A stretch of 59,663 nt of DNA from Myxococcales bacterium (lineage in GTDB: Bacteria > Myxococcota_A > Polyangia > Polyangiales > Polyangiaceae). Position 1 is the first letter of the stretch. Each line of letters opens with the position of its first letter. The translations under genes and the position numbers were made by a program. Positions 1 to 59,663 of the stretch are shown piece after piece. The stretch spans positions 1 through 59,663 of the forward strand of contig PMCK01000061.1 of the NCBI GenBank assembly GCA_003154095.1. The letters run 5' to 3'. Under the pieces are notes generated by a model. The model saw only the letters and a list, made by a program, of their open reading frames with translations. It did no database searches and was not told the DNA's origin.

Positions 1-3
1 TAC

Positions 4-3000
4 TTGGCGGATTTGCCCACTGAACCAGCGCAACTTCGCCAACGTGTCTACACGGACCAGTCTGAAACCGATGCGGCGGTTCGCAACGAGAAGCTGCGCG
101 CGCTACGCGATCAGAAGATCCCAGCGACGGGGCATCCGGTGCGCCGCTATTCTGCGCAATGGGACCCGGAGTCGCGCACGCCTGCACTCGCTCTGCCGCC
201 GCAATGTCCGGCAACCTTGCCGGAGAACGTCGAGGCTTGGCGAAAGAACTGGCAGCGCTGGGCGGACGTGCACGTGGCTGGCCTCGACGTGAATGAGGAT
301 GCGGCGCAGGGCGCCATTGCGGAAGCGCATAACGAGAAGCTAACCCGTGGACGTCTGGGTGACTTTGCCGTCGGCCAACGCCCGCTCGACGAGGTGATCC
401 TCGAAGATTTGAAGCAAGCGATCACCGAGCGCTTCCCCGATCACGTGGAGGCTGGTGAGCAATCCGATCTCCAGCGGGAGCTGGACTTGCAGGAGGAGCT
501 GATCGCCGCAGCGTCCGAAGGCTTCATCGGCCGAGTCGATGATCTCGCGGAGCTCGACGCCCACGTTGACAGCGACGACACGCGCCTTTTCGCGGTGGCC
601 GCTGCCGGCGGCATTGGCAAGACGACACTCTTGGCCAAGTGGATCGCCGATCGACGTGATCGCGATGACACAGTGTTCTGTCGGTTCATCGGTGTGGGTG
701 ATCGATCGAGCAGCGTAGACTCGCTGCTGGTCTCGCTCCTCGACGAGCTGCGCGAAGCCGGACGCATCCAGAGTGAGATCCCGACGGATCCGAAGAAGCT
801 ACGCGAGAAACTGCCGGAACTACTCGCCGAATGCGGAAAACACGGCCGGGCGATCGTCGTCATTGATGCCCTGAATCAGTTCGATAGTGGCCTTGCCGAT
901 CTCGAGTGGTTGCCGAAATCGATGCCCGATGGGCTCAAGATGGTCGTCAGTTTCAAGACTGGCACGATCGTGGCCGACGAGCTGCTAGCACGCTGGCGAA
1001 GCAGCAACGTTGCTGTCCACGAGTGCCACGGTTTCGAGAACATCGAGGATCGCAAGAAGCTGGTGACCGGATATCTGGAACGGCACCTGAAGGAACTCGA
1101 CCAGTCGCACCTGGAAGCACTTGTCACCGTGCCCGGCGCCGAGAACCCTCTCTACTTGCGGGTGGTGCTCGGCGAGTTACGCGTCTTCGGGGCTTTCGGG
1201 CAGTTGCGTGAGAAACTGAGGGACGACTTCGGCACTACACCGATCGAAGCGTTTGCAAGCGTGTTGCGGCGGCTGGAGAGCGATCCGGCACACGCTGCGG
1301 TTCCGCCAGCTACCAGCGTGCCGCTCATCTTCGGGTTTCTTGCGCACGCGCACGGCGGGCTGCCGGGGGCTGCCATCGTGGATTTGGTCCATACCGAGGT
1401 ATGCCTAGGACCTGAGCGTCGTGGCGAGGTTGCGGCGAGTGTGGCTTTGGTCTTGCGGCAGTTGCGGCCGTATCTCGCCCACCGCGAAGGGCGCGTCGAT
1501 TTCTTCTATGAGAGTCTTCAGATCGCGGCACAGCAACGCTACACGCGGGCTGACGTTCAATGGCCAGTGCGGAGCGAGACGGTGTGGAACGATGCCCTCG
1601 CGACGTGGTGCATGAAGTGGGAAGGACTCGAAGGCACGAGCAAACGCTATGCCCTGCGTTGGTTGCCGACGCATCTGATGGATGCGGGAAGAGCTGGGGA
1701 CGCGGCTGGAGTGATGACTGAGTTTGGGTATCACTATGCACGGCTTGAGACGCTAGGGGCGAATGATGTGGTCGAGGTTACGAAGGATTTCGCCGCGCTC
1801 GTACGCGCGGAGTTGTCGGCAGAACGGCGTGAGAAGGTCGACACTTGGCAGCGCTTTCACGACGAGATCGCGCATTTCCTACGGCGTCGGGGTATCCATC
1901 CCGAAGTCGAACTGATGCAAAGGGCTTGTGCGCACGCGGATGCAAGCGCCGTTACGCATAGTGCGGAAGCTTGGTTCGAGAAGCACGACCCTAAGCAGTG
2001 GTGGTTCCGCAAGCTTGGCAGACCTCGAACGATCGATGGTCACGCATGGTCGCGGGTGCTGGATGGCCACACCGGCCAGGTACATTCAGTGGCACTTCAC
2101 GCGGATGGGCGGCGAGTTGTGTCGGGCAGCTGGGACAAGACGCTGCGGGTGTGGGACCTGGACACGGGCGAGTGTCTGAGAACGCTGGAGGGTCACGCCA
2201 GTAGTGTCCACTCGGTGGCGCTTCACGCGGATGGGCGGCGAGTTGTGTCGGGCAGCTGGGACAAGACGCTGCGGGTGTGGGACCTGGACACGGGCACATG
2301 TGAGCGCGTTCTGGAGGGCCACAACGGTGGTGTCCACTCAGTGGCGCTTCACGCGGACGGGCGGCGTGCGGTGTCCGGAAGTGGTGAACTAATGCTGCTT
2401 AAGCGGCCCAGTCGCAAGGACTTCACAGTGCGGGTGTGGGACCTGGAAACCGGAGCGTGCCTGCGCGTACTTGAAGGACACACTGGTGACGTCATGTCAG
2501 TGGCGCTTCATCTGGATGGGCGGCGAGTCGTTTCGGGGAGCTGCGACAAAACTGTGCGGGTGTGGGACTTGGAGACTGGAGCGTGCCTATGCGTACTTGA
2601 GGGACACACCAAGGAAGTAACTTCAGTGGCGCTTCATTTGGACGGGCGCCGTGCGGTGTCGGGTAGCAATGACATGACAGTGTTGGTGTGGGACCTGGAC
2701 ACCTGCGCGTCCCTTCCCGTGTTTGACCGCCACACGGGAGATGTTGCCGCTGCCGAGGTTTGCGCGGTTTGCGCGGTTGGTCGGCACGCGGCGACGAGTA
2801 GCACTGACGATACCGTGCGGGTATGGGACTTGGAGACGGGTGCCTGCTTGAAAACCCTCAGGGGCCATTACTCTACCGCCTACTCTGTGGCGCTCCACTT
2901 GGACGGGCGGCGTGCGATCTTGGGTGCCCATGACAAAGTTCAAGTGTGGGACCTGGAGACCGGCGCTTGCCTGCACATGCTGGAGGGACACACCGAGTTT

Positions 3001-3945
3001 GTATCCGCGGTCGCTCTCCACGTGGATGGTCGCCGTGTAATTTCGGGGAGCTTTGACAAGACAGTTCGGGTATGGGACTTGGAAACGGGCGCGTGCCTGA
3101 GTACGCTGGAGGGCCACACCGGGCTTGTCTCTTCGGTCGCGGTTTGCACGGACGGTCGCCGAATAATTTCGGGGAGCCATGACCGGACGCTGAGGGTGTG
3201 GGATCTAGAGACAGGTGCGTGCCTGGGAATACTGAAAGGCCACACTTGGTTTGTCAGTTCGGTTGCGGTTTGCATGGACGGTCGCCGCGCAGTATCGGGA
3301 AGCTATGAGAAGACATTGCGAGTCTGGGATCTCGACTCGGGTGAGTGCTTGCTCTTGCTTCAGGGTCACACTGAGTCGGTCTACTCGGTCGCAGTTTGCA
3401 CAGACGGCCGCCGCGCGGTGTCGGGGAGCCTTGACAAGACACTGCGGGTTTGGGATCTCAAAAACGGCGCATGCCTGGGCGCGTGGTTTGGCGTTAATTC
3501 TTTCAATAATTCAGCTTTGAGCCAGCCCAATGCCAGCGGTCGCGATTATGTAGTGACAGGCTGCCGCGACGGCTCCGTTCATTTCTTTGAACTCCTGCCC
3601 CCGGGTCGCGTCACGCACACCACGCTCGCCGCTTGGTCGCCCACGCATCTGCTCTCGGGTGATATATCGAAACCCGAAGGTGCGTTGCGCTCCTTCTGTC
3701 CAGCGGATGGCGGCAAAGATGAGAGCACGCGTATTGTCTTCTTCGACTCTATAACGCGAAAGGGAAATCATTACGAAATCTACGAAGCCGATAACAAGAG
3801 CGTGGCGCTTTTGTTCCTTCGAGGAGAGGAAGTCCGCGATGAGAGGCACTTTGTTATCGTGAGGACTCCCGAGGGTAATTTCGGCAGGAACTCCGTATCG
3901 ATATTCAACGAATTTACTCAGGAAGTGCTCGAGTCAGTGACCTAG
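4..3945 (+). CDS. STAND (NACHT-type) P-loop NTPase with C-terminal WD40 repeat array; N-terminus may lie outside the window
   Basis: 1313-codon ORF with no in-frame stop back to the window edge. Walker A AAAGGIGKTTLLAKW and Walker B-like RAIVVIDALNQFD. About 12 tandem 42-aa units of form GH..V.SVA...DGRR.VSGS.DKT.RVWDL (WD40), then a non-repeat tail of about 150 aa. Confidence 0.9.
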   Translation: MADLPTEPAQLRQRVYTDQSETDAAVRNEKLRALRDQKIPATGHPVRRYSAQWDPESRTPALALPPQCPATLPENVEAWRKNWQRWADVHVAGLDVNEDAAQGAIAEAHNEKLTRGRLGDFAVGQRPLDEVILEDLKQAITERFPDHVEAGEQSDLQRELDLQEELIAAASEGFIGRVDDLAELDAHVDSDDTRLFAVAAAGGIGKTTLLAKWIADRRDRDDTVFCRFIGVGDRSSSVDSLLVSLLDELREAGRIQSEIPTDPKKLREKLPELLAECGKHGRAIVVIDALNQFDSGLADLEWLPKSMPDGLKMVVSFKTGTIVADELLARWRSSNVAVHECHGFENIEDRKKLVTGYLERHLKELDQSHLEALVTVPGAENPLYLRVVLGELRVFGAFGQLREKLRDDFGTTPIEAFASVLRRLESDPAHAAVPPATSVPLIFGFLAHAHGGLPGAAIVDLVHTEVCLGPERRGEVAASVALVLRQLRPYLAHREGRVDFFYESLQIAAQQRYTRADVQWPVRSETVWNDALATWCMKWEGLEGTSKRYALRWLPTHLMDAGRAGDAAGVMTEFGYHYARLETLGANDVVEVTKDFAALVRAELSAERREKVDTWQRFHDEIAHFLRRRGIHPEVELMQRACAHADASAVTHSAEAWFEKHDPKQWWFRKLGRPRTIDGHAWSRVLDGHTGQVHSVALHADGRRVVSGSWDKTLRVWDLDTGECLRTLEGHASSVHSVALHADGRRVVSGSWDKTLRVWDLDTGTCERVLEGHNGGVHSVALHADGRRAVSGSGELMLLKRPSRKDFTVRVWDLETGACLRVLEGHTGDVMSVALHLDGRRVVSGSCDKTVRVWDLETGACLCVLEGHTKEVTSVALHLDGRRAVSGSNDMTVLVWDLDTCASLPVFDRHTGDVAAAEVCAVCAVGRHAATSSTDDTVRVWDLETGACLKTLRGHYSTAYSVALHLDGRRAILGAHDKVQVWDLETGACLHMLEGHTEFVSAVALHVDGRRVISGSFDKTVRVWDLETGACLSTLEGHTGLVSSVAVCTDGRRIISGSHDRTLRVWDLETGACLGILKGHTWFVSSVAVCMDGRRAVSGSYEKTLRVWDLDSGECLLLLQGHTESVYSVAVCTDGRRAVSGSLDKTLRVWDLKNGACLGAWFGVNSFNNSALSQPNASGRDYVVTGCRDGSVHFFELLPPGRVTHTTLAAWSPTHLLSGDISKPEGALRSFCPADGGKDESTRIVFFDSITRKGNHYEIYEADNKSVALLFLRGEEVRDERHFVIVRTPEGNFGRNSVSIFNEFTQEVLESVT
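2050..3490 (+). repeat. 126-nt periodic coding repeats (WD40 units) with partly homogenised DNA
   Basis: 75-nt perfect identity between 2095-2169 and 2221-2295. The same unit recurs with a 126-nt period across the region. 9-nt tandem duplication gtttgcgcg at 2757-2774 inside one degenerate unit. Confidence 0.9.
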
Positions 3946-3980
3946 CCCACGATTTGCTAGCCTCGTCGTCGATGTAGCGT

Positions 3981-4125
3981 CCCACTGGCGGCATGCACCG
4001 GGAGATTCAATGAACGAGCTACTGGCCTGCTGCCGAACCGTTCCAGCATCTGCGTCCCTGCTGCAGGTAACTGTCGTCGGCCATTCGTTCTGGTTCCACG
4101 CGTCACGGAAAAGTCAGAAACCAGC
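3981..4125. repeat. Copy A of a dispersed ~145-bp repeat (partner at 11044-11188)
   Basis: Colinear, gap-free alignment to 11044-11188, roughly 70 percent identity by eye. Identical blocks atgaacgagcta and gcgtcacggaaaagtcagaaa. Confidence 0.7.
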
Positions 4126-4432
4126 AATACAAGTCGCCCGGCGCGGTCGCCATCCGTGCAGTTTAAGGAGACAAAACTCCGAAGCGCCGAAACGCCTCGC
4201 CGCATGAATGAATCAAGAATGAATGATCCGTCGGCAGCAACGATGCTTGCGTGCCTTTGATCCAAGTGCCGCTCAAAACAATCCAAATTTACATAGCGAT
4301 GCGAATTGGTGCGTGCACGAGGTAGACAATGCCAGCCCGCAGCTGATCGTACCATCCGCCTCGGTATCAGCTCAGAGCGTCGGGAGTGAAGCAACCCAGT
4401 CCACTACGGAAACTGCACCTGAACAGGAACCA

Positions 4433-4700
4433 CACTGTTCATCGTATCTGAAGCGACAGGAGCGCACCTGCCGACAGCTCGGCAATCCCGACGGGCTTGC
4501 CAGGAGCCTCGCGAATCAAGCGATAATCCAATGAGAATCGCGGTCAGATTCAATGCGCTCGCCACCTCGCCGAAGAAACCGAGCGGCCACAGAGTCGACG
4601 AGAAACGGCTACCTGTCGCCACCCGCCGTATCCGTGCCGCACCAACCAAAAGAAACGCAACAAGCCGACAACCAAGCCCTAACATCGACGCATGACCGCG
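4433..4700 (+). pseudogene. Decayed remnant of a TPR (TPR_12-like) repeat protein
   Basis: ORF 4223-4534 ends YLKRQERTCRQLGNPDGLARSLANQAIIQ*, a typical TPR_12 hairpin of STAND-associated TPR arrays. After the stop a shifted frame still reads RGQIQCARHLAEETER. No upstream domain or credible start. Confidence 0.3.
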
Positions 4701-4798
4701 CGCACTCCCTTCTCGACACCGCAAAGCTGCCCCTGCGCAAGCAGCGCGCAATGTCCGCCTTTTTGAGGTAACCTCGCTCAATCGAAAAGGTTGAATCC

Positions 4799-7700
4799 AT
4801 GTCACCCGACTCACCATCTCCAACTCTCTGGCAAGAACGAGCCATTTTCGTATCAAGCACTTTCCGCGATATGCACTCGGAACGCGATTGTTTGCGTGAC
4901 CACGTGTTCTGCCCTGCGTTCGTTGAGCGGTTGCGCGACCGCCGTTGCCATCTTGTGCCCATCGATCTGCGATGGGGCGTCGACACTGTGGGACTTGAAG
5001 CGAAAGAGGCCACGGTCTTGCAGGTGTGCTTTGATGAGGTCTGCCGGGCGAAGCCTCTGATGCTCGTGATACTGGGCGACCGCTATGGCTGGGTGCCGCC
5101 TCATCTGCAAACGGCGGCTGTCTTTCAAGCGAATGGCCTGCCGATTCACGACTTTTCCGGCAAGAGCGTGACGGCGCTCGAAATCGAGTACGGGGCTCTC
5201 ACCGACGATGGAGACGCGCGAGTTCTGTTTCTGTTTCGGGATCTGGATACGGACAACGGGTACCGCTTGATGCAGGATTCGGAACGGAAAGTCTTCGATG
5301 ACCGGGCTTCGGGATATACGGAGAATTGGTCGCGACTCAAGCAACTGAAAGCCGCCATTCGCGAGCGTTATCCAAATCAATGTCACGACTACACGCCGCG
5401 TTGGGACCCAGTAGCTCAACGCCTCGTATTGCCCGATGAGTGGCCAGGTCTAGTTCAGGACGAGCTCTGGAAGTTGATTGATGCAGAGACCCATGATCGC
5501 GTTCGGTCCAAGCCGACTCGTTGGGAGGAATTGGCACGTCGAGATCTACTCGATGAGGTCGAGGTGCGTCTGCATGGCATCGAGAAGCAGGCGCAGCAAA
5601 CAGGTATGGCGCACGGTACGAACGTACATCGTTCGACGCACGAGAACCTGCTCGCTTTCGCTCGCGGACAGGCCGACCCCGATCAACGGGCCCTGTGTCT
5701 CATGGGCGATTCAGGGAGCGGAAAGAGCGTGCTTTTCGCGCGGCTCGCTCGCGAACTCGGAGCGTACTCGGAAATGCCGAATCCAGCAGGCATGTCAAGC
5801 ACCGCACCCGTAGTTCTCGCGCACATGGTGGGCGCGGGCTTGAACTCGACCGATCCGCTGCATCTGCTCAAACGCTGGTGTCGCGAGCTCTCCGAGTTAC
5901 TGGGTCCACCCGTATCTGACTACGAAGGCGTTTTCGCGCTGCGCGCGATGCGCGACGAATTTCAATACTTACTTGCGGAGACCTCATCGAACCGAGATGT
6001 CATCCTGCTTCTGGACGGCCTCGATCAAATGGACCCCTCGCCAGACGCCAAGAATCTTTCGTGGCTTCCACATCGCCTTCCGATGCGCACGCAGCTTGTC
6101 GTGACGACCACACGCTGTGACGCCGCAACAGTGCTAATCGAACGGCCGGGCGCGCGTCAACTGCCACTCCCTGCGTTGAATGAGGACGATGCCAAGAACA
6201 TAGTCCAAGCCCATTGTGGAAGGTACCACAAGTCTCCCAATGAAAGCCTCGTCTCAGCCGTGGCACGACGCGCACTGCAGGGACTGAAGGCGGATTCCGA
6301 GCGAGCGCTTTGGGTATCGATTGTCGTCGAGCGCCTGCTTCTGCTCGACGCCGAGGACTTCGCAAAGATTGAACCGGGCGATCCGGGTTCCGCGGATGCA
6401 CGAATCCTGAGCCACCAGTTGGATCTGGTAAAGGAACTGCCGCTGGATATTGGACCATTGCACGAGAAGATTTTCGAGCGAGCTCAAAGTAGCGAAAGAA
6501 GCTGGGTGCCCGATTGTTTGGCGCTCATCTCCGTGAGCCGGCAGGGCTTGCGGGAACGTGAGTTGCGAAACCTGCTCGGCATCGCAGCCCCAGAGCACGA
6601 TCTGGCTGTTGCAGCGACACGACGAATCCTCCGGGGGCATGTTCGCGTTCGCAAGGGCCTGGAAACTTGGGATTTTCTGCACGCTTCCCCGAGGCTTCAT
6701 TTGCTGAAGGTGATCGACGCCGGCAAGTACTGCAATCTGAACGCGCGCATTGCCCAGCAGTTGTGCACGTTGCCACCAGACGACGTTCTCCGCGGCGAGA
6801 TCATGCACCATCTGATCGAAGCAGGTAAAGCAGCCGAAGCAGCCGAATACTTCGGTGGTAGCCTGGAAGGCTTCGAGCGCTCTGCCGCGGTTCGTGCGTT
6901 GGTGGACCATGTTGTTGCCGCCGAGATCGGAACGCACCATTTCGACTTCATTTACGAACTCGTTGCGTCCGCTCAACCGAGTGATCGCCGGGCGCGCATT
7001 GCGCGTCGACTCATCTTCGATGTCACGGACAAGCTTGCGGCAGTTACTCGAATCGACACCCGGGAGCAGTTGATTGAACGATGTATCGTCGCGCTAGATG
7101 ACGTCATTGAGAATCCAACGCAAGGCGTCAATCGGGTCGAAGCCCAGCATGACTTGCTCGAAGCATGGCGCAAGCGCCGGTCGCTTCGGATTGCAAAGAA
7201 CGATCCGCGTGGAGCAATGCTAGCAGCTCGTCGCGTCATCGATCTGGCCGAAGCTCTCCGCGAGGCCGAACCCACGAATTCCGAATGGGTGCACGATTCG
7301 ATGATCGCCCATGCCGATTGGGGTGACACACTCGATAAACTGGGCGACTTGAGCGAGGCCCGGGCGGCCTATGAGGCAGCTCTCGATTGTTCCGATCAAC
7401 TCGTAAATAGCTATCGGGAAACCGATCCACATAAGTTCGCGCGTGCTGCCGTGGCAAGTCGCGCTGGCGCGTATCTGATGAAATCAGGCGATCTTGTCGC
7501 GGCCCGCTGCGCCCTGGAAGAAGCGCTGGAAGCACTCGAATCACTCTTCGACCCTGGCCGAACGCGGCCGGAAGTAGAACGTTCCCTGGCTGCCGTGCAC
7601 CGAATGTTCGGTGAGCTAACGAGAGCGGAAGATGCGTCTCAGTGGGAAACATCCCTGGAGCACTTCAGGACTGCAATCGAATTTCTGAGTGATCTGCGAA

Positions 7701-7945
7701 CCGACGATCCGAGAAACCGCGCAATCCTTCATGACGTTGCCCGGATTCACGGTGTCACAGGTGATATCCTACGTGCTCAGGCACGCAGCAATGACGCTCT
7801 TTCGGCGTATTGCGAAGCGCTGAACTTGCTGCGCGTTCTCGCGTCATTGGACCCGGACAACTCAGAGTGCCAGCACGATATGGATCTGTGCAAATTGTGG
7901 ATTAGGGATCTGGATCCGGATCTTGACCCGGATTCTTCGGCTTAG
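4799..7945 (+). CDS. STAND NTPase: DUF4062-type N-terminal module + NACHT P-loop + C-terminal TPR-like helical repeats
   Basis: N-terminus AIFVSSTFRDMHSERDCLRDHVF...LVPIDLRWGV. Walker A CLMGDSGSGKSVLFARL and Walker B DVILLLDGLDQMD. The C-terminal ~350 aa are helical-repeat-like (GDLSEARAAYEAALD, GDLVAARCALEEALE). Confidence 0.85.
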   Translation: MSPDSPSPTLWQERAIFVSSTFRDMHSERDCLRDHVFCPAFVERLRDRRCHLVPIDLRWGVDTVGLEAKEATVLQVCFDEVCRAKPLMLVILGDRYGWVPPHLQTAAVFQANGLPIHDFSGKSVTALEIEYGALTDDGDARVLFLFRDLDTDNGYRLMQDSERKVFDDRASGYTENWSRLKQLKAAIRERYPNQCHDYTPRWDPVAQRLVLPDEWPGLVQDELWKLIDAETHDRVRSKPTRWEELARRDLLDEVEVRLHGIEKQAQQTGMAHGTNVHRSTHENLLAFARGQADPDQRALCLMGDSGSGKSVLFARLARELGAYSEMPNPAGMSSTAPVVLAHMVGAGLNSTDPLHLLKRWCRELSELLGPPVSDYEGVFALRAMRDEFQYLLAETSSNRDVILLLDGLDQMDPSPDAKNLSWLPHRLPMRTQLVVTTTRCDAATVLIERPGARQLPLPALNEDDAKNIVQAHCGRYHKSPNESLVSAVARRALQGLKADSERALWVSIVVERLLLLDAEDFAKIEPGDPGSADARILSHQLDLVKELPLDIGPLHEKIFERAQSSERSWVPDCLALISVSRQGLRERELRNLLGIAAPEHDLAVAATRRILRGHVRVRKGLETWDFLHASPRLHLLKVIDAGKYCNLNARIAQQLCTLPPDDVLRGEIMHHLIEAGKAAEAAEYFGGSLEGFERSAAVRALVDHVVAAEIGTHHFDFIYELVASAQPSDRRARIARRLIFDVTDKLAAVTRIDTREQLIERCIVALDDVIENPTQGVNRVEAQHDLLEAWRKRRSLRIAKNDPRGAMLAARRVIDLAEALREAEPTNSEWVHDSMIAHADWGDTLDKLGDLSEARAAYEAALDCSDQLVNSYRETDPHKFARAAVASRAGAYLMKSGDLVAARCALEEALEALESLFDPGRTRPEVERSLAAVHRMFGELTRAEDASQWETSLEHFRTAIEFLSDLRTDDPRNRAILHDVARIHGVTGDILRAQARSNDALSAYCEALNLLRVLASLDPDNSECQHDMDLCKLWIRDLDPDLDPDSSA

Positions 7946-10826
7946 GTTTGTTTGGTTTGGGAGCCTTCGATTTGCCGGGCGAAGCTCCGGGTCTATCTGA
8001 AGTTGGTGCCTTGAAGCTTGCAGCACCTTGGTGCGGTGAGTCTGCTGTGGGTTTGGTTGCGCCGGAGTTTCCTGGTTTGGTTGCGCCGGAGTTTCCTGGC
8101 TTGGTCGCGCCGGAGTTTCCTGGCTTGGCCGGCGTCACATTCGACGGACCAGAAGTGGTACCTTGACCGCGCAGAGCATCACGCCACAGTTTTCCGCGCT
8201 CACTTTGCGTGGGGTTAGGTGGGTCGTCATCGCTGGACTTGCCCTGTGTGCGCTGGAGACGTGGGTCAGGCTTGGTTTGGCGCTGATTGGCATCATCGTT
8301 CGCCGCCTGCGCTTTGATCTGCTCTAGGTTCGCAAACTCTTGTGTGTGCGCGCGGTGGCCGAAATCCAAATTGGTGGCGCTCATCATCACCTGATTGCCA
8401 GTGAACTTCAGGTCACCCTTGCCTCCCTTGCCGTCTTCCCCTTGCCAGGTCTGGGTAACGCGATCGCCGTCCCGATCGGCTCGGCTCCATAGCTTCTTCT
8501 GCTGAGCCGTTTGCTTCGGAAGTCGAGCGGATTCGAGCCCATAGGCGTACCAGGCTCCGTTGTCGCCCTCGCGGGCTGATCGGTGAAAACGACCTGAGTC
8601 GCCATCGTGCATTGCCGGGCCATGCCCGGCGCGAAGTGGCGGCAGTTGAGCTTGCGTCATGTCGGCGAGTGTGACGCCGCCGTACAACACGCGAACACCC
8701 GTTGCGTCTCGGGACGCCAGAAGATCCATGCACTCCCAGTTTCGCTGTTGCCCGATCCAACGATTCTCCGAGATAAGCCCGATGCCATTGGGCACTTGCG
8801 TATCCGATGTACGTTTTGCCCAATCGTCGAAGCGGTATTTCTGTTCGACCTTCCCCCGATCGAGATCGGGCATGATGTCTTGATACGCCAGAAGTTGTGT
8901 CAGCAATGACCACTTCTGAAGCTCGTTTTGCAGATGATATTGTCGATCGTATTCGGATACCGACTCGAAATGGTTCGTCCACCAGTCGAGCACGTGGCGC
9001 ACGCCATCTTCCGGCACTGTCTCTTTGCCAGGTTCGAGCACGTTCGAAGCAGCACTAAATACACGGCTAACGACCGGTGCAAAATGCACCACAGAATAGT
9101 CATCGTTTCGCGAGATGCGATCACTGCGCGCACCAAACCAGAGCCTCGTCGAACTTTCATCCTTGTCGACGGCAAGGCCCTGCAGCGTCGAAAACCCAGG
9201 GAGCTGCCGAAGCGGGGCGGAACCCTGGTAATCCAGGCCTGCCCATAGCTTGGCGAGCAGGTCCGTGTAGAACAGATTCATTCCAGCGCGCGTCCCGGCA
9301 AGGGCTCCCTCGTAGCGTGCACACTGAACGCGATCCTGGGATTCGACGAAACCAAGTAGCCGAGAAATGAGGACGCCCTGGGGATTGCCTCCGGCGCCCA
9401 GTGAATTCCTAACCCGAACGAACTGGGGAAGGTTCACAACGCTCGCCGAGCCACCCGCGCGTGCTTCGGTAATGATGGAATCAATGGCCTTGACCACGCT
9501 TGGATGCAATTCGCCGACGCGATCGCTGCCAATTTGATCAATCAGTTGCAGCAGCTCGGACGCGGCGTCAACCGGCAGCGCTGCTCCCCGCTTCACGTTG
9601 TTCGAAATGCCGGGTATGTTCCGCGCCCGGGCGATGAGCTTCTCCGGGGTTTTCTTGAGCGTTTCCAGATCCGCAACTAGTCGTGCGACATCCCACTGGG
9701 GGTCCAGTGAAAAGCCGGGGCCTGCGTGGTGTTCCGACTCGCGTAGCGCCTTGTCAATCGCGCCCTCGTCAAGTTTCATTGCCTGCGCCGTCACCGGCGT
9801 AATTTTCGAGATCAACTCGTACTCGGCGTTCACGCAGTCGGCGGGGCTCGCACCTGCGCAGGAATCCAATGAGTGAGCCGAGGCATCGCCAAAAAGCTTG
9901 CCAAGCGTGGTCACCGCGCCGTCAAACGCGAGGACGTCTGGCTGCTGACCGGCTCTCACCCGGTTGACGTTTGCGTTGTACGCATCGACTAGCTGGCGTT
10001 GCGCCGCGTCGAGGCTGTTCAGATCGTGACCCAGACGATGCGCAGCCCGCATGCCTGGCCACGCAGCAAGCTGGCCTTGATACAACGCGCGCACGTCATC
10101 GACCGTCGTGCGGGGCACAGGAGTCTCCAGGTGGCGTCCACCCACCACAAATCCGTCCTCGGTCAGTTTGAAGAAATCCAGTTCTTCCGTGACCGACAAC
10201 CAGTGCTCCAATTCGGAAACCGAGCGCACTTTCTGCTCGACGTACCCGTAGGCTTCTGTGAAAAGGTCAGTTCCTCTGACCGTCCCCTGCCGATCGATGG
10301 TGATTGTGTGCCGGTCGGGGGCAATCGAGAATCGCCAGATATCAAACTCGTTGGGGGTCTGCCCAAGTTCGGCTCGGGACTTATCGGCGAGACGAGCCAA
10401 TGTCGTTCGCGGATGTGTGTCACTGCCCGGCACGAACAGCAGCGCCCGACTGGAACTGACGACAACGGTTCGCCCGGGGCCATATTCGAATACGCCGAGC
10501 GCCTCGAGCTGAGCTGTTCGAAGCAGGGGCCTTGCCGCGACTGCCTCGAGCAGACTCGGATCGCTTCGCGCAAGCTTGCCGACGGTAGCGGCAACCGCCC
10601 AATCCGCAAGCTGATCAGATTGTTCGTCCGCAGAAAGGCGACCCAGCGCATCGCCCATGCCCGATATGTCCACCCGGAGTTGCTCGATCGGCGGGGCTGT
10701 AAGAACTGCGGTCCCGCTGCGTACTGCCTTCGCAGGCGTAGAAGCTACGGAATGCCCGCAGGCACCGAGCGCCAACACCGAAATACTTGCCACGAGAAAA
10801 TGTCGAATGGCTGCTATCTTGCCCAT
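7902..10826 (-). CDS. Large lipoprotein of unknown function with K/P/G-rich repetitive C-terminal tail
   Basis: ORF 7902-10949. The preferred ATG at 10826 is preceded by GGAG. MGKIAAIRHFLVASISVLALGAC is a signal peptide plus lipobox. The tail contains 3x KPGNSGAT. No catalytic motif recognised. Confidence 0.75.
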   Translation of the reverse strand: MGKIAAIRHFLVASISVLALGACGHSVASTPAKAVRSGTAVLTAPPIEQLRVDISGMGDALGRLSADEQSDQLADWAVAATVGKLARSDPSLLEAVAARPLLRTAQLEALGVFEYGPGRTVVVSSSRALLFVPGSDTHPRTTLARLADKSRAELGQTPNEFDIWRFSIAPDRHTITIDRQGTVRGTDLFTEAYGYVEQKVRSVSELEHWLSVTEELDFFKLTEDGFVVGGRHLETPVPRTTVDDVRALYQGQLAAWPGMRAAHRLGHDLNSLDAAQRQLVDAYNANVNRVRAGQQPDVLAFDGAVTTLGKLFGDASAHSLDSCAGASPADCVNAEYELISKITPVTAQAMKLDEGAIDKALRESEHHAGPGFSLDPQWDVARLVADLETLKKTPEKLIARARNIPGISNNVKRGAALPVDAASELLQLIDQIGSDRVGELHPSVVKAIDSIITEARAGGSASVVNLPQFVRVRNSLGAGGNPQGVLISRLLGFVESQDRVQCARYEGALAGTRAGMNLFYTDLLAKLWAGLDYQGSAPLRQLPGFSTLQGLAVDKDESSTRLWFGARSDRISRNDDYSVVHFAPVVSRVFSAASNVLEPGKETVPEDGVRHVLDWWTNHFESVSEYDRQYHLQNELQKWSLLTQLLAYQDIMPDLDRGKVEQKYRFDDWAKRTSDTQVPNGIGLISENRWIGQQRNWECMDLLASRDATGVRVLYGGVTLADMTQAQLPPLRAGHGPAMHDGDSGRFHRSAREGDNGAWYAYGLESARLPKQTAQQKKLWSRADRDGDRVTQTWQGEDGKGGKGDLKFTGNQVMMSATNLDFGHRAHTQEFANLEQIKAQAANDDANQRQTKPDPRLQRTQGKSSDDDPPNPTQSERGKLWRDALRGQGTTSGPSNVTPAKPGNSGATKPGNSGATKPGNSGATKPTADSPHQGAASFKAPTSDRPGASPGKSKAPKPNKPKPKNPGQDPDPDP
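8050..8125. repeat. 24-bp tandem repeat x3 (codes KPGNSGAT x3 on the minus strand)
   Basis: ggtttggttgcgccggagtttcct repeated head-to-tail: two identical copies and a third with 2 substitutions. Confidence 0.9.
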
Positions 10827-11043
10827 ACTCGAATCACTCCATTGAGGCGCCCTGATCTCGAGAGCCCTTCGCAGATGCGTCTGCGCCTCGGACCTCGAAT
10901 CCCGTTTTGAGCCCAGCGTCTTTTCGCAGGGAAGCGGGGACCCTGTCAACCTGGACGTGTGAAGCCCTATTGGTCTGACAACAATTCCGTCCCGACGCTT
11001 TGATTCTCTCGAGTTCCGCGCCCCTGCCCCAGTTGTCTGCCCG

Positions 11044-11188
11044 TCCCGACGGCGGCATGCGGCGGGATCTTCGATGAACGAGCTATTGGCCCTGGGCCGA
11101 GCCTATCCAGCGCTCGCATCGTTGCTGCTGACAGCTTTCGTCGGGTATCTATTTTGGTTTCTTGCGTCACGGAAAAGTCAGAAAGCGC
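11044..11188. repeat. Copy B of the dispersed ~145-bp repeat (partner at 3981-4125)
   Basis: See copy A. The plus-frame small ORF here (11074-11259) reads MNELLALGRAYPALASLLLTAFVGYLFWFLASRKSQK, one hydrophobic helix followed by a basic patch. Confidence 0.7.
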
Positions 11189-11255
11189 CGCGACCATTCG
11201 TCCATCGTGCGATGCCCGAGACACCGACGAATCAGGAATGCTACCGGCGGGACGC

Positions 11256-11792
11256 ATGACCACGCCCAAACTCCCCTGCCCCTGCGGCAGCGGCAAAGAT
11301 TTCGCGAATTGCCACGGCAAGGCCGATGACGAAGACGATCCCAAGCCCGAACCCGAAGCCGACGCTCGGCAATACTCGCCCGCAACGCAAGGACAGCGAG
11401 GGCAACCTATTGAAATTCCCGCTCGATCGCGCCTCGAGCTCGTAGCCGGTCCATCCGCAGGCTGGGGAACATCGATAATCGTGCCGCCGTCATTTTGGAC
11501 GACTGAGGATGGGGGCGCATCGGACGCAGGCAGTTCGTACAATCAGGGCACACCCATCAACGTGCAGACTCACATCGAGTGTGATCAGGTCGAGCTTTCC
11601 TTCAGCGGAACCATCGCTAGCCTTGGCTTCACTGGTACGTTGCGGCTCGATCCGCCAGCTGCTGATCAGCTTATCGCGCACGTCGAGATGACAACGAACG
11701 GATCTGTGGCTCTCGCCGGGGATCACCCTGGAGAAGTTGACACAAGCAAGGAACTTGTGGTGCGACGTGGCTGGGTTCCCCGGCGCGAATAA
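11256..11792 (+). CDS. SEC-C motif (metal-binding) protein, otherwise unknown
   Basis: ATG at 11256 gives MTTPKLPCPCGSGKDFANCHGK, the SEC-C CPCGSGK..K.CHG signature at the extreme N-terminus. The longer ORF from 11154 runs through the dispersed repeat. Confidence 0.6.
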   Translation: MTTPKLPCPCGSGKDFANCHGKADDEDDPKPEPEADARQYSPATQGQRGQPIEIPARSRLELVAGPSAGWGTSIIVPPSFWTTEDGGASDAGSSYNQGTPINVQTHIECDQVELSFSGTIASLGFTGTLRLDPPAADQLIAHVEMTTNGSVALAGDHPGEVDTSKELVVRRGWVPRRE

Positions 11793-11887
11793 ACTCCCTT
11801 GGATGTACTTACTCGCCCGAAATGTCCTGCCTTCCCGCAATGCTGGTTTCAGAACAAAACGATTGTGTGGTAGGGACAGGCAGTCCT

Positions 11888-13702
11888 ATGTCCGCCATCC
11901 GCATCTTCATCAGCTACGCACACGAGGACGAGATTTGGCTCCGGCAATGGCTAGACGATAAGCAGCAGCTGAGGAACCGGCGGTATTTCCTGGATTTCTG
12001 GGATCGGTCATTGCGTGCCGAAAACGAGGAGTGCATCTTCTGGTGGGACGGCGCAGAGGAAGGCGGGTTGCGCGGTGGGGACCGCTGGCGCGCGCGCATC
12101 TTTGAGGAAATCGATTGTGCAGACGTGGTCGTATTGTTCATAACCCAGGATTTTGTGATCTCCCCATTTATCAAGCAAGAGGAGTTACCCCGGATCCTCG
12201 CTCGAGCCAAACGGGACGAAGTCGAGGTTGTCCCCATACTCTTAGCGCCGGCGCGGTGGGAGAAGCTCGATGTCCACGGCATGTTCCAGCTCACGCCTGG
12301 CAAGCCAACACCCCTGAGCCAATACTTGGACGCCAGCGAAAACGATTGGCACAATGCTCGTTTGGAGGTCGTCGAAGCGCTGATCACCGCAGTGCAGCGA
12401 GCCAAGAAGAGAAAACACGGCACCCCAATTCCACCAGCAGCGCGAACACCAGTACCGCCACAACCGCCACAACCGCCAGTGCCGTCACCACCGCCACCCC
12501 CATTCTGGCGATCCCAGTTCAAACGATTCAGACACCTTGCTGTGGGCGGCGTACTAATCGCCGCGGTGATCGCGGTCGCAATTTTCCTCCGGTGGCACCC
12601 GCGATCGCAGCCGCGGAGCATAGAACCGGTGGTGACGCGATCCTGGACAGCAGTCAGCACGGACGGTGCGCCGCCAGCAAGGCACTCACCGTCAGCGGTG
12701 TGGACCGGCGAGGAATACATCGTGTGGGGTGGGTCCGACGATTCGGTCCGTGACCACGCTATAAGCGGCGGCGCTCGATATAACCCCAAGACGCGGAAGT
12801 GGCGTCCGGTATCGACGGTGGGTTCGCCGCCCGGACAAATCGGTGTTGCTGCTTATTGGACCGGTTTGGAGATGCTGATTTGGGGAGGCATCAATACGAA
12901 TGCTGGCGGTCTGTACGATCCGAAGCACGATACCTGGAAGTCAACATCGCAAAAAGGAGCCCCTTCTCCAAGGAGCGTTTTCAATCCCGTTTGGACTGGA
13001 CAATATCTCTTCACTTGGGGTGGCTACGACGCGGCAACCATGATGAGCGTCGACACAGGGGGTCGTTACGATCCGAGGAGCGATAGCTGGACTCCCCTCC
13101 CAACTGAAGGCAATCCAGGCGCGCGTAGCTGTCACATGATGGTATGGACGGGGAAGTATATAGTCATCTGGGGAGGCTGGAACGGCACTCGCGGCCTCGC
13201 CACCGGGGGACGGTACGACATTCACGCGGATCGCTGGCTGCCTATGTCGGTGACGAATGCGCCCGCTCCACGGGGCTGCTACGCGGATTACGTTGTTTGG
13301 ACGGGCAAAGAAATGCTCGTGTGGGGGGGCGGGATAATGGGTGGCTTGGGCATCGGAGGCGTAATGCAAACAGGCGCGCGATACGATCCGGAAGCGGACG
13401 TCTGGCGCAACATCACCACTGCGGGTGCTCCTGAAGGTCGCGCGAATCACGGACTGCTCTGGACCGGCACGCGAATGCTTGTCTGGGGTGGCTCGATGCA
13501 TAGCTACCGATCCGCTCCAGGGCTTGCCACGGGCGGGCTATACGATCCGAACATCGACGCCTGGGAACCAATTACCGCCAACGGTACAGCTCCCATCGCG
13601 CGAACACGGTTCGCGGCCGTAAGAGGCGATATGAGCGTATTCATTTGGGGCGGCTCCGACAACAACGCTTTGCTAAGTGACGGAGCTCTACTCGGTCCAT
13701 AG
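11888..13702 (+). CDS. TIR domain - Pro-rich linker - single TM - seven-bladed Kelch-type beta-propeller
   Basis: MSAIRIFISYAHEDEIWLRQW ... VVVLFITQDFVISPFIKQEELPRIL (TIR). Linker PPQPPQPPVPSPPPPPF. TM LAVGGVLIAAVIAVAIFL. Seven units with W(T/S)G....(V/I/T)WGG. Confidence 0.85.
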   Translation: MSAIRIFISYAHEDEIWLRQWLDDKQQLRNRRYFLDFWDRSLRAENEECIFWWDGAEEGGLRGGDRWRARIFEEIDCADVVVLFITQDFVISPFIKQEELPRILARAKRDEVEVVPILLAPARWEKLDVHGMFQLTPGKPTPLSQYLDASENDWHNARLEVVEALITAVQRAKKRKHGTPIPPAARTPVPPQPPQPPVPSPPPPPFWRSQFKRFRHLAVGGVLIAAVIAVAIFLRWHPRSQPRSIEPVVTRSWTAVSTDGAPPARHSPSAVWTGEEYIVWGGSDDSVRDHAISGGARYNPKTRKWRPVSTVGSPPGQIGVAAYWTGLEMLIWGGINTNAGGLYDPKHDTWKSTSQKGAPSPRSVFNPVWTGQYLFTWGGYDAATMMSVDTGGRYDPRSDSWTPLPTEGNPGARSCHMMVWTGKYIVIWGGWNGTRGLATGGRYDIHADRWLPMSVTNAPAPRGCYADYVVWTGKEMLVWGGGIMGGLGIGGVMQTGARYDPEADVWRNITTAGAPEGRANHGLLWTGTRMLVWGGSMHSYRSAPGLATGGLYDPNIDAWEPITANGTAPIARTRFAAVRGDMSVFIWGGSDNNALLSDGALLGP

Positions 13703-13918
13703 AGATCGTGCCGTCGTATGAGGTCACCTCAGTCACGCACCGCAACCCGCCTCCCCAATATCAAGCCCACCGTTCGGCCCCCCTTTTCCGCTACTACGGC
13801 CACCGTCAATCTAATCCCATTGTTCCCCAGGCTTCCGCCCTGTTAGTCTCGTGGCCAATCGGCGGCGACCGCTTTTTGCTCTCGGCGCCTTACACTTGCG
13901 TGTGCTCAGACGTCGTCT

Positions 13919-14206
13919 ATGGTCGCGAAACTCAGCCCTACTGAACTCGACGAAATCCTGGCGCTCCAACTGACTGTTGCGTGGGCGGGCGAGTCTGCTG
14001 GTGAGCCTAAGCGGCTGGGTTGCTCAAGAGACGACTTCGAATCAATGATCGCGGGCCTTGGCAAGCCCAAAATCCAAGTGACGCCATCGGGGCGCCAGCT
14101 CGAAACAACCGTCAAGTCACCCGTCGAATTGGCACGACAATTGGCGGCCGCTCTATTGCCGCTCACCGCCGAATACCCCTTGCCTTACGCGGAGGTTTCG
14201 GCCTGA
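13919..14206 (+). CDS. Small hypothetical protein at the head of the BREX remnant (possibly BrxE-like)
   Basis: 95-aa ORF ending 2 nt before the brxA-like start. LQLTVAWAGESAGEPKRLG weakly recalls BrxE-family N-termini. The assignment is from memory only. Confidence 0.35.
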   Translation: MVAKLSPTELDEILALQLTVAWAGESAGEPKRLGCSRDDFESMIAGLGKPKIQVTPSGRQLETTVKSPVELARQLAAALLPLTAEYPLPYAEVSA

Positions 14207-14208
14207 CT

Positions 14209-15042
14209 ATGGCACCGGCGGTTGCTTCGTCATCCAGGCCGTCGAATTCGCCAATGCGAAGTCGAGTCCTGGAGGGCAATGTTCGTCCGGCGGAGACCAC
14301 AACCGTTCACACTCGCATTCTGCGGTGTATGCTGGCGCTGGACGACTCATACTCCTATTGGCAGCGTGTTGAAACCGCGGTGCCGATTGGGCAACGCGCT
14401 CGCGTCGCATTTGAATGCCGTTGGTTTGGCACCAAGAGCGAAGCTCGCATTCGCACTTTGATGACGGACATGGCTGAGCGCTTCGATGCTTACCCGGAGG
14501 CGCTCGCGATGCTGCACGAAGTCGGAACGGTGCCAGCGCAGTTGCGCCCTTTCATTTGCCACATCCACACCCAGCTCTCCGATCCCATCTATCGGCACTT
14601 TACCGGCGAACTGTTGCCGACACGGCGCGCTCAGGGTCAAACCACGATTGATCGAGATGGGGTTGCGCGTTGGGTTGACACTCTCGAACCCGGACGCTGG
14701 TCAGCGAGTACCTGCGTCAAGTTCGCATCCAACCTACTCGCGACGGCGGCTGATGTGGGTTTCGTCGTGGGCAAGAAAGATCCGAGAAAGCTCACGATTC
14801 CAGCGATCCCCGATTGGATTCTGGGGTACACACTCTATTTACTGCGTGACACACAAGTCGAGGGGACCCTCGAGAGCAATCCCTACCTGCGCTCGTTTGG
14901 CATTGATGGCAACGCCTTTCGAAGACTCGGTGCACGTGTGCCCGGTGTGCGGATCACCGAACTCGGTGGCGTAATCGATATCAATTGGCAGGAATCGAGT
15001 CTTCGTGACTGGGGCTTGCGGTACAGGGGAGGCAATCCGTGA
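14209..15042 (+). CDS. brxA: BrxA-like (DUF1819-like) BREX protein
   Basis: ATG at 14209 within ORF 14020-15042. Helical protein with IDRDGVARWVDTLEPGRWSASTCVKFASNLLATAADVGFV, matching the BrxA pattern (..WSesT.kk....l...L.eaGll). Its stop overlaps the brxB-like GTG (GTGA). Confidence 0.5.
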   Translation: MAPAVASSSRPSNSPMRSRVLEGNVRPAETTTVHTRILRCMLALDDSYSYWQRVETAVPIGQRARVAFECRWFGTKSEARIRTLMTDMAERFDAYPEALAMLHEVGTVPAQLRPFICHIHTQLSDPIYRHFTGELLPTRRAQGQTTIDRDGVARWVDTLEPGRWSASTCVKFASNLLATAADVGFVVGKKDPRKLTIPAIPDWILGYTLYLLRDTQVEGTLESNPYLRSFGIDGNAFRRLGARVPGVRITELGGVIDINWQESSLRDWGLRYRGGNP

Positions 15043-15224
15043 CCGCTTATCAGCATCCGACGGAGCTCAATCTTGCGCTGGACGCGCTACGCAAAGACTT
15101 GTTGCGCGAAGACGGGCCCCAGATCAGTACCGTCCGCAATTACAACTTCGCTATCTTGCCGTACGATCCTGAAGACGAGTTCGCACTGCGGGTAGCCATC
15201 AGTCGGCCCCGGATCTATCGGTGA
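15039..15224 (+). pseudogene. brxB: BrxB (DUF1788) N-terminal fragment, truncated after 61 codons
   Basis: ISTVRNYNFAILPYDPEDEFALRVAI matches the conserved BrxB N-terminal motif. As I recall, full-length BrxB is about 190-200 aa. Confidence 0.6.
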
Positions 15225-15228
15225 CACT

Positions 15229-15392
15229 ATGTTGATTCAAGATTACTTCGAAAAGGATGTCACCCGCGCGATCCCCCCGGTGGTCTACTTTCACGAGCAG
15301 GAACCCTCGGAACTCAAGCGTGAGGTGGAGGAATACATCATCACGGGGGGTTACCCGCCGGGCGATGGTCGCGCCACGGAGAGCAACGCGCG
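15229..15392 (+). pseudogene. Short fragment resembling the N-terminus of a BREX P-loop ATPase (BrxC/PglY type)
   Basis: MLIQDYFEKDVTRAIPPVVYFHEQEPSELKREVEEYIITGG follows the pattern ..F.kd..R.I.gVv.....d...l..El.EY.vT of BrxC N-termini. The frame then degenerates and no P-loop follows. Confidence 0.35.
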
Positions 15393-16253
15393 GTGGATCG
15401 CGCCGAAAACGCGCCTCTGCCGCCCTACGAACCCGATTACGACCCCCCGGCACCAGAGGCTCACGTTTCGTTTGCCATCGGTGTTGCACTCGGTCGTTTC
15501 GGTGCAAACAGCGAAGGCATTCTCGAAACCGCGCCCGATTCCGCGCTACCCGCCGGCATTCTGTTCATCAGCCCGCTCGATACAATGCCGGATTCCCTGT
15601 TGCACCCGGCGAGCGCAACCATCCTTTCCGCGTGGGACCAACAACAAACAGCAATAAATAGTGGCAAAAAGCAGCCCGTGCGGGATTGGCTGCGCAAGGA
15701 CTTTTTCACTTATCACAAGGCCCTGTACGAAAATCGCCCCATATATTTTCCGCTCAGCAGTGACAAGCGCAGCTTCGTTGCCTACGTGAGCATCCACCGC
15801 TGGTCGGACAACACACTGCAGACGCTGATCGCGGACCACCTGCGCCCCGCAATCCGTCAACTGGACGGCGAGATTCTGGACTTGAACCAAGCCCGCGCCA
15901 GCTCGGACAAGAAGACCGCGGCCGCCGCAGAAAAGCAGTATGCCACCGTCAAACGCCTGCACGATGAGCTAACTGACTTCATCGCGGCCGTAACCCAATG
16001 CGCCGAGCGCGGCGCGCCCCCCACCGATCCCAAATGCCCCCCGCGCAAAGCCGACGCCACCTTCCGCATGGACCTAGACGACGAGACAGCACGGTTGAGG
16101 CTACGGCGAGTCGCGAGAAGGAAATGGTGCGCCGGGAGCGGAAGGCTGCGAAGGTTGGTGTGGAGGAGGCGGATGAGCCTGTGGCAGATGACGCTGGCTG
16201 TGACATTGATTGACAGTCATTCACATTGCCGCAGCTGCAGAACTCGTGTATAA
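15393..16253 (+). pseudogene. pglX: C-terminal fragment of BREX methyltransferase PglX (methyltransferase domain absent)
   Basis: SFAIGVALGRFG, FFTYHKALYENRPIYFPLSSDKRSFVAYVSIHRW and ...FRMDLDD match the PglX C-terminal region (SYAvGCMFGRY, H...YkkRPIYW.fsS..g.F.al.Y.HRy, ID LDDGV). Homology breaks right after DLDD at about 16085. Confidence 0.65.
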
Positions 16254-16295
16254 GACTGACGTGGCAGCTGCACGCATGACCCAAAAGAAGGTCCC

Positions 16296-17198
16296 ATGGA
16301 CAAGCTGACCCGGGCATACTTTGAGCTGCAATTCAGGGTCTTGTTCTTCATCGACGCGAAAGGCAATGAATTTCAGTCTCTGTTCTCGCGCATTATGTCA
16401 ATGCGCTATCCAGCGGACTTCATGGCTGTTCGGCCATGGGGCAATGAGGGCGATCGGAAAAGCGACGGGTACCTGCCGTCTCGCAGGAACTTGTTCCAGT
16501 GTTACGCGCCCAACGATCTCAAGGCCGTGACCTGTGTCGCGAAAATCGAAGAGGACTTCACTGGTGCTATCTCACATTGGGAGCGTTATTTCGACATGTG
16601 GACGTTCGTTCACAATACGAAAGATCTTCCACCGCATGTCGTCGAAAAACTCCTGGAGTTAGAGACCCGGAATAAGGCCGTCAAAGTCAATCACTGGGGT
16701 TTCGAAGAGATTCGACACGAGCTCTTCCAGCTGGCGGAATGTGACCTATCGGCTCTACTGGGTCCCGCTCCGACACAAGCCACTGTGGTTGCATTGGGAG
16801 TGAATGACCTCGAGCCCATCCTTCGGCACATTGCGCAGCAACCGCCGACGTCAGCACCCGACCTTCGACCAGTACCTGCTGAAAAGCTCGCGTATAATCA
16901 GCTCTCCGACGATGCGGCAACCTTGCTCACAGCTGGGATGACCCGCGCGGACTTGTTGAGGAAATACTTCCGGCTTCGCCCGCGCGAACGGGACAGCATT
17001 GCGGAGACATTTAAACAAACCTATGAATGCCTGCGCGGGGACCGTCTACCGCCAGACGAGCTCTTGATGGGCCTGCGCAGCTTTGCCAGCGGCGGTCTTA
17101 GTCAGGCGACACCAGCAAGAGAAGCCGCAATCTTGGCAGTTCTTGCTTACTTCTTCGAAGAATGTGACATCTTCGAACGACCCGAGGCCGAGTCATGA
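16296..17198 (+). CDS. ABC-three-component (ABC-3C) system effector-type protein (REase-fold-like head + helical C-terminal domain)
   Basis: WGNEGDRKSDGY-x13-FQCYAP motif near the N-terminus. The position is immediately 5' of, and overlapping (ATGA), an ~80-aa middle component and a DUF2326-like ATPase. Confidence 0.6.
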   Translation: MDKLTRAYFELQFRVLFFIDAKGNEFQSLFSRIMSMRYPADFMAVRPWGNEGDRKSDGYLPSRRNLFQCYAPNDLKAVTCVAKIEEDFTGAISHWERYFDMWTFVHNTKDLPPHVVEKLLELETRNKAVKVNHWGFEEIRHELFQLAECDLSALLGPAPTQATVVALGVNDLEPILRHIAQQPPTSAPDLRPVPAEKLAYNQLSDDAATLLTAGMTRADLLRKYFRLRPRERDSIAETFKQTYECLRGDRLPPDELLMGLRSFASGGLSQATPAREAAILAVLAYFFEECDIFERPEAES

Positions 17199-17446
17199 TT
17201 CTACCGACCAAAGGCATTGCGCCGGATGTTGCGCTCTTGACCGTGGGTGGGAAGGTTCTGGCTCTGCTTGGAGAACCGAAAACTGTGTCGCGAGTCTGGG
17301 ATGAGCTGACGCGAAGCATGAAGACTCCGGCGAATATCACCTATGATTGGTTTGTGCTGGCATTGGATATGCTTCACGCGATGGGACTTCTCAAACTCGA
17401 TCGCGGTCGCCTGCATCGATGCGCGGTTTCCGAGGAGCCATCATGA
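17195..17446 (+). CDS. ABC-3C middle component (small helical protein)
   Basis: 83 aa with 4-nt overlaps to both neighbours. DVALLTVGGKVLALL...VSRVWDEL....ITYDWFVLALDMLHAMGLL fits the ABC-3C MC pattern. Confidence 0.55.
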   Translation: MILPTKGIAPDVALLTVGGKVLALLGEPKTVSRVWDELTRSMKTPANITYDWFVLALDMLHAMGLLKLDRGRLHRCAVSEEPS

Positions 17447-18771
17447 CCTGGGCTCCCAAATTCAGACAATTGATATCATACTTCGTCCGACGGGAGCGGG
17501 CTGGAGGGTTTCAGTCGCCAATGACGCAGGGTAACAAGCAGAAATTGGCAGACCAACAGGTTGCGCTTGCATTCTTGATCGGTCTCGATTGGACGATTCC
17601 GCAACAATGGCAAGGCGTTCGTGAGCGCGAAGAAAGGCTAAAGCAGCTCAAACGGGCGTTGAGCGAAGGTACATTGGGAGCACCCATTGGAACCTCGGCC
17701 AGTATTCGCCCACAGTTGTTGTACGCACGCGAACGCTCATCCCGCCTGGCTCAGGCGGTTGCCGAGTTTCGGGTTGTTGCTGAGTACCATGATCTAGAGA
17801 AAGAAGCGTCAGCCCTAACGAGGCAGATTGCGGATCTCGCTGACGAAAGCGCCATCGATCGGCAGTATCTACAGGAGCTCGAGGCAAGTACGTCAGCTGA
17901 AGTGCCTCCAGGTCCGGCCGACTTGGAAAGCGTTTACAAAGAACTCGGGGTAGTCCTACCAGAACACGTAAAGAAGCGATTCGATGATGTAACGTTATTC
18001 CACAATTCCGTTATCAAGAACCGGCGCTCCTATCTTGCTGCTGAGCTAAGATTGACGCGCGCTAGGTTGGCAGAGCGAGGGGCGACTCAGGAGCGGTTGG
18101 ACCGACGTCGTACAGAAGTAATGACCGTGCTGCAGTCTTCAGGAGCTCTCGAGCACTACACGGCGATGCAAGGTGAACTCACTCGCGTCGACGCTGAGGC
18201 AGAAGCTCTTCGGCAGAAGTTCGACACCGCTGAGACGCTGGAGAGCGGCACCGTCAAGCAGAACCTAGACCGGGCCAGGTTGTTGGAGCGGCTGCAACAA
18301 GATCTCGCGGAACAGCGTTCAACTGTCGATGCCGCGACCATCGCGTTCGAGGAGATCTCGCGGTCCTTATACGAGGATGGTCGTTCTGGAAGCCTTATCA
18401 TCGAGGCGACGAAAAATGGACCTTTATTTGATGTCCAAATCCAGGGCAAGAAGAGCAAGGGAGTCAACAACATGCAGACTTTCTGCTTTGACATGACGAT
18501 GATGGTACTGAACCGAACGCGCGGTTGTACGCCAGGTTTTTTGGTGCACGACAGTCACCTGTTCGACGGCGTTGACGAACGACAGGTTGGGATGGCCCTT
18601 TCTATTGGAGCGAAACTTGCCAAACAGCACGGCTTCCAATACCTGGTCACAGTGAATACGGACGTCGTACCAAAAGAACTGCCACCCGGCTTTAAGCTTG
18701 AGCCACACATTCTACCTGTTAGATTGACGGATGAAGGGGAGGACGGCGGACTTTTTGGGATCAGATTCTGA
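17443..18771 (+). CDS. ABC-3C ATPase (DUF2326-like), apparently lacking the N-terminal Walker A segment
   Basis: ATG 17443 overlaps the upstream stop (ATGA). FRQLISYFVRRE, a long coiled-coil, then KSKGVNNMQTFCFDM and GFLVHDSHLFDGVDERQ (signature/Walker B region) and GFQYLVTVNTD. There is no GxxxxGK[ST] anywhere in the 442 aa. Confidence 0.6.
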   Translation: MTWAPKFRQLISYFVRRERAGGFQSPMTQGNKQKLADQQVALAFLIGLDWTIPQQWQGVREREERLKQLKRALSEGTLGAPIGTSASIRPQLLYARERSSRLAQAVAEFRVVAEYHDLEKEASALTRQIADLADESAIDRQYLQELEASTSAEVPPGPADLESVYKELGVVLPEHVKKRFDDVTLFHNSVIKNRRSYLAAELRLTRARLAERGATQERLDRRRTEVMTVLQSSGALEHYTAMQGELTRVDAEAEALRQKFDTAETLESGTVKQNLDRARLLERLQQDLAEQRSTVDAATIAFEEISRSLYEDGRSGSLIIEATKNGPLFDVQIQGKKSKGVNNMQTFCFDMTMMVLNRTRGCTPGFLVHDSHLFDGVDERQVGMALSIGAKLAKQHGFQYLVTVNTDVVPKELPPGFKLEPHILPVRLTDEGEDGGLFGIRF

Positions 18772-18845
18772 GGCGATTGCAATGCTGCTCAAGGGCCCCC
18801 TTTGGGATGCCTACACGCACAAATAGTGACTTCGAGGTAACGAAA

Positions 18846-20132
18846 ATGACGGAGCGGAAAACGGATGAGCCCCGCGCACTCGAGATAATGTCGATTGACA
18901 TGTCCTCGAGGCATATCGACTTCTATAAGGAGAAGGCATCCATCTCCAATGATAAGAACGTAAGCGATCGGACTATCACCGAGAAGTGCAGAGAACTGTC
19001 CAACGCGCCCAAACACATTCGCACTAACTCCATAAGAGACCTCACCAGGAAGATAACCGCCTTGCTGGATGATAAGATTAGCGACAACGACACGGCCGAC
19101 CTCGTCACACGTTTTCCAGAGTGGGGGAAGAAGGACTTTGCAGAGTTCCTTAGGTTCCTTAAGAGGCTCGAAAAGCACGGAGTCGCCGCTGAAGGAGATC
19201 AGGACAAACAACAGATTCAGGATCTGGCGAATCCATTCGTTGGCCTCAAAGTTGAATTCCTGCCTGAGGCGAAGCAAGACAAGAAGCCAAACATGCCCGT
19301 CATCTCGGAGGAAGTGCTACAGGATCTGCTTCGCAAGGCTGAAGTAGAGCAGCAAAGATCAGCACAGGCGAAGCACGCCAACAGACGGACGGGAACAGAA
19401 ACTACTACGATTGCGGACTGCGCAGCATTGGCAACCCTCTGCTTCGTCATCGGCGCTTCATGGCTATGGCTTCCCGTTGCCGACGCGCTGACGAGTCGCC
19501 GCACTCCCGTGTTCTCAGCCTCGGTGGCCTTCTTGGTCATTGCCGCCTTCACACTTCTTTCGCGGCTGAATACGGGACAGGCAAAGGACACTACGCACGT
19601 CTGGGTCATGAAGGGCAGCAAGGCCAAAGTACGAGATGCAACCGTAGCAGATGCCTACGAACAAACGCACGGATACGGAAGCTGGCACCGCAAGGTGATG
19701 GAGACTCGGAGGAAGGTCCGGAACTTCGGGACCGTTGTTGCCATAACCCTGCCGGTCGTGCTCGTCGTCACCGGTGCTGTTGATGGCTTTGAAAAGGTCA
19801 AACCTTTGCCTTTGCTTGAAGTGGTAGTCGCATCGCTAACGTCGTGTCTCCTGTCCCGACTCTCGTTTGCCTACGTTTTCTCTGAATTGGACAAGAACGA
19901 AAGGCTGCGGAGCATTCTCAACAGACTACTTCACCGGTTCTTGGCGCTAGTTGTGCAACCGATTGGAGCGTCACTTTCAGTTGCGTGCAACATTGGCGCG
20001 CTACATGAAAGCTGGTCACCCCGGACCATGCACGTGCTCCTGCAGGTCGCTGGCCCTTGTTTTCTCTTGCCGGCTGAGGTGTTCCTGCTGCTAGTGATCT
20101 TCGCGCTACTTGGGCGCGTTAGTCCCAAATAG
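18846..20132 (+). CDS. Membrane protein of unknown function (soluble charged N-terminal half, about 6 TM C-terminal half)
   Basis: ATG 18846 follows GAGG. The N-terminal half is visibly AT-richer than its surroundings. TM candidates: LATLCFVIGASWLWLPVA, VFSASVAFLVIAAFTLL, FGTVVAITLPVVLVVTGAV, LLEVVVASLTSCLLSRLSFAYVF, LALVVQPIGASLSVACNIGAL, CFLLPAEVFLLLVIFALLG. Confidence 0.6.
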   Translation: MTERKTDEPRALEIMSIDMSSRHIDFYKEKASISNDKNVSDRTITEKCRELSNAPKHIRTNSIRDLTRKITALLDDKISDNDTADLVTRFPEWGKKDFAEFLRFLKRLEKHGVAAEGDQDKQQIQDLANPFVGLKVEFLPEAKQDKKPNMPVISEEVLQDLLRKAEVEQQRSAQAKHANRRTGTETTTIADCAALATLCFVIGASWLWLPVADALTSRRTPVFSASVAFLVIAAFTLLSRLNTGQAKDTTHVWVMKGSKAKVRDATVADAYEQTHGYGSWHRKVMETRRKVRNFGTVVAITLPVVLVVTGAVDGFEKVKPLPLLEVVVASLTSCLLSRLSFAYVFSELDKNERLRSILNRLLHRFLALVVQPIGASLSVACNIGALHESWSPRTMHVLLQVAGPCFLLPAEVFLLLVIFALLGRVSPK

Positions 20133-20278
20133 AGTTACCTGGCCGAAACTGTTACCAGAGTGTCGCGGTATTTTATCGGACAAGCTACCGAGCCGGATCG
20201 AGGGTCGGTCGACTCCGATTGTGTTGAATCGCAGTCTACTTTTCAGCAATTGGAGGGCATATCTGGTAGTGTCACGCT

Positions 20279-21266
20279 GTGGTTGAAGTTCCACGAATTT
20301 CCAACCAAGTCGCCAGCCGCACGCTGGCCGCTGAGGTCAAGCAGAAGGTCCGCGAGCGCGGGCTGGTGTTGTGGTTGGATGCGGAGCGGCAATATTCTGA
20401 GTTGGTTGACGCACTCGGCGCGGGTGCCTTTCTGGGTCAAGCGCTCGGCGGCCCTTCGGAACACCTGGGAAATTATTCGCCAGGCGGCCGCGACGGGTCG
20501 TGCGCTGGTCGCAACCCGCAAAGACCTTGAACGCTGCGGCTCCCTCGATGAAGCGGTGGAGCGCTACGCGGACAAACTGGCGTCGGTGGATCGTTCCCAT
20601 CGCCTATTCGAGCAACGCGCCCATGCGCTGGTTGCTTCGGACCTCGAGGATTACGACGCGCTGCTGGAAGTTCGCACGTCGGTCCGTCGTGCCTATCGCG
20701 AGTGGGCCAATGGCATCAACCGTAACTTCTTTGAACTTTGTGTATCGTGCGGTGCGCTTCCGGATCCGAGTCTTCGACAGCGGACGGTTTACGATCATGT
20801 CGTACACCCACTGGTGGAGCAGGGTGGGCATGTGGCATTCATTCTGGTGGATGCTCTGCGCTTCGAGATGGCGCAAGGTTTCGTCCAGGATCTCAAGCGA
20901 GACAAATACAATGTCAGCCTAAGCGCAAGGCTAGCGGAGCTGCCCACAGATACCGTGATCGGCATGAACGCCCTAGCACCCGTAGAACGCAACGGACGGC
21001 TCCGCCTCGTGATGAAGAAGGGGGATTTTGTCGGCTTTGCCGCGGGTGAATGTTGGGCGGATTTGATTGTGGACGAGGGGTACCGCAGAGTGCTCCAAAT
21101 CGTCGAGGAGCGGCGCAGCATTAACGAGGCCGAACTGCAGCAGGTCCTCGGCTCGCCGCAACGAGTTCGCGCGTTTTCCCGCCGCTTTGACGCCCTGGTA
21201 AAGCTTATATCGTTTGAAGTCGAAGTGTGCACCGTCAATGGCATGAAGGCTTACGTGTCGCGATGA
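20279..21266 (+). pseudogene. pglZ: PglZ (BREX alkaline-phosphatase-fold protein), frameshifted and internally deleted
   Basis: Frame of 20279 reads GLVLWLDAERQYSELVDAL (PglZ N-terminus). Frame of 20160 reads HVAFILVDALRFEMAQGF...LAELPTDTVIGMNALAP (PglZ metal-site motifs). The total is far shorter than the 800-900 aa I recall for PglZ, and the tail (SINEAELQQVLGSPQRVRAFSRRFDALV) looks unrelated. Confidence 0.65.
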
Positions 21267-21355
21267 TACGCCGGGAACGACTCCGTATGTGCATAGATTC
21301 GATCTTGTGATTCGCCGGTGTACGTTGCGCGAACTCACGGGTCACCACAATATCG

Positions 21356-21715
21356 TCACTGAATGATCAACCAATGACTCACCGGTCCTCCAGGTAGCCA
21401 CGTCTTCTGTTCAACTGGCTCCAGATCTGATGGCAGATCGATAGTGACACCCGACGTGGAAAGTCTCTCGGGATCACCCGGCGGAAAGATCGGCACCGTC
21501 ATGCCATGCGAGTACACTTGAACTTTCAGGGGGCATTCATTGGGTGTCCACGCGACAGTAACCGGCGACGATGTAGTCACAGCGGTCGCACGCGTGGCCC
21601 CTTCCTGCGGCGAGGTCATGTCGATTTTTGAACAGTCGGGGGAGTGATCGGCTCCGCAGCCGCTGAAGAGGATCGGTCCGATCAATACGGCGAAGGCGGC
21701 AATGAAGTTGGACAC
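21356..21715 (-). CDS. Small lipoprotein, unknown function
   Basis: GTG start 7 nt after AAGGAG. MSNFIAAFAVLIGPILFSGC is a signal peptide plus lipobox. Confidence 0.6.
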   Translation of the reverse strand: MSNFIAAFAVLIGPILFSGCGADHSPDCSKIDMTSPQEGATRATAVTTSSPVTVAWTPNECPLKVQVYSHGMTVPIFPPGDPERLSTSGVTIDLPSDLEPVEQKTWLPGGPVSHWLIIQ

Positions 21716-22140
21716 CGGTAAACTCCTTTTCTTGATTGTGTTGTTGTGAACGCACGCTTCGACGAATGGGTATCGCTAGCGTTGGGTTCTTGCTCAGGCA
21801 TTCGTTAGTTTGCGGCTGGAGTTTGTAGGGTTGGGTTTTCGATGATGGCTTGCCAGGCAACGGACGTGTCGAGGGGGCGATTTCTGACTTGAACGTGCCG
21901 ACACAAACAAAATGAGCGTTTAGCGCCTTCCCAACGGCACACAATAGTGCTCATCATATCAATTCAGCAGGTCGATGAAAGAGAGTTTTGACTGCACGGT
22001 CCGGCGGGTGTCGGACATTGGTTCACCGGTCCGAAAAGCCACCTTTCGCAGGAATGCAACGAGATTCCCGAGCGAGTGCGGTGGCGCCGCTTCATCGCGA
22101 TCTCTTCAGTCAAATTGGTCACTTTGAGAAAAACTGCAAC

Positions 22141-22379
22141 ATGGGCAAGATAATCGGTATCGATCTCGGAACGACGAATCGAACAGGCAAAAATTGAGCT
22201 CTCGAGCATGCATGAGTCATCCATCAACGAGTTCGCGGGAACTGACGTGCCCATCATCGAGGCGCTCATTCGGGAGGGCCGGGAAGCGGTCGAAAAAACA
22301 TGACGATTCAAATGTCCAGGTCGCGCTGGAACGTCTCGAGAGGGCCGCCTACCAGATGCCAAACAAACTCAACGGATAG
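22141..22379 (+). pseudogene. Ghost of an Hsp70/DnaK gene (start, one internal motif and C-terminal tail joined by deletions)
   Basis: MGKIIGIDLGTTN (Hsp70 phosphate-1 motif), then in a shifted frame IEQAKIELSS (DnaK AKIELSS motif), then ...ALIREGREAVEK / HDDSNVQVALERLERAAYQM (lid-like tail). About 240 nt remain in place of about 1.9 kb. Confidence 0.6.
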
Positions 22380-22576
22380 TTTGTGACTGAAGAGTCAGTG
22401 GCAAGCCAGTAGCCTGTTTCAATATCGGGCTGGACTTCACGTCGGTTCGGCTTATCGCCTCGTTCGGTTCAAATATTTGGGTCTTGACGGCACGTTCATG
22501 TCAGAAAACGACAGGCCAGTAGCGTCCTGAAATCGGTCGGATCAGTCAGGACCCGCACAGTGGCAACAGCGTCACT

Positions 22577-23146
22577 TTGACAACGGCACCCATGGTCAAA
22601 TTCGAACCCCTAAAGTTACCCGAGAATTGCAGTGGCAAGGAATTCATCGATTGCCACGGCAATACACCCGACGACACACCATCGCTGTACGCGCAAGCGC
22701 CAATTGTTCGGGGCGGGCTGCTTCACTCTGAGCTCAGAACGCCGCAAATTCCGTCAATAACAAACGTTGAACTGATGAGACTCCTCGACCTGACGACGAG
22801 CAAGCGTCAGACACGCAAGCGAATTGACTTTTGCGTCTTTGCTTCCCCGAAGGTCCACGATATAAAAGCCGAACAGGCAATATTGGTCAAGCGCGTTTTC
22901 GCTCATGAGCTCCGCGCCTGCCAATCCTGGCTGCACTGGGGCGGTGGAGACGAACGGAAGACGAAAGTGCAGATTTTGCGGTCTTGCCGCGCTGAAGTCC
23001 GGCAAAGCCGTAGCCATTTTGGCGCGCCACCTGGGCGGTGTACTGAACGACGTCGCAGCTGCTCGTGGACAAGCTCGCTAGAAGCGAAGGCAAGACCGGA
23101 CCCGGTTGCTCGGTTTTCGTCGCCTCCTGGAGCGTCACCAAATTGA
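22577..23146 (+). CDS. Hypothetical ORF, possibly decayed
   Basis: The first ~110 codons look protein-like (MVKFEPLKLPENCSGKEFIDCHGN...). The 3' half is R/S/C-rich, typical of an out-of-frame read in GC-rich DNA. No motif recognised. Confidence 0.25.
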   Translation: MTTAPMVKFEPLKLPENCSGKEFIDCHGNTPDDTPSLYAQAPIVRGGLLHSELRTPQIPSITNVELMRLLDLTTSKRQTRKRIDFCVFASPKVHDIKAEQAILVKRVFAHELRACQSWLHWGGGDERKTKVQILRSCRAEVRQSRSHFGAPPGRCTERRRSCSWTSSLEAKARPDPVARFSSPPGASPN

Positions 23147-23306
23147 AAGGTATATCTGAACTGCAACTACGGATACCCTTGCCTAAATAGAATGAGTAGG
23201 GCTAGTTTCGGTGCCCTCGGACCAACCATTGGGTCCTAGGAGATGGTGATGCAGCGGGTATCCACCATCACCCGGCCTCCGCCACGTCGGTAAGGAGAGT
23301 AACTTT

Positions 23307-26300
23307 GTGAGTGAGCCTAGGGATATCTTCATTAGTCATGCCGGCGAGGACGAGATTGTCGTGCGGACGCTAGCTGATGGTCTTGAACGCGAGGGATATA
23401 ATACCTGGTACTACGAACGAGATAGCGTGTTCGGTGAGGCGCATCTTATACAAACAATGCACGCCATCGAGCAGGCCAAGCTGATTTTGGTTGTGGCCTC
23501 GCCGAATTCCCTCCGCTCACATGAAGTGACTAGCGAACTTAAGGTGGCCAGCCGAAAAGGCAAACTCGTGGCCCCGCTGCTCCTCGGAGTCACTTGGGAT
23601 CAGGCGACGGCTAAAGAACTCTGGAGCGTCGTTTTCGGGGTTGCAAGCGCGCTCACCATTAATCCCGACCATGTTCTCGACATTCTGCCTCGAATGCTCA
23701 CCGGCCTCACGGCAATGGGTGTGGTTCCGAGTGGAGGGGCGGCCAGTGCCAAGTCGATATCGGTAGAATACCCGTTTCCTATCGCGGCGACTTATATACA
23801 GAAGCTCGGGCGTCCTTGGGGACCGGAGCAGTCCGTCCAGGCACACGAGGCAATAAGAGATATGGTCGAGGCAGCGGTCGCCTATCTCGCCGTCATCGCC
23901 ACCTGCCGGTATCGTAGGGAAATCCATTCCCCAGGACGTGAAGACCTCGCTGTTGAATCTGTCTTAGGCAATCTTTGCGAGCCCGGGCTCACTGACTGGG
24001 TAGTCTTACTTTTCAGCTCGCTCAAGGCACACGTGCTGGCCAGCGATCCGCTCGCAACTCGGATCTCCAAATTTCTTGATACACGACATGATTCCTCCGA
24101 CGCCGTCTCAGTAGCCGCTGTCAATCTCAAGAAGTGGATTGACCGAAACGCACCGCCTCCGAATTCGGTAGCCAACCGTGACTTCATCGATCTCTTGTCG
24201 AATTATGCTCGCGTACAGGAGGGATGGGGTGGGAGCGGAACACGATTGACTGGGCACGACGAGTGTCAGAACAGGGTCGATATTCTGCGTCCTGCAGTCG
24301 AGAGAATGCTACTCGATCTATCGTTCTTGACCGGCTACCCGCTCGTCTACGTTCAGGATGTGCAGCACATCTCGGACAGAATTTGGTCTCATCGGATCTA
24401 CGACGGCATGGGCCGGGATCTAGTTGTGAAGAACGAGCAGCTGCAGAGTCATAAGCCGCTTGAGCGATCGCACGTCTACCTGTGCCAACGCGGAGAAAAA
24501 TCACTACAGCCGTTGGTCGATCTCGAGCCCCTGCTGGTCCTCCAGGACTGTCCGACGTGCGGAGTTCCGAGCATGCTTCTTTCTGCAATGCGCAAGATTG
24601 GGCGCGCAGAGGGAGTCAGCCTCAATTGCCGACACAAGACTGAATGGGACGACAATCGTACACACGAACTGGCAACCTTCCTGTCGTTATCCGATTGGTG
24701 CTCCAGTTTTCTGCCCACTGAACACTTGCCGTACAAGGCGGCAATCGAAGAGGTAGTCTTCGACAACGGCCAGATCTCCACCGAAGAAAGGCAAAAGCTC
24801 GAGTTCCTCGCGAAGGCGCTGCGTGTTCCGTTGGAAGTGACCAAGCGATTGGAGGACCAGGCCCTCGCCGACTATCACCGCCAGCAGACTGAGTACAAGG
24901 CGGCAGTTGAAATGGTGATCTTCTTCGACGGCCAAATCTCTGCCGCGGAAAAGCAAAAGCTCGAGTCTCTCGCGAAGAGGTTGCGTGTTCCGCCGGAAGT
25001 GGCCAAGAGATTGGAGGAGCAGACCTTCGCCGCCTATCACCGCCAGCAGACCGAGTACAAGGCGGCAATCGAAACGGTGATCTTCGACAACGGCCAGGTG
25101 TCTACCGAGAAAAGGCAAGAGCTCGAGTCTCTCGCGAAGAGGTTGCGTGTTCCGCCGGAAGTGGCCAAGAGATTGGAGGATCAGGCCTTCGCCGATTATC
25201 AAGAGAAGCAGGCCGAAATTCAGCAGAGGGATGCCGAAGCTAGAGGAATAGAGAAGCCCGGTGCCCAATCCAGTGTCCAGGTGATACCGCCGGGCGTCGA
25301 TATCCCCCCCAAGACAACGCCTCACGAGGCTCCGACGCCACCGACCAAGCAATTTTTGCCCGTGTGGCAGGAAGGTCTCGAGTCCAAGCCTACGCATGTC
25401 GCCTTGTTTGCGGCGCCGCCAATAGCGCTCGCGGTAGATGAAGCAGGCGAAGTAACGGTGCATGGCCGCGACGGCAAGCTCGTCTTTCGCGACCGAGTGC
25501 ATGACCGCGCTTTCGGCGTGGCTGCCGCTGGCGCGCGCGTATTTGTGACGACCTGGTCTGGCGATATCTATTGCTTTGGTCCGCGCGAAGTCTTGTGGCA
25601 TCGCCACGTCGGAAGTCCGGTTTCTGCTATTCACGTCGCAACAGGGTCCCTCGGATTGCTGGCAGGCACCTGGGATGGGCGCGTCCTGTCACTCCGGTCA
25701 GAAGACGGATCGCAACAGTGGACAACCTCTTTTGAGGACGGTATCTCGGCACTAGCAGCAGCGACGGACGGCTCAGCTTGTTTCGTAGGTAGCTACGCGG
25801 GACACGTCGCTCGGCTTGGTCCGAATGGTCAGAAGGAATGGGTGCGCGACATGCGCGCCGGAGTAATGCAAGTCGCTATGACTGACGACGAAGGGGATAT
25901 GGTCGTAGCCACCCGCCACGGCGTACTCACGCAACTACAAGCCAAGACACAGGCGACGGTGTTAGAGCATTTCTTTGAGAGCGCCCTAGTCGACGTTGGA
26001 TTCTCCGGGAACCGGCGCAGAGTGTCGGTAGCGCTTCAATCGGGAAAGGTTCAGGTCTGCGATATCGACGGCGCCGTTCATGTCCGTACGCAGGAAAAGT
26101 TCGAGAATGTAAGTCAGACTGCTTTTTCGCCTTTGTCCTCGAGCGGGAGGTTTCCGTTCGTAGTCTCGCGCAGCAAAGGTCTAGCTTTCTTCGACGATCA
26201 GGCATCTGGCTGGAACATCGTGGTGGAACCCCCAGTCGCGTGTGCGTCCATTTCTACCGAAGGCAGGGCCGTGCTCGTCGCTCGCACCGATCACATCGAG

Positions 26301-26660
26301 TTACTCCGCCTTGCGGCCCCTGCGTTGACAACGAAGATTGTTCCCCACGACGCGCTTCGTAAGGGCCACTTCACCAGGCTCAATATCAAAGTCGACAACC
26401 AGGGAGAGCGGCCAGCCCGCGACATCAAGGTCGAGCTCTCGGGTCCAATGGAAGGGCGGACATTTACCGTGGACCAAGAGCTTCGCACCGGCGCAGGAGC
26501 TGTCTATGATAACCAGTCAGTGCAGCCGAAAGAAGATGGCGCGGTTCCGCTAAGGGTGCGTTTGACTTGCGTCGACGATCGAGGCATCGAACACGTTTTT
26601 GAGTCGGAACATGTTCTCGACGTGGGTGCGGCGTCGGCGGTGAAGCAGGAGGTGTCGTGA
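23307..26660 (+). CDS. TIR - helical region - 3x54-aa TerB/DjlA-N-like repeats - Pro linker - PQQ/WD-like beta-propeller - CARDB-like Ig domain
   Basis: AAGGAG 9 nt upstream of GTG. RDIFISHAGEDEIVVRTLADGLEREGYNTWYYERD...LILVVASPNSLRSHEVTSELKVA (TIR). Repeats YKAAIE.V.FDNGQIS.EE.QKLE.LAK.LRVP.EV.KRLE. Propeller blades such as LAGTWDGRVLSLRSEDGSQQW and FVGSYAGHVARLGPNGQKEW. C-terminus LNIKVDNQGERPARDIKVELSGP. Confidence 0.85.
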   Translation: MSEPRDIFISHAGEDEIVVRTLADGLEREGYNTWYYERDSVFGEAHLIQTMHAIEQAKLILVVASPNSLRSHEVTSELKVASRKGKLVAPLLLGVTWDQATAKELWSVVFGVASALTINPDHVLDILPRMLTGLTAMGVVPSGGAASAKSISVEYPFPIAATYIQKLGRPWGPEQSVQAHEAIRDMVEAAVAYLAVIATCRYRREIHSPGREDLAVESVLGNLCEPGLTDWVVLLFSSLKAHVLASDPLATRISKFLDTRHDSSDAVSVAAVNLKKWIDRNAPPPNSVANRDFIDLLSNYARVQEGWGGSGTRLTGHDECQNRVDILRPAVERMLLDLSFLTGYPLVYVQDVQHISDRIWSHRIYDGMGRDLVVKNEQLQSHKPLERSHVYLCQRGEKSLQPLVDLEPLLVLQDCPTCGVPSMLLSAMRKIGRAEGVSLNCRHKTEWDDNRTHELATFLSLSDWCSSFLPTEHLPYKAAIEEVVFDNGQISTEERQKLEFLAKALRVPLEVTKRLEDQALADYHRQQTEYKAAVEMVIFFDGQISAAEKQKLESLAKRLRVPPEVAKRLEEQTFAAYHRQQTEYKAAIETVIFDNGQVSTEKRQELESLAKRLRVPPEVAKRLEDQAFADYQEKQAEIQQRDAEARGIEKPGAQSSVQVIPPGVDIPPKTTPHEAPTPPTKQFLPVWQEGLESKPTHVALFAAPPIALAVDEAGEVTVHGRDGKLVFRDRVHDRAFGVAAAGARVFVTTWSGDIYCFGPREVLWHRHVGSPVSAIHVATGSLGLLAGTWDGRVLSLRSEDGSQQWTTSFEDGISALAAATDGSACFVGSYAGHVARLGPNGQKEWVRDMRAGVMQVAMTDDEGDMVVATRHGVLTQLQAKTQATVLEHFFESALVDVGFSGNRRRVSVALQSGKVQVCDIDGAVHVRTQEKFENVSQTAFSPLSSSGRFPFVVSRSKGLAFFDDQASGWNIVVEPPVACASISTEGRAVLVARTDHIELLRLAAPALTTKIVPHDALRKGHFTRLNIKVDNQGERPARDIKVELSGPMEGRTFTVDQELRTGAGAVYDNQSVQPKEDGAVPLRVRLTCVDDRGIEHVFESEHVLDVGAASAVKQEVS
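24732..25217 (+). repeat. Three tandem 162-nt coding repeats
   Basis: Units start at 24732, 24894 and 25056. Units 2 and 3 share an identical 59-nt block (ctcgagtctctcgcgaagaggttgcgtgttccgccggaagtggccaagagattggagga). Confidence 0.9.
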
Positions 26661-27820
26661 TGAGGTCTTGTGAGTCATGTGGTAAGAGCTTGAGACCGGA
26701 GCAATTCATTTGTGAATGCGGTGCAGCGGCAGGTGTTGCTCAGCCTGAAATAGGCAACTTCGGCGAAATCGACATGAAGGTGCCAAAACTCGATCTGGGC
26801 AAGGCAGAGTTGCGATCCCTCGATCTGTCCTTCGCGGGCGCGAAGGGCGGTTCTCTTCCGAGCTTCGACCTCAAGAGTATGGCGGACGCGAATATTGATC
26901 TCAGAACTCGGCAAGGGAGCCGCGGCCGGCCCTATAGGATAGAGTTCGCAATTGGCGGAGCCGAAGCAGACAGCGTCAGACTGTGTCGCCCGGCTGCCGT
27001 GGCGTGCCTGCCGAATCGTGATCTTCTGGTGCTCGACTTCAAAAACGAGGAGAGCGGCGTCAGAATTCAGCGGTTTGATGCCGACGGCGGTCTGCGAAAA
27101 GTCGTGACGCAGCAAGGAAAGGATAGCTCCGAAGGTTCCATCGCAGTACCTGCGGCGTTAGCCATTGACTTTCGGGAACACATTTTCGTTTCCGATATGG
27201 ACGGCGGCTGCGTTAAGGAGTTCGGTGCCGACGGTGCTTTCTTGAGTTCGCACGGTCGCGCCGGGACCGGCGAGGGAGAGTTAGATACACCGCGGGCCTT
27301 GGTCGTAGACGCGAAGGGAAACCTATACATTGCCGATTCTGGGAACAACCGGATTACTCGCTGGCGGGAATACAACCAAGATCTCGTGGTCGGCATCAAC
27401 CGGCTCGACGAGGCGTACGGTTGGCTCCAGGCGGGAGATGGTCCTGGCGAGTTCGACGATCCACAGGGGCTCGCGTTGGGATCCAGCGGCCACATTTTCG
27501 TTGCCGATACCAACAATCACCGTATACAGAAGCTCGATTCCCTCGGGCAATACGTATCGTCGTTCGGGTCGGAAGGGGAGGAGGCGGGAAAGCTCTCGTA
27601 CCCGAACCACGTTCGTCTTGGCCCCGGTGACGAGATCCTCGTTGCCGATCTTGGTGGCCGTCGTCTCCAGAGCTTCGACGATGACGGAAACTTCTCATAT
27701 GAGATCGCCCTGCCAGAAGACGCAGGTGCGCTGACCGACTTCGCGGTAGACTCACAGGGCCGCATCGTAATTGCTCTCCCGAGTCGTCACCTTGTCATCG
27801 CGATGGAGGTCTCTCGATGA
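26657..27820 (+). CDS. Zinc-ribbon + six-bladed NHL-repeat beta-propeller protein (cytoplasmic)
   Basis: GTG 26657 or ATG 26660 overlaps the upstream TGA. CESCGKSLRPEQFICECG. NHL blades LDTPRALVVDAKGNLYIADSGNNRITRW, FDDPQGLALGSSGHIFVADTNNHRIQKL and LSYPNHVRLGPGDEILVADLGGRRLQSF. No signal peptide. Confidence 0.85.
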   Translation: MMRSCESCGKSLRPEQFICECGAAAGVAQPEIGNFGEIDMKVPKLDLGKAELRSLDLSFAGAKGGSLPSFDLKSMADANIDLRTRQGSRGRPYRIEFAIGGAEADSVRLCRPAAVACLPNRDLLVLDFKNEESGVRIQRFDADGGLRKVVTQQGKDSSEGSIAVPAALAIDFREHIFVSDMDGGCVKEFGADGAFLSSHGRAGTGEGELDTPRALVVDAKGNLYIADSGNNRITRWREYNQDLVVGINRLDEAYGWLQAGDGPGEFDDPQGLALGSSGHIFVADTNNHRIQKLDSLGQYVSSFGSEGEEAGKLSYPNHVRLGPGDEILVADLGGRRLQSFDDDGNFSYEIALPEDAGALTDFAVDSQGRIVIALPSRHLVIAMEVSR

Positions 27821-30800
27821 CCATTGGCAGACTTTCGGATACGCGCCGATGGAGTGACGAGTCGGCGCAGGCGCCCGGTGAAACGCCGGTTCGCCGCTAC
27901 GAGCGCTTGGTTGAGAAGATCGACGGGATCATTGACGATCCCAATGCACGGATGCGTCTCGCCAACGAGATGTACTCGCTGGCCGTTGGAAACGACGCTC
28001 GTTCGCTCCCGCACTTGCGCCTCCAAGCCCTACTGCAAACAGTACGGCTCGATCCCTTTCGCCGCCAATTCCGCCTCGCGTTGGTGCGGGCGCAGCGCGA
28101 GCTTGGGCTCGTGAGCGAAGCGATGGCGGTACTTCAAAGTGTCAAGAACGACGGTTTCGCCCTGGACGATGAAGGAAATCTCGAACTAGGCCAAACTTTG
28201 CTGGAGTCAGGTAAGGTCAATGACGCAAGAGCCCATTTTAAGGACGTGCATGCCGGCAAGGCACGAGTTCAGGCCGAATTCGATCTAATTGAGTGCGATC
28301 TTCGCTCTGCTGGTACTGTCGATGAGTGGAAGAAAGTGCTCCGTTCGCTCAAAGATTTGAAGCTCCCCGACTTTGGGCCTGGCGACTCTCAAATCGTAGG
28401 GCTGTTCAGCGAGAAGTGCCTCAAGTTTGCCGTGGAGTGCGACGACCAGGCGTTGATCGACGAATTGGTACAGGTCGCCAAGGCTAAGCTCGATTCGAAT
28501 AGAGCCCCCGGTAGTACTCGGCACCCCGTCTACAGATTGTTTCTCAGTGTTGTGCGATTGCCCGAATCGGTCGAGTTCCCTGCGGGAGCTTTGGAGGGCT
28601 TGTTGCTCGCCCATCGCCTAATAAAGCGTACGCCGGTGACAGGCGAAGAGGAAGACCGCATCAAGGCAATGAAGGAGTGGCGGAATCTTATCACGACCAA
28701 AAAGTCGCGATGGTTCGGACTCAATGAAGCCTACTTGCACGTCATAGACGGTTGGGCGATGGATGTGTATCGCCGCAAGGAATTTCAGCTCGCGCAATCC
28801 CTGTGGAGCGAGGCGGAACGAGTCGCCCCGAGCAGCCCTCAAGTGCTCAAGAACCTGGCAATTGTCAGTACGCGCATGGCTGACGAATCCAACTTCGATT
28901 GGTACTGGAACCGTCTCACCCGTGTCTGGAATTTACAAGCAGAGCTTGCGCCGGAGGCTGATGGATACATGCAGGCACTTCAGGAGAAATGCCAGGCGTT
29001 TTCGGAAGGCGCTGAGAAGAAACTTGCGGGCGTTCGTGTGCCGGAGGACCGGTTAGAACTTGCGCTCATCTGGGCCAAAGAGGGGCTTTCATTCAGGGCG
29101 CTCCGGCAGTTGAGGTTTCGCAACGCTTTCCTGCGCTGCGGTGTTCTGACCGAAGACTTCGCCAACGAGACCGAGCGAGACACCTTGCTCGACATTGGTC
29201 ATAGGAGCGCGAGCCGCGCGCTGGAACTCGTCGCACACTGGCAACAGCTCGGTGGGCATTCCGAGCTCGCTCGCCATCGTCAAGCGCGTCTCGACGACGC
29301 ACTAAGTCTTGCCAAGACTCAAGGCTCACAGAAATACGTCGGTTACGACATTGACAAGGACGCCTTCTTGGCTCACCGAAAGGCGACCGTATGTCATTTC
29401 CTCGGGCTGCTGGGCTTGCTTCAGCAAATGAACGTCAATGTCGCTGATGCAGAGATCCGGCGAAAGATGGCCGTTGTCGCGCAGTGCGTTTGCAGCTTTC
29501 CACTTCGCCTTCTCAAGGCCGAGGTGCTGAAGTTGGTCCCGAATTTCACCGAGGAAACTCATCTCGGCCAGTTTGCCGAGGGCGTCGCGCTCGGGCCGTG
29601 GTTATCCCTCGGTCAGCAGTCTTTGCGCGCCGGCGACGCAAAAAAGGCTCTAGCCATTCTCGGAGAAGCACTCTCGATCGCTCCTGATTCGGCAGTTGTG
29701 CGGTTTCTATTGGCGCAGTGCCATGCCACGACAAAGAACTTTTCGCAGGCCTTCGAGGTTCTGGTCGAGGCGCGCAAGACCTGTGAAGACAAAGAACTTG
29801 GTCAGCAAATTGATCAATTTGCTGACCAAATGGACTTCGCTCGGGTCGATCAGGCGTTGGAAAAAGCGAAGAGCTGCCTACAGAAGAACGATTCCGTGGG
29901 TGCCGTCCGCGAATGTTCTGGCCTCCGCTCGACGTTTGGGAACCACGCATATCTCTTGTTCATGCTAGCAAGAGCTCAGGCGGCGAATCTCGACTTCAAC
30001 GACGCAAAGACCAGCCTGAAGGCGGCCCGAGCTGCGAGAGGTGAACGCAAAGAGGACGAGCTCCTTCAAGGCATCGAGTCATTTCTCGGAGATATCGAGA
30101 AGTCAGCGCCACTCATGGTCCTATCGAAGGCAGTCCCGCTGATGCAGGAGCAACACTGGGACGATGCGCTCAAGGTGCTAGTAAAGGGTCGGTGCCTCGA
30201 GCCGCCGGATCCGAGGGTCACGTATTATGAAGCCATATGCCTGGGGCGTTCTGGGACAACCGACCAGGCCGAGAGGGTTGCCGCAGAAGCTCTTGAGCAG
30301 TGCAAGACGCTTCAAAGGGCCCACTTAAACGGTCGCGAGACCACCTCCTCACTTAGCCTGAAAGAGACTGGAGCGCTGGCAAAGGAGATTGAAGCTTCAA
30401 TTCCTCAGATCCCGCTCATGGCAATCGCGCAAGAATTGGGCGACGCCCGACAGGCAATGAGCAAGGAACGCTGGAGCGAAGCGCTCGGACATCTGGCACA
30501 GGCGCTTCGAAAGCGACCGAAGGCGGTGCCGGCTCTATTTCTGAAGGCCGTTTGCTGTTTCCGCATGGAGGATTGGGATCAAGCCGAGAGAATCGCCAGA
30601 GAAGCACAGCCATTCTGCGGGCCCCACGACGAAGACGAGCGCAAGCAGCTCGGACTTATCATTGAGCAAGTTCCTCTGGCCCGCATCGCTAAGGACATGG
30701 AGGCGATCAACCAGTGCCTAAGAAAGGAGCGATGGGAAGCCGCGTTCGTGCACATTGATGACGTTTTGCGCAAAGATCCCACGCAGCCGGCGTGCCTCTT

Positions 30801-31521
30801 CTATCGGGCACTCTGCCACTTCCGACTCGAGAACTGGGACGAGGCAGACAGGGCGGCACGCACGGCCTTGAAGTCCGTCACCCAGAAAGAGATTCGTGAT
30901 CAGCTCAACACAATCGTCGAGCAGATCCCGCTAGCTCGCGTCGCGAAGGACATGGATGAGATCAACAAGTGTCTCAAGAAAGAGCGGTGGGCAGCAGCAC
31001 TCGAGCGCATTGATGCCGTTCTACGCAAGGAAGCCGCGCATCCGATGTGCCTCTTCTATCGGGCACTTTGCCATTTCCGACTGGAGAATTGGGACGAAGC
31101 CGAGCGCGCCGCACGCTTGGCCTTAGGTTCCGTCAAGCAGCAGGAGATCCGCGATCAACTCAATATGATCGTCAAGGGCATAGAGCACAAGAAGCAGGAG
31201 GCCAAACTGTCTGGGGTCATCTCGGCCATCAACCGTCAAGCACATGGTGAAGCCTTGAGACTACTCGAACCCCACCTACGAGAATCGCCTCGTGATGCCT
31301 CCTTGTTGTTCTTCAAGGGGCTCTGTGAGTTCCGGCAAGTGATGGATCAGATTAACTCTGGATCGTTGAGGCCCAGCCAGAGTCTATTCGATGATTGCGA
31401 AGCGACGCTCAAACTGGCGGCGCTGTTTGCGGTGGATTCCGATATGAAAGTCCAAATTACGGCGGTGCAGAACAACATCACTTCGGTGCGCGAGACCTTG
31501 CGAGCCCAAGGATTTTGGTGA
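27817..31521 (+). CDS. 1234-aa TPR/helical-repeat scaffold protein
   Basis: ATGA overlap with the upstream gene. All-helical with many TPR-like hairpins, and three ~85-aa internal repeats near the C-terminus. Confidence 0.8.
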   Translation: MTIGRLSDTRRWSDESAQAPGETPVRRYERLVEKIDGIIDDPNARMRLANEMYSLAVGNDARSLPHLRLQALLQTVRLDPFRRQFRLALVRAQRELGLVSEAMAVLQSVKNDGFALDDEGNLELGQTLLESGKVNDARAHFKDVHAGKARVQAEFDLIECDLRSAGTVDEWKKVLRSLKDLKLPDFGPGDSQIVGLFSEKCLKFAVECDDQALIDELVQVAKAKLDSNRAPGSTRHPVYRLFLSVVRLPESVEFPAGALEGLLLAHRLIKRTPVTGEEEDRIKAMKEWRNLITTKKSRWFGLNEAYLHVIDGWAMDVYRRKEFQLAQSLWSEAERVAPSSPQVLKNLAIVSTRMADESNFDWYWNRLTRVWNLQAELAPEADGYMQALQEKCQAFSEGAEKKLAGVRVPEDRLELALIWAKEGLSFRALRQLRFRNAFLRCGVLTEDFANETERDTLLDIGHRSASRALELVAHWQQLGGHSELARHRQARLDDALSLAKTQGSQKYVGYDIDKDAFLAHRKATVCHFLGLLGLLQQMNVNVADAEIRRKMAVVAQCVCSFPLRLLKAEVLKLVPNFTEETHLGQFAEGVALGPWLSLGQQSLRAGDAKKALAILGEALSIAPDSAVVRFLLAQCHATTKNFSQAFEVLVEARKTCEDKELGQQIDQFADQMDFARVDQALEKAKSCLQKNDSVGAVRECSGLRSTFGNHAYLLFMLARAQAANLDFNDAKTSLKAARAARGERKEDELLQGIESFLGDIEKSAPLMVLSKAVPLMQEQHWDDALKVLVKGRCLEPPDPRVTYYEAICLGRSGTTDQAERVAAEALEQCKTLQRAHLNGRETTSSLSLKETGALAKEIEASIPQIPLMAIAQELGDARQAMSKERWSEALGHLAQALRKRPKAVPALFLKAVCCFRMEDWDQAERIAREAQPFCGPHDEDERKQLGLIIEQVPLARIAKDMEAINQCLRKERWEAAFVHIDDVLRKDPTQPACLFYRALCHFRLENWDEADRAARTALKSVTQKEIRDQLNTIVEQIPLARVAKDMDEINKCLKKERWAAALERIDAVLRKEAAHPMCLFYRALCHFRLENWDEAERAARLALGSVKQQEIRDQLNMIVKGIEHKKQEAKLSGVISAINRQAHGEALRLLEPHLRESPRDASLLFFKGLCEFRQVMDQINSGSLRPSQSLFDDCEATLKLAALFAVDSDMKVQITAVQNNITSVRETLRAQGFW
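30409..31180 (+). repeat. Three tandem ~255-nt coding repeats within the TPR gene
   Basis: Units begin at 30409 (IPLMAIAQELGD), 30670 (VPLARIAKDMEAINQ) and 30925 (IPLARVAKDMDEINK). Units 2 and 3 are very similar (CLFYRALCHFRLENWDEA.RAAR.AL). Confidence 0.85.
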
Positions 31522-31528
31522 CGGTGCC

Positions 31529-31939
31529 ATGATCGTTCTCGAAATAGATGAAGAATCCGGAGCGTCACACTTCGAGATTCTCGGGATCTCAATAAGCGAC
31601 CTCGAAGGGCTTGACGACAAGGCCCTTACGAACAGGGTGCGCGACAGCGCCAAGTCTGGAGCGAAGTCCTGTCGCGAAAGGGCTAAGGCGGGCGACAAAG
31701 AGGCACCTGCGATGGAGGCCCGAATCCGTCAGGCGGAAGGCGAGCTCAAGGACAAGGAAAAGCGCAAGAAGTACCTGGAAGAACTCCAACAGGGCAAAGC
31801 CGGGGGGCTGGATGTACTTCGCGTGGAAAGGACCGCGCCTGCATTCTTTTGGGATCGAGCGACTCGGTTTCGCGCCATAACACAAGCGCTACGAGATCAA
31901 GGTTGGACCAGCAGTCTTATGAACGACGACACACTCTAG
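31529..31939 (+). CDS. J-like domain protein lacking the HPD motif
   Basis: SHFEILGISISDL ... ELKDKEKRKKYLEEL mimics the J-domain ends (dyYeiLGv ... L.D.ekR..Yd). No HPD tripeptide anywhere in the 136 aa. Confidence 0.55.
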   Translation: MIVLEIDEESGASHFEILGISISDLEGLDDKALTNRVRDSAKSGAKSCRERAKAGDKEAPAMEARIRQAEGELKDKEKRKKYLEELQQGKAGGLDVLRVERTAPAFFWDRATRFRAITQALRDQGWTSSLMNDDTL

Positions 31940-31964
31940 GGTCTACAAAGAAGAGGACAGAAGG

Positions 31965-32657
31965 ATGGATCAGACGGAAACAACCGATGGCGTCGCGAAC
32001 TCCGATGCCGAGACAAAGATCGAAGCCGCCGAGGAGCGATGGTCTCGGCTTGAGAAGGTGGTACGCGGAATGGGCCGAGATAGCCTCACTGTCGCACGCG
32101 GCCAACAGGAAACGCAATCGGCGCTCGCAGCGATATCCGCGCGCATCGACGATCTAGATCTTGCCATCAAGGGGGTGTCGCAGACTGCATGGCGGGCGGC
32201 CCAAGAGCGGCTGGGGCAAGCACAGGAAATTGAGAAGCATTTCGCTGGCGCACTTCGGGAGCTCGAAAAGCGGATACGCGAGGAGCTCCTCTGGCAGATC
32301 CAGCGAAACGCTCTGCTAGCCATCTTTCCAGCGTTGGACGACATGGCACGCGTGGTTTCGCTACAGCGAGAACTTGTTGTCGCCAAAGGCAATGAAGATC
32401 CCTTTTTGGAGGCCATGGAACTTGTACACCACAAGGCCATCGAGGGGCTCCGTGCGTTCGGCATGGAAGAGATTTCGGTGGAGGTGGGAGTCACACGTTT
32501 CGATCCCGCGCTGCATGAGGCAAAAGAACTTGGGGAGACTGCAGCGGTGAGCGACAACGAAAGTGTCGCCTCTGGTACGATTATTGGCGTAGGCCGAACG
32601 GGTTATAAGATACAGGATCGCGTGTTCCGCGCGCCACAAGTTTTCGTGAAGCCCTAG
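31965..32657 (+). CDS. grpE: GrpE-family nucleotide exchange factor
   Basis: Coiled-coil N-terminus, then LLAIFPALDDMARV, GMEEISVEVGVTRFDPALHEA and GTIIGVGRTGYKIQDRVFRAPQVFV, the canonical GrpE C-terminal pattern. Confidence 0.8.
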   Translation: MDQTETTDGVANSDAETKIEAAEERWSRLEKVVRGMGRDSLTVARGQQETQSALAAISARIDDLDLAIKGVSQTAWRAAQERLGQAQEIEKHFAGALRELEKRIREELLWQIQRNALLAIFPALDDMARVVSLQRELVVAKGNEDPFLEAMELVHHKAIEGLRAFGMEEISVEVGVTRFDPALHEAKELGETAAVSDNESVASGTIIGVGRTGYKIQDRVFRAPQVFVKP

Positions 32658-32681
32658 CAACGAACGAGACAAGAGCAAAAT

Positions 32682-34622
32682 ATGGCAAAGATAATTGGTA
32701 TTGATTTGGGAACGACATATTCGGCGATTTCGATTTGGGATGAGAAACGGAAGATCCCTGTAATCATCCCAAACCTACGTGGCGCGAACACGACCCCGTC
32801 GGTGGTCAGTGTCAACGAGGGCGGGCAGGTTATCGTCGGGCAGGACGCCAAACAGAACCTTTGGGTCGCACCGGAAGACACGGTCTCGCAGATCAAACGC
32901 GAGATGGGAAACGACTTTTGGGTCACAATGAAGGGCCAGAAGTACAACCCTCAGATGATCTCGGCATTCATTCTCAAGTACCTGAAGACCTGCGCCGAGC
33001 AACATCTGGGTGAACCTGTGCACGACGTCGTCATCACGGTTCCAGCTGAGTTTACTGACATCAAGCGAGCGGCAACGCGGGACGCGGGTCTTATTGCAGG
33101 CTTCAACGTTCACCGCCTCATCAACGAGCCGACGGCAGCGGCTATTGCCTACCAGGTGAATCGGGCAGAGGGCGGCAACAAGGTCTACGCGGTTTATGAC
33201 TTTGGCGGTGGAACGTTCGACGTGTCGGTCATTGAGATAACACCCGATGACGTGACCGTTATTGGAACGGGTGGCGATCCGCGACTCGGTGGGCTCGACA
33301 TGGACGAGGCAGTGATGCGCTGGTTGGTGCGAGAGATTGGCACGAAGTACAGTGTTGATCTCAGTAACGACGAACCCGCAAAGCAGCGCCTCAAAGTCGA
33401 CGCCGAAGAGGTGAAAAAGGCGCTCGTGGCAGCCGACAGTTTCACGTTGAGCGTTCCCTATCTTGCCGTTATCAACGGGAAGCCCCTCAGCGTGAAGCTT
33501 GACGTGACCCGTGCTCGCTTCGACATGCTCATTGCGCCGCTGCTCAACAGGTCGCTTGATTGCCTGGATGCAGCGGTCAAGAGCGCTGAGGAGAAGAACG
33601 GGCGTGGTTGGGAGTCGATCGACGGCATTTTGGTTGTGGGCGGGCCGACGCGCCTGCCTCGAATTCGCGAAGTTTTGAGGGAGCGCTTGCGCGAACGTTG
33701 TCCGGATCGCGATGTCGAGTTGAAATGCGATCTCAATCCCGACGAAGTGGTGGCCTTGGGCGCAGCCATTGTCGCGAGTGGGATCGTTCCCATTGGTCGC
33801 CCGCCAGAAGAAGTCGAGAGTATGTCCACCGAACAGAAGCAGGCGATACAGGAGAAAGGTGCGGCTGAAGTCGCTGCAACTGCTCCCAAGCTCGATATCT
33901 TCGACGTAACCGGTCACTCGCTCGGCATTGCCGTGGAAGGCACCAAATTCCACAAGATTATCGAGAAGGAAAGCGTCATTCCAATTGCGATGTCGCACGG
34001 ACCCTTCACAAACGGAGGAGACTTTACGACCGAACTCCTGGTAGAGGTCTACCAAGGAGAGGAGGCATTTGTCCAGGCGAACACCAAGATAGGCGAAGTC
34101 CGTATTACCGGTCTCGAACCATTGCCAAGACAACAGCAAATGCTGGAAGTGAAGTTTTCCCTCGATGTGAGTGGGACGCTCTCAACCGTTTGCACAGACA
34201 TGAGAACGAAGAAAACGTACACCGGCTCCTTCACGTTCGACGGCATCACCCGAATGAGCGGGGATGAAGTCAAGAAGCGGCGACAAGTGCTGCAGCAGAT
34301 GATGCCAACCAATACTCCACAGGCCACAAATACCGCCACGGCACCGGCGATGCAGCCATCGGGCTCTCAACCAAGTGCTGCTGCAACGTCTTCGACATCG
34401 CCGACGGCTGTTCCCGAACTCCCCGAGGATCAAATCCCGAGAGACTGCATTGTCTACTGGAAAGAAGCGCAGGACTGCCTCAAGGTGGCAACTGTGGAGC
34501 AACGGCTCCGTCTGGTAAACGCCATGACGGCGTTTGCCCAAGCGATGCAAACCAAGGACCCAAAGCTAATTGAGAAAGGGTCTTTCCTCCTTCAAGATGT
34601 CCTCTTGGAAGTGAGGACTTAG
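32682..34622 (+). CDS. Hsp70/DnaK-family ATPase with divergent, low-complexity C-terminal lid
   Basis: MAKIIGIDLGTTYSAIS, VITVPAEF, NEPTAAAIAY, DFGGGTFDVSVIE, VGGPTRLPRI, and linker/SBD FDVTGHSLGIAV. The C-terminus is P/T/A/S-rich (TPQATNTATAPAMQPSGSQPSAAATSSTSP). Confidence 0.95.
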   Translation: MAKIIGIDLGTTYSAISIWDEKRKIPVIIPNLRGANTTPSVVSVNEGGQVIVGQDAKQNLWVAPEDTVSQIKREMGNDFWVTMKGQKYNPQMISAFILKYLKTCAEQHLGEPVHDVVITVPAEFTDIKRAATRDAGLIAGFNVHRLINEPTAAAIAYQVNRAEGGNKVYAVYDFGGGTFDVSVIEITPDDVTVIGTGGDPRLGGLDMDEAVMRWLVREIGTKYSVDLSNDEPAKQRLKVDAEEVKKALVAADSFTLSVPYLAVINGKPLSVKLDVTRARFDMLIAPLLNRSLDCLDAAVKSAEEKNGRGWESIDGILVVGGPTRLPRIREVLRERLRERCPDRDVELKCDLNPDEVVALGAAIVASGIVPIGRPPEEVESMSTEQKQAIQEKGAAEVAATAPKLDIFDVTGHSLGIAVEGTKFHKIIEKESVIPIAMSHGPFTNGGDFTTELLVEVYQGEEAFVQANTKIGEVRITGLEPLPRQQQMLEVKFSLDVSGTLSTVCTDMRTKKTYTGSFTFDGITRMSGDEVKKRRQVLQQMMPTNTPQATNTATAPAMQPSGSQPSAAATSSTSPTAVPELPEDQIPRDCIVYWKEAQDCLKVATVEQRLRLVNAMTAFAQAMQTKDPKLIEKGSFLLQDVLLEVRT

Positions 34623-34638
34623 AGAGGGTGGTTCGAAA

Positions 34639-36291
34639 ATGTCCAGCGCGAACCTAGGTTCCTACCGCTACGAAGATGCTGCCGTCGCGACTGATGCGTT
34701 TGGTCCCATCTATGAAGGGATCGATACGAACTCGAAGCAGCCAGTGTACTTGAAGGCGTTCTCACGAAAGAAAGCAGAGGACGGCATGGACCGGGCCGTC
34801 CTGCGCTGGCAGACAGTCGAACATGCGAGCCTGTTGATGCCGAAAGAGACATTGTCAGCCGGCGGTTCAACTTGGGCAATTCTGCCGAATCCAGGTGGAA
34901 TCCTGCTAAGCCGCAGCGTTCCGGATCTGCTTCGAAACGGGGTCCAGGGCCGACATCGGCTGCTTTCTGCTCTCGTGGACGCTTGCAGAGCCGTGGAAGC
35001 GCTGCATGCGCTAGGCATTGTCCATGGGCAGATCAATCCGACTAGCGTGGTAGTCGGCAGTCCCGATGTGCCGCCGCAAGGTTGGCTGCTACTTTGCGAT
35101 CGATTCGCACCGCGAATCGCACGGGACTACATAGCCGCTCCAGATTGCCTTTCCTTTGTCCCGCAAGAGCAACTCAGGGGCGGGGGGAGTTTTCAAGCGG
35201 ATATTTATGCGCTCGCCATGCTGGTGCACACGAGCTTTGCAAAGCGGGATGTGGATGGGGATCCATGCGGATACGAGCGCGCCAAACTCATTGTGTGGGG
35301 AGAAGCGTTGCCGTTCACAGCGAATCTCGAAGGCCTTGTACCCGAGGCCGCAAACGCATTGAACATGGATCTGGAGACGCTTGCCGCAGTCACCGCCAAG
35401 GGGATCCAAAGGAATCCTGGCGCGCGCTATCTAACGGTCGGCGAACTGCGCCAAGCGCTCGAGGAGCTTTGCCGGCGCATGGCACCGTTCGCACTCGGAC
35501 AGCGGATGCATAGCGAACGGCGATTCTTGGAGGCCGCGGCCGTTTTCGAGGAAGCAAAGTCGGGACCTCACGCAGTCCTGGCGCAGGTCTTCCATGGCCG
35601 AACCGTTGGACTTGATCTCGGCCAATATGACGACGGAATAGTGAGTTTTCGGCAAGCTCTCAAGGCGGATCCTGGACTTGAAAGCGCCCACCTCGGGCTC
35701 GCCGAGATCTATTTGCGACAATCACGCTATTCGATGGCCAAGCGAGAATATGAAGAAATGTTGGCGACGCGACCCGACGATCTTCAACTTCTAATGGGCT
35801 ACGCGAACGTGCTACACGCAAGCGGAAATATCGAGGGCGCCTTGAACGTTCTGCGGAATGTTCAGTCAGGAAGTCCCTACTACCTTCCGTCCTATATAAG
35901 AGCGATTCATATTGGACTCGAGCACGGCAACCTCAAGGACGCTGAAAGGGACTCCAACCTTGCCATCAAGCATATCAATGAAGTCGTGAAGCGGGGCAAC
36001 CTAAGCCCCGACGATCTGGCTGAAATCTACTATTTGCGCGGAGTAGTCCTAGCGACAATGGGGGCGAACGAGAACGCCAGTCGGTGGGCTGAGAAGGCGC
36101 TGGGTCAAATGCCTTTGCACGTTGAGAGTCACAAGTTACTGGCTGAACTTTATGGATCGATGGGGCGACTCGACAAGTCCATGGAGCACTTCGTTACCCT
36201 GCTTCAGATTGACCCCGATCAGGACGGAATAGTGGCTGCACTCGGAAGACTCTTGAATGCCCATTTGGATCAACCAGAAATGTCGAACTAA
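34639..36291 (+). CDS. Protein-kinase-fold (predicted pseudokinase) + TPR repeats
   Basis: VYLKAF (VAIK-like Lys). IVHGQINPTSVVV stands in place of HRDLKPxN, so there is no catalytic Asp. CDRF stands in place of DFG. ADIYALAMLVH (subdomain IX). C-terminal TPRs (AHLGLAEIYLRQSRYSMAKREYEEML...). Confidence 0.75.
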   Translation: MSSANLGSYRYEDAAVATDAFGPIYEGIDTNSKQPVYLKAFSRKKAEDGMDRAVLRWQTVEHASLLMPKETLSAGGSTWAILPNPGGILLSRSVPDLLRNGVQGRHRLLSALVDACRAVEALHALGIVHGQINPTSVVVGSPDVPPQGWLLLCDRFAPRIARDYIAAPDCLSFVPQEQLRGGGSFQADIYALAMLVHTSFAKRDVDGDPCGYERAKLIVWGEALPFTANLEGLVPEAANALNMDLETLAAVTAKGIQRNPGARYLTVGELRQALEELCRRMAPFALGQRMHSERRFLEAAAVFEEAKSGPHAVLAQVFHGRTVGLDLGQYDDGIVSFRQALKADPGLESAHLGLAEIYLRQSRYSMAKREYEEMLATRPDDLQLLMGYANVLHASGNIEGALNVLRNVQSGSPYYLPSYIRAIHIGLEHGNLKDAERDSNLAIKHINEVVKRGNLSPDDLAEIYYLRGVVLATMGANENASRWAEKALGQMPLHVESHKLLAELYGSMGRLDKSMEHFVTLLQIDPDQDGIVAALGRLLNAHLDQPEMSN

Positions 36292-36308
36292 GCCTTTGGA
36301 GGAGCGGG

Positions 36309-38930
36309 ATGATGGAGAGAGTTCTGGCGTGTCTGTTCTTGGTTGGTACAACGTCAATGATTGCTGGAGGCTTGTGGGGTGCGCGCAAGTTAAATATTCC
36401 TTGGCAGTTTGAGGCCGCGATTATATTCGTCAATCTTCCGGCACTTCTAGTGCTCTTGGGCATTGCGAGAGGACGTCTGCGGCTCTCGAAGGGCTTACGA
36501 GCTCTCGCCTCTGCTGCGATCGCTGTCGCGGCCATGACCTGGGCAAATCACAAGCGGCACATGGCATGGCCGTTGGCCGTGGGATCAGGGTTGGCCGCCT
36601 TTTTTCTGTTGGTGGTCGTGTTCCGCCGCCGTGAAGCGCAAGGTGAGCTCGCACTTCGGCGTGCAAACAACGCTTTGCAGTCAGACAACCTCAATCCTGA
36701 CGAAGCAGTCGTAGCATTGGCCGAAGCTGAAGCCGCGTTCGGTGGCGAGGCGCCGATGGGCCAGCAAGCGCTTCTCGAGTGGCTGTCGGCGTCTGTCCAC
36801 GCAAACCTCGGAAACCTGACCCGTTCTGCGGTTCACGCCAACGAAGCGCTGCGACTATATCAAAGGCTCGGCCAGTCGCAAAGTGTAACCGTAGTGCGGG
36901 ATTTCATAAGTAAACTCAGTCAAAATGTGGCGACTCGGCAAACCGGGGGCCCAAGTTCGACAAAGGCCCTTCAGTATTCGACGCCGCTGGCGCTCTTCGG
37001 TGTGCTGACGGTGGGTGCGCTACTTGCGCTGTATGGAATGTGGTCGCCGGCGAGAGTGCAGCTCCCCACTCATATGCTTCTGGCAATTGGCATCGCGCTC
37101 GGCGTCTGGTTCCTCGGATTGCCTTGGTTCTTGGCCAAAGCTGAGCGAGTGACGGCGTCAACGATTGGGTTCATGTCTTTCAGCCTCGCTATACTTGGAA
37201 CGTTGATTTCGATTGCAGGAGTCGCCATCGAACACCATTGGCTAGCCTCCAACAATTTGCCGGCATTTATCCAAAAACCTTCGCAGGTTTTTCAAGAATG
37301 GCTAGGTCACCTGCCTTGGTGGATGCCCATCGCGGCCCTCGTCCTGTTCCTGTCGCTGGCATTGACCGCAGTCTTGCTACTGAAAGGTGGGTCAATCGAG
37401 AAGACGCTGGAAGCCGCCGAGCGCGAACTTCTTTCCGAGAAATGGGACCGCGCAATTACTATGCTGTTGGCGGTCGACGTTCGGCGCGAGCGAAATTTGG
37501 TGGCTAGAGCCCAAGTACTCTTCTGTCTCGCATTCGCGTATCGCATGTCGGGCGCGCATACCGAGGCGAAGGAGCGGTTAGCCGCTTTGCTCGACGCCTG
37601 CCCCGGGCATCACGAGGGACTCTACCTCGCCGGGTACTTGGCGAGCGATGCAGGCGAGCTTGACAGCGCAGCGTCATTCTGGCGTCGACTTTACGAAATC
37701 GACCCGACGTTTGGTCCGTCTCCCTCCGATCCTCATCGCACGGTCGCGTATTTTCTATCCGTCGTGCTGTATAGGAAGGCTCTCGGCCTGATGGCGACCC
37801 AACCCGAGGCAGGTGCAGAATTGTTGGCGGAGATTGGCGCCATCGGGGCGATGGATAAGATTCTTTCGAAGACGCTGGTTCGAGTGCATTGTCATCGCGG
37901 CACAGAACTGGTGCGCCAGCGACAGTGGCAAGCTGCGGAGAAGGAATTCGAACTCGCCAAACAGAAAGTCAGTGTCCTCGAGCCGACGGACAGCGAGCAC
38001 CGTGACACCAGGAAGCTCCAGGCGCTGTGCGAAGCTGGCCTCGGTATCGTTGCATTGAAGAAGGACAACCACGGGGCTGCCGTCAAAGGGTTCGTGAAAG
38101 CACGAGAAGTCATCAAAGACATGATCGGCGACGCGCATGCATTCGGTGGAGAAGAAGACCTTCTCGCCCAACTTCTCCGCGCTGCCGCGAGGAAACGCAG
38201 CGACGAGAACTCTATTGATCCCGCATTTGCACGCGACGCCAGTTTCTCAGCGGGAATCGCGCAGCTCGCCACATTAAGGCAACAACTCGAGCACAGTGCT
38301 ACTTGCGATTGGCGTAGCGCTCTTGCGGTTGCACAGCGGTCTTTTGAAGAGAGTCTCGAGGCGTCACCGATGTTCGCGGAAGGAGCCGCAATGCTGGGTC
38401 TCCTCTACTGCTATTGCGGGGCTAGTGCGGCAGAAAAAGCCAAGGGTCTCGAGCTCTTAAAGAAGGTTCAGGAACGGGTTGGGAGCAAGTTTGTTGTTGA
38501 GACCGTCGCGCAACAGGACGCCTCACAAAAGGATCATGCCGAGGCGCGAGACTCATATTTTCAAGCTTTTCAAGAGTACTTACGCTCGTCGAACGTCCCG
38601 AGGTCCGAACGTCAAAAAATGCGCGATGAAATGCTGGAACGAATGAAAGTAATGGGTCAGGACAAAGCCTTCATGGGTCGAGGTGGGCTCCAAATCGATC
38701 AAGACCGCGAACAGGAGCCAACCATCAAGGAATATCTAGCTCGCGCGGCCATGCTGCGAGCGAAGCTCATGAAACTCGGCACGGACGAGGGTAACCCGTT
38801 GAATGCAGAGCTCCGAATGCTATTGGAGGAACTAGGAAAGAAGAGTGAGGAACTCGAGTCGCACGCGCGCAGCGTCGTGGAAACGGAAAAGAAGATCATG
38901 CAACAAGCCCAAGCCTTGCTATTCAGCTGA
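36309..38930 (+). CDS. Polytopic membrane protein (4 TM - TPR insert - 4 TM) with ~480-aa C-terminal TPR domain
   Basis: GGAGGAG RBS. Hydrophobic helices include VLACLFLVGTTSMIAGGLWGA, AAIIFVNLPALLVLLGIA, WPLAVGSGLAAFFLLVVVF, LALFGVLTVGALLALYGMW, LLAIGIALGVWFLGLPWFLA, FMSFSLAILGTLISIAGVAI and PIAALVLFLSLALTAVLLL. Confidence 0.8.
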   Translation: MMERVLACLFLVGTTSMIAGGLWGARKLNIPWQFEAAIIFVNLPALLVLLGIARGRLRLSKGLRALASAAIAVAAMTWANHKRHMAWPLAVGSGLAAFFLLVVVFRRREAQGELALRRANNALQSDNLNPDEAVVALAEAEAAFGGEAPMGQQALLEWLSASVHANLGNLTRSAVHANEALRLYQRLGQSQSVTVVRDFISKLSQNVATRQTGGPSSTKALQYSTPLALFGVLTVGALLALYGMWSPARVQLPTHMLLAIGIALGVWFLGLPWFLAKAERVTASTIGFMSFSLAILGTLISIAGVAIEHHWLASNNLPAFIQKPSQVFQEWLGHLPWWMPIAALVLFLSLALTAVLLLKGGSIEKTLEAAERELLSEKWDRAITMLLAVDVRRERNLVARAQVLFCLAFAYRMSGAHTEAKERLAALLDACPGHHEGLYLAGYLASDAGELDSAASFWRRLYEIDPTFGPSPSDPHRTVAYFLSVVLYRKALGLMATQPEAGAELLAEIGAIGAMDKILSKTLVRVHCHRGTELVRQRQWQAAEKEFELAKQKVSVLEPTDSEHRDTRKLQALCEAGLGIVALKKDNHGAAVKGFVKAREVIKDMIGDAHAFGGEEDLLAQLLRAAARKRSDENSIDPAFARDASFSAGIAQLATLRQQLEHSATCDWRSALAVAQRSFEESLEASPMFAEGAAMLGLLYCYCGASAAEKAKGLELLKKVQERVGSKFVVETVAQQDASQKDHAEARDSYFQAFQEYLRSSNVPRSERQKMRDEMLERMKVMGQDKAFMGRGGLQIDQDREQEPTIKEYLARAAMLRAKLMKLGTDEGNPLNAELRMLLEELGKKSEELESHARSVVETEKKIMQQAQALLFS

Positions 38931-38940
38931 GGAGAACCTC

Positions 38941-39153
38941 ATGTCGCAACAACTCCTTTCGAAACTGCTTGCAAACTTGCCGCCCATCAATGCCGAGCAG
39001 GGGGACTTCGGCAAGACGCTGGAGAGCAACCTAGTCGAAACGCAACTACTTCGACTGGCCACAGTTTCATTGGATCAGGAGACGCAGGTTCTGCGCACGA
39101 TCCTCGATAGCCTGGGGAAGATCCCGAAACGCGGCCAACCGAGCAAGCCCTGA
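38941..39153 (+). CDS. 70-aa hypothetical protein
   Basis: ATG 38941 follows GAGGAG, 10 nt after the upstream stop, and the ORF ends 2 nt before the vWA gene start. No motif recognised. Confidence 0.5.
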   Translation: MSQQLLSKLLANLPPINAEQGDFGKTLESNLVETQLLRLATVSLDQETQVLRTILDSLGKIPKRGQPSKP

Positions 39154-39155
39154 CG

Positions 39156-41387
39156 ATGCGACGAACGGCTCCGTTTCGTTTTTTGTTGTTGTTGTTTGTG
39201 ACGGCACTGGCAAGTTGTCATACGAAACCTGTCGCAGGTCCCCCAGTACCCAATAAGCCCGCGCCGGAGATCCATCGCAGTCTCCCGGCCGATTTCGTTG
39301 TTTGCATAGACGATTCGGGGAGCATCAGCCCGACGGAACAGGCTCTGGTGCGTGAAACCACGATGTTGCTCGCGGATCTCGCGGAGGAAGGCGATCAGGT
39401 TTCTGCAATAGCCTTCGGCACCGGAGCGCGAAAGGTCGCCGCCCAGCTGATCCGGACGGATGATGATCGACGCGCGTTCAAGGACGCCGTGCGCCAGACG
39501 CTCACATTCAAAGAACGCTCGTCTGACATCCGCGCCGGCCTCAAGCTTCTCGCTGAGGATAACTCGCCGTGGTTCCGCCCCAGCGGTGAGTCAATCCGTG
39601 TAGCCATCGTTCTGAGTGACGGAAAGCTCGAACCAGCCAATCGTGATGCCCGAGGCGCGCGCGATGAGATGGTAAAGCTTCTGCAGGGTCGCTTGTCCAA
39701 AGTGGATCTCTACAGCATCGTGCTCGGTAACCGAACCAGTCAGGAACCGATCCCGGGCCTGGAACCGATCACCGGAAACCAGCTCATGAAGGACGTGATC
39801 GGGCGATCGGATGATCGCTATTTCCAGGCGAGCCGACTCGATCAGCTTCTTGAAGACACAATGCTCATTCTTGAACGTGCCAAGGGAAGCGCGTCAATCG
39901 ATGAGCTGCATTCCACCAAGCTTCGCATTGATCGGAGCGTGGATTCGATGATGCTTGTCCTTCGTAAGCGATCGACGGACGGTTCCAGTCTGTGCAATTC
40001 GCTCGACATTCGTTTGAGAATGCCCGGAATCCAGGAACCTCTGAATTCGCGATCGACGCAATCCGGCGTCTACTGGTCTACCGATTACGAGTATTTTGAT
40101 CTGATCCGAATCCGTAAACCAAATGAGGGGATTTGGGAAGTCGCGCTCGCCAACGGCAAGAAGCCCGAGGTCCTGAGCAAGGTCGTTTCACCGTTGGACC
40201 TGCAATTTGCGGCGCGTAGCGTGTACTACCTCAACGAGCAAAGCGAGCTTGACGCTTGGATCTTCGACAAGTCGACCGGGTCGATTTCACAGCCAAAGGA
40301 AGGGCCTGTGTTTCGCATCCGGGCCGAGCATGGCGGCGGCCCGCAGGCAGGCGTATCGTCGCAACAACCACTCAACTTCAATTCTGAGACAGGCCACTAC
40401 ACCCTGGAGTTGCCGGGCGCGCTCGGTAAGAATCTGGGGATGCACCATTTCCGACTCGCCGCCGAAAGGCTTGAGTCGGTAGGTAGCACGAAGGCTGACC
40501 CGTGGTTCCTTCGACGGACAGGGCCAATCACCGTCAGCTTAGCGGAGCCATTCGTGAATTGGCGTGTAACACCAGAGCTTGCGACACGAGTACCCTTTCT
40601 GACTCGAATGTTGGCGGCCTGGCGGGCACCTGGCAGCTTGCCATTTGCCGATAAACTTTGGTGGCTTCCGTTTGGCGGCTCGCTACCCTCAGCGTCGTTC
40701 GGCGCCGATTGGGCGAGCACCGCGAAACTTGCGCCTGTATTCGAGATTCCTCCCACCGTGACGATTGAGCTGTCGAAGTTGGACGCTAGCAAGGGCAGCT
40801 TCCAGCCCCTCCTCACGGAAGCGTTGCCTAGTCCGACTGCCGAGCGTCGATACGACTTCACGACTAGCCTGTCCGAATCGGGTGCGTATCGTTATCGTTA
40901 CGTTCTTAATGGCACGACCGCGGATGGTCCGTTCAGCATAGTCAGTCCTTCCTATTCTTTTCGCGTTCGAACCGGCTGGGAGTACTGGATTCTTCTGTTA
41001 CTGGCGTTATTGGTGGTCGTCGATGTGGTGGGCAAGCGTACGGCAAAAATCAGCGGTTTCCTTCAAAGCACCGCTCCGCACCCTTGGATGACCGACTTGA
41101 CTTCACGTAGCTACGATAGCGCCTCAGCGGTCGCCGAAGCGCCGCACTTGGCCGGAGCACAAATCGTACTCAAGGCGACTCGCATGCTTTTCTTCTTTCG
41201 CAAGCGCATTCTTCTGACGGCACGGACCGGCACGCTCGAAATTGGAAGGGAAGTCATGGACGAGAATGGCGCAATGGTAGCCGAAATGATTGATGCACCT
41301 GGGCCGGGCAAAACTATTGCCTTGGAACCAGGAGAATATACAATTCGCGCAGGCAGTGTGCTCTTGACACTCAGCGCGTCAGTGTGA
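39156..41387 (+). CDS. vWA-domain lipoprotein with C-terminal TM anchor and ~110-aa cytoplasmic tail
   Basis: MRRTAPFRFLLLLFVTALASC (lipobox). MIDAS FVVCIDDSGSISPTE, then AIAFGTGA and VAIVLSDGKLEP. Late TM WEYWILLLLALLVVVDVVG. Confidence 0.85.
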   Translation: MRRTAPFRFLLLLFVTALASCHTKPVAGPPVPNKPAPEIHRSLPADFVVCIDDSGSISPTEQALVRETTMLLADLAEEGDQVSAIAFGTGARKVAAQLIRTDDDRRAFKDAVRQTLTFKERSSDIRAGLKLLAEDNSPWFRPSGESIRVAIVLSDGKLEPANRDARGARDEMVKLLQGRLSKVDLYSIVLGNRTSQEPIPGLEPITGNQLMKDVIGRSDDRYFQASRLDQLLEDTMLILERAKGSASIDELHSTKLRIDRSVDSMMLVLRKRSTDGSSLCNSLDIRLRMPGIQEPLNSRSTQSGVYWSTDYEYFDLIRIRKPNEGIWEVALANGKKPEVLSKVVSPLDLQFAARSVYYLNEQSELDAWIFDKSTGSISQPKEGPVFRIRAEHGGGPQAGVSSQQPLNFNSETGHYTLELPGALGKNLGMHHFRLAAERLESVGSTKADPWFLRRTGPITVSLAEPFVNWRVTPELATRVPFLTRMLAAWRAPGSLPFADKLWWLPFGGSLPSASFGADWASTAKLAPVFEIPPTVTIELSKLDASKGSFQPLLTEALPSPTAERRYDFTTSLSESGAYRYRYVLNGTTADGPFSIVSPSYSFRVRTGWEYWILLLLALLVVVDVVGKRTAKISGFLQSTAPHPWMTDLTSRSYDSASAVAEAPHLAGAQIVLKATRMLFFFRKRILLTARTGTLEIGREVMDENGAMVAEMIDAPGPGKTIALEPGEYTIRAGSVLLTLSASV

Positions 41388-44300
41388 AGTTCAACAACTG
41401 CAAGCGTGTGGGAAATTCGATGACCAAACCGATTTTTAGAAAGATAATGCTCGTAGGCCTTGGGGGCTCCGGGCAAAAGATCGTCTTAAACCTCAAGCGC
41501 CTACTAATCGATCTATACGGCGTGGTCCCTCCGTCGATCAAGATGCTGTGTCTGGATACTGACGTGCCCATGGAGGGTGCCGCATCAAATGTGCGCGAAT
41601 CGCGACATGGTTTTGATCCTCAAGAATTCTTGCACATCAAGGTGGAGCAGCCCGCCGTGTTTCTTCGCGAGTCGCCTGCCGTGGACCGCTGGTTCGTCAA
41701 ACCAGTCCCAATCGGAGCTATCACGAGTGGCGCTGGAGCCATCCGGCAGAACGGTCGTCTAGCTTTCTTCCACAATCTCCACGAAATCGCGCAGCGCATC
41801 GACACGATGAAGATTGCCCTGGGCGACGCGGCCCTTCCGCGACTGATGAATTCAGCCCGTACGGAATTGGGCGCCACCATGGACTTTGATCTCTCGCCGA
41901 AAGAGATGGAGGTCTACGTGTGTGGTTCTCTCGCTGGAGGCACAGGTAGCGGAACCTTTCTCGACATGGGGATCCTTTTGCGCGCCGAACTGCCTGGCGC
42001 GCTGATTCATGGGTTCTTCCTGCTCGACTGGCTGTACCGTCGCAACGCCTTTGCAAATCGCGTAGGAGGAAACGTATACGCCGCGTTGGCCGAACTCGAC
42101 AATCTGCAGTCGATTGTCTATGGATCTGAGCGATTCATCCCGTACGAAGTCGACTACGGAAAGAGGCACGTGAGTGTTACCCAGTCCCCCTACACACTCT
42201 TTCATGTCATTGACGGACGCAACGAGAACGGCGAAAACATCAATGATGTCAACCAGGTCACGGAAATCGTGGCGCGCGCAATATTCTTGTCCGTGGGATC
42301 AATGGGTCCGGCAGTAGCGAGTGTAGTCGACAACCTAATCAATCATATCAACGTCACTGGGCCCAAACTGTGGCAGGGCAAGTACGCACGCTACTCGAGC
42401 CTCGGGGTCAGTTCGCTAGTGTACCCGGCTCCAGAAAAGCATCGCCGGATTGCCGCCGAACAAGCGCTACGCCTGTGTGACGAGGCAATCGCCGAACTGG
42501 AAGGGGTTGCCGTAAAAGGGGATGACGGGACGAGCGCGGAAATCTCCGCGGATATCAAGAAGGTCCTCACACAGGCGGGCTACCCCGGTAATCCATTGGG
42601 CAATGCGGTCAGGCCCCGTTTGCGTACGTTCGTGTACCCCAAACTGACGTCGTCCGATCTAGCCGACGGCGTGTTTCCCACAAACGTGACGAACAAGCAA
42701 CGTGGCATCGAATCGCAAATCCAAAACGCGGTCGAAAATGTGTTCGCTGCGGTTGGTACTAACGTCGTGCAGACCGCTCACGGGGCGTTCCGCGACAGGA
42801 TCGCACAACTCGACGCGAACGCTAATGTGAGTGCTGCGTACCGAAAACAGTGGGTCGAGCAGGCCGTGGCAGAGCTGCAGGACCTGCATCAGGCGGCGGC
42901 AGCAGCCGAGCAAGAGGCCCAAACATCTCTGTCGGCGGCTAGGGCCAGGGCGAGCGAGCATCTTGCAACAGCACAAAAGCTACCGATGACGTGGTACGGA
43001 GGGCGGCGAAAGGGGGCCGCCGAGAAGTGGCGCGTGGCGGTAGGTCAGGTGTTGACGGCGTTTCGCGACGGGCTTGTAGCTGCTTACGAACGCGGCGTCT
43101 TGAAGTCCGGTCCGGAGTCGCAGACCAAGGGGCTGATTGATCTGCTGACGGAGCAAGCGCAGGGCTCAGTGCCCAAGGCTTCGCAGATCGTCGAGCTTCT
43201 AAGGACCGCACGGGCGGACCTCGATGGGCAATTGCGCATTGCTCGGCGCGAGGTGGACGCAATCCAGTCGAACGTAACAAACGTCGTCATCGGACGTGAT
43301 GGGATCGTGGTTCCCGGCGAATTTATTGAACAGCTCCGACCGTCGGGGGAGATCACGAGTGCCCCGGGCGACAGGAGATCGACCCTGATCAATTTGAGCC
43401 TACAGCGGTTTAAGGAGGAATCCAAGGTCTATGTCGTCGACGACTACCTCAAGAGGTCCGAAGGCAGCGCTGAAAAACTCGCGGGATTATTCAGTCACTA
43501 TGCTAAACAACGGCTCGCGCCGTTGGCATTCGTGGATATCCATGCTGCCATGAAGTTTCACGCGGACGTGCAGGGGGTAGAATTGAACGACTTCTTGCGC
43601 GAGCAGTTCAGTCACATGGTGAGGTTAGCGTCTCCCCTATGGACATACACAAAGGCGATGCTGGACGCGACCCGCAGGCCTCACTACGATCGAGTCGTCA
43701 ACATTGGAGTCCATGATGGACAGGCGAAATCTAGCTATGAACAGATAATCAAAGCTTCCATGGCACGGTTTGGCATCGGCGTCGAACCCGCATTTACAGA
43801 AGTGGGCGACCCGTATCGAATTTGGTTCCTCAATTACGCCGCTGCCTTGCCCGCATATATGTTAGAGACCGTCGAAGAGAATCGCTCCGAGTACGAGACT
43901 GAGATACTGCCGCCGTATCACTTAGATCGCTACTTCGAAACTGCAGTGCCCGATCTATATCCACACGATGACCGCGATAACATTACGCTGCGGATTCTTG
44001 GAATGGCGATTATTCCGGGGGTCGACATCATCTGTGACGAAAAGCTGAGCAAGGGTCACAAGTATACCTGCTCTGATCCTGAAATACAAAAACGCAACGG
44101 GAACGAGCGGCTCGTGTGGCTTGATTTTCGAACGATGTACGACGACGTCCGTACGAATACGGAGCTGCTCGACGGTTTGATCACCGCCCTGCGGCAACGT
44201 ATGAATTCCTTATCGCGCGACGACGCGAAGCCCGCAATTCAAGGTCATATCGAGCGCGTTCGGGCGAAACTCGAGCATCGCGATTTTTCGAAACTGGTGA

Positions 44301-44404
44301 GCGCGCGGTTGACCTATCAAGAAATCGCAGCGCTGGAGTCCTTCCTGTCGATGGGCCGCGGAGGCTTCCGCATGGAACTGGAACGATACATCAGCGGCAA
44401 CTAA
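41384..44404 (+). CDS. Giant (about 1000 aa) tubulin/FtsZ-superfamily GTPase-like protein (Tubulin_2-like)
   Basis: GTG 41384 overlaps the vWA stop (GTGA); alternative ATG at 41420. IMLVGLGGSGQKIV (T1-like) and VCGSLAGGTGSGTFLDMGILLR (tubulin signature GGTGSG). Confidence 0.8.
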   Translation: MKFNNCKRVGNSMTKPIFRKIMLVGLGGSGQKIVLNLKRLLIDLYGVVPPSIKMLCLDTDVPMEGAASNVRESRHGFDPQEFLHIKVEQPAVFLRESPAVDRWFVKPVPIGAITSGAGAIRQNGRLAFFHNLHEIAQRIDTMKIALGDAALPRLMNSARTELGATMDFDLSPKEMEVYVCGSLAGGTGSGTFLDMGILLRAELPGALIHGFFLLDWLYRRNAFANRVGGNVYAALAELDNLQSIVYGSERFIPYEVDYGKRHVSVTQSPYTLFHVIDGRNENGENINDVNQVTEIVARAIFLSVGSMGPAVASVVDNLINHINVTGPKLWQGKYARYSSLGVSSLVYPAPEKHRRIAAEQALRLCDEAIAELEGVAVKGDDGTSAEISADIKKVLTQAGYPGNPLGNAVRPRLRTFVYPKLTSSDLADGVFPTNVTNKQRGIESQIQNAVENVFAAVGTNVVQTAHGAFRDRIAQLDANANVSAAYRKQWVEQAVAELQDLHQAAAAAEQEAQTSLSAARARASEHLATAQKLPMTWYGGRRKGAAEKWRVAVGQVLTAFRDGLVAAYERGVLKSGPESQTKGLIDLLTEQAQGSVPKASQIVELLRTARADLDGQLRIARREVDAIQSNVTNVVIGRDGIVVPGEFIEQLRPSGEITSAPGDRRSTLINLSLQRFKEESKVYVVDDYLKRSEGSAEKLAGLFSHYAKQRLAPLAFVDIHAAMKFHADVQGVELNDFLREQFSHMVRLASPLWTYTKAMLDATRRPHYDRVVNIGVHDGQAKSSYEQIIKASMARFGIGVEPAFTEVGDPYRIWFLNYAAALPAYMLETVEENRSEYETEILPPYHLDRYFETAVPDLYPHDDRDNITLRILGMAIIPGVDIICDEKLSKGHKYTCSDPEIQKRNGNERLVWLDFRTMYDDVRTNTELLDGLITALRQRMNSLSRDDAKPAIQGHIERVRAKLEHRDFSKLVSARLTYQEIAALESFLSMGRGGFRMELERYISGN

Positions 44405-44479
44405 CGCAGTCGCCATCCACGCTCTTCAGACAGCACCAACCACGTCGGTCCCTACTGGCAACATGCATCGGGGTGTCAG

Positions 44480-45919
44480 ATGAACATAGAAAAGCGTATC
44501 GCGGAATTCGAGAACATACTAGAAGAGCGCGTGCTGTGTGATCCAAGCAAAGCAGCTATAGACAAACACAATGCACTCGCAAAGGCCTTCGAACAATGGC
44601 AGCACGAGGAGACTAGGCGCATCGAGGCTGACAAAGCAGTGCTCAAGACTCGTACAGATCAGCTCGATGAGTTCGACAGCCAAATCGATACGCTAAGGAA
44701 GGGTCTGCCTACTGAACCATCCACGGGCTCGGTACCTTCGGCAAATGATGCAGCCGTAAATGAAATAAATAGTCGGATTCGCCAACGCAATACGCTTGTC
44801 GACGACATTCATTTGTCGCAGCAAGCATACAACAAGCGAATTGTTGAATTCAACGCCGAGCAATCTCGGCGCGGGCGCGAGATCGACGAGCAGCGAGATA
44901 GGCTTAAACTGGAGGTCGATGCGCATAACCGGTGGCAGCAGCAAGATGGTATTTCTACACTGAGCCGCAACATCAACGATCTCTATGGACAACTCCACCG
45001 CGAGGCGCGCACGAGCCCAGTCGAGGCCATCACCCTGGAACCTTTCATCCGCCGACTGCGTCGAATGCGAAACGAGCTTGGTCTCAAGGCCCAACAAGAA
45101 GAGGCCAGCAAGGAGACGGGGCTCCTGGTCGTTCGATGCTCGTTAGGCGCAGACGAAGATTCCAAAGCGCCCCGCGAAGAGGCTTTTATGTGCGTCGACA
45201 ATGCATCGTCCCTGACGATATTAACGAGGGAAATGGTTGACGTTCTTGGGATCGGCAGCTTTGTCGGGGAAGAGGTCGAACTCACACTGGTCAACAGAAT
45301 CAAACTGCGCGCACCCCAAGTACTTCTGCCGAGCGCGTCAGTGGACGGCTGCGAAGCCAAGTACGTGAAGGCCGTGATATTGGACGAAATGTCGCCCGGA
45401 ATAAGTGGGATTCTCGGCCTAAGTTTTCTGTCACGCTTCGATTTCGTCGTTGAAAAACACAAGCCGCAGAGGCTCACGTTGAAAGGGCGCACACACGACG
45501 ACGATGATGCGTTCGATGTTTTCATCTGCCACAAAAGCGAGGATGCGGAATACGGCAGGGCCGTCTATGATCTCCTGGTCAAGGCCGACTATAGAGTCTT
45601 TTTCAGTGCGGCCGCGAGGGGTAGCGGAGAATTCCAGCAGGCTATCGATAAAGCGCTCGAAACGTCGACTTATATGGTTGTCGTCACCTCGTCGGAGAGT
45701 CACGTGCTTAAGCCCTGGGTCCAGACGGAATGGAGAATGTTCGACGGCATGATTCGGGAACGGAGAGACGGCGGAAAGAAGCGCCGTAGTATCGTGCCCG
45801 TCCTCTGTGGAAGCATGGAACGGAGCAGTCTTCCGATGGCGCTTCGAAGATTTGAAATGGTGGAATTCTCTCAGGACGGATGGGGAACAAAGTTACTGAA
45901 CCTACTGCGTCGTGGCTGA
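44480..45919 (+). CDS. Coiled-coil - retropepsin-like (clan AA) domain with DNA in place of D(T/S)G - C-terminal TIR
   Basis: The N-terminal ~200 aa are coiled-coil. FMCVDNASSLTILTREMVDVLGI ... ISGILGLSFLSRFDFVVE (retropepsin-like). FDVFICHKSEDAEYGRAVYDLLVKADYRVFFS...MVVVTSSESHVLKPWVQTEWRMF (TIR). Confidence 0.75.
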   Translation: MNIEKRIAEFENILEERVLCDPSKAAIDKHNALAKAFEQWQHEETRRIEADKAVLKTRTDQLDEFDSQIDTLRKGLPTEPSTGSVPSANDAAVNEINSRIRQRNTLVDDIHLSQQAYNKRIVEFNAEQSRRGREIDEQRDRLKLEVDAHNRWQQQDGISTLSRNINDLYGQLHREARTSPVEAITLEPFIRRLRRMRNELGLKAQQEEASKETGLLVVRCSLGADEDSKAPREEAFMCVDNASSLTILTREMVDVLGIGSFVGEEVELTLVNRIKLRAPQVLLPSASVDGCEAKYVKAVILDEMSPGISGILGLSFLSRFDFVVEKHKPQRLTLKGRTHDDDDAFDVFICHKSEDAEYGRAVYDLLVKADYRVFFSAAARGSGEFQQAIDKALETSTYMVVVTSSESHVLKPWVQTEWRMFDGMIRERRDGGKKRRSIVPVLCGSMERSSLPMALRRFEMVEFSQDGWGTKLLNLLRRG

Positions 45920-45934
45920 AAGAGGTAGCGGATC

Positions 45935-48658
45935 ATGAATCAGATCTCAAGCGACTTGCAAGCGCTGATGAACGAGTTTTCGAATGAGCAACCGGGGTAC
46001 TGTAGTTACAAGAATTTCCTGGAAAGCGTGCTACAAAGGGCGTGCATGCGCTTCGACCCGCTTGCCATCGTGCAAGCGCGAGTCAAAAAAGCGAGGTCCT
46101 TCGCCGAGAAGTGTGTCCGCAAAAAGTACGAGGAGCCGTTCAAAAGAATGACCGACCTCTGCGGCGCGAGGGTCATCGTTCGATCCAAACACACGGTGCC
46201 CCTGGTAGGGCGATTCATCCGCGACAATTTCCTTGTCGACGAGGCCAATAGCGCCGACATGGCTGGACGACTGGGAGCCGCTGAATTCGGATACGGCTCT
46301 CTGCACCTTGTCGTTCAGGTTCCCGAAGACATCGAAAGCCCCTCTCAAGCCAAGATAAGGCGCAATGGCCTCCCTTTGACGGGCCAGGAGAGGCAATGGC
46401 TTAAGGAGCTCAATCAAGGCCACCCTAGAAAAGCGGAGATCCAAGTACGCACACTCTTGCAGCACGTCTGGGCCGACGTCGTGCACGACCGCATTTACAA
46501 AACCAAGCTAAGAATACCTCCACGCTATGCACGTGTGGCGTCACGTCTTGCAGCCCTGCTCGAGGAGGCTGACAACAGTTTGGGCTCGTTGAGCGAATCG
46601 ATTGACGCTTACCAGGTGGACTACGGCGCCCACATGACGAAAAACCAGCTAGCTGATGAATTCAGTACGCTTCAGCTGCTTGCTAGAATGGCTGAGTCGA
46701 ACTTCAACTCGACGCCAACACCTAGTCGAGCCGAGGTTGACTCGGGGCCACGCGTGCCGTCAATCCAAGAAGTGGACTCGGCCGAAATAGCGACTCTGCA
46801 AGATCGAGGGGAGCTAGCCTTGCGGCTGGCGAAGGTAGCGAAATCAGCAGGCGATTGGGACAGTGTTATCGAAGTATCGGAACCGTTCCTCGCTCGCGCC
46901 GAGATCCTAGAGCGCGACGAATTGAGGCTCGAACATGGCTACGCCCTGTGCAAAAGACACGAGGAACATCCACTTGGTCCCGAATTCAAGCGGGGTTGCG
47001 ACGAACTACGCAAAGTCAAAGATGAGCCCGCGCTTGAGCGCACGGAACTCAAGGCGCGAGCTCTGGCCGCGCTCGCCTGGTCCGAACGCAAGCGTGCGCA
47101 GCCCGCTTCGCTTCGAGAAGCGCGCAATCTTAACCGTGAAGCCCACGCTTGTTCGCCGGGAAATCCATATATCCTCAAGGAATTCCTCGAATGCGAGCTG
47201 CGTTTGACTCAGAGGGTCGAGTCTATCGATCTGCTTGGACCAGAAATAGTGCGTGCAGTCGAAAAATGTGCCGAGCATGCGGAAGTAGGTATCGAACTCC
47301 CTTATGCCCACTTTACAAGTGGAAAGTTAAATGTGCTCGCCAAGCGAACGCAAGAGGGAATGCTTGCTTACGTGCGAGGAATTGCAAGTAGCAGCACTTC
47401 CTATGCTCTCGAGGAAGAGCTGGCATCCGTCGAAGCACTCGAAGACAGTCTTGGTAGCGACCTCAGGCAGCTGGAACAGGTTCGTCTTCTATTGCTCCTA
47501 GGCATTGCCGCCAAGGAGCACGTCGGCCTCAAAAGCAGGATTAATGTCAGGGAAAAGCTGGAGGCGACGTTTGATTGTGTCTTCGATCGCGTGACAAGAC
47601 TCAGAGGGTCAGAACTGCTTCCCAGCTTGACGCCGCTAACGCCGCCCATCATTGCCGTTGTAGGGGGAGCCGCCGCGCGGTTCGAGATCGAGATCGAGCC
47701 ATATCGCGAAATGCTCCGACACGCGTGCTTTCAATTCAAAGGGACAGTCTTTTCGGGTGGCACCATGCAGGGCATCCCCGGACACGTCGGAGAGATTGCA
47801 AAGGACGCGGCACAAGGGGGAAAGCTACAAGCATTTGCATACATTCCGCGCCTGCTACCCGAGGATGCCACACCACACGACGGCTATCGCGTGTTCGTCA
47901 TCGAGGGAACGGAAGGTTTCACGTATCGCGAACCCATGCAGAGTTGGGCCCATGTGCTGTTGTCCGGAGCGAGTCCCAAGGACGTTCGCATACTTGGCAT
48001 TGGAGGCGGACCAATAGCAAAATTTGAATTCCACCTGGGACTTGCCCTGGGAGCCACGGTCGGCATTCTGGCCAACAGCGGTCGCGCTAGTGAGGAGCTT
48101 CTCAAGGAAGAACCCTGGTGGCCAGCCGGCGCGGTACTCGCTCTACCCAATGATCGGAATGTTGTGCGAGCGTTCCTCCATTCGGGTGAACTGCCGTCCC
48201 TCAACACGTCGCCAGTAAGCACCGCCTACCTACCAGCAGCAAAAAAGGTGCACGATTTCTTTGTGCAGGACTCGCAGGCCCAGCAGGAGCCCGCTAGCTG
48301 GGAATCCCTTTCGCCCGATTTTCAATTGTCCAACATTCATCAGGCTATTTATGCCGAGAAGATACTCCGTGGCTGCGGATTCACGGTACACAAGCGGGTG
48401 GCAGACAGCAGCCCCGTCCTATCATTCGAGACCAATGAGATCGAGAGGATGGCGGCCATGGAACATGGGCGCTGGGTCTTCGAACGCCTACGTCAGGGTT
48501 GGCGTTACGGAGCGGTCCGTGACAACACCAAGAAAGTGCACCCACTGCTAGTTGGTTGGGAGCAACTCCCCCTCGTGGAGCAAGAGAAGGATCGTAACGC
48601 AGTGCGCCGCTTTCCAGAAGTGCTACGGGAAGCTGGGTTCGAAATTAGTAGGGTATGA
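45935..48658 (+). CDS. RelA/SpoT-homologue synthetase domain - helical/TPR region - SLOG (LOG/TRPM-N-like) domain - RyR domain
   Basis: RVKKARSFAEKCVRKK, MTDLCGARVIVRS and AEIQVRTLLQHVWADVVHDRIYK (RSH synthetase). IIAVVGGAA...VFSGGTMQGIPGHVGE...ILGIGGGPIAKFEFHLGLALGATVGILANSGRAS (SLOG). IERMAAMEHGRWVFERLRQGWRYG...KVHPLLVGWEQLPLVEQEKDRNAVRRFPEVLREAGFEI (RyR). Confidence 0.85.
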   Translation: MNQISSDLQALMNEFSNEQPGYCSYKNFLESVLQRACMRFDPLAIVQARVKKARSFAEKCVRKKYEEPFKRMTDLCGARVIVRSKHTVPLVGRFIRDNFLVDEANSADMAGRLGAAEFGYGSLHLVVQVPEDIESPSQAKIRRNGLPLTGQERQWLKELNQGHPRKAEIQVRTLLQHVWADVVHDRIYKTKLRIPPRYARVASRLAALLEEADNSLGSLSESIDAYQVDYGAHMTKNQLADEFSTLQLLARMAESNFNSTPTPSRAEVDSGPRVPSIQEVDSAEIATLQDRGELALRLAKVAKSAGDWDSVIEVSEPFLARAEILERDELRLEHGYALCKRHEEHPLGPEFKRGCDELRKVKDEPALERTELKARALAALAWSERKRAQPASLREARNLNREAHACSPGNPYILKEFLECELRLTQRVESIDLLGPEIVRAVEKCAEHAEVGIELPYAHFTSGKLNVLAKRTQEGMLAYVRGIASSSTSYALEEELASVEALEDSLGSDLRQLEQVRLLLLLGIAAKEHVGLKSRINVREKLEATFDCVFDRVTRLRGSELLPSLTPLTPPIIAVVGGAAARFEIEIEPYREMLRHACFQFKGTVFSGGTMQGIPGHVGEIAKDAAQGGKLQAFAYIPRLLPEDATPHDGYRVFVIEGTEGFTYREPMQSWAHVLLSGASPKDVRILGIGGGPIAKFEFHLGLALGATVGILANSGRASEELLKEEPWWPAGAVLALPNDRNVVRAFLHSGELPSLNTSPVSTAYLPAAKKVHDFFVQDSQAQQEPASWESLSPDFQLSNIHQAIYAEKILRGCGFTVHKRVADSSPVLSFETNEIERMAAMEHGRWVFERLRQGWRYGAVRDNTKKVHPLLVGWEQLPLVEQEKDRNAVRRFPEVLREAGFEISRV

Positions 48659-48665
48659 GGGCAGT

Positions 48666-51600
48666 TCATCCGCAACCAGGTGTCGGCACGCCCTCCCGAC
48701 AAACAATGGATCCGCCGCCAGGCAGGCCAATGCTCTGCAATTGCCCGTGCGATCCATAACTGTAGCGTGTCGTATGCCCAAGCGCGTCGCGCACCGACAC
48801 CACGCGAGCGCGATCGTCGAGCCCGTAGGTCGCGCTGGCACCGGTCGAGGTGCGCAGGGTGATCTCGCGTCCGCGGATTTCCAGGGCTCGGCGCTCACCA
48901 CCGCGCAAGATCTCGATCTCGGCGAACTCACCGTCTAGCGTGTACTTCATGTTCGAGACTGCGCCATCAAGCGATTCGACTCGCACAGGCCTGCCCTCTG
49001 TGTCGCGGGCGATCCCCTGGGCCGCCGCGGACGGGGCTGCCGGAATCGCACTCGCATCGGAGCGTCCCAGGGAAAGGGATTTGCTCGGATCCGTTTCGTT
49101 GTCGCCAGGCGCAAGCCGCGAGTATTGCACCACTCGACCGTCAGCATTGCGCACGAAGCGCTCTTCGTATCCGCCTTGATACCGGACACTTTCAAGACCA
49201 TTGGCGCTATATGAAAAGTTTGCGTAGGTCTGTCCGCCGACGAGGATCTCCGTAAGCTTGCGGTCGGGCAGGTATTTGAACTCTGTCTTCGAGCCCGTCG
49301 GGCTCTCCAATTGGGTGATATCGCCCTGAGCCGAAAATGCGACAACACCACGACCGCCACCAGGCAATGTCGTTGTCACGCGACTTAAGTGGCCCCCATC
49401 GTAGTCATAGTCAACCGCCGAACCATTCTGCCGGGCGACGTGTTTCATGCGCAGTTTGGTGTCGTAAATTGTCGTAAGCGCGTCGCCTGTCTCGGTTCGT
49501 GTGACGGTGAGCTGCTGGCCCTGCATCTCGAACGTCTGGCGCGACGACAAGGAGTCTCCAGTGTTTTGCTCGATCATCCTCCCGAAGGCGTCGAATTGCC
49601 TCTTCTCCGCGACCTGGCTGTCGAGTGTGACCTCGACTGGGTGATGATGCTCGTCATAGCGATAGCCAAGCGCCCGCGCGCCTCGCACGGCGCTTAGATT
49701 GCCTGATGCGTCGTAGGCATACTCCACCCTTCGATCACCTCCGGCGACAGATAGAAGGCGCCCCGACGCGTCTCGCTCGAAACGAACCGTGAGGCGGTGT
49801 TCGCCCCGACTAAGTTCGATCGAGTCGATTCGACCGTCACGCCGGTACGAATATATTGCTTTTGCCTCGCCACGAAACAGTGCGCGAAGTCGCCCAGTCA
49901 AATCAAACAAACCCTGGTCACCTCGGGCCCAAAAGACGCGAAAAAGATTGTTCCCTTCAGGATAAACACCGCGAATCTCAGCTGCTTCGGACTCGCTCGC
50001 AAAACCGACGCGCTTTAGGGCCATGTCGGCAAATGGCCGAGTGAACCGAATCGCAGCCTTGCCGTCGGTGAGAGTGAAATGGTGCTCCACAATCGAACCC
50101 ATTCCTTCAAATGCGATGGTTCGCTGTGTGTGCTCGGGCGTGCCCGGCGGGGCTTCGAAGCTAAGGCGCAGCACCCGAAGCGACCAACCGTAGCCAAGCT
50201 CGGTTTTCGGATTTTGTGACGACGAATAGAAGCGAGTGAGACCTGGGAGACCTTCGAGTTCGCGGGCCCAGGCAGGGACGGAAAAGTCGCTGACAGCGGT
50301 CTCGTAGGTCCCGAGTTCCGCGACGTCGTTCGTCGGCAATACGGCTGCAACTTGATCACGCCCACCCACCTGAACCTTGGCGACGTCCAACACGGCGAGC
50401 GGCGTTGCGTCTACCGCGGCGAGCACGGAAGTCATCGCGGTGTCGACGTCTGGTGAAATTGCCATAGCCAACTTCGGCTGCATGTCTACCCCGCCGATAG
50501 CATTCACCCGCCGTATCGCATTGCTCGATCTACTCTCGATTTCGTTGTACGCCGAGGGCGTCGCGCTCGGCGTTGGGTAGGGCTCCGCCAGGACCTGCGC
50601 AACGAAACCCCAGTCAGCGGGCACTTTTTGCTCCTTTAGCCAGCGAGCGAGTGCCACGGCTTGCGTTACCAGTTTGAGCTCGGCGAAGATTGGCTGCTCC
50701 TTCGCAAACTCGTCATAGTGTTCACTGAAGTGACGAGCGAAGGCCTCGGCAAGCGGGTCCTGTACGCCGCCGGCGGAAACCAACTTGCCGCCAGCCCATC
50801 GCATCGTTTCGGTCTTGATGTGCATGCGGATAGGATCGAAAAATATCCCGTCCTTGCCAACGCGTGCGGTCACCGGCTCAGGCACGAGCCAGAATCGGCT
50901 CCAGAGGCCATTGGCTCCGCCATTGGTCTCAAGCTGCCGAGCCGTCACACTTTGGTAACCTGGAACACCGGAAGAGAACTGGGCGCGCGTAAGATTGTCC
51001 CGACCAACTGACATCGCTTTCATCACACGGTCAGCCTCGAACATGACGCCCCCGAGCGACGTGTATTCCGTTCCGCCGAAGAAGCGAACCATCATTACCG
51101 GACCCCGCGGATCTCCGGGGTTGGGGTCGATAGTCATGCCCGGAGCCTCGGGGCTCGGCGTGTACACAGCGCGAATCGCGGCCGCCAGGTACTCGGGTTT
51201 CATGGGTGGCAGCGTGTGCTGTCGATCACCAATGAGGACCAAGCGACCCGAAGCGTGATCGAACATTGCACCCGTGATGTTTCCGAGATCGCCAAGGATT
51301 TTAGCAGTTTGGTCGAGGTACACGCCGCCAACGAGGGGGGAAGCGGACCCGCTGGGAGGCGGAGGCGGAGGCGGGGGAATAAACAAATTCCGCGTACGGT
51401 TGAATGCACCAGCCCCAATTGGGTCGAGAACTGCCACATAGTCGAGAGGATCGCGAGCCGACTCTATCTTCTGCACGAAACGGGCAGACAGCGTTTGAGG
51501 GATCTGGCTTTGCCAGATCTCGCGACCAAGCTTGTAAAATCCTTGGTAGCGCATCAAATCTTTACCAAGGTCCCCACGACCGAGCCAATCTTTTTGTCCT

Positions 51601-53630
51601 ATCCAGATGCCAGCGAGCTGGTCGGCCCCCTTCAGTAGCGCTTTGGTGTCGTTCCCGTGCTCGTGATAGTACCACATATCGTTAATTGCCAGGGCACTAT
51701 TGAGTGTTCCGAATGGCACTTTGAGCGGAGGTATGAGTGAGAGTCCACGCACTACTGCACGTATTCCGTGCTGGTAGGGTGTGTCCGCGTAAAACAACTC
51801 GCCCGACTTCAGACTTTGAGCCGCCATCCCCGGGAGTATCTTCCACCAGCGATTCGCAGAGTCGTCAACCAAGGGGTAGCGCGGCGGCGCCAGCGTAAAC
51901 GAAGAAAGGCCCGTGAATGACGACTCTGAGTTCTTCGAGATCCAGGGCGGGGGTATGTAGCGCGTGTCCAATGCCGGAGGCAAAACCGCCGGTCGGAAAA
52001 GCTGCATTGACGGGAGCTCGCGGTGCAAACTCAAGATTCGCCAGAGCTCGCGATTGGGATCGTAGTACGTGGGAGGTGGCGGCGGGGGCTGCCAAGATTG
52101 AAGACCCGTCGGGTCGGCACGATTGACCGGATCATTCTCACAATAGGCGTAACGATTTAGAGACTGCGGGCTTTCGAGCGATGGGGGATGAGGATCCTGC
52201 GAGATAAAACGGCCGATTGCCGGATCGTAATAGCGATGGCGCAGGTACAAAAGCCCGGAATCGGCGTCCCAAGCCTCGCCCGTGTAGAGATACGGTCCCG
52301 CAACGGAGCCCTCAATGCGGGTAGGTTTCCCAAATTCGGAGTAATCGTAGCGCGCTACTACGTCACCCTTCTCGTCCGCGATGACGCGCGTCGAACCCAA
52401 CTGATCTTCCAGGTAAAAGCTGACCGCACCGCTCGCATCGCGATGCCCGACGCGCGAAAGCCCGAGAATATCGTGCGTGACCTTACCTTTCCCGTCGTGC
52501 TCGGCGATCACTTGCGGCACGGGAGCGACGGAATCGTAGAGGTAGTAGGTGCGTACGTCGCCCAAAGAGCGCTCAGCACGCACGCCATCCGCGCGGTATC
52601 GATAGCGCAGGGTTGCGGCGTTCGTGCGCACCGCGATGAGCCGCTGATCGCCGTCCCATTCGTAGCGAGTCGTACCGCCCGGACCGGCTCGAGTGATAAT
52701 CCGCCCCGCTCCGTCGTAGTCGAAACGCTCATTCCCGACCCGGACCAGCCGCCCCCGTTCGTACTGGTAGTTGAGCGTCCCATGCGCGTCCTTCCGAGAC
52801 AGCAGGTTTCCGTCAGCGTCATACGCGAGCTCCACGTCACCATCGGACCCGATCACGTGAGACAACCTGCCGAGCACGTCGTACTGATACTTACGGGTCG
52901 TGACGCCTTTCGACGTTTCCTCGTCCGTCTGAGTGACTCGCCCGTCGGAATCACGTGCGTAGCGAAGTTCGAGAACCGGCGATCCGTCTGCGCGCTCGTG
53001 GCGAATGAGTGCCATCTGACCGGACTCGTCCCTTCGGAAAATGCTCTTGATGCCGTTCGACAGCCGTCGAACGACTTCCCGTTGCACCATGTTGTATTCG
53101 TATGTAACCGTGAAGCCCGTGCTGGCTACTTCCGTTAATCGTTGCGAGACGTCGTAGCGATATGAAAGCTTGCCGCCCCCCGGAAGGCCGATGTCGCGCA
53201 CCGAACCCCAGGGATCGTAGCCATAGACCAGACGCATCCCTTGTGGGCTCGTCACCGACGCGATCGATCCGAAGTCATCCCATTTCAAAGTCGTGCGACC
53301 CGTCTCGTCGTCCATCGATGTCAGGCGCAGCGAGGCATCGTGCTCGAAGCGAACGCTACGTTTCGCGGGGTACTTCCAGTTCGTCCAGCGCCCCTTGCGC
53401 GAATAGCGAATCTCATTGAGGAGCCCTGCGGAGTCGTAACCATAGCGCTGAATCTCGCCCACTCCGGTGTCCAGGAGCTCAAGCCGCCCGGACGTGCCGC
53501 GACGTTCACGGGGGGAACCGAAGCGAGGCAAACCGTAGTCCGCGACAATGACAGTGACGAACACGAGCCCCAATCCTAGGGCGAGTAGGGCCACGGCGCG
53601 CGCGCGTGACTGGAACTTAATCTCCTTCAT
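48666..53630 (-). CDS. Atypical Rhs/YD-repeat protein: TM anchor, short YD block, Rhs core motif, ~700-aa unknown region flanked by poly-Pro, second YD block
   Basis: ATG 53630 follows AGAGGAAG (the ORF-track TTG at 53642 lies inside that RBS). AVALLALGLGLVFVTVIV. YD units (YGYDSAG, YEYN, YQYDVLGR, YDADGNL...). LYLRHRYYDPAIGRFISQDP ... NDPVNRADPTGLQ. PPPPPP and PPPPPPPP tracts. More YD units follow (YAYDASGNL, YRYDEHHH, YDYDGGH...). Confidence 0.85.
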   Translation of the reverse strand: MKEIKFQSRARAVALLALGLGLVFVTVIVADYGLPRFGSPRERRGTSGRLELLDTGVGEIQRYGYDSAGLLNEIRYSRKGRWTNWKYPAKRSVRFEHDASLRLTSMDDETGRTTLKWDDFGSIASVTSPQGMRLVYGYDPWGSVRDIGLPGGGKLSYRYDVSQRLTEVASTGFTVTYEYNMVQREVVRRLSNGIKSIFRRDESGQMALIRHERADGSPVLELRYARDSDGRVTQTDEETSKGVTTRKYQYDVLGRLSHVIGSDGDVELAYDADGNLLSRKDAHGTLNYQYERGRLVRVGNERFDYDGAGRIITRAGPGGTTRYEWDGDQRLIAVRTNAATLRYRYRADGVRAERSLGDVRTYYLYDSVAPVPQVIAEHDGKGKVTHDILGLSRVGHRDASGAVSFYLEDQLGSTRVIADEKGDVVARYDYSEFGKPTRIEGSVAGPYLYTGEAWDADSGLLYLRHRYYDPAIGRFISQDPHPPSLESPQSLNRYAYCENDPVNRADPTGLQSWQPPPPPPTYYDPNRELWRILSLHRELPSMQLFRPAVLPPALDTRYIPPPWISKNSESSFTGLSSFTLAPPRYPLVDDSANRWWKILPGMAAQSLKSGELFYADTPYQHGIRAVVRGLSLIPPLKVPFGTLNSALAINDMWYYHEHGNDTKALLKGADQLAGIWIGQKDWLGRGDLGKDLMRYQGFYKLGREIWQSQIPQTLSARFVQKIESARDPLDYVAVLDPIGAGAFNRTRNLFIPPPPPPPPSGSASPLVGGVYLDQTAKILGDLGNITGAMFDHASGRLVLIGDRQHTLPPMKPEYLAAAIRAVYTPSPEAPGMTIDPNPGDPRGPVMMVRFFGGTEYTSLGGVMFEADRVMKAMSVGRDNLTRAQFSSGVPGYQSVTARQLETNGGANGLWSRFWLVPEPVTARVGKDGIFFDPIRMHIKTETMRWAGGKLVSAGGVQDPLAEAFARHFSEHYDEFAKEQPIFAELKLVTQAVALARWLKEQKVPADWGFVAQVLAEPYPTPSATPSAYNEIESRSSNAIRRVNAIGGVDMQPKLAMAISPDVDTAMTSVLAAVDATPLAVLDVAKVQVGGRDQVAAVLPTNDVAELGTYETAVSDFSVPAWARELEGLPGLTRFYSSSQNPKTELGYGWSLRVLRLSFEAPPGTPEHTQRTIAFEGMGSIVEHHFTLTDGKAAIRFTRPFADMALKRVGFASESEAAEIRGVYPEGNNLFRVFWARGDQGLFDLTGRLRALFRGEAKAIYSYRRDGRIDSIELSRGEHRLTVRFERDASGRLLSVAGGDRRVEYAYDASGNLSAVRGARALGYRYDEHHHPVEVTLDSQVAEKRQFDAFGRMIEQNTGDSLSSRQTFEMQGQQLTVTRTETGDALTTIYDTKLRMKHVARQNGSAVDYDYDGGHLSRVTTTLPGGGRGVVAFSAQGDITQLESPTGSKTEFKYLPDRKLTEILVGGQTYANFSYSANGLESVRYQGGYEERFVRNADGRVVQYSRLAPGDNETDPSKSLSLGRSDASAIPAAPSAAAQGIARDTEGRPVRVESLDGAVSNMKYTLDGEFAEIEILRGGERRALEIRGREITLRTSTGASATYGLDDRARVVSVRDALGHTTRYSYGSHGQLQSIGLPGGGSIVCREGVPTPGCG

Positions 53631-53728
53631 ACTTCCTCTCAACTTGGCACCAAAGTCGCTCCCTCAGCGATTCTCACGTTACACCACAATTCCGTGCTTG
53701 CCTGACAATTTCTTGGTAAGACTAACCC

Positions 53729-54190
53729 ATGGTAACCACGCTCCTGGATGCAATCAAGTTGGCCATTGAATGCCATGATAATGCGCTCGATAAAGAAGGA
53801 ATGGAACCATACATATTGCATTCGTTACGCGTAATGCTCCGGCAAAATACGGACCACTCACGCATGGCTGCAGTCCTACACGATACACTCGAAAACTCAG
53901 GATTGACGGCGGAGCAGTTAAGTGAGCGCGGCTACCCTGAACCCGTGATCGAAGCATTACGCCTACTCACCAGAACTTCACCCGACGACTATGATAACTA
54001 CATAGATAACCTCGCGACAAACCCAATCGCGCGCAAAGTGAAGCTAGCCGACCTTGAAGACAACATGAACGTCACACGGCTACGTTCACTGGACAAACAC
54101 GCGCACAACCGACTCGATAAATACCTCCGATCTTGGTGGAAGCTGCGTGCCATCGATATGGAAAGTGACACTCAGCCGGGAAGAGCTTAG
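53729..54190 (+). CDS. Small HD-domain protein of the RelA/SpoT hydrolase type (small alarmone hydrolase-like)
   Basis: AIECHDNALDKEGMEPYILHSLRVM, MAAVLHDTLENSGLTAEQL, VIEALRLLTR and KVKLADLEDNMN follow the H..(x)..PY..H / LHD..E(D) / KlAD..dN pattern. The usual ED pair reads EN here. Confidence 0.75.
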   Translation: MVTTLLDAIKLAIECHDNALDKEGMEPYILHSLRVMLRQNTDHSRMAAVLHDTLENSGLTAEQLSERGYPEPVIEALRLLTRTSPDDYDNYIDNLATNPIARKVKLADLEDNMNVTRLRSLDKHAHNRLDKYLRSWWKLRAIDMESDTQPGRA

Positions 54191-54486
54191 ACTTGCGTGG
54201 CCATGCCTTGCCTGCTGGCGCCGAACTGGAAGAGCCCGTTGCATCTGCGCGTCTGGAACATGTCGAACTGAACTGGCAACACGAACACGAGAGGAACTCA
54301 TCATTAGCGGCTCCACAAGAGGCGGAATGCCATGGCCCGACGACACTCGGAAGCACCACGGGAATACATTTGGCTCTGCCTAGGTGAAGTCTGCGCCATC
54401 ATCCCCCAACCTCCCCTGACGCCAACGCATGATACAATCTCCCTCCACACGTCGCTGCCGCAAAATCCAAGTGCCGCTCACGACAA

Positions 54487-55533
54487 TCAAAATTCAAGCA
54501 GCGAGGCGAATTCAAGTGCCAGTTGATCTGGATCGGGCACGTGCAAATAGGTTGACACGCAAGTGTCCACGGTATTGCCATGGCGCACACGGTATACCCT
54601 CACTCCCAGCTCACGGCGTAGCCCGACTTTCAGCTCACGTAGCACATCCAGTGACCCTGCTTCGGTGACGAAGAGGTAGCCGTCGTTTCGATTGTACAAG
54701 AATCGATCAAGGTCGAAGCGAAGCAGCGCCTTTCGTTTCACTTCTGCAGGAGCCTTACCCAAGCCATATAGCTGCCAGGTGAGTTCGGGGTAGCGGGTTA
54801 TCTCACGCTCTGCGACAATCTGCACGCAAGCCTTTAGGCGAGCGCGGATGAAATCGAGCATGGCGATGCCAGAAGGGCTTACCAGAACGAATGGCTGTGC
54901 GACGTCGGACGGCGTCAACGAGCGTACCGGAAGATCGAGCAAGGGGCGGAAAGAGGATCGCGGCACGACAACCTCGTCGAGCCAAAGGGACTGTTCGAGC
55001 TCGATGGAATTTAGATAGCGGCGGCGCCATTCGAGGCGGTCGAACCAGCGACGCAGGAGTGAATCCGCGCCGAGATGAGCCAGCCAGTTGTGCAGTGCAT
55101 CACCGGTTTTCACTTTGGATCGATCAAGATCCGTCGTATCGACCAGTCCGCCGAGGCGTCGAAAAAGGGGAATCACATGCTTGTGGTGCAATATCGCGCC
55201 CGCGTTCGCGGCGGCGACCAATGCGCGCAACCGGCGATCTTGATAGTCGAATCCCCAGGCCCAGACCATGCCGTCCTCGGTTTCCATTCTTATGCCAGGC
55301 AACGCCCATATCCCCCGTTCAAGCGCGCGTACAGTCAGGGCGGGTATGCGATCAACGCAGCAGAGATCGGTGATGCCAATCACAGAAAGTCCATCGCCTT
55401 GTGCACAGCGCGCAATATCCTCGGGGTCGACGTCGGAAAAGCCCCACTTGGCAGTGTAACCGAGATCCACCTTGGCCTCTGGAGAAATCGGCGAACGAAA
55501 TTCGCTCGCCCTCGCTTTGCGGCTACTCGTCAT
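54487..55533 (-). CDS. Degenerate PHP-like N-domain + C-terminal domain with NDK-like pattern (tentative)
   Basis: VDLGYTAKWGFSDVDPEDIARCAQGDGLSVIGITDLCCVD...IWALPGIRMETEDGMVWAWGF parallels the PHP pattern (DLH.H...SDG...pe......G...iaiTDH....G......vipG.E......H.l.), but the His ligands are replaced. C-terminal PFVLVSPSG...YLHVPDPDQLALEFASLL loosely parallels NDK (F.iiKP.. ...N..HgSDs.e.A.rEi). Confidence 0.45.
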   Translation of the reverse strand: MTSSRKARASEFRSPISPEAKVDLGYTAKWGFSDVDPEDIARCAQGDGLSVIGITDLCCVDRIPALTVRALERGIWALPGIRMETEDGMVWAWGFDYQDRRLRALVAAANAGAILHHKHVIPLFRRLGGLVDTTDLDRSKVKTGDALHNWLAHLGADSLLRRWFDRLEWRRRYLNSIELEQSLWLDEVVVPRSSFRPLLDLPVRSLTPSDVAQPFVLVSPSGIAMLDFIRARLKACVQIVAEREITRYPELTWQLYGLGKAPAEVKRKALLRFDLDRFLYNRNDGYLFVTEAGSLDVLRELKVGLRRELGVRVYRVRHGNTVDTCVSTYLHVPDPDQLALEFASLLEF

Positions 55534-56690
55534 GGGCGCAGGTTCCTTTCGACTGAAGTGCTCAGGCAGCGGTAAACATCAAAGCAATGCTTGAGGCAGA
55601 TACGGTCACAACGACGGTCGCTGCAGATGAAATCTTGCAAGGCAGATTCCTTCTCTTTGGGGGAGTCTTCATGACCATAAAGCCGGCGCCCACCCTCTCG
55701 CAATTGGATGATGCAAGGGTACACGCCGTCAGCTGCGAAGACTCGGTCGTCCACCGTGTGATAACAGAAGTGGGGCTTTTCAGAGCTAAGTCCATGCCCG
55801 CCGCGCTTCAGGTTATCGATACGGTAATGGAACATTCGAAAACTTTCGGGCACCCATTGCTTGCAGAGTTGAACGAATCGGGACTTTTCCGCCTCGTCTT
55901 CGAACAGGGGTCGAGCGGCTGTCGCATCTGGAAGCAATTTGAAGTCGTCCGGACGCAACCCAATGAGCTCTCGCAGCATTGAGCGAAGCATTCTGGCGTC
56001 GTCGTGGAGGAAGCGAATGACCTGGCTGCGACCGAGTACCGAATTTATCGTAACATGAACGTCACGACCCGAGTCGCGAGCGGTTACGAGCCCACGGATC
56101 GCATCGAGCACGCGTGGCAGCTGCCGCCGTGAGTTCGTGACCTGGTCGAAAGCGTCGGAATCGAAGCTGTCCAGTGAAATGTAGAAACGCTGCATTCCGG
56201 CTTGCACGAGCTGAATGCAGAACCCCGAACCCGCTACGGCATTTGTCGAGATTGATGCACCGAACTCCAACAATCGAGCTTGATGCGTGAGCGCTACTAA
56301 TGAAGGATAAGTGGAGGGCTCTCCGCCGGTAAAATGAATATGGTGCGTTCCGTCGTGGGATAGTTCATCAAGTAAGCGCTCGACCTCTGGCGAAGCAAAC
56401 GGCACGGCATCGCGGCCGCGACTCTGGCAATAGGTACAGCCCAGGTTACAGTGGCGCGTTAAGAAGAAGACCGCGCGAGCCGGACCACGCCAAAGCTCGA
56501 CTTGCCCGTTCAAACCGGCACGGATACGAATTGCCAGAGCCGACGCCCGCTTTTCATCGAGCAGGTAACCGGTTGCTGGCATCTGGCCGGCTCGACCATT
56601 CTCAATCAGTGGTTCGCGATAAATCGGTAACCGACGAATGGGGGAGCCAACGGATTGCTGCGACAGGTTCAGCATCGTCATGAGGTACAA
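55530..56690 (-). CDS. Radical SAM enzyme (MoaA/PqqE-like core) with Cys-rich C-terminal extension
   Basis: FFLTRHCNLGCTYCQS (CxxxCxxC), IHFTGGEPS, YISLDSFD, TINSV. C-terminal Cys cluster region CYHTV...YPCI...FICSDRRCDRICLKHCFDVYRC. The stop overlaps the downstream start (ATGA). Confidence 0.85.
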   Translation of the reverse strand: MYLMTMLNLSQQSVGSPIRRLPIYREPLIENGRAGQMPATGYLLDEKRASALAIRIRAGLNGQVELWRGPARAVFFLTRHCNLGCTYCQSRGRDAVPFASPEVERLLDELSHDGTHHIHFTGGEPSTYPSLVALTHQARLLEFGASISTNAVAGSGFCIQLVQAGMQRFYISLDSFDSDAFDQVTNSRRQLPRVLDAIRGLVTARDSGRDVHVTINSVLGRSQVIRFLHDDARMLRSMLRELIGLRPDDFKLLPDATAARPLFEDEAEKSRFVQLCKQWVPESFRMFHYRIDNLKRGGHGLSSEKPHFCYHTVDDRVFAADGVYPCIIQLREGGRRLYGHEDSPKEKESALQDFICSDRRCDRICLKHCFDVYRCLSTSVERNLRP

Positions 56691-56758
56691 AAGCAGGACG
56701 ATGCCGATCGATGATATCTGACAGCCTTGCGATCATTGCCAGCTGCGTGATTTCAGTC

Positions 56759-58462
56759 TCAGTACCAAACACGGTCCAGCGCAGCTTCCAGCTGCGAAAT
56801 CGGCGCTGTCATCAAGTCGGCATAGGCCGCCGTTGCGCCCGGATGCGATTGTGCGAGTTTGCCGCGCGCGTCGGCGATAGTTATTTCGGCCTCACTAAAA
56901 TGGGAAAGATCCCATTGCGCGAGGGCAAGTTCCAGCTTCACTAGATGCTCGAGCCAGGCCAATTGATCGGCACCTGCCGTGAGTCTAGGCTGGACTCGTT
57001 CGGCGAATGCAGTGGCCCGCTCAGGCGCGTCGACTCTGCGGCACGCTCGGCAGAGGGCACGCAACGTGCTTACTTCGGGATGGCTGTCCACAATAGCCTC
57101 ACAGAGCGCCAAGTCCTGCAACGAAGCTGGTGCCGATTGACCGCAAATTCGAGTGCGTCCATCCGCCCAATCTAACGCCTCACGATTTCGCCCCAGCAGC
57201 ACTAGTCCACGAACCATTGCCGACGCATTGTAACGCCATTGGTGAGCGTCGCCGGGCTGTGTCACTTCACATAGCCTCTCAACATACGTATCGAATCGCT
57301 CAGAATCTCCAAGCAAGGCCGAATCCAATGCAAGGTAGCAGTATGTTCCGGGCAGAACACGCCTCAGCCAATCTTCCGTCTGCTGCAATGGAATGTTTTC
57401 GGCACGCGCCTGCAACGCTTCGTCGAATCGCCCCGCCATCGCAAGCCCTTGGGCGAGCATTCCGCGGCACCGGACCTCATTTCTCAATATCAAGAATGGT
57501 CTTGTGACGCGTTCGCGAAGTGTGGCAATGGTTTCGTCAAGGGCATACTGGTCAAGCTGCGTGAGCCAGTACTCAAGTTCAAAACGCTCGGATGCTTCCG
57601 CGCCCACGATGCCTCGGGCACTTTCCAGGGCCAATATGCCTATTGTATGTGCGGCACGCGCCTCTTCAGTTCGACCCGCATGCCTTAGCCGCGTCCCCAG
57701 TTCTAACTCCAGCCGCGCCCGATCCGCCTCGGCCAACCCGTGACGCGAAACACTTTGCAACGCGGCTGCAGCCATATCATGGTCCATTTCGCGTCGACTC
57801 CGTTCGATAACTTCATCGAGCGCAATCAGCGCGGGATCGGGGTGCAGAGGCGCCTCTCCGAATAGAAATGTTAGCGCATCGGAGATGTGATTGATGCCCT
57901 GAAGCGAGCCTTCGCTTCGATTTCCTGGAATGAATATGACTCCGGGACCACCGCGTAGCTCGGCCAGTGCAATCTCGATTTTTGCTTCGAGGAACTCAAC
58001 AGACTCAACCCGCCCATCGTCCGCAAGGCAACCTGTAGCGAACACTGGAATCTTCAACTTCCGTGATTTGGGCAACAAGTACGCGACAAAAGCGATAGCT
58101 GCTGCAAGTTCAATCGAGTCGCCGACAAGGATGAATCGCGGATCGAGTTCAAAACGTAGAGACGGCGGGTTCCAAGGCTGCAACGCCTTCAGAGTTGCTT
58201 GCCAGGCCCGTCGAAACCCCCTTGTGACGTTCGAATCCTTCACTGCGAGTTCCCCGGGGATTGGCTCGAGTGGCCACGCCATGCCCATAGCCCCGGGAAG
58301 GACACCCAAAGCATACACCCTTGATTGCAGTTGGGAATGCCTCGCCCTCAAGCGCAGACTATTAGCAGCGGCGCCGCGCAGATCACCCAGCACGCGGCAA
58401 GCTGTAACACCTGCACCGGCGTCCACCAACCTCGTGGCCAACGCGAGTCGCTGCGATTTCAC
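56759..58462 (-). CDS. Lon-protease-like (S16) domain + C-terminal TPR-like helical repeats
   Basis: The GTG start overlaps the upstream stop (GTGA). FILVGDSIELAAAIAFVAYLL...IPVFATGCLADDGRVESVEFLEAKIEIALAE...VIFIPGN parallels the Lon proteolytic domain (G(P/D)SAG..a.al.S.l....vA.TGe....G.V..igG...K..aA...g...viiP..N). The remainder is helical/TPR-like. Confidence 0.6.
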   Translation of the reverse strand: MKSQRLALATRLVDAGAGVTACRVLGDLRGAAANSLRLRARHSQLQSRVYALGVLPGAMGMAWPLEPIPGELAVKDSNVTRGFRRAWQATLKALQPWNPPSLRFELDPRFILVGDSIELAAAIAFVAYLLPKSRKLKIPVFATGCLADDGRVESVEFLEAKIEIALAELRGGPGVIFIPGNRSEGSLQGINHISDALTFLFGEAPLHPDPALIALDEVIERSRREMDHDMAAAALQSVSRHGLAEADRARLELELGTRLRHAGRTEEARAAHTIGILALESARGIVGAEASERFELEYWLTQLDQYALDETIATLRERVTRPFLILRNEVRCRGMLAQGLAMAGRFDEALQARAENIPLQQTEDWLRRVLPGTYCYLALDSALLGDSERFDTYVERLCEVTQPGDAHQWRYNASAMVRGLVLLGRNREALDWADGRTRICGQSAPASLQDLALCEAIVDSHPEVSTLRALCRACRRVDAPERATAFAERVQPRLTAGADQLAWLEHLVKLELALAQWDLSHFSEAEITIADARGKLAQSHPGATAAYADLMTAPISQLEAALDRVWY

Positions 58463-59616
58463 CGTTTGGGACCAACAATCGCATGGGTCAGAATACCTGT
58501 AGCGAGGGGCAATTCGAGTTTCACATTCGTCGCGTCACGCCAATTGCCTTCAAGCCGAAACTCAAACCGTTCCTCGCAGTCTGGCACCGCGAGCCCGTCA
58601 ACCGAGATTCCGGCGATATACAACCGCGGCGCGGCACCCTCTTTACGATTAGCGAGTAGATCAACAATGAGCCGATCGGGCTGCTGCCAAGACAATTCAA
58701 ACTGCGACTCAGTCAGAAGCAGCTGTTCACCTGATTCGAAGCCAGCCACCATCGGCAATTCCAAAATGTCCTTATTCGCTTGGTGAGCGCGCTGGCGATT
58801 CAACCAGTCTTCGAGGCGGATTACCGTTTCGCGAGACTGGGCCAATCGCGGTGCGGCATCAACCAACCGCGTAAACAGCCTTTCTGCTTGTATAGCCTTG
58901 TCGAGCTCCGATCTGGCTGAAGGGAAACACTGTACCAAATGCGCGACAGTCGAGAGCGCTTGCAGAGCGTTTCTCGGAACGTCGACACCTTCGGACCACC
59001 ACCAAAGCTTCTTGCGCATTGACGGATCAACCCAAGCCAAGGCTGCTTCACGCTCGGCGTTCAACGGAATCAGACGCCAAAGGATAGGTCGTACCAGCAG
59101 TTCGAAGCCCTCGAGAGGCGCCGTCTGATCGTCACTGAGCTGCGGCGACTCTCCGAGCAGCGCACCGAGCCCGACCATCAGCAATTCAGCCCTTTCCCGG
59201 GCATTGAGAGCCTGCAGCACGCGACTGGAAACATCATTCTCGGCGATACCCGCATCATCATCGAGAGCCGCCGCTTCATCGGTGATGATCGTTGTGGCAT
59301 CGTCGAGCCAGTCGAAATTCGCGCGCGCAATAAATTGGCGAGCAATTGTCAGCAAATCCGGTCGAATAGCTATGATTTGCGGTAATTCATTGGATGCTCC
59401 GGCAAGGCACAGCTTGCCCGCTGCCAAAATGTACCGTTCATCAAGGGTGTCGTGTAAGTCGGTACCTGCAGCATCTGCCTTATTCTCCAGCGCAGCGGAA
59501 TTGACTGTATGCTCTACCATCGAGTTGGCAGGGGCGGGGCGGGATGTGGTTTGCATCAACATTGAGCGCGCGGTCTGGAGAGCCTGCTCACGAGGCGAAA
59601 GGGTAGACGAAGTCAT
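58459..59616 (-). CDS. Hypothetical protein (first gene of the minus-strand operon)
   Basis: 385-aa ORF. The ATG is preceded by AAAGGA. Translationally coupled to the Lon-like gene. No motif recognised. Confidence 0.6.
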   Translation of the reverse strand: MTSSTLSPREQALQTARSMLMQTTSRPAPANSMVEHTVNSAALENKADAAGTDLHDTLDERYILAAGKLCLAGASNELPQIIAIRPDLLTIARQFIARANFDWLDDATTIITDEAAALDDDAGIAENDVSSRVLQALNARERAELLMVGLGALLGESPQLSDDQTAPLEGFELLVRPILWRLIPLNAEREAALAWVDPSMRKKLWWWSEGVDVPRNALQALSTVAHLVQCFPSARSELDKAIQAERLFTRLVDAAPRLAQSRETVIRLEDWLNRQRAHQANKDILELPMVAGFESGEQLLLTESQFELSWQQPDRLIVDLLANRKEGAAPRLYIAGISVDGLAVPDCEERFEFRLEGNWRDATNVKLELPLATGILTHAIVGPKR

Positions 59617-59663
59617 CGGCGTGATCCTTTCGCCTTCACCGGGCCAGATTGTTTGATGTCGTC

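Follow-up and report, generated by a model that had tools for sequence, protein, structure and literature searches.

A cluster of thirteen genes in a conflict island

The locus lies in a 59,663-nucleotide stretch of DNA (hereafter the window) from an uncultured Myxococcales bacterium (GCA_003154095.1, PMCK01000061.1). Recomputation from the sequence yielded 13 plus-strand ORFs between positions 23307 and 48658, with successive junctions of -4, -4, 7, 25, 24, 16, 17, 10, 2, -4, 75 and 15 nt, and so reproduced all coordinates and gaps of a first-pass annotation of this DNA. The features of the cluster, which spans 25-31 kb, are listed here; the division into modules A and B is explained in the next section.

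ORF1 (module A), 23307..26660, plus strand: TIR domain and propeller (Pfam TIR_2, E=4e-15; PQQ_2/Beta-prop)
ORF2 (module A), 26657..27820, plus strand: Cys-rich N-terminus and NHL beta-propeller (Pfam NHL, E=9e-27)
ORF3 (module A), 27817..31521, plus strand: 1234-aa TPR scaffold (Pfam TPR_19/TPR_16)
ORF4 (module A), 31529..31939, plus strand: J-like domain without HPD (DnaJ matches of orthologues, alignment)
ORF5 (module A), 31965..32657, plus strand: divergent GrpE (Pfam GrpE, E=1e-15)
ORF6 (module A), 32682..34622, plus strand: specialised Hsp70 (Pfam HSP70, E=3e-119)
ORF7 (module A), 34639..36291, plus strand: pseudokinase and TPR (PADLOC kinase-type models, residues 14-284)
ORF8 (module A), 36309..38930, plus strand: polytopic membrane protein with cytoplasmic TPR/helical region (hydropathy scan, TPR_2)
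ORF9 (module A), 38941..39153, plus strand: conserved 70-aa protein (independent gene callers)
ORF10 (module B), 39156..41387, plus strand: predicted exported vWA lipoprotein (Pfam VWA, lipobox, MIDAS)
ORF11 (module B), 41384..44404, plus strand: predicted FtsZl1-family tubulin-like GTPase (Tubulin_2, E=7.5e-50)
ORF12, 44480..45919, plus strand: helical N-terminus, retropepsin-like domain and TIR (TIR_2, E=2e-16; gag-asp_proteas/Asp_protease_2)
ORF13 (hub/effector), 45935..48658, plus strand: RSH-TPR-SLOG-RyR protein (Pfam RelA_SpoT, RyR; LSDAT_prok weak)
RHS gene, 48666..53642, minus strand: RHS/YD-repeat protein, convergent with ORF13 (Pfam RHS_repeat, E=2e-35)
Hydrolase gene, 53729..54190, plus strand: predicted (p)ppApp hydrolase of the Aph1 type with an HD domain, putative partner of ORF13 (PDB 7SMG profile match)

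An independent metagenome assembly matches the window over positions 31420-54404 with 3 mismatches, and colinear orthologous operons are found elsewhere, so that the arrangement of these ORFs goes beyond chance. The start of ORF11 is more likely the ATG at 41420, judging from the agreement between gene callers and the N-termini of homologues; the ORF10/ORF11 junction would then be +32 rather than -4. The end of the cluster had been placed at 48658, which is probably too short, since the Aph1-type hydrolase gene at 53729-54190 can be counted as part of the system. The intervening RHS/YD-repeat protein is a possible accessory or alternative effector: RHS proteins adjoin the pair of vWA and tubulin-like genes in L005, L010, L011, L012 and L014 as well, and the gene right after the tubulin-like one in L011 is RHS. 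The island around the cluster contains DUF4062-NACHT, TIR-Kelch, ABC-3C, PglZ and RHS genes, while no EPS, pilus or division genes were found among the neighbouring genes of the window.

Profile searches recovered almost all of the domains assigned earlier, including by Pfam matches the PQQ/WD-like and NHL propellers, three TPR proteins, GrpE and HSP70, and in ORF1, ORF12 and ORF13 the two TIR domains, RelA/SpoT and RyR. What did not stand was a complete Hsp70 cycle and a count of eight transmembrane segments in ORF8, and two parts had been missed, the retropepsin-like domain of ORF12 and the TPR region of ORF13.

Two modules conserved separately

Module A (ORF1-9) opens with a protein composed of an N-terminal TIR domain, an unassigned middle, three 54-aa tandem repeats (a 162-bp DNA unit present 2.9 times at 24731-25201, with a weak DUF533/TerB-like match) and a C-terminal PQQ/WD-like beta-propeller. 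Its TIR domain carries a motif, SxEVTSE, whose Glu reads as the equivalent of that in PWVxxEW of ORF12. The whole module is colinear in four other loci (L086, L087, L088 and L173/174). Orthologues of ORF1 are present in L086, L087 and L088, and its counterpart in L173 is a propeller without TIR, preceded by a separate CHAT gene. ORF2 has orthologues in all four loci; so do ORF3 (1046-1260 aa in L086, L087, L088 and L173) and ORF9, which in the same four encodes 67-82 aa directly after ORF8. The ORF8 family is rare, with 25 representatives at E<=1e-30 among 1.84 billion, and the hydropathy scan predicts 7 transmembrane segments in the window copy. The N-terminus of ORF7 is kinase-like, and its orthologue in L088 matches Pkinase, but neither HRD Asp nor DFG is present in any of the four orthologues of the alignment; ORF7 is therefore a pseudokinase, as had been proposed.

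The chaperone genes of this module are distinct from the housekeeping set. ORF6 scores 422 bits against a DnaK equivalog cut-off of 648 and belongs to a subfamily of about 35 clusters sharing 55-75% identity, with DnaKs at 47% or less; an assignment to DnaK or HscA was rejected on these grounds. Some Hsp70s of this subfamily are fused to TIR_2 or CHAT. ORF5 falls far under every NCBIfam GrpE cut-off. The window copy of ORF4 gave no Pfam match in the profile search, and its orthologues match DnaJ in L087 and faintly in L086; in the alignment, HPD is replaced in all four orthologues. A housekeeping DnaK-DnaJ-GrpE identity of ORF4-6 was accordingly rejected, with Hsp70 and GrpE below cut-offs and HPD missing. 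Furthermore, with HPD lacking from the J-like protein in all four orthologues, the canonical Hsp70 cycle is incomplete here, contrary to what had been claimed. An Hsp70 drive without HPD is hard to explain, which counts against the mechanism proposed below.

Module B comprises ORF10 and ORF11. ORF10 has a lipobox (LASC), a MIDAS (DDSGS), a single C-terminal transmembrane segment (604-622) and a predicted cytoplasmic tail of about 120 aa, in agreement with the earlier description of an exported vWA protein with a cytoplasmic tail. In 13 of 13 related loci, the gene immediately upstream of the tubulin-like one is an orthologue of ORF10. The approximately 1000-aa tubulin/FtsZ-like protein that had been announced is ORF11, with a tubulin-like domain, a long helical region and a C-terminal alpha/beta domain; the Tubulin_2 match, the AF2 model (pLDDT 85.9) and Foldseek, whose top 50 are all FtsZ, CetZ or tubulin, agree on the fold, and GGTGSG is invariant in the homologue alignment. 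Since the model aligns over ~340-380 columns with complete FtsZ/CetZ chains, it suggests that ORF11 holds the whole two-domain FtsZ core. A third gene of about 800 aa, present in 10 relatives, is missing from module B in the window.

In the four other loci of module A we found neither vWA nor tubulin-like genes, and no Hsp70 accompanies the vWA-tubulin pair in any of its 13 relatives, so that among these 4 + 13 related loci the two modules are joined in this lineage only. In L087 and L088, a gene for an HExxH protein follows ORF9 at the place where the window has the vWA-tubulin pair. The first-pass annotation had read the 13 ORFs as a single multi-component system in which assembly at the membrane, under the joint control of Hsp70 and the tubulin-like GTPase, gates TIR and RSH. 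All ORFs do lie on one strand with gaps of at most 75 nt, including 10 and 2 nt across ORF8-ORF9-ORF10, no terminator-like site was seen between the genes in promoter and terminator scans that were themselves uninformative, and the independent assembly has the same arrangement. Against this stand the separate occurrence of ORF1-9 and ORF10-11, the HExxH replacement and the loss of the usual third gene of module B. We thus find a single indivisible machine quite unlikely: the cluster is a composite of separately conserved pieces, and the junction of both modules could be a packing accident of one lineage.

The effector domain of module A is also exchangeable, swapping between TIR and CHAT among orthologous loci. 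In Ktedonobacterales the module has CHAT, and neither TIR nor RSH within 10 kb; therefore a tie to TIR signalling is not intrinsic to module A. Effector swapping and effector fusions are typical of conflict systems. Together with the island genes (DUF4062-NACHT, PglZ and others) and the Hsp70-TIR/CHAT fusions, these swaps favour the conflict or immunity reading put forward in the earlier annotation.

ORF12, ORF13 and the hydrolase partner

ORF12 orthologues adjoin the vWA-tubulin pair in L004, L010 and the P0006 contig, and the Glu of the TIR motif PWVxxEW is kept across them. The protease motif is degenerate in the window (VDNASS vs VDSGAT/VDTGAS in orthologues).

ORF13 joins an RSH domain of the small-alarmone-synthetase (SAS) type, a TPR region, a SLOG domain of the LSDAT, TRPM2 MHR1/2-like kind and a Repeat12-like RyR domain. 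Profile matches in the PDB support the outer domains (RyR R12, E~1e-31; RelP/RelQ, E~1e-20). The SLOG domain, also called earlier, gives a weak LSDAT_prok match in the window copy (E=0.003), is listed as LSDAT_prok in the precomputed Pfam annotation of many homologues of full length, and is matched to TRPM2 MHR1/2 by Foldseek, which on the AF2 model (pLDDT 85.8) returns SAS and RyR R12 too. The synthetase motifs are intact by eye (RVKxxxSFxEK, DLCGARV, GYGSLH, EIQVRT and HDRIYK), and K51, K59, D74, G77, R79, Y120, H124, E168, Q170 and R172 are invariant in 45 homologues. In the RyR domain, identical residues align to the ligand residues H75, W78, H100 and D117 of RyDEP, the H and D of the catalytic dyad (H75/D117) among them.

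This architecture is widespread, with at least 276 sequence clusters. In the loci that we examined, members of the ORF13 family usually have as neighbours a TIR or DUF4062-STAND gene and a hydrolase gene of the NUDIX or Aph1-like type. The family accompanies module B in 9 of 13 loci and module A in L086; in L088 a RyR-STAND protein takes its place. Two minimal arrangements (L169-171 and L172) combine an ORF13-like gene with NUDIX and with a neighbouring TIR or DUF4062-STAND gene. The identity of the hydrolase varies, being NUDIX in six loci, Aph1-like in the window and L005, and HD_4 in the P0006 contig. There is no NUDIX gene in the window, where the hydrolase matches PDB 7SMG, '(p)ppApp hydrolase', at E=1e-44 and keeps the specificity residues D24, R119, K133 and Y134. 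A convergent 5-kb RHS gene separates it from ORF13; in L005 the Aph1-type homologue (E=6e-33) abuts the RSH gene.

These associations bear on a reading of the cluster as a row of two or three unrelated defence systems, placed head to tail with no cross-talk, in which ORF13 serves only one of them or acts alone as a toxSAS-like toxin whose antitoxin would be the Aph1-like protein. Modules A and B are indeed found separately, the window is a dense conflict island, and pairs of RSH and hydrolase are known toxin-antitoxin-like units. However, each module co-occurs elsewhere with the RSH-SLOG-RyR family or a RyR protein, and SLOG together with RyR implies that the protein is regulated by a diffusible nucleotide, of which the adjacent TIRs can be the source. 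Independence of the systems thus appears unlikely.

Likeness to known systems and a proposed mechanism

No PADLOC system covers the cluster and there was no system-level match, as had been expected. One close parallel is drawn with Thoeris, whose type I consists of the TIR protein ThsB and the SIR2-SLOG protein ThsA (types II-XI have also been described). As in Thoeris, TIR proteins adjoin an effector in which a SLOG-type nucleotide-binding domain is fused to a toxic enzymatic domain: ORF1 and ORF12 have TIR with the catalytic Glu, and in ORF13 SLOG/LSDAT is fused to a SAS-type RSH. On the other hand, the enzyme of ORF13 is an RSH alarmone synthetase with RyR and a hydrolase partner, and the window adds large chaperone and tubulin front ends. 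PADLOC gave no match to ThsA and weak ones to ThsB models (E 3e-4 to 3e-3), and the main text of the 2025 survey mentions RSH, RyR, Hsp70, tubulin or vWA for none of the Thoeris types. ORF13 resembles Tas1/Apk2-Aph1 and toxSAS (FaRel-type) enzymes in its SAS-type RSH domain with intact catalytic motifs. It differs from them in that TPR, SLOG and RyR, and not secretion or MuF domains, are attached to the synthetase, and in that the hydrolase is often NUDIX in relatives and lies 5 kb away in the window. Since TPR, SLOG and RyR are sensor domains, the synthetase looks ligand-gated.

Both front ends have precedents, which the earlier annotation overlooked when it stated that no named defence system is known to hold an Hsp70/GrpE/J-like set or a tubulin-like GTPase. 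Kaur, Burroughs, Iyer and Aravind (eLife 2020) predicted conflict systems around a GAP1-N2 DO-GTPase, in which tubulin and an extracellular vWA protein, or HSP70 and GrpE with DnaJ/TPR, or kinases, act near the membrane; these themes were described as non-overlapping and mainly from Firmicutes and Actinobacteria. The window has both accessory themes, tubulin with vWA and HSP70 with GrpE, but in one putative operon and with TIR and RSH effectors undescribed for those systems. Moreover, the defining DO-GTPase/GAP1/FNIII core is missing. The 13 proteins contain no [AG]xxxxGK[ST] Walker A motif, no Pfam GTPase match and no FN3 match in Pfam; GAP1, for which there was no profile, was judged missing, every ORF being either assigned elsewhere or a module A orthologue.

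Makarova and Koonin (Biol Direct 2010) described FtsZl1-vWA operons and proposed a role in membrane remodelling. Their FtsZl1, of about 1000 aa, has at its N-terminus a GTP-binding domain resembling that of FtsZ (loop of the GGGTG[ST]G type), followed by a helical region and then by a C-terminal domain; sequence methods could not then show a whole two-domain FtsZ core. Frequent partners, which are not obligatory, were a divergent GTPase, an OmpA-family protein and a Ser/Thr kinase. Module B agrees in the architecture of ORF11 and in the upstream vWA gene with intact MIDAS and transmembrane/secretion signals. A kinase-like gene lies nearby, the only such partner being the pseudokinase ORF7, a module A protein. 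Pfam and motif scans revealed no GTPase or OmpA partner of this type among the 13 proteins. Contrary to the original proposal, the association with RSH-SLOG-RyR, AspProtease-TIR, DUF4062-NACHT and RHS points to conflict rather than membrane remodelling.

The Myxococcus xanthus GrpS-SglK pair, cited earlier as an analogy, is likewise a GrpE/Hsp70 set of its own that differs from the housekeeping DnaK. It is a co-transcribed two-gene operon with its J partner encoded elsewhere and regulates EPS and type IV pilus motility; it shares none of the cluster's other twelve gene families, and ORF6 forms its own subfamily. The analogy is hence weak. A cytoskeletal, membrane-remodelling or cell-surface machine, either of the FtsZl1-vWA kind or with an SglK/GrpS-like EPS/motility chaperone, in which TIR and RSH would regulate physiology, could draw on these precedents and on the predicted membrane location of ORF8 and ORF10. 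Yet the patchy, rare distribution, the CHAT swaps, the TIR/CHAT fusions, the NACHT, DUF4062, RHS and integrase/transposase neighbours, the lack of EPS, pilus or division genes nearby and the lack of partners shared with sglK-grpS make such a machine highly improbable.

The locus looks like an undescribed Thoeris-like anti-invader system, not a housekeeping machine. We favour, with a probability of roughly 0.6, a composite locus of the abortive-infection type, organized around TIR-to-nucleotide signalling and provided with two front ends. Type I Thoeris SLOG binds 3'cADPR, and RyR-domain proteins bind or cleave 2'/3'cADPR, phage versions having only recently been found to bind or cleave cADPR signals. 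By analogy, we infer that the TIR domains of ORF1 and ORF12 would convert NAD+ into an ADP-ribose-derived signal, which the SLOG and/or Repeat12-like RyR domain of ORF13 would bind, turning on the alarmone synthetase. The latter would pyrophosphorylate adenine (probably) or guanine nucleotides, the product being probably (p)ppApp, so that ATP is drained and growth stops. The Aph1-type hydrolase, or NUDIX in relatives, would clear leaky product and set a threshold or a reset. The minimal ORF13-like arrangements are, by the same comparison, an instance of a putative Thoeris-like two-part logic.

Modules A and B would then be alternative sensing or assembly front ends that decide when the TIR enzymes fire. 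In module A, the Hsp70/GrpE/J-like set may be an ATP-driven switch, combined with propeller, NHL, TPR and pseudokinase scaffolds and a membrane anchor, that holds the TIR-propeller protein ORF1 inactive or releases it. In module B, the cytoplasmic tail of the periplasmic vWA protein ORF10 may couple envelope events to the GTP-dependent assembly of ORF11, a possible platform for oligomerization-dependent TIR activation. The absent third gene of module B, the degenerate protease motif of ORF12 and the distance of 5 kb to the Aph1-like gene count against this scheme.

A further possibility is that the wiring is inverted: ORF13 would be the sensor and maker of an alarmone messenger, the TIRs the terminal NAD+-depleting effectors, and RyR a cADPR glycosidase that limits self-damage. 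RyDEP, the founding RyR-domain enzyme, is a glycosidase whose dyad aligns to H and D in ORF13, and the RyR domain of ORF13 may accordingly degrade the signal instead of sensing it, a point that also counts against our mechanism. Most assayed RyDEP homologues, however, bind without cleaving, though their sequence is highly conserved with RyDEP. Many bacterial TIRs are NADase effectors, which speaks for the inversion; Thoeris SLOG domains, on the contrary, are receivers of TIR products, and the alternation of NUDIX and Aph1-like hydrolases fits detoxification of an RSH product. We regard the inverted order as very doubtful.

If the wiring from TIR to ORF13 is true, RSH-TPR-SLOG-RyR proteins would be a new and widespread class of Thoeris-like effectors, in which an ADPR-type signal leads to alarmone synthesis and ATP depletion, and host-encoded RyR domains would gain a cellular role. 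It would also offer testable cases for two puzzles, the function of FtsZl1 with vWA and that of private Hsp70/GrpE sets as regulators of immune effectors. More tentatively, and as a possibility that we hold to be short of probable, TIR messengers read by SLOG/RyR and answered by a (p)ppApp synthetase would form an undescribed immune pathway, with the Hsp70 cycle and a vWA-coupled tubulin-like polymer as interchangeable platforms that license the TIRs. Such a pathway would link the worlds of TIR/cADPR and RSH/alarmone nucleotide signalling, and would amount to a bacterial equivalent of TIR-NLR immunity licensed by chaperones and of immune assemblies templated by the cytoskeleton. Among the loci compared, the window cluster is the sole place that has both front ends and the effector set, which makes it convenient for genetic dissection.

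Operon structure and domain content

All thirteen plus-strand ORFs that the first-pass annotation had assigned to one operon (ORF1 to ORF13, 23307-48658) are present, with successive junctions of -4, -4, 7, 25, 24, 16, 17, 10, 2, -4, 75 and 15 nt. ORF1 starts with GTG behind a good Shine-Dalgarno sequence (AAGGAG), and for ORF11 the ATG at 41420 is the probable start. Scans for sigma-70 promoters and intrinsic terminators revealed neither an intergenic terminator-like site nor a convincing operon promoter. Most matches did not exceed what shuffled sequence gives; promoter-like sites between 36300 and 49500 numbered 8 versus 4.1 ± 2.0. A sigma-54 promoter search of the window likewise did not rise above chance, and upstream of ORF1 it found nothing. 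Related vWA-tubulin and TIR/STAND-NUDIX-RSH operons are directly preceded by genes for sigma-54-dependent activators (loci L002, 6102-7394; L169, 2307-3992; L172, 1233-2957), unlike the window, where none was found. Across positions 31420-54404 (22,985 nt), an independent ENA assembly (L001) shows 3 mismatches to the window, so the point where the Hsp70 and vWA-tubulin parts meet is no assembly artefact.

Most of the domain calls were recovered by Pfam: TIR_2 and a PQQ/WD-like propeller in ORF1, NHL in ORF2, TPR in ORF3, ORF7 and ORF8, GrpE in ORF5, HSP70 in ORF6 (E=3e-119), VWA in ORF10, Tubulin_2 in ORF11 (E=7.5e-50), a retropepsin-like domain with TIR_2 in ORF12, and RelA_SpoT with RyR in ORF13. 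Reading the translations directly, we found GGTGSG in ORF11 and, in ORF10, a lipobox (LASC), a MIDAS motif (DDSGS) and a single C-terminal TM helix. ORF8 is indeed a TPR protein, but its translation holds seven hydrophobic segments and not the eight TM helices proposed. ORF7 is a true pseudokinase, since the HRD Asp and DFG are missing in all four orthologues. The Hsp70 cycle, on the other hand, falls short of the canonical one: HPD is missing from the J-like protein (ORF4) in all four orthologues. ORF12 has the protease motif VDNASS, as against VDSGAT or VDTGAS in its orthologues. Inside ORF1 (24731-25201), a 162-bp tandem repeat (2.9 copies, 84% matches) encodes three repeats of 54 aa, which give a weak DUF533/TerB-like match and a PADLOC PDC-S48 match.

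Two separately conserved modules as proposed front ends

The operon had been proposed to encode a single multi-component system. Synteny replaces this with a modular reading: no vWA or tubulin-like gene accompanies ORF1 to ORF9 (module A) in any of four related loci, and no Hsp70 or GrpE gene lies within 10 kb of ORF10 and ORF11 (module B) in any of thirteen. Judging from these sequence comparisons, the locus should consist of two proposed front ends, each conserved on its own, and a widespread signalling core of the TIR/SLOG-RyR/RSH/hydrolase type; among the lineages sampled, only this one joins both front ends and the core in one operon.

The Hsp70 of module A falls in a separate subfamily of about 35 clusters with 55-75% identity, ordinary DnaKs reaching 47% or less; its score of 422 bits lies below the NCBIfam DnaK cut-off (648). 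The module A sample comprised four subfamily members on long contigs (L086, L087, L088 and L173/174 (Ktedonobacterales)). Gene order is the same in all four: propeller – NHL – large TPR – J-like – GrpE – Hsp70 – TPR (pseudokinase) – ~880-aa protein – ~70-aa protein. The Ktedonobacterales module has a CHAT protease gene in place of the ORF1 TIR domain. Module A is rare, because among 1.84 billion proteins the ORF8 family has only 25 representatives (E≤1e-30). Of two metagenome scans seeded with the Hsp70, the single-protein scan gave no matches and the alignment-based scan returned ordinary DnaKs (34-43% identity) and no subfamily member.

Several further features were observed around this module. 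Members or relatives of the Hsp70 subfamily are fused directly to TIR_2 (proteins P0134 and, with an additional TPR, P0176) or to CHAT (P0144, P0159). The subfamily ends in a conserved QDxLLEV-type tail with invariant Q638 and D639 (34560-34622 in the window, at the end of ORF6); by analogy, this tail is reminiscent of EEVD, the tail to which TPR co-chaperones bind in eukaryotes, and three TPR proteins are encoded alongside. In L087, which lies on a 5.35-Mb contig, the orthologues of ORF1 and ORF8 are broken over several frames (1350-4556 and 13611-16302), which suggests a decaying copy or sequencing frameshifts. A 233-240-aa HExxH protein follows the ORF9 orthologue in L087 (16530-17252) and L088 (16610-17311), at the place where the window has the vWA-tubulin pair.

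In module B, ORF11 belongs to the FtsZl1 proteins described by Makarova & Koonin 2010, who listed vWA, kinase, GTPase and OmpA proteins as partners and suggested a role in remodelling membranes. For the ORF11 AF2 model (pLDDT 85.9), the 50 best Foldseek matches in the PDB are all FtsZ, CetZ or tubulin. The close subfamily contains about 70 clusters with 35-47% identity over the full length, and its hosts include Methyloprofundus, Accumulibacter, Desulfosudis, Acidobacteriota and Eisenbacteria; the plasmid collection yielded only distant FtsZl1 relatives, on megaplasmids. An ORF10-like vWA gene lies directly upstream of the tubulin-like gene in 13/13 subfamily loci. In 10 of them, a gene for a protein of ~800 aa lies directly downstream (for example L002, 12965-15445; L004, 13361-15751; L005, 12964-15387). 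This third family has no Pfam match and is missing from the window, where phmmer matched it to none of the ORFs; over its last ~130 residues it is homologous to the C-terminal domain of FtsZl1 (hhalign 94%). Cyanobacterial and Thermoanaerobaculia Tubulin_2 relatives (22-35% identity) were left out of the synteny, as phmmer found no other gene in common with the window.

The ORF13 family and its hydrolase partners

The AF2 model of ORF13 (pLDDT 85.8, pTM 0.80) matches RelQ/RelP small alarmone synthetases (TM-score ~0.8 on target), RyR Repeat12, a TPR solenoid and the ADPR-binding MHR1/2 (SLOG) region of human TRPM2. In the PDB, a profile of 45 homologues matches RyR Repeat12 (E~1e-31) and RelP/RelQ (E~1e-20), and the synthetase motifs are intact and largely invariant across the family. 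With at least 276 clusters, mostly of ~850 aa and of the same architecture, this family far exceeds either module in size. ORF13-like RSH-TPR-SLOG-RyR genes are present in 9/13 module B loci and adjoin module A in L086; L088 has a RyR-STAND protein instead. Two members were looked up in minimal contexts, which read sigma-54 activator – TIR (345 aa) – 726-aa protein – NUDIX – RSH-RyR and sigma-54 activator – DUF4062-STAND-WD40 – NUDIX – RSH-LSDAT-RyR.

Three types of partner hydrolase replace one another across loci: a NUDIX protein in L010, L012, L014, L086, L169 and L172, an HD_4 protein on the contig of P0006, and a 151-153-aa HD protein directly after the RSH gene in L005. The window holds the last type beyond ORF13:

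48666-53642 (-), RHS-repeat protein of 1658 aa, convergent with ORF13 and lying between it and the hydrolase gene
53729-54190 (+), HD protein of 153 aa

The right-hand boundary first drawn at 48658 was thus too short, since it left out this hydrolase, whose homologue directly follows the RSH gene in L005. The protein matches the (p)ppApp hydrolase Aph1 (PDB 7SMG, E=1e-44) and keeps D24, R119, K133 and Y134, and not R96 or D116; D24 and R119 of Aph1 were shown to confer (p)ppApp specificity. The intervening RHS protein may be an alternative effector. RHS proteins adjoin five other module B loci (L005, L010, L011, L012, L014), directly 3' of the tubulin-like gene in L011. The vWA-tubulin locus on the P0006 contig also encodes a reverse transcriptase-RyR fusion, a stand-alone Asp protease, AspProtease-TIR and RelA_SpoT-TPR-S-LSDAT.

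Predicted signalling and defence context

ThsA SLOG binds the TIR product 3'cADPR, and RyR-domain proteins bind or hydrolyse 2'/3'cADPR through H75, W78, H100 and D117. All four residues, as found in RyDEP (phage DyoEdafos gp78), align to identical ones in the RyR domain of ORF13, whose H844 and D886 are invariant in the family. The TIR domains of ORF1 and ORF12 would make an ADPR-derived signal, to be received by the SLOG and/or RyR domains of ORF13. The SAS domain would in turn make (p)ppApp, the product favoured because the partner is Aph1-type, although (p)ppGpp or tRNA modification is also possible, and the hydrolase would set the threshold. A possible alternative is an inverted wiring, with the RSH as signal maker, the TIR as NADase effector and the RyR as signal-degrading brake. 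Sponge-type and glycosidase-type RyDEPs are highly conserved, hence binding and cleavage by the RyR domain are not separable from sequence alone. Module A would be an ATP-driven chaperone switch that controls the TIR-propeller protein, and module B would link a periplasmic vWA sensor to the GTP-dependent assembly of FtsZl1, providing a platform for TIR oligomerisation.

As anticipated, no PADLOC system covers the operon: the search gave domain-level matches only (TIR, kinase and RelA/SpoT models), and PADLOC, NCBIfam and PHROGs gave no system-level or named-family match for ORF4, 8, 9, 10 and 11. Nearest in concept among published systems are the GAP1-N2 DO-GTPase conflict systems of Kaur et al. 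2020, in which tubulin+vWA, HSP70+GrpE(+DnaJ/TPR) and kinase themes were described as non-overlapping. The locus is of the same spirit, but membership was rejected: 0/13 proteins carry a Walker A/P-loop motif, so the defining DO-GTPase/GAP1/FNIII core is absent. With Thoeris it shares a two-part TIR/SLOG logic, yet it fails the Thoeris family-model test, and the main text of the Thoeris type V-XI survey mentions no RSH, RyR, Hsp70, tubulin or vWA partner. Our literature search, whose scope did not extend to Burroughs et al. 2015 (NAR), found neither RSH-SLOG-RyR proteins nor the nine-gene Hsp70 module described, and nothing on this architecture for Hsp70 with TIR in an anti-phage setting or for tubulin-like proteins with vWA in defence.

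The defence role suggested at first reading is supported by context and architecture, and we predict it for the locus. No housekeeping genes were found in the window, the rest of which is a conflict island:

4-3945, WD40 giant protein
4799-7945, DUF4062-NACHT-TPR protein
11822-13702, TIR-Kelch protein
16296-18771, two ABC-3C CTD10 proteins, one with DUF2326
20160-21266, PglZ-domain ORF
48666-53642 (-), the RHS-repeat protein listed above
55530-56690 (-), radical SAM gene

The flanks of related loci carry integrases and transposases (L002) and DUF4062-NACHT proteins. A 567-aa ORF in the window (56759-58462, -) has a weak terminase-small-subunit match (E=0.006).

What the first reader, a model, noticed from the sequence alone, without database searches (positions are those of the whole stretch)
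31529..34622. Dedicated chaperone triad with a J-like protein that has no HPD motif
Seen: J-like (136 aa), GrpE-like (230 aa) and Hsp70 (646 aa) lie in a row with 24-25-nt spacers. Hsp70 keeps all ATPase motifs (DLGTT, DFGGGTFD, GGPTRLP), but its lid is replaced by a P/T/A/S-rich tail. The J-like protein keeps the helix I and helix IV ends (HFEILGIS ... DKEKRKKY) but has no His-Pro-Asp. Established: HPD is required for a J-domain to stimulate Hsp70 ATPase, and HPD-less J-like proteins act as regulators or adaptors rather than activators. Inference: a specialised Hsp70 whose activation is held off or delegated, possibly to another operon product. This would fit a switch rather than general proteostasis.
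Basis: partly seen in the sequence, partly recalled or inferred. Interest (0 to 1): 0.65.

Follow-up and report, generated by a model that had tools for sequence, protein, structure and literature searches.

The report
Private Hsp70 set with HPD-less J-protein
Three adjacent genes encode a private Hsp70 chaperone, its own GrpE exchange factor and a true J-domain protein that has lost the His-Pro-Asp trigger; they form the core of a rare nine-gene cassette, conserved across phyla and armed with TIR or caspase-like domains, that looks like an undescribed chaperone-driven switch of a bacterial conflict (anti-virus type) system rather than a protein-folding machine.

Summary
The three ORFs, their sizes, the 25- and 24-nt spacers and the quoted motifs are all present. 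A profile of the 136-aa protein's family matches solved J-domains (E 3.7e-9; hhalign 97% against E. coli DnaJ), and its AF2 model superposes on J-domains. None of 26 family members has HPD.

The Hsp70 is not the housekeeping DnaK. The genome has a canonical dnaK-grpE locus and 12 ordinary J-domains elsewhere. This Hsp70 keeps every ATPase residue and the GrpE loop. It has lost Q378, the partner of the HPD aspartate, and D326, a docking-clamp residue. It also carries about 29 extra residues before a degenerate linker.

The lid is not simply replaced by a tail. A P/T/A/S-rich linker leads to a conserved 62-aa C-terminal domain.

The triad always sits in the same cassette: [TIR, CHAT or DUF4062], β-propeller, NHL, giant TPR, J-like, GrpE, Hsp70, pseudokinase-TPR, membrane-TPR, small protein. 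I found it in Acidobacteriota and Chloroflexota. Some Hsp70s of the clade are fused directly to TIR or CHAT.

Best reading (about 0.55): an Hsp70-type NTPase switch of a conflict system. No experiment supports this, and I found no description of the cassette. Earlier notes of this scan reported related cassettes on other DNA.

The parts
31529..31939 (+). J-like protein, 136 aa. It has a conserved N-terminal hydrophobic strand (MIVLEIDE), a J-domain at about residues 12-87 with an 8-residue insert between helices I and II, R49-E50-R51 in place of HPD, and a conserved C-terminal extension (LDVLRV..APAFFWDR.TRFRAI, with a helix at 110-123).
31965..32657 (+). Divergent GrpE-like nucleotide exchange factor, 230 aa. 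The GrpE fold covers residues 86-228, after an N-terminal region of about 85 aa specific to this protein.
   Evidence: PF01025, 1e-15; all NCBIfam GrpE equivalogs far below their cut-offs; present next to the Hsp70 in every related locus
32682..34622 (+). Non-canonical Hsp70, 646 aa. The NBD has all catalytic residues. A 29-35-aa insert (about 369-403) precedes a degenerate linker (LDIF). SBD-beta is intact. A P/T/A/S-rich linker spans 542-584, followed by a conserved 62-aa C-terminal domain. Q378 is replaced by V and D326 by S (E. coli DnaK numbering).
23307..26660 (+). First cassette gene: N-terminal TIR domain, three weakly TerB-like repeats, and a PQQ/WD-type beta-propeller. In relatives the TIR is fused, separate, replaced by CHAT or DUF4062, or absent.
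   Evidence: orthologues
26657..27820 (+). NHL-repeat propeller protein. It overlaps the neighbouring gene by 4 nt on each side.
   Evidence: conserved in position
27817..31521 (+). TPR scaffold protein of 1234 aa, ending 7 nt before the J-like gene.
   Evidence: conserved in position in all related loci
34639..36291 (+). Pseudokinase fused to TPR. HGQINP stands in place of HRDLKPxN and there is no DFG. The same holds in all 8 orthologues aligned.
36309..38930 (+). Membrane protein with TPR-like cytoplasmic regions, 873 aa. An orthologue of about 870-900 aa holds this position in relatives.
38941..39153 (+). Conserved small protein of about 70 aa (..LL..LP.I......L...E.QLL.LA.VSL..ET..L). It is the last conserved gene of the cassette.
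45935..48658 (+). RelA/SpoT-(SLOG)-RyR protein. It is not part of the conserved cassette but is a recurrent neighbour, also found next to the cassette in L034 and L040. It is a possible downstream effector of a TIR signal.

Best explanation
The three genes are a private, co-evolved Hsp70 machine: an ATPase-competent but allosterically re-wired Hsp70, a dedicated GrpE, and a J-domain protein without the HPD trigger. This machine is the nucleotide-driven core of a conserved nine-gene cassette. The other cassette genes encode repeat-type sensor or scaffold proteins (beta-propeller, NHL, three TPR proteins), a pseudokinase, a membrane anchor, and a swappable TIR, CHAT or DUF4062 domain at the front.

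Proposed working (inferred, not shown): the J-like protein still docks on the Hsp70 through its basic helix II. It cannot fire ATP hydrolysis the canonical way, because the HPD-Asp/Q378 contact is gone and D326 of the K414-D326 docking clamp is lost. The Hsp70 therefore idles in one nucleotide state while bound to the scaffold. A signal perceived by the repeat proteins, such as a foreign or misfolded protein, lets the cycle run, with GrpE resetting it. The resulting remodelling releases or assembles the TIR or CHAT effector. In this reading the Hsp70 plays the role that STAND/NLR NTPases play in other immune systems.

Shown: the homologies, the conserved gene order, the residue losses and the effector fusions. 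Inferred: the docking, the direction of the switch and the immune role.
For: J-fold and family-wide lack of HPD:
- establish the fold.
- 26 of 26 family members lack HPD.
- The J-like proteins of two sister-clade cassettes lack it too.

Hsp70 ATPase and GrpE dependence:
- D8, K70, P143, E171, D194, T199 and D201 are 100% conserved in 33 clade members.
- The GrpE-signature loop is full length and the K55-E267 salt bridge is kept, which fits a working dedicated GrpE.

Trigger and clamp residues lost on the Hsp70 side:
- Q378 is V, L or T and D326 is S, A or R in 35 of 35 clade members. The pre-linker segment is 40-51 aa against 17 in DnaK.
- In 118 Hsp70s these traits go together without exception: the 31 with Q378 all have D326 and R167, with a pre-linker segment of 17-26 aa against 32-51 aa in the 87 without Q378.
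- The roles of these residues are taken from Mayer 2021 (PMC8215388).
- On the J side, K48 is replaced by A, T or S and K51 by N, while basic residues at R22, K26 and R27 are partly kept.

Not housekeeping:
- Canonical dnaK-grpE lies on contig C476 and 12 J-domains lie elsewhere in the genome.
- The clade is monophyletic (SH-aLRT 100), on a long stem, and is neither HscA nor HscC.
- A full-length J-like protein is found in only 1 of 401 sampled genomes of the phylum.

Cassette conserved across phyla, including Ktedonobacterales and an Acidobacteriaceae MAG.

Conflict-system hallmarks:
- The front domain is TIR (window, L034, L035, L036), CHAT (L031, L032) or DUF4062 (L040).
- Clade Hsp70s are fused to TIR (P0037) or CHAT (P0047, P0062).
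- The pseudokinase is inactive in all orthologues.
- The window lies in a defence island: ABC-3C, a PglZ fragment, vWA-Tubulin_2, and TIR plus a RelA-RyR protein.

Conceptual precedent: HSP70+GrpE themes in conflict systems (PMC7159879), and HSP70-like NTPases standing in for STAND switches (preprint 10.64898/2026.10.19.760177).
Against: - There is no experimental evidence of any kind.
- No PADLOC model matches the triad.
- Two related cassettes (L027, L030) show no recognisable TIR or CHAT domain, so an effector is not obligatory or is undetected.
- R167, the other partner of the HPD aspartate, is retained in 30 of 35 clade members. A genomic canonical J-protein might therefore still act on this Hsp70.
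- Docking of the J-like protein on the Hsp70 is inferred from homology only; no complex model could be made.
- TIR and CHAT domains are not proof of immunity.
- The AF2 model is of moderate confidence (pLDDT 71.9), and all Foldseek E-values are above 0.01 because the domain is small.
Confidence: 0.55

Rival explanations
1. A dedicated assembly or remodelling chaperone for a large membrane-associated repeat-protein complex with a non-immune role, such as envelope, motility or developmental signalling. This would resemble what I recall of the specialised DnaK/GrpE homologues SglK/GrpS and StkA of Myxococcus xanthus (from memory, not checked here). The TIR or CHAT domains would then be regulatory add-ons.
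For: The invariant core consists of scaffold-type proteins plus a membrane protein. Some cassettes lack a detectable TIR or CHAT domain. The hosts are large-genome, complex soil bacteria.
Against: The front domain is swappable between TIR, CHAT and DUF4062, and the Hsp70 is directly fused to TIR or CHAT in some members. The distribution is patchy and very sparse: 1 of 401 genomes in the phylum, yet present in another phylum. The window lies in a defence island. The components are inactive (pseudokinase, HPD-less J), as described for conflict systems in PMC7159879.
Confidence: 0.25
2. The J-like protein is an activator after all, through a re-wired mechanism. Its invariant N-terminal hydrophobic strand (M-I-V-L-E-I) or its C-terminal PPFFWDR segment would supply in trans the signal that the degenerate interdomain linker (VLLL replaced by LDIF) and the missing HPD no longer give.
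For: The N- and C-terminal extensions are as conserved as the J-domain itself, and the N-terminus is unplaced in the monomer model (pLDDT below 50), as expected for a segment that binds a partner. The N-terminal strand resembles the canonical DVLLLD linker, while the clade's own linker is degenerate and preceded by a long tether. A dedicated GrpE implies that hydrolysis and ADP states do occur.
Against: This rests purely on sequence resemblance. No complex prediction or assay was possible. Acidic flanks make the strand a poor canonical Hsp70 ligand (general knowledge of DnaK binding motifs).
Confidence: 0.12
3. The J-like protein works as the regulatory half of a heterodimer with a true HPD-bearing J-protein encoded elsewhere in the genome, as Tim16/Pam16 does with Tim14/Pam18.
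For: The genome has 12 canonical J-domains. R167 is retained in most clade Hsp70s. One orthologue carries two J-like domains in tandem (L040/P0003), which hints at J:J pairing.
Against: No HPD J-domain is co-encoded in any of the 9 clade loci with the upstream region, nor in the 2 sister-clade cassettes read. The cassette moves between phyla, so a fixed trans partner is unlikely. Q378 and D326 are lost.
Confidence: 0.07
4. An ordinary housekeeping dnaJ-grpE-dnaK heat-shock operon with a decayed dnaJ.
For: The gene trio resembles the KJE set.
Against: A canonical DnaK (789 bits) with a GrpE lies on contig C476. The window Hsp70 scores 422 bits against the DnaK equivalog cut-off of 648. The HPD-less state is conserved in 26 of 26 members across phyla. 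The non-chaperone gene neighbourhood is fixed.
Confidence: 0.01

Closest known systems
[quoted passage not shown]
   Same: Three homologous components encoded together. All ATPase catalytic residues, the SBD-beta, the GrpE-signature loop and the K55-E267 salt bridge are retained. The J-domain fold is retained.
   Different: No HPD. Q378 and D326 are lost. There is an insert of about 29 aa before a degenerate linker, and lid helix B is replaced by a low-complexity linker plus a novel 62-aa domain. The set is accessory and very rare, and it is embedded in a fixed cassette of non-chaperone genes.
HSP70 + GrpE (+ DnaJ- or TPR-fused FNIII protein) theme of GAP1-N2 GTPase-centric conflict systems (Kaur, Burroughs, Iyer & Aravind 2020, PMC7159879)
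   Same: A private Hsp70 with GrpE and TPR partners in a predicted conflict system of bacteria with complex lifestyles. A second, inactive or NBD-only Hsp70 is sometimes present (L036, L052).
   Different: No GAP1, no TRAFAC GTPase and no FNIII protein were found in any cassette examined. The J-like protein is stand-alone and lacks HPD. A pseudokinase, an NHL protein, a beta-propeller and a TIR or CHAT front domain are present.
Tim16/Pam16 and other HPD-less J-like proteins of eukaryotes
   Same: A J-fold without HPD, presumed regulatory rather than stimulatory.
   Different: This family is bacterial. No paired HPD J-protein lies in the operon. It has its own N- and C-terminal conserved segments and an insert between helices I and II, and its Hsp70 partner has itself lost the trigger contacts.
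E. coli HscC with DjlB/DjlC, and HscA with HscB
   Same: A specialised Hsp70 paralogue with private co-chaperones.
   Different: HscA and HscC have deleted the GrpE loop, need no GrpE, and keep Q378, D326 and HPD/HPE J-partners (PMC8215388; PMC10410713). In the tree the window Hsp70 does not group with them.
STAND/NLR-type NTPase immune switches (effector, NTPase, repeat sensor)
   Same: The same overall grammar: a TIR or CHAT effector, a nucleotide-driven switch and TPR or propeller sensors. A single-chain TIR-Hsp70-TPR relative exists (P0079), and this substitution has been proposed in print (preprint 10.64898/2026.10.19.760177).
   Different: The NTPase is an actin-fold Hsp70 with two co-chaperones. 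The parts are spread over nine genes.

Membership tests
J-domain protein (JDP) family | Four-helix J-domain fold | tested here: met
   Family profile against the PDB: about 50 J-domains, best E 3.7e-9. hhalign 97.2%. Foldseek top hits are J-domains, TM 0.77 to 5nro_B.
J-domain protein (JDP) family | His-Pro-Asp motif in the loop between helices II and III | tested here: not met
   R49-E50-R51 aligns to HPD. 0 of 26 family members have HPD.
J-domain protein (JDP) family | Stimulates the ATPase of its partner Hsp70 | not testable with these tools
   Needs an in vitro ATPase assay.
GrpE nucleotide exchange factors | GrpE domain above the Pfam gathering score | tested here: met
   PF01025, 58.2 bits against a cut-off of 25.8, profile positions 34-163 of 165. 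NCBIfam GrpE equivalog cut-offs are not reached, so it is a divergent member.
Hsp70 superfamily | Hsp70 NBD plus SBD with catalytic residues | tested here: met
   PF00012, E 2.8e-119. D8, K70, E171, D194, T199 and D201 are conserved.
DnaK (housekeeping equivalog) | Score above the NCBIfam DnaK equivalog cut-off, and the canonical allosteric and J-contact residues | tested here: not met
   422 bits against a cut-off of 648. Q378V, D326S, a linker insert and a degenerate linker. A separate long-branch clade.
HscA / HscC | Groups with HscA or HscC, with the GrpE loop deleted | tested here: not met
   The tree places it apart. The GrpE loop is full length, unlike in HscA and HscC. HscA equivalog 303 bits against a cut-off of 708.
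GAP1-N2 GTPase-centric conflict system (Kaur et al. 2020) | One or two TRAFAC GTPases with GAP1 and an FNIII-repeat component in the neighbourhood | tested here: not met
   Pfam scans of all cassette genes in the window found no such GTPase, GAP1 or FNIII. The precomputed Pfam lists for 9 related loci show none either.
GAP1-N2 GTPase-centric conflict system (Kaur et al. 2020) | HSP70 plus GrpE with DnaJ or TPR partners | tested here: met
Known anti-phage systems (PADLOC-DB v2.0.0) | Any model matching the triad proteins | tested here: not met
   No hits for the J-like protein, GrpE or Hsp70. Only generic kinase and TIR model hits for neighbouring genes.

The most novel reading that the evidence does not exclude
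The HPD-less J-like protein and the Q378/D326-less Hsp70 are a re-invented trigger, not merely a silenced one. One version: the J-like protein's invariant N-terminal strand (MIVLEI) acts as a linker mimic in trans. Another version: the idle Hsp70 is a guard or decoy that is fired when an invader supplies what is missing, such as a phage-encoded HPD J-protein or a flood of unfolded virion protein, and this converts chaperone hijacking into TIR or CHAT activation. Either version would be a new allosteric logic for Hsp70s and a new principle of infection sensing.
Probability: 0.15. Interest if true: 0.85.

Novelty: new variant of a known kind. Interest (0 to 1): 0.66.

Why it matters
Hsp70 biology holds that a J-domain's HPD motif is indispensable for function. 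[quoted passage not shown] Here a whole lineage of Hsp70s and their private J-partners has lost both sides of the trigger contact. It has kept the ATPase, the exchange factor and strong sequence conservation. It is wired to TIR and caspase-like domains. If the reading is right, this is a tractable natural case of J-independent or re-wired Hsp70 control. It would also be a candidate new class of chaperone-driven immune switch, functionally parallel to NLR/STAND proteins.

Tried and rejected
- Scans of the single 136-aa sequence against Pfam, NCBIfam and PADLOC gave nothing. Single-sequence AF2 was poor (pLDDT 51.6). Only the family profile resolved the question.
- A word-based homologue search with the single sequence found 2 proteins. 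The exhaustive HMMER search was needed.
With the 3-sequence alignment it gave 3 loci.
- The genome-contig scan with the Hsp70 gave 2 loci. One, Enterococcus L010, has the gene order of an ordinary hrcA-grpE-dnaK-dnaJ operon (ORF sizes only, not scanned) and was dropped.
- C-terminal 62-aa domain: no solved-structure sequence match. hhalign to the DnaK lid (residues 555-591) gave only 16% probability. 'Lid remnant' therefore stays an unproven idea.
- CoCoNuT CnuD Hsp70-like proteins were considered and rejected. They have degenerate nucleotide motifs and a McrBC context (PMC11090510).
- GAP1-N2 membership was rejected because no GTPase, GAP1 or FNIII is present.
- The vWA-Tubulin_2 pair and the TIR-protease gene downstream are not part of the conserved cassette. 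They are absent from L009, L027, L030, L031, L034-L036 and L040.
- D477 and D481 changes were not used as evidence, because canonical DnaKs also vary at these positions.
No complex or Hsp70 model was made.


Full report
**1. Observation**

The window carries three + strand ORFs at 31529-31939 (136 aa), 31965-32657 (230 aa) and 32682-34622 (646 aa). The spacers are 25 nt and 24 nt, and GAGG-type ribosome-binding sites lie ahead of the GrpE-like gene and of the gene after the Hsp70.

- The 230-aa protein is a divergent GrpE: PF01025, E 1e-15, above the gathering score. Every NCBIfam GrpE equivalog scores far below its cut-off.
- The 646-aa protein is an Hsp70: PF00012, E 2.8e-119. It scores 422 bits against the DnaK equivalog cut-off of 648.

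**2. Is the small protein a J-domain?**

As a single sequence it matches nothing in Pfam, NCBIfam or PADLOC, and it folds poorly on its own (pLDDT 51.6). An exhaustive HMMER search found a small family.

- A 12-member profile of that family hits about 50 solved J-domains and essentially nothing else. The best hit is the E. coli DnaJ J-domain at E 3.7e-9.
- hhalign against the E. coli DnaJ J-domain gives 97.2% probability, E 4.4e-11.
- The AF2 model built with the alignment (pLDDT 71.9) has the four helices. Its top Foldseek hits are J-domains, including the DnaK-bound J-domain 5nro_B (TM 0.77, rmsd 2.6 A). Foldseek E-values are weak because the domain is small.
- The same profile picks out only the J-domain part (positions about 12-84, at most 46 bits) of ordinary DnaJ/CbpA genes in 238 other genomes of the phylum. 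Only the window's genome gives a full-length match at 189 bits.

The J-fold is therefore real. DnaJ H33-P34-D35 aligns with R49-E50-R51 of the window protein. None of 26 distinct family members has HPD, and the proline position is never proline.

The family has three features of its own:
- an invariant N-terminal hydrophobic strand, M-I-[VIL]-[LI]-[ED]-I;
- an 8-residue insert between helices I and II;
- a conserved C-terminal extension, L[DE]VLR..x3.[AP]P.FF.[DE]R..RFR.[IL]E.

This is a conserved, selected state and not gene decay.

**3. Is the Hsp70 the housekeeping DnaK?**

No. The 8.7-Mb genome has 13 Hsp70-profile matches. They include a canonical DnaK (789 bits) on contig C476 with a GrpE next to it, and 12 J-domains above the Pfam cut-off on other contigs.

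The database search shows a discrete group of about 35 clusters at 55% identity or more over the full length, followed by a sharp drop to about 40%. A quick ML tree of 62 rows (IQ-TREE, SH-aLRT only; the careful search did not finish) gives these results:
- The group is monophyletic, with support 100.
- It is sister to a second set of divergent Hsp70s.
- Both sit on a long stem away from E. coli DnaK, the genome's own DnaKs and Lachnospiraceae DnaKs.
- HscA and HscC fall elsewhere, on long branches.

**4. What has changed in the Hsp70?**

I aligned it to E. coli DnaK and took residue roles from Mayer 2021 (PMC8215388).

*Kept.* All catalytic and signal-transmission residues (D8, K70, P143, E171, D194, T199, D201, K414, P419, V440, L484) are kept in the 33 sequences scored (window plus 32 clade members): the seven catalytic ones in all 33, K414 in 32 and V440 in 31. 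The GrpE-signature loop is full length, whereas HscA and HscC have it deleted. The K55-E267 salt bridge is kept. This fits a working, dedicated exchange factor.

*Lost or altered.*
- Q378, one of the two partners of the HPD aspartate, is V, L or T.
- D326, the partner of K414 in the NBD-SBD docking clamp, is S, A or R.
- The hydrophobic linker VLLL is [VIL]-D-I-[YF].
- Segment 376-392 is 40-51 residues long against 17 in DnaK, which means an insert of about 29 residues exactly where J-domains dock.

Across the 118 Hsp70s retrieved, these traits go together without exception. The 31 proteins with Q378 all have D326 and R167, and their pre-linker segment is 17-26 residues. The 87 without Q378 (35 in the window's clade and 52 others) all lack D326, and their segment is 32-51 residues. 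E. coli HscA and HscC and both genomic DnaKs show the canonical state.

R167 is retained in 30 of 35 clade members, so the site is not wholly erased. On the J side, DnaJ K48 and K51, which contact SBD-beta, are replaced by A/T/S and N. The basic helix II positions R22, K26 and R27 are partly kept.

Both partners have thus shed the triggering contacts while the positioning face survives in part. This reciprocal pattern is the main new evidence for a re-wired rather than a broken pair. It rests on alignment, not on structure.

**5. The lid**

After SBD-beta and a short remnant of helix A, residues about 542-584 are P/T/A/S-rich. They lead to a 62-aa C-terminal domain that is conserved across the clade (invariant P, W, L, F-A, L-Q-D). 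It has no solved relative by sequence. Its resemblance to DnaK lid helices C-D is weak (hhalign 16%).

**6. Genomic context**

Nine related loci with the region upstream of the triad present, from four sources, show the same order:

[TIR, CHAT or DUF4062] - PQQ/WD-type beta-propeller - NHL propeller - TPR protein of 1050-1260 aa - J-like (127-140 aa; once a tandem of 249 aa) - GrpE - Hsp70 - kinase-like TPR protein of about 550 aa (a 354-aa remnant lacking most of the kinase fold in L031/L032) - membrane/TPR protein of about 880 aa - small protein of about 67 aa.

These are L026; L027; L030; L031 and L032, Ktedonobacterales; L034; L035; L036; L040. (L009, an Acidobacteriaceae MAG) shows the downstream half. 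L030 departs at both ends: it lacks the beta-propeller and the ~880-aa membrane protein, and a 115-aa membrane-like ORF stands in place of the small protein.

- The small protein is conserved in sequence, including in the window at 38941-39153.
- The kinase-like domain is a pseudokinase in all 8 orthologues aligned: H-G-x-I-N-P in place of HRDLKPxN, and no DFG.
- Four loci add a 234-aa HExxH protein that the window lacks.
- The vWA-Tubulin_2 pair and the Asp-protease-TIR gene that follow in the window are not conserved with the cassette.
- A RelA/SpoT-SLOG-RyR or RyR protein recurs beside the cassette in the window, L034 and L040.
- Two cassettes of the sister clade also carry an HPD-less J-like gene immediately before GrpE and the Hsp70. 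One starts with a TIR-kinase fusion. A third has two TIR genes downstream.

**7. What kind of system?**

Several features match the grammar of prokaryotic conflict systems set out by Kaur et al. 2020 (PMC7159879):
- The front domain varies: TIR fused, TIR separate, CHAT, DUF4062, or none detected.
- The clade's Hsp70 is directly fused to TIR (P0037) or CHAT (P0047, P0062).
- Inactive versions of cellular enzymes are present (the pseudokinase and the HPD-less J-domain).
- Superstructure-forming repeats are abundant.
- The distribution is extremely sparse but crosses phyla.
- The window lies in a defence island with ABC-3C components and a PglZ fragment upstream, and two further TIR-type modules downstream.

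That paper describes an HSP70+GrpE(+DnaJ/TPR) theme, but inside GAP1-N2 GTPase systems. None of the cassettes examined here has a TRAFAC GTPase, GAP1 or FNIII component.

The same laboratory has since stated that an HSP70-like NTPase can take the place of a STAND NTPase as the switch of tripartite immune proteins (preprint 10.64898/2026.10.19.760177). P0079, a single-chain TIR/TPR/Hsp70 protein, is an example. PADLOC v2.0.0 has no model for the triad.

I found no paper describing this cassette or the HPD-less family. A recent review calls bacterial DnaK derivatives unexplored 'dark matter' (PMC13580251). The largest J-protein survey removed sequences without a full HPD (PMC10410713).

Earlier AI notes of this scan report related Hsp70/GrpE/J-like cassettes in other genomes (e1-3750544, e1-1069400, e1-981003). 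I treat these as leads, not as evidence.

**8. Mechanism proposed (inferred)**

The Hsp70 is an ATPase whose cycle needs a private GrpE. Its hydrolysis step is no longer governed by the canonical route of HPD, Q378 and the linker. The J-like protein probably still docks through helix II and, through its extra N- and C-terminal segments, ties the Hsp70 to the TPR, propeller and pseudokinase scaffold at the membrane. A cue sensed by the repeat proteins would let the cycle proceed. The resulting remodelling would free or assemble the TIR or CHAT effector, whose signal could feed a neighbouring SLOG/RyR-gated RelA enzyme.

Confidence by claim:
- High that this is a private, co-evolved and specialised triad.
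- About 0.55 that it is a conflict-type switch.
- Low for any detail of how the J-like protein acts.

The rivals are a non-immune assembly chaperone, a re-wired activator, a Pam16-like partner of a genomic J-protein, and a housekeeping operon. They are weighed in their own sections.

**9. Limits**

- There is no complex model.
- The tree is the quick version.
- The context sample is about a dozen loci, chosen for contig length.
- Taxonomic statements rest on a few named records.
- The immune role rests on guilt by association.

Noticed in passing
L036:11954-13615: One related cassette has a second Hsp70 (553 aa) right after the first, with K70 replaced by A and E171 replaced by S. It is a catalytically dead Hsp70 paralogue. 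A sister-clade locus (L052:5037-6554) has a 505-aa Hsp70 on the opposite strand. This recalls the 'second HSP70 without peptide-binding domain' noted by Kaur et al. 2020.
   Followed up: partly
L034:16610-17311, L035:14543-15247, L036:18503-19210, L030:16542-17237: A 234-aa protein with a conserved HELVH.xQH (HExxH, zinc-metallopeptidase-like) motif follows the small protein in four related cassettes. It has no Pfam hit and no counterpart in the window.
   Followed up: partly
L040:8490-9239 (= P0003): In the closest well-assembled relative the J-like gene encodes two HPD-less J-like domains in tandem (249 aa), which hints that the protein acts as a dimer.
   Followed up: no
P0012 (693 aa): A protein with two HPD-less J-like domains of the same subtype (same insert between helices I and II) fused to ankyrin repeats. 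The J-like subtype therefore also occurs outside the cassette.
   Followed up: no
own genome, contig C476:9449-9797: The housekeeping grpE next to the canonical dnaK matches the GrpE profile in two overlapping pieces in different frames. This is probably a frameshift or an assembly error in this MAG.
   Followed up: no
window 24750-25409: The three ~54-aa repeats of the TIR/propeller protein give weak, sub-threshold hits to TerB (PF05099, E 9e-4) and DUF533. The TerB-like module is the N-terminal domain of the J-protein DjlA, so a link to Hsp70 systems is conceivable but untested.
   Followed up: partly
window 45935-48658; L034:17551-20190; L040:17151-19724: A RelA/SpoT-SLOG-RyR (or RyR) protein lies beside the Hsp70 cassette in three of the loci examined, once with a NUDIX gene. 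It may be a functionally coupled effector of the TIR signal.
   Followed up: partly
window 16296-21266: Upstream of the cassette lie two ABC-3C CTD10 proteins (one with DUF2326), a membrane protein and a PglZ fragment. The whole window has the character of a defence island.
   Followed up: no
L051:1294-4020: A sister-clade cassette opens with a 908-aa TIR-protein kinase fusion (Pkinase hit). In the window's clade the kinase-like protein is separate and inactive.
   Followed up: no

Follow-up and report, generated by a model that had tools for sequence, protein, structure and literature searches.

Here, we identified a fusion of a RelA/SpoT-type (RSH) synthetase domain, a TRPM-like SLOG domain and tandem RyR repeats that looks like a new effector for TIR-based (Thoeris-like) immune signalling. 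The gene (45935..48658, + strand, ATG start, 907 aa) lies in a 59,663-nucleotide stretch of a Myxococcales contig (PMCK01000061.1; this whole stretch is referred to as the window), and its domains follow in the order RSH, helical repeat, SLOG and tandem RyR. An earlier note on this DNA had placed the open reading frame (ORF) at these positions, as the terminal gene of an operon and with these three domains. The translation indeed contains every motif quoted there, and the gene ends a same-strand chain, a convergent RHS gene ending 7 nt past its stop. RSH, SLOG and RyR were all found to be real by Pfam, family profile and AlphaFold2 (AF2)/Foldseek analyses, and the full-length AF2 model of the 907-aa protein reached a pLDDT of 83.5 and a pTM of 0.77. 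The identical gene in identical gene order was present in approximately 10 independently assembled contigs. Fragments from peat metatranscriptomes matched it at 100% identity, and one of them crossed the junction between the stop of the upstream TIR gene and the start of the RSH gene, which indicates in situ transcription there.

The neighbouring TIR gene (44480..45919, +), separated from the RSH gene by a gap of 15 bp, encodes a 479-aa protein with a coiled coil, a retropepsin-like Asp-protease domain and a C-terminal TIR_2 domain identified by Pfam. Alignment to the NADase AbTIR revealed that the catalytic Glu motif is kept (KDWTNYE versus KPWVQTE), and this conserved Glu suggests that the operon TIR is catalytically competent. 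The same Asp-protease-TIR architecture was observed beside RSH genes in L095, the P0126 context, L109, L112 and L115. Preceding it are genes for a 1006-aa Tubulin_2 (tubulin/FtsZ-like GTPase) protein (41384..44404, +; Pfam E 7.5e-50) and a 743-aa vWA-domain protein detected by Pfam (39156..41387, +), which is always paired with the tubulin-like gene. The head of the chain (31965..38930, +) is formed by genes for GrpE, Hsp70, a kinase-like protein with TPR and an 873-aa TPR protein (Pfam and PADLOC kinase-like matches). These chaperone, kinase-like and TPR genes are window-specific additions; Hsp70 recurs near three related loci. Considering the 15-bp gap, the RNA fragment across the junction and the recurrence in homolog loci, the TIR gene and an effector with a predicted signal-binding domain belong to one operon, as in Thoeris-type systems.

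A reverse search anchored on the tubulin-like protein found RSH-SLOG genes in all 10 non-redundant loci that had a close homolog of it (eight with full flanks, the context of homolog P0126 and the window itself), and the Asp-protease-TIR protein was common to five of these 10, the window included. The sub-lineage of the window always adjoins the vWA/tubulin-like module, usually together with a TIR protein. The RSH-SLOG family as a whole comprises at least 500 homologs, and its distribution is patchy, at the level of metagenome-assembled genomes (MAGs), spanning many free-living phyla. We examined the neighbourhoods of 83 homolog loci, all of which came from MAGs or metagenomes and relied on crude ORF calls. 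A TIR or DUF4062 gene was located within 10 kb in 50 of them (TIR_2 in 35/83 and DUF4062 in 22/83), within 1 kb on the same strand in 24/83 and within 100 bp in 10/83, and the TIR genes were often translationally coupled with gaps of 14-25 bp; the other 33 loci (~40%) lacked such a gene within 10 kb. Pfam validation of 72 neighbouring TIR/DUF4062 domains yielded 48 TIR_2 and 23 DUF4062 domains, with a Glu that was nearly invariant across the 72. According to a Thoeris survey, TIR signalling systems are present in ~8% of whole genomes (10.64898/2025.12.03.692087), and relative to this prevalence TIR/DUF4062 genes are enriched about five-fold or more at the homolog loci. Hence, the functional tie between RSH and TIR that had been supposed from the window alone is backed by a conserved gene neighbourhood. 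Further neighbours include additional RyR-domain proteins (TrkA_N-RyR and AAA-RyR) in 24 loci, integrase, transposase and STAND genes that give the loci a defence-island character, and sometimes sigma-54 activators and response regulators.

The RelA/SpoT-type synthetase (pyrophosphokinase) domain occupies aa 1-230 (45935..46624, +). Pfam RelA_SpoT (PF04607) matched residues 49-191 with an E-value of 3.6e-14 and 53.4 bits (curated cutoff 27). All of the RSH motifs are present and vary little or not at all among 29 homologs, including RxKxxxSxxxK (R49/K51..S55..K59), DxxGxR (D74-L-C-G77-A-R79), GYxSxH (G119-Y120-x-S-x-H124) and ExQxRT (E168-I-Q170-V-R172-T173); K51, K59, R62, D74, G77, R79, G119, Y120, H124, E168, Q170, R172 and T173 are strictly invariant. 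Judged from these residues, the protein belongs to the RSH superfamily synthetases and its active site is intact. When the family profile of this domain was searched against PDB, RelP/RelQ were the best matches (E 1e-19 to 7e-14), followed by CapRel (7ztb, E 3.6e-7) and FaRel2 (E 0.13), and Tas1 was undetected. RelP and RelQ are non-toxic housekeeping small alarmone synthetases (SAS). Assignment to the toxic SAS (toxSAS) by the nearest validated toxic subfamily was rejected, as RelP/RelQ are closer than CapRel, FaRel2 and Tas1. Thus, toxicity of the RSH domain is a property that we infer.

The RSH domain is followed by a TPR-like helical-repeat linker or scaffold of ~310 aa (aa 236-545; 46640..47569, +), which forms ~13 helices in the full-length AF2 model and at whose position TPR Pfam families score in many homologs. 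Next is a SLOG domain of the LSDAT/TRPM type (aa 570-750; 47642..48184, +) with the G-rich loops GGTMQGIPG and GIGGGPIAKFE; G577, G609, G613, G691 and G692 are invariant in the family alignment of 29 homologs. The window protein alone matched LSDAT_prok below the threshold (E 0.017 and 14.8 bits, cutoff 25.4). However, three further results establish the SLOG call: a precomputed PF18171 match exists for many homologs; the family profile of residues 560-745 matched TRPM2 MHR1/2 best in PDB (6co7, E 0.0099); and the AF2 model of the domain (pLDDT 93.9) retrieved only TRPM channel N-termini (MHR1/2) among its top 31 Foldseek matches in PDB, the best being 8srh (E 4e-7, probability 1.0, TMq ~0.62) and the next after TRPM being a LOG-like protein. 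On this modelled fold, a Rossmann-like alpha/beta fold, we assign the domain to the LSDAT (TRPM-like) family. TRPM2 MHR1/2 binds ADPR.

The C-terminal RyR module appears in the models and alignments as a tandem pair. The canonical repeat (aa 833-906; 48431..48652, +) was found by Pfam RyR (PF02026; residues 836-905, E 4.4e-12, above cutoff) and by a PDB RyR repeat match (E 4e-21). The degenerate first repeat (aa 760-820; 48212..48394, +) was recognized from alignment, HMM columns, its helix-helix-strand unit in the full-length AF2 model and a two-repeat consensus that is also found in the RyR partner proteins; in this repeat H773 is invariant and the D117-equivalent is N. RyR domains have recently been shown to bind, or to cleave, the TIR signals 2'/3'cADPR; in RyDEP, the cADPR contacts are H75, W78, H100 and D117 (PMC13232231). 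The equivalents of these residues in the canonical repeat are H844, W847, H869 and D886, with identical spacing (3/22/17). H844 and D886 are conserved in 29/29 homologs and W847 is aromatic in 29/29; at position 869, nine homologs have H and 20 have S. The SLOG of ThsA also binds 3'cADPR (10.64898/2025.12.03.692087). Owing to the cADPR-binding precedent and the conserved contact residues, we consider by analogy that RyR and SLOG are equally good candidates for the sensor. The earlier proposal of SLOG as the sensor therefore stands with regard to the domain itself, but not to its role as the sole sensor. On the other hand, RSH-SLOG variants without RyR exist, and therefore SLOG is the constant partner of the synthetase.

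The commonest partner of the family is a MutT-like NUDIX (MutT/NudG type, not NUDT9-like), adjacent or fused in 53/83 loci and absent from the window. A second type is represented by the ORF at 53729..54190 (+, 153 aa), for which the suggested HD hydrolase identity proved right: it matched Aph1 in PDB (7smg) with an E-value of 2.7e-31 over 136 aa, and is an Aph1-like small alarmone hydrolase of the HD type, with (p)ppApp as its probable substrate; the Pfam scan gave no HD call for this ORF. The Aph signature consists of D24, R96, D116, R119, K133 and Y134 (PMC10083569). The window hydrolase keeps D24, R119, K133, Y134 and N114, with N at both R96 and D116; D24 and R119 are both validated specificity residues. 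The homolog in locus L096 keeps D24, D116, R119, K133 and Y134, and in L014/L094 and L096 homologs of the window hydrolase lie next to an RSH or RyR gene. Aph1-like or HD_4 hydrolases were present in five loci (the window, L014, L096, L007 and the P0126 context), with a preference for loci without NUDIX (4/5 versus 20/88; Fisher p = 0.015, post hoc). In RSH-SLOG loci, a small HD hydrolase tends to take the place of NUDIX. The link between the Aph1-like gene and the RSH gene in the window is circumstantial, because the former is outside the operon, 5 kb away and beyond the convergent RHS gene. It is a candidate reset or immunity enzyme.

On balance, we lean toward the view that the fusion protein is a ligand-gated RelA/SpoT-family pyrophosphokinase which a TIR-based (Thoeris-like) conflict system uses as an effector. 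An insult would be detected by the vWA/tubulin-like GTPase module (here also Hsp70/GrpE/TPR) or by STAND proteins, which would switch on the TIR protein to make from NAD+ a signal derived from ADPR, which may be a cADPR isomer. Binding of this signal to SLOG and/or the RyR module may relieve an autoinhibition exerted via the helical repeats, and the RSH domain would then move pyrophosphate from ATP to the 3'-OH of a nucleotide, causing growth arrest or ATP drain. As the linked hydrolase is Aph1-like, the product in the window lineage is most likely (p)ppApp, with (p)ppGpp as the alternative. The NUDIX or HD hydrolase would destroy this product and thereby set a threshold or reset the system. 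Instead of the product, NUDIX might just as well break down the ADPR-type signal, and the RyR module might be a signal-degrading enzyme rather than a sensor. The Thoeris-like relay of the earlier note is thus supported in outline by the domains and the TIR neighbourhood, but not in SLOG as the only sensor or in a kinship with toxSAS. The complete two-tier cascade, in which a TIR signal acts on a SLOG+RyR receptor and an RSH alarmone, probably (p)ppApp, brings about arrest, gated by tubulin-like/vWA(/Hsp70) proteins and buffered by NUDIX/Aph1, is put forward tentatively, and as a whole it is rather unlikely to hold in every step.

Some of the same observations could be accommodated by a non-immune alarmone synthetase whose SLOG and RyR domains sense endogenous NAD+/ADPR metabolites, with NUDIX for turnover and the TIR/STAND genes incidental or regulatory. 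A family that is spread over many free-living phyla, has its RSH domain nearest to housekeeping SAS, lacks a nearby TIR in 40% of loci and occasionally adjoins sigma-54 activators or response regulators would fit such a role, as would the diverse, non-toxin contexts of Aph1 homologs (PMC10083569). However, the enrichment of TIR/DUF4062 over whole genomes, the strict co-occurrence with a conflict-type vWA/tubulin module and a patchy MAG-level distribution with integrases and transposases close by make it unlikely. The island character of the loci (integrase, transposase and STAND genes) could also be expected of a CapRel-like fused toxin-sensor, in which the TPR/SLOG/RyR region holds the RSH domain inactive until a phage protein binds the helical repeats and triggers pyrophosphorylation of tRNA 3'-CCA ends, the TIRs being independent island genes. 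CapRel is found by the family profile, the RSH region gives a match to the PADLOC candidate PDC-S33, and in both proteins an N-terminal RSH domain is fused to a long C-terminal region. The 3'-pyrophosphate of tRNA is reportedly removable by small alarmone hydrolases, a result ascribed to Kurata et al. 2021. We regard this explanation as improbable in view of the far better scores of RelP/RelQ than of CapRel or FaRel2, the two domains of small-molecule-binding type with conserved predicted ligand-contact residues, the frequent translational coupling of TIR genes and partner hydrolases that are MutT-like NUDIX or Aph1-like proteins of a (p)ppApp-specific family.

The relay may also run in a different order, either with RSH adding a 3'-pyrophosphate to the TIR product or another ADPR/NAD-derived nucleotide and so making a new signal that is read by the neighbouring RyR proteins, or with RyR as a glycosidase that ends the signal and SLOG as the sole sensor. 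The extra RyR-domain proteins in 24 loci could be such readers, a MutT-like NUDIX could cleave pyrophosphorylated ADPR species, and adenosine 3'-OH groups are known targets of RSH enzymes (Tas1 and FaRel; PMC7229694); the catalytic dyad H75/D117 of RyDEP is kept as H844/D886 in 29/29 homologs. Nevertheless, RSH action on ADPR-type acceptors is without precedent, RyDEP homologs sharing these residues mostly bind without cleavage (PMC13232231), and the Aph1-like partners suggest (p)ppApp itself as the product, which leaves this arrangement improbable as well.

If the favoured reading, a TIR-gated pyrophosphokinase, is true, TIR signalling would gain alarmone synthesis as a further output besides NAD+ depletion, membrane pores, proteases and nucleases, and the stringent-response enzyme family would be linked to Thoeris-type immunity. 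It would also offer a physiological setting for (p)ppApp and for the widespread but context-less Aph hydrolases, and assign a defined effector to an uncharacterised tubulin-like/vWA module that occurs in many environmental phyla. Moreover, host RyR domains would be receptors of TIR signals, mirroring the RyDEP sponges and glycosidases of phages.

Among the known systems, type I Thoeris (SIR2-SLOG ThsA with the TIR protein ThsB) is similar in that a TIR gene lies beside an effector combining a SLOG sensor and an enzyme in one polypeptide. The output of ThsA is a SIR2 NADase, whereas here it is an RSH pyrophosphokinase; the present SLOG is an LSDAT/TRPM-type domain and is accompanied by tandem RyR and ~310 aa of helical repeats, a NUDIX or HD hydrolase (for product or signal) is a conserved extra, and the loci are often vWA/tubulin- or STAND-rich. 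Within its accessible part, the 2025 Thoeris survey lists no RSH-SLOG-RyR effector among its 29 effector types (10.64898/2025.12.03.692087). The toxSAS (FaRel/ATfaRel, CapRel, and Tas1/Apk with Aph1) share an RSH domain with a potentially neutralising enzyme gene (SAH/Aph1-type), (p)ppApp as a plausible toxic product and, for CapRel, the fused architecture and an autoinhibition that is predicted here. Such a gene is NUDIX (adjacent or fused) in 53/83 loci and HD in five, with none adjacent in the window. However, this RSH domain is nearest to RelP/RelQ and not to any validated toxSAS, its usual partner is a MutT-like NUDIX, of which there is no mention in the 2020 toxSAS survey (PMC7229694), and its predicted control is by a small-molecule ligand and not by an antitoxin or phage capsid.

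The operon also shares a tubulin homolog, vWA, HSP70+GrpE, TPR and a kinase with the NTP-dependent conflict systems (Kaur et al. 2020, PMC7159879), in which TIR and, rarely, RelA are effector or nucleotide-generating modules. The described tubulin/HSP70 systems centre on GAP1-type TRAFAC GTPases with FNIII-repeat proteins (PMC7159879). A Pfam scan of all window operon proteins detected neither TRAFAC GTPase nor FNIII, and a GAP1/DO-GTPase-centred tubulin-HSP70 system was therefore rejected; the cassette of vWA-Tubulin_2-X, TIR, RSH-SLOG(-RyR) and NUDIX/HD is not described in PMC7159879.

RyDEP and other PF02026 proteins (PMC13232231) have the same Pfam domain and the same four residues with identical spacing, and a two-fold unit is common to both, as a homodimer in RyDEP and as a tandem repeat here. 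However, RyDEP is a viral protein that stands alone and counters defence as an enzyme or sponge, whereas the present RyR module is host-encoded and effector-fused and would be a defence-side receptor or a built-in signal terminator. In TRPM2, MHR1/2 SLOG is combined with the NUDIX domain NUDT9-H; the present SLOG is structurally closest to TRPM MHR1/2, and SLOG and NUDIX are again partners, here as separate genes, although in a soluble bacterial enzyme rather than an ion channel and with a MutT-like, not NUDT9-like, NUDIX. The RyR repeat is similarly homologous to the adenine-nucleotide-binding Repeat12 (R12) of the ryanodine receptor. If the two-tier cascade holds, one bacterial polypeptide would unite the ancestors of two ligand modules of animal Ca2+ channels that are related to ADPR/cADPR, TRPM2 MHR1/2 and RyR Repeat12, and this pair in one soluble protein provides a simple test system for ADPR/cADPR recognition by TRPM2 and ryanodine receptor domains, and would be a tractable model for asking if RyR repeats are genuine cADPR receptors.

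The open reading frame at 45935-48658 (+) starts with ATG, comprises 907 codons and contains in its translation every motif that the earlier note had quoted for a RelA/SpoT (RSH) synthetase fused to SLOG and RyR domains. All three domains could be substantiated: RelA_SpoT and RyR scored above the Pfam cutoffs, and the SLOG domain was recovered with a family profile and a fold search using an AlphaFold2 (AF2) model. The RelA_SpoT match (aa 49-191, E 3.6e-14) exceeded its curated cutoff, and the synthetase motifs (K51, K59, R62; D74-x-x-G77-x-R79; G119-Y120-x-x-x-H124; E168-x-Q170-x-R172-T173) are invariant in an alignment of 29 family sequences with 34-44% identity. When a family profile of the RSH domain was compared with PDB, RelP/RelQ-type small alarmone synthetases (SAS) ranked first (E 1e-19 to 7e-14), followed by CapRel (3.6e-7), long Rel/RelA proteins (1e-3 and weaker) and FaRel2 (0.13); Tas1 was not detected among the PDB RSH proteins. 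Because of the invariant motifs and these matches to solved RSH proteins, the enzyme is very probably catalytically active. By homology, its RSH domain groups with housekeeping SAS enzymes and with no experimentally validated toxic subfamily.

The full-length AF2 model (pLDDT 83.5, pTM 0.77) has four parts, namely an alpha/beta RSH domain (aa 1-230), helical repeats (aa 236-545), the SLOG domain (aa 570-750) and two successive helix-helix-strand units of RyR type (aa 760-820 and 833-906). The repeats expected behind the RSH domain are indeed modelled as paired helices, and homologs score TPR families there, but they cover about 310 aa rather than the 350 aa first estimated. In the window protein alone, the LSDAT_prok/SLOG match was sub-threshold (E 0.017, 14.8 bits vs the Pfam cutoff of 25.4), and among full-length relatives, of which the protein collection has more than 120, about a third carry a precomputed PF18171 match. 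A profile of aa 560-745 built from 23 sequences found its best PDB matches in the N-terminal MHR1/2 of TRPM2 (6co7, E 0.0099; 7aov, 0.041), and other TRPM2 and TRPM8 entries aligned at the same site. With an AF2 model of the region (pLDDT 93.9, pTM 0.90), the 31 best Foldseek matches in PDB were all TRPM channels, followed by the LOG-like protein 1rcu. ADP-ribose-bound TRPM2 structures were among the best structural relatives, such as the TRPM2 chanzyme with ADP-ribose (8srh; E 4e-7, probability 1.0, TMq ~0.62), and we take the MHR1/2 region itself to be the ADP-ribose-binding site in those structures. Based on the homolog PF18171 matches, the profile comparison and the Foldseek results, the SLOG/LOG-like assignment holds, and the domain is a SLOG domain of LSDAT/TRPM type. 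According to a 2025 Thoeris survey (10.64898/2025.12.03.692087), 3'cADPR, which TIR enzymes make, is bound by the SLOG domain of ThsA.

The C-terminal RyR domain (Pfam, aa 836-905, E 4.4e-12, above the curated cutoff) was likewise upheld by solved structures, including a RyR1 repeat chimera (E 4e-21) and the bacterial single-repeat proteins 3nrt and 6uag (~1e-10). Unit 833-906 is a canonical RyR repeat and is preceded by a degenerate one at 760-820, with invariant H773, an aromatic residue at +3 and N replacing the catalytic-type D; the C-terminus is thus a tandem RyR pair, like the Repeat12 domain of ryanodine receptors. In a May 2026 preprint (PMC13232231), phage PF02026 RyR-domain proteins were reported to cleave 2'/3'cADPR (RyDEP) or to bind them with nanomolar affinity, signal binding being seen in six of the eight RyR homologs assayed. 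The RyDEP unit is two-fold symmetric, and its contact residues H75, W78, H100 and D117 are said to be conserved across PF02026 (PMC13232231). Their equivalents in the window protein are H844, W847, H869 and D886, with spacings (3, 22, 17) identical to those of RyDEP. All 29 sequences carry H844, D886 and an aromatic residue at position 847, and position 869 is split between H (9) and S (20); canonical repeats in neighbouring RyR-domain proteins show similar conservation. We considered that RyR might be a homotypic adaptor common to the partner proteins; the RyDEP data favour a shared-ligand sensor, which would be more parsimonious.

As claimed previously, the RSH gene is terminal: the same-strand chain closes with it, and 7 nt further on lies the end of a convergent RHS gene. 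Directly upstream, separated by 15 bp, lies the gene for a 479-aa Asp-protease-TIR protein (44480..45919, +), whose TIR domain keeps the catalytic-Glu motif of the NADase AbTIR (KDWTNYE vs KPWVQTE). The identical RSH protein and gene order were found on ~10 independently assembled contigs from peat metagenomes and the NCBI MAG GCA_003159065.1. Fragments assembled from two peat metatranscriptomes match both genes, TIR and RSH, internally at 100% identity; one equally identical fragment (45814-45964) runs from the end of TIR (stop codon at 45919) into the beginning of RSH (45935). Both this fragment and the short gap agree with co-transcription of TIR and RSH, at very low depth and with DNA carry-over possible. 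A scan for promoters and terminators around the RSH gene gave counts within shuffle expectation.

RSH-SLOG-RyR proteins form a deep and populous family. Relatives are encoded in at least ~500 stretches of species-representative genomes; the 80 best of these are full-length without exception, come from MAGs only and belong to Planctomycetota, Kiritimatiellia, Desulfobacterota, Acidobacteriota, Chloroflexota, Bacteroidota, KSB1, Gemmatimonadota and Bathyarchaeia. The archaeal Bathyarchaeia contribute three MAGs (loci L060, L067 and L085). For a census of neighbours, ORFs called in 83 non-redundant loci were grouped into clusters. Iterated HMMs placed a TIR domain within 10 kb in 35 of the 83 loci and an N-terminal DUF4062 domain, in most cases as part of a STAND-WD40/TPR protein, in 22 (union 50); TIR signalling systems are present in ~8% of whole bacterial genomes according to the 2025 survey (10.64898/2025.12.03.692087). 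A TIR or DUF4062 gene lies on the same strand within 1 kb in 24/83 loci and within 100 bp in 10/83. A Pfam check of 72 domain matches gave 48 TIR_2 and 23 DUF4062, 13 matches also hitting ThsB_TIR. Directly downstream of the RSH gene, a ~950-1000-aa TIR protein recurs, with N-terminal TIR_2 in L011, L018, L047 and L072, and with internal TIR_2 preceded by ankyrin repeats in L007.

The commonest partner in the 83 loci is a ~140-aa NUDIX protein with an intact NUDIX box, located directly upstream (29 loci), directly downstream (23) or elsewhere within 10 kb (10), or fused (1). In the fusion (L075, 9611-12526) it forms the N-terminus of the RSH-SLOG-RyR protein. No NUDIX was found in any frame of the window. 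Reading the NUDIX protein as an ADPR-signal hydrolase, by analogy with NUDT9-H of TRPM2, was not adopted and stays as part of a rival; its best matches are of the MutT/NudG/NudI type (3grn, E 1.5e-19; NCBIfam MutT, pyrimidine dNTP diphosphatase) and not ADPRases; a proline 15-16 residues after the NUDIX box is the marker invoked for that reading. Further RyR-domain proteins, in which RyR is joined to a TrkA_N/RCK-type Rossmann domain or to AAA/AAA_16, occur in 24 loci. The P0126 contig encodes a 313-aa reverse transcriptase (RVT_1) fused to RyR (1140-2081) in the same island as its RSH-SLOG/TIR/HD_4 cassette, which may be another host-side RyR fusion reading TIR signals. In three unrelated loci (L003, L005 and L086), a sigma-54-dependent transcriptional activator and a ClpB-like AAA_2 gene lie upstream of the NUDIX-RSH pair, which hints at sigma-54-controlled expression in that clade.

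Homologs of the GrpE, Hsp70, TPR, vWA and tubulin-like genes of the window were present in only 0-1 of 85 RSH-anchored loci, and the Hsp70/vWA/tubulin operon had been considered fortuitous context. A reverse search anchored on the tubulin-like protein (41384..44404, +; Tubulin_2, E 7.5e-50; a large family of its own) overturned this, the association being strict in the sub-lineage of the window; the RSH-anchored census had missed the module because the best 80 genome loci sampled a NUDIX-type clade. All three sampled tubulin-homolog contexts contain an RSH gene. L095 has vWA, tubulin and a ~800-aa protein, with convergent Asp-protease-TIR (504 aa) and then RelA_SpoT+RyR (976 aa). In P0126, an HD_4 hydrolase, RelA_SpoT-TPR-LSDAT (682 aa, no RyR) and Asp-protease-TIR (479 aa) are divergent from vWA-tubulin, and L096 shows the order DUF4062-NACHT-TPR, vWA-like, tubulin, the ~800-aa protein, RelA_SpoT-TPR-RyR (900 aa) and a 144-aa gene. 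A metagenome scan with the tubulin alignment gave 11 loci (8 non-redundant) with a close full-length homolog and full flanks, every one encoding an RSH+SLOG protein. Recurrent layouts are RSH-SLOG (690-720 aa, no RyR), vWA, tubulin, protein X, Asp-protease-TIR and NUDIX (L109, L112, L115), and vWA, tubulin, X and RSH-SLOG-RyR with convergent TIR and then NUDIX (L105 group). Hsp70 homologs lie near three of the tubulin-anchored loci. Since the RyR-less proteins of P0126, L109, L112 and L115 retain SLOG, it is SLOG that constantly accompanies the RSH domain, and RyR is a frequent addition. Protein X (~800 aa, no Pfam match; e.g. L096, 12964-15387) always follows the tubulin-like gene in L095-L115 and is absent from the window; there, vWA/tubulin is preceded by GrpE, Hsp70 and two TPR proteins, one kinase-like and one of 873 aa. 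The window is thus a variant of a recurrent cassette of vWA/tubulin, TIR, RSH-SLOG(-RyR) and a hydrolase.

In the window, the candidate for that hydrolase is the 153-aa HD protein at 53729-54190 (+) pointed out in the earlier note. It has no significant Pfam match, and an initial doubt (a spurious Pfam match only) was dropped after a PDB sequence search, which returned the "(p)ppApp hydrolase" 7smg (E 2.7e-31 over 136 residues), with Rel/SpoT hydrolase domains and SAHs matching more weakly. The 7smg protein is Aph1, the founding (p)ppApp-specific HD hydrolase, whose specificity signature is D24, R96, D116, R119, K133 and Y134 and whose D24R/R119A double mutant gains ppGpp activity (PMC10083569). 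Of the signature, the window protein keeps D24, R119, K133 and Y134 and has N in place of both R96 and D116; N114, which contacts the ribose, is conserved too. Small HD hydrolase homologs were found in four other family loci: in L014/L094 the Aph1-like gene overlaps the end of an AAA_16+RyR gene beside DUF4062-NACHT proteins, in L096 it has the full signature and overlaps the RSH stop, in L007 an HD_4 gene belongs to the same-strand array NUDIX, TIR, RSH, TIR, HD_4, TIR, and in P0126 HD_4 is directly upstream of the RSH gene. NUDIX is absent from 4/5 loci with an HD hydrolase vs 20/88 without (Fisher p = 0.015; small numbers, post hoc), which suggests that NUDIX and HD hydrolases stand in for each other in a single function, the simplest being to hydrolyse the RSH product. 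This also hints that the product may be (p)ppApp, at least in the window lineage; in the window itself, the Aph1-like gene lies 5 kb off beyond the convergent RHS gene.

On balance, we lean towards the RSH protein being an RSH effector gated by a TIR signal; each single step set out below is less certain than this core claim. A sensing module of NTPases and chaperones (vWA, tubulin-like GTPase, Hsp70/GrpE and TPR proteins in the window; STAND proteins with DUF4062 or TIR heads in other loci) would switch on the TIR enzyme, which would make an ADPR-derived signal. Binding of the signal to SLOG and/or RyR could free RSH from autoinhibition relayed by the helical repeats, and the alarmone then made, (p)ppApp being favoured and (p)ppGpp possible, would cause growth arrest. 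The NUDIX or HD hydrolase would supply a threshold or reset, and neighbouring RyR-domain proteins may be parallel effectors reading the same signal.

Three other explanations were weighed against this one. A physiological nucleotide-responsive alarmone synthetase with no immune role would suit the likeness to housekeeping SAS enzymes and is less easily reconciled with so many TIR and DUF4062 neighbours; we consider it unlikely. The same likeness tells against a CapRel-like tRNA pyrophosphokinase that senses phage directly, for which the CapRel profile match could be cited, and this we regard as decidedly unlikely. The least probable is a relay with another order of steps: RSH would act on an ADPR-type nucleotide, or the RyR module would be a glycosidase that ends the signal. 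Cleavage by RyDEP and the retained contact residues would fit the glycosidase, and most RyDEP homologs with these residues bind the signals and do not cleave them.

In its logic of a TIR protein and a SLOG effector, the system resembles type I Thoeris; it differs in output domain, SLOG subtype, the added RyR pair, the hydrolase partner and the vWA/tubulin embedding. RelA_SpoT, RyR and LSDAT are absent from the main text and the consulted supplementary tables of the 2025 Thoeris survey (10.64898/2025.12.03.692087), and NUDIX, RyR and TPR are unmentioned in the toxSAS survey (PMC7229694). Kaur et al. 2020 (PMC7159879) described tubulin/HSP70/GrpE/vWA conflict systems with rare RelA effector domains; their defining GAP1-type GTPase and FNIII components were not detected by Pfam in the window operon. 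PADLOC had no model for the vWA (39156..41387, +) or tubulin genes, and only the candidate PDC-S33 touched the RSH domain. No TIR-RSH system was found in the literature searched; the NAR SLOG paper of Burroughs et al. 2015, which reportedly defined LSDAT and may already list the RSH-SLOG-RyR architecture, lay outside that search. From these comparisons, we rate the system as a putative TIR-signalling defence with an alarmone-synthetase effector, its mechanism being proposed.

The window is a large conflict island, with a DUF4062-headed protein and two further TIR proteins. The former (1048 aa) is encoded at 4799-7945 (+), and the latter are a 626-aa protein with N-terminal TIR (11822-13702, +) and a 1117-aa TIR + beta-propeller protein (23307-26660, +). 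An NHL-repeat protein (26657-27820) and a 1234-aa TPR protein (27817-31521) follow, and the run joins the GrpE/Hsp70 chain, which starts with a 136-aa ORF without family match (31529-31939, +). The 550-aa 'TPR' protein at 34639-36291 (+) has a ~280-aa N-terminal region without Pfam match, where the PADLOC models PD-T4-6 and MkoA, presumably protein-kinase-like, both match, which points to a divergent kinase joined to TPRs. Sister contigs have a called 70-aa gene (L088, 3007-3219) that lies between the genes for the 873-aa TPR protein and the vWA protein (~38941-39153, +). The convergent RHS/YD-repeat protein (48666-53642, -; 1658 aa) is oddly built: after an N-terminal TM/signal segment come RHS repeats that end in a DPxGL-like motif near residue 500, then proline-rich stretches and a long middle part without annotation, and RHS repeats return at the very C-terminus; no obvious immunity gene follows it, and an RHS gene also flanks L096. 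The stretch 54487-58462 (-), beyond the Aph1-like ORF, has a radical-SAM gene (55530-56690) between unannotated 348-aa and 567-aa genes, an arrangement kept on all sister contigs.
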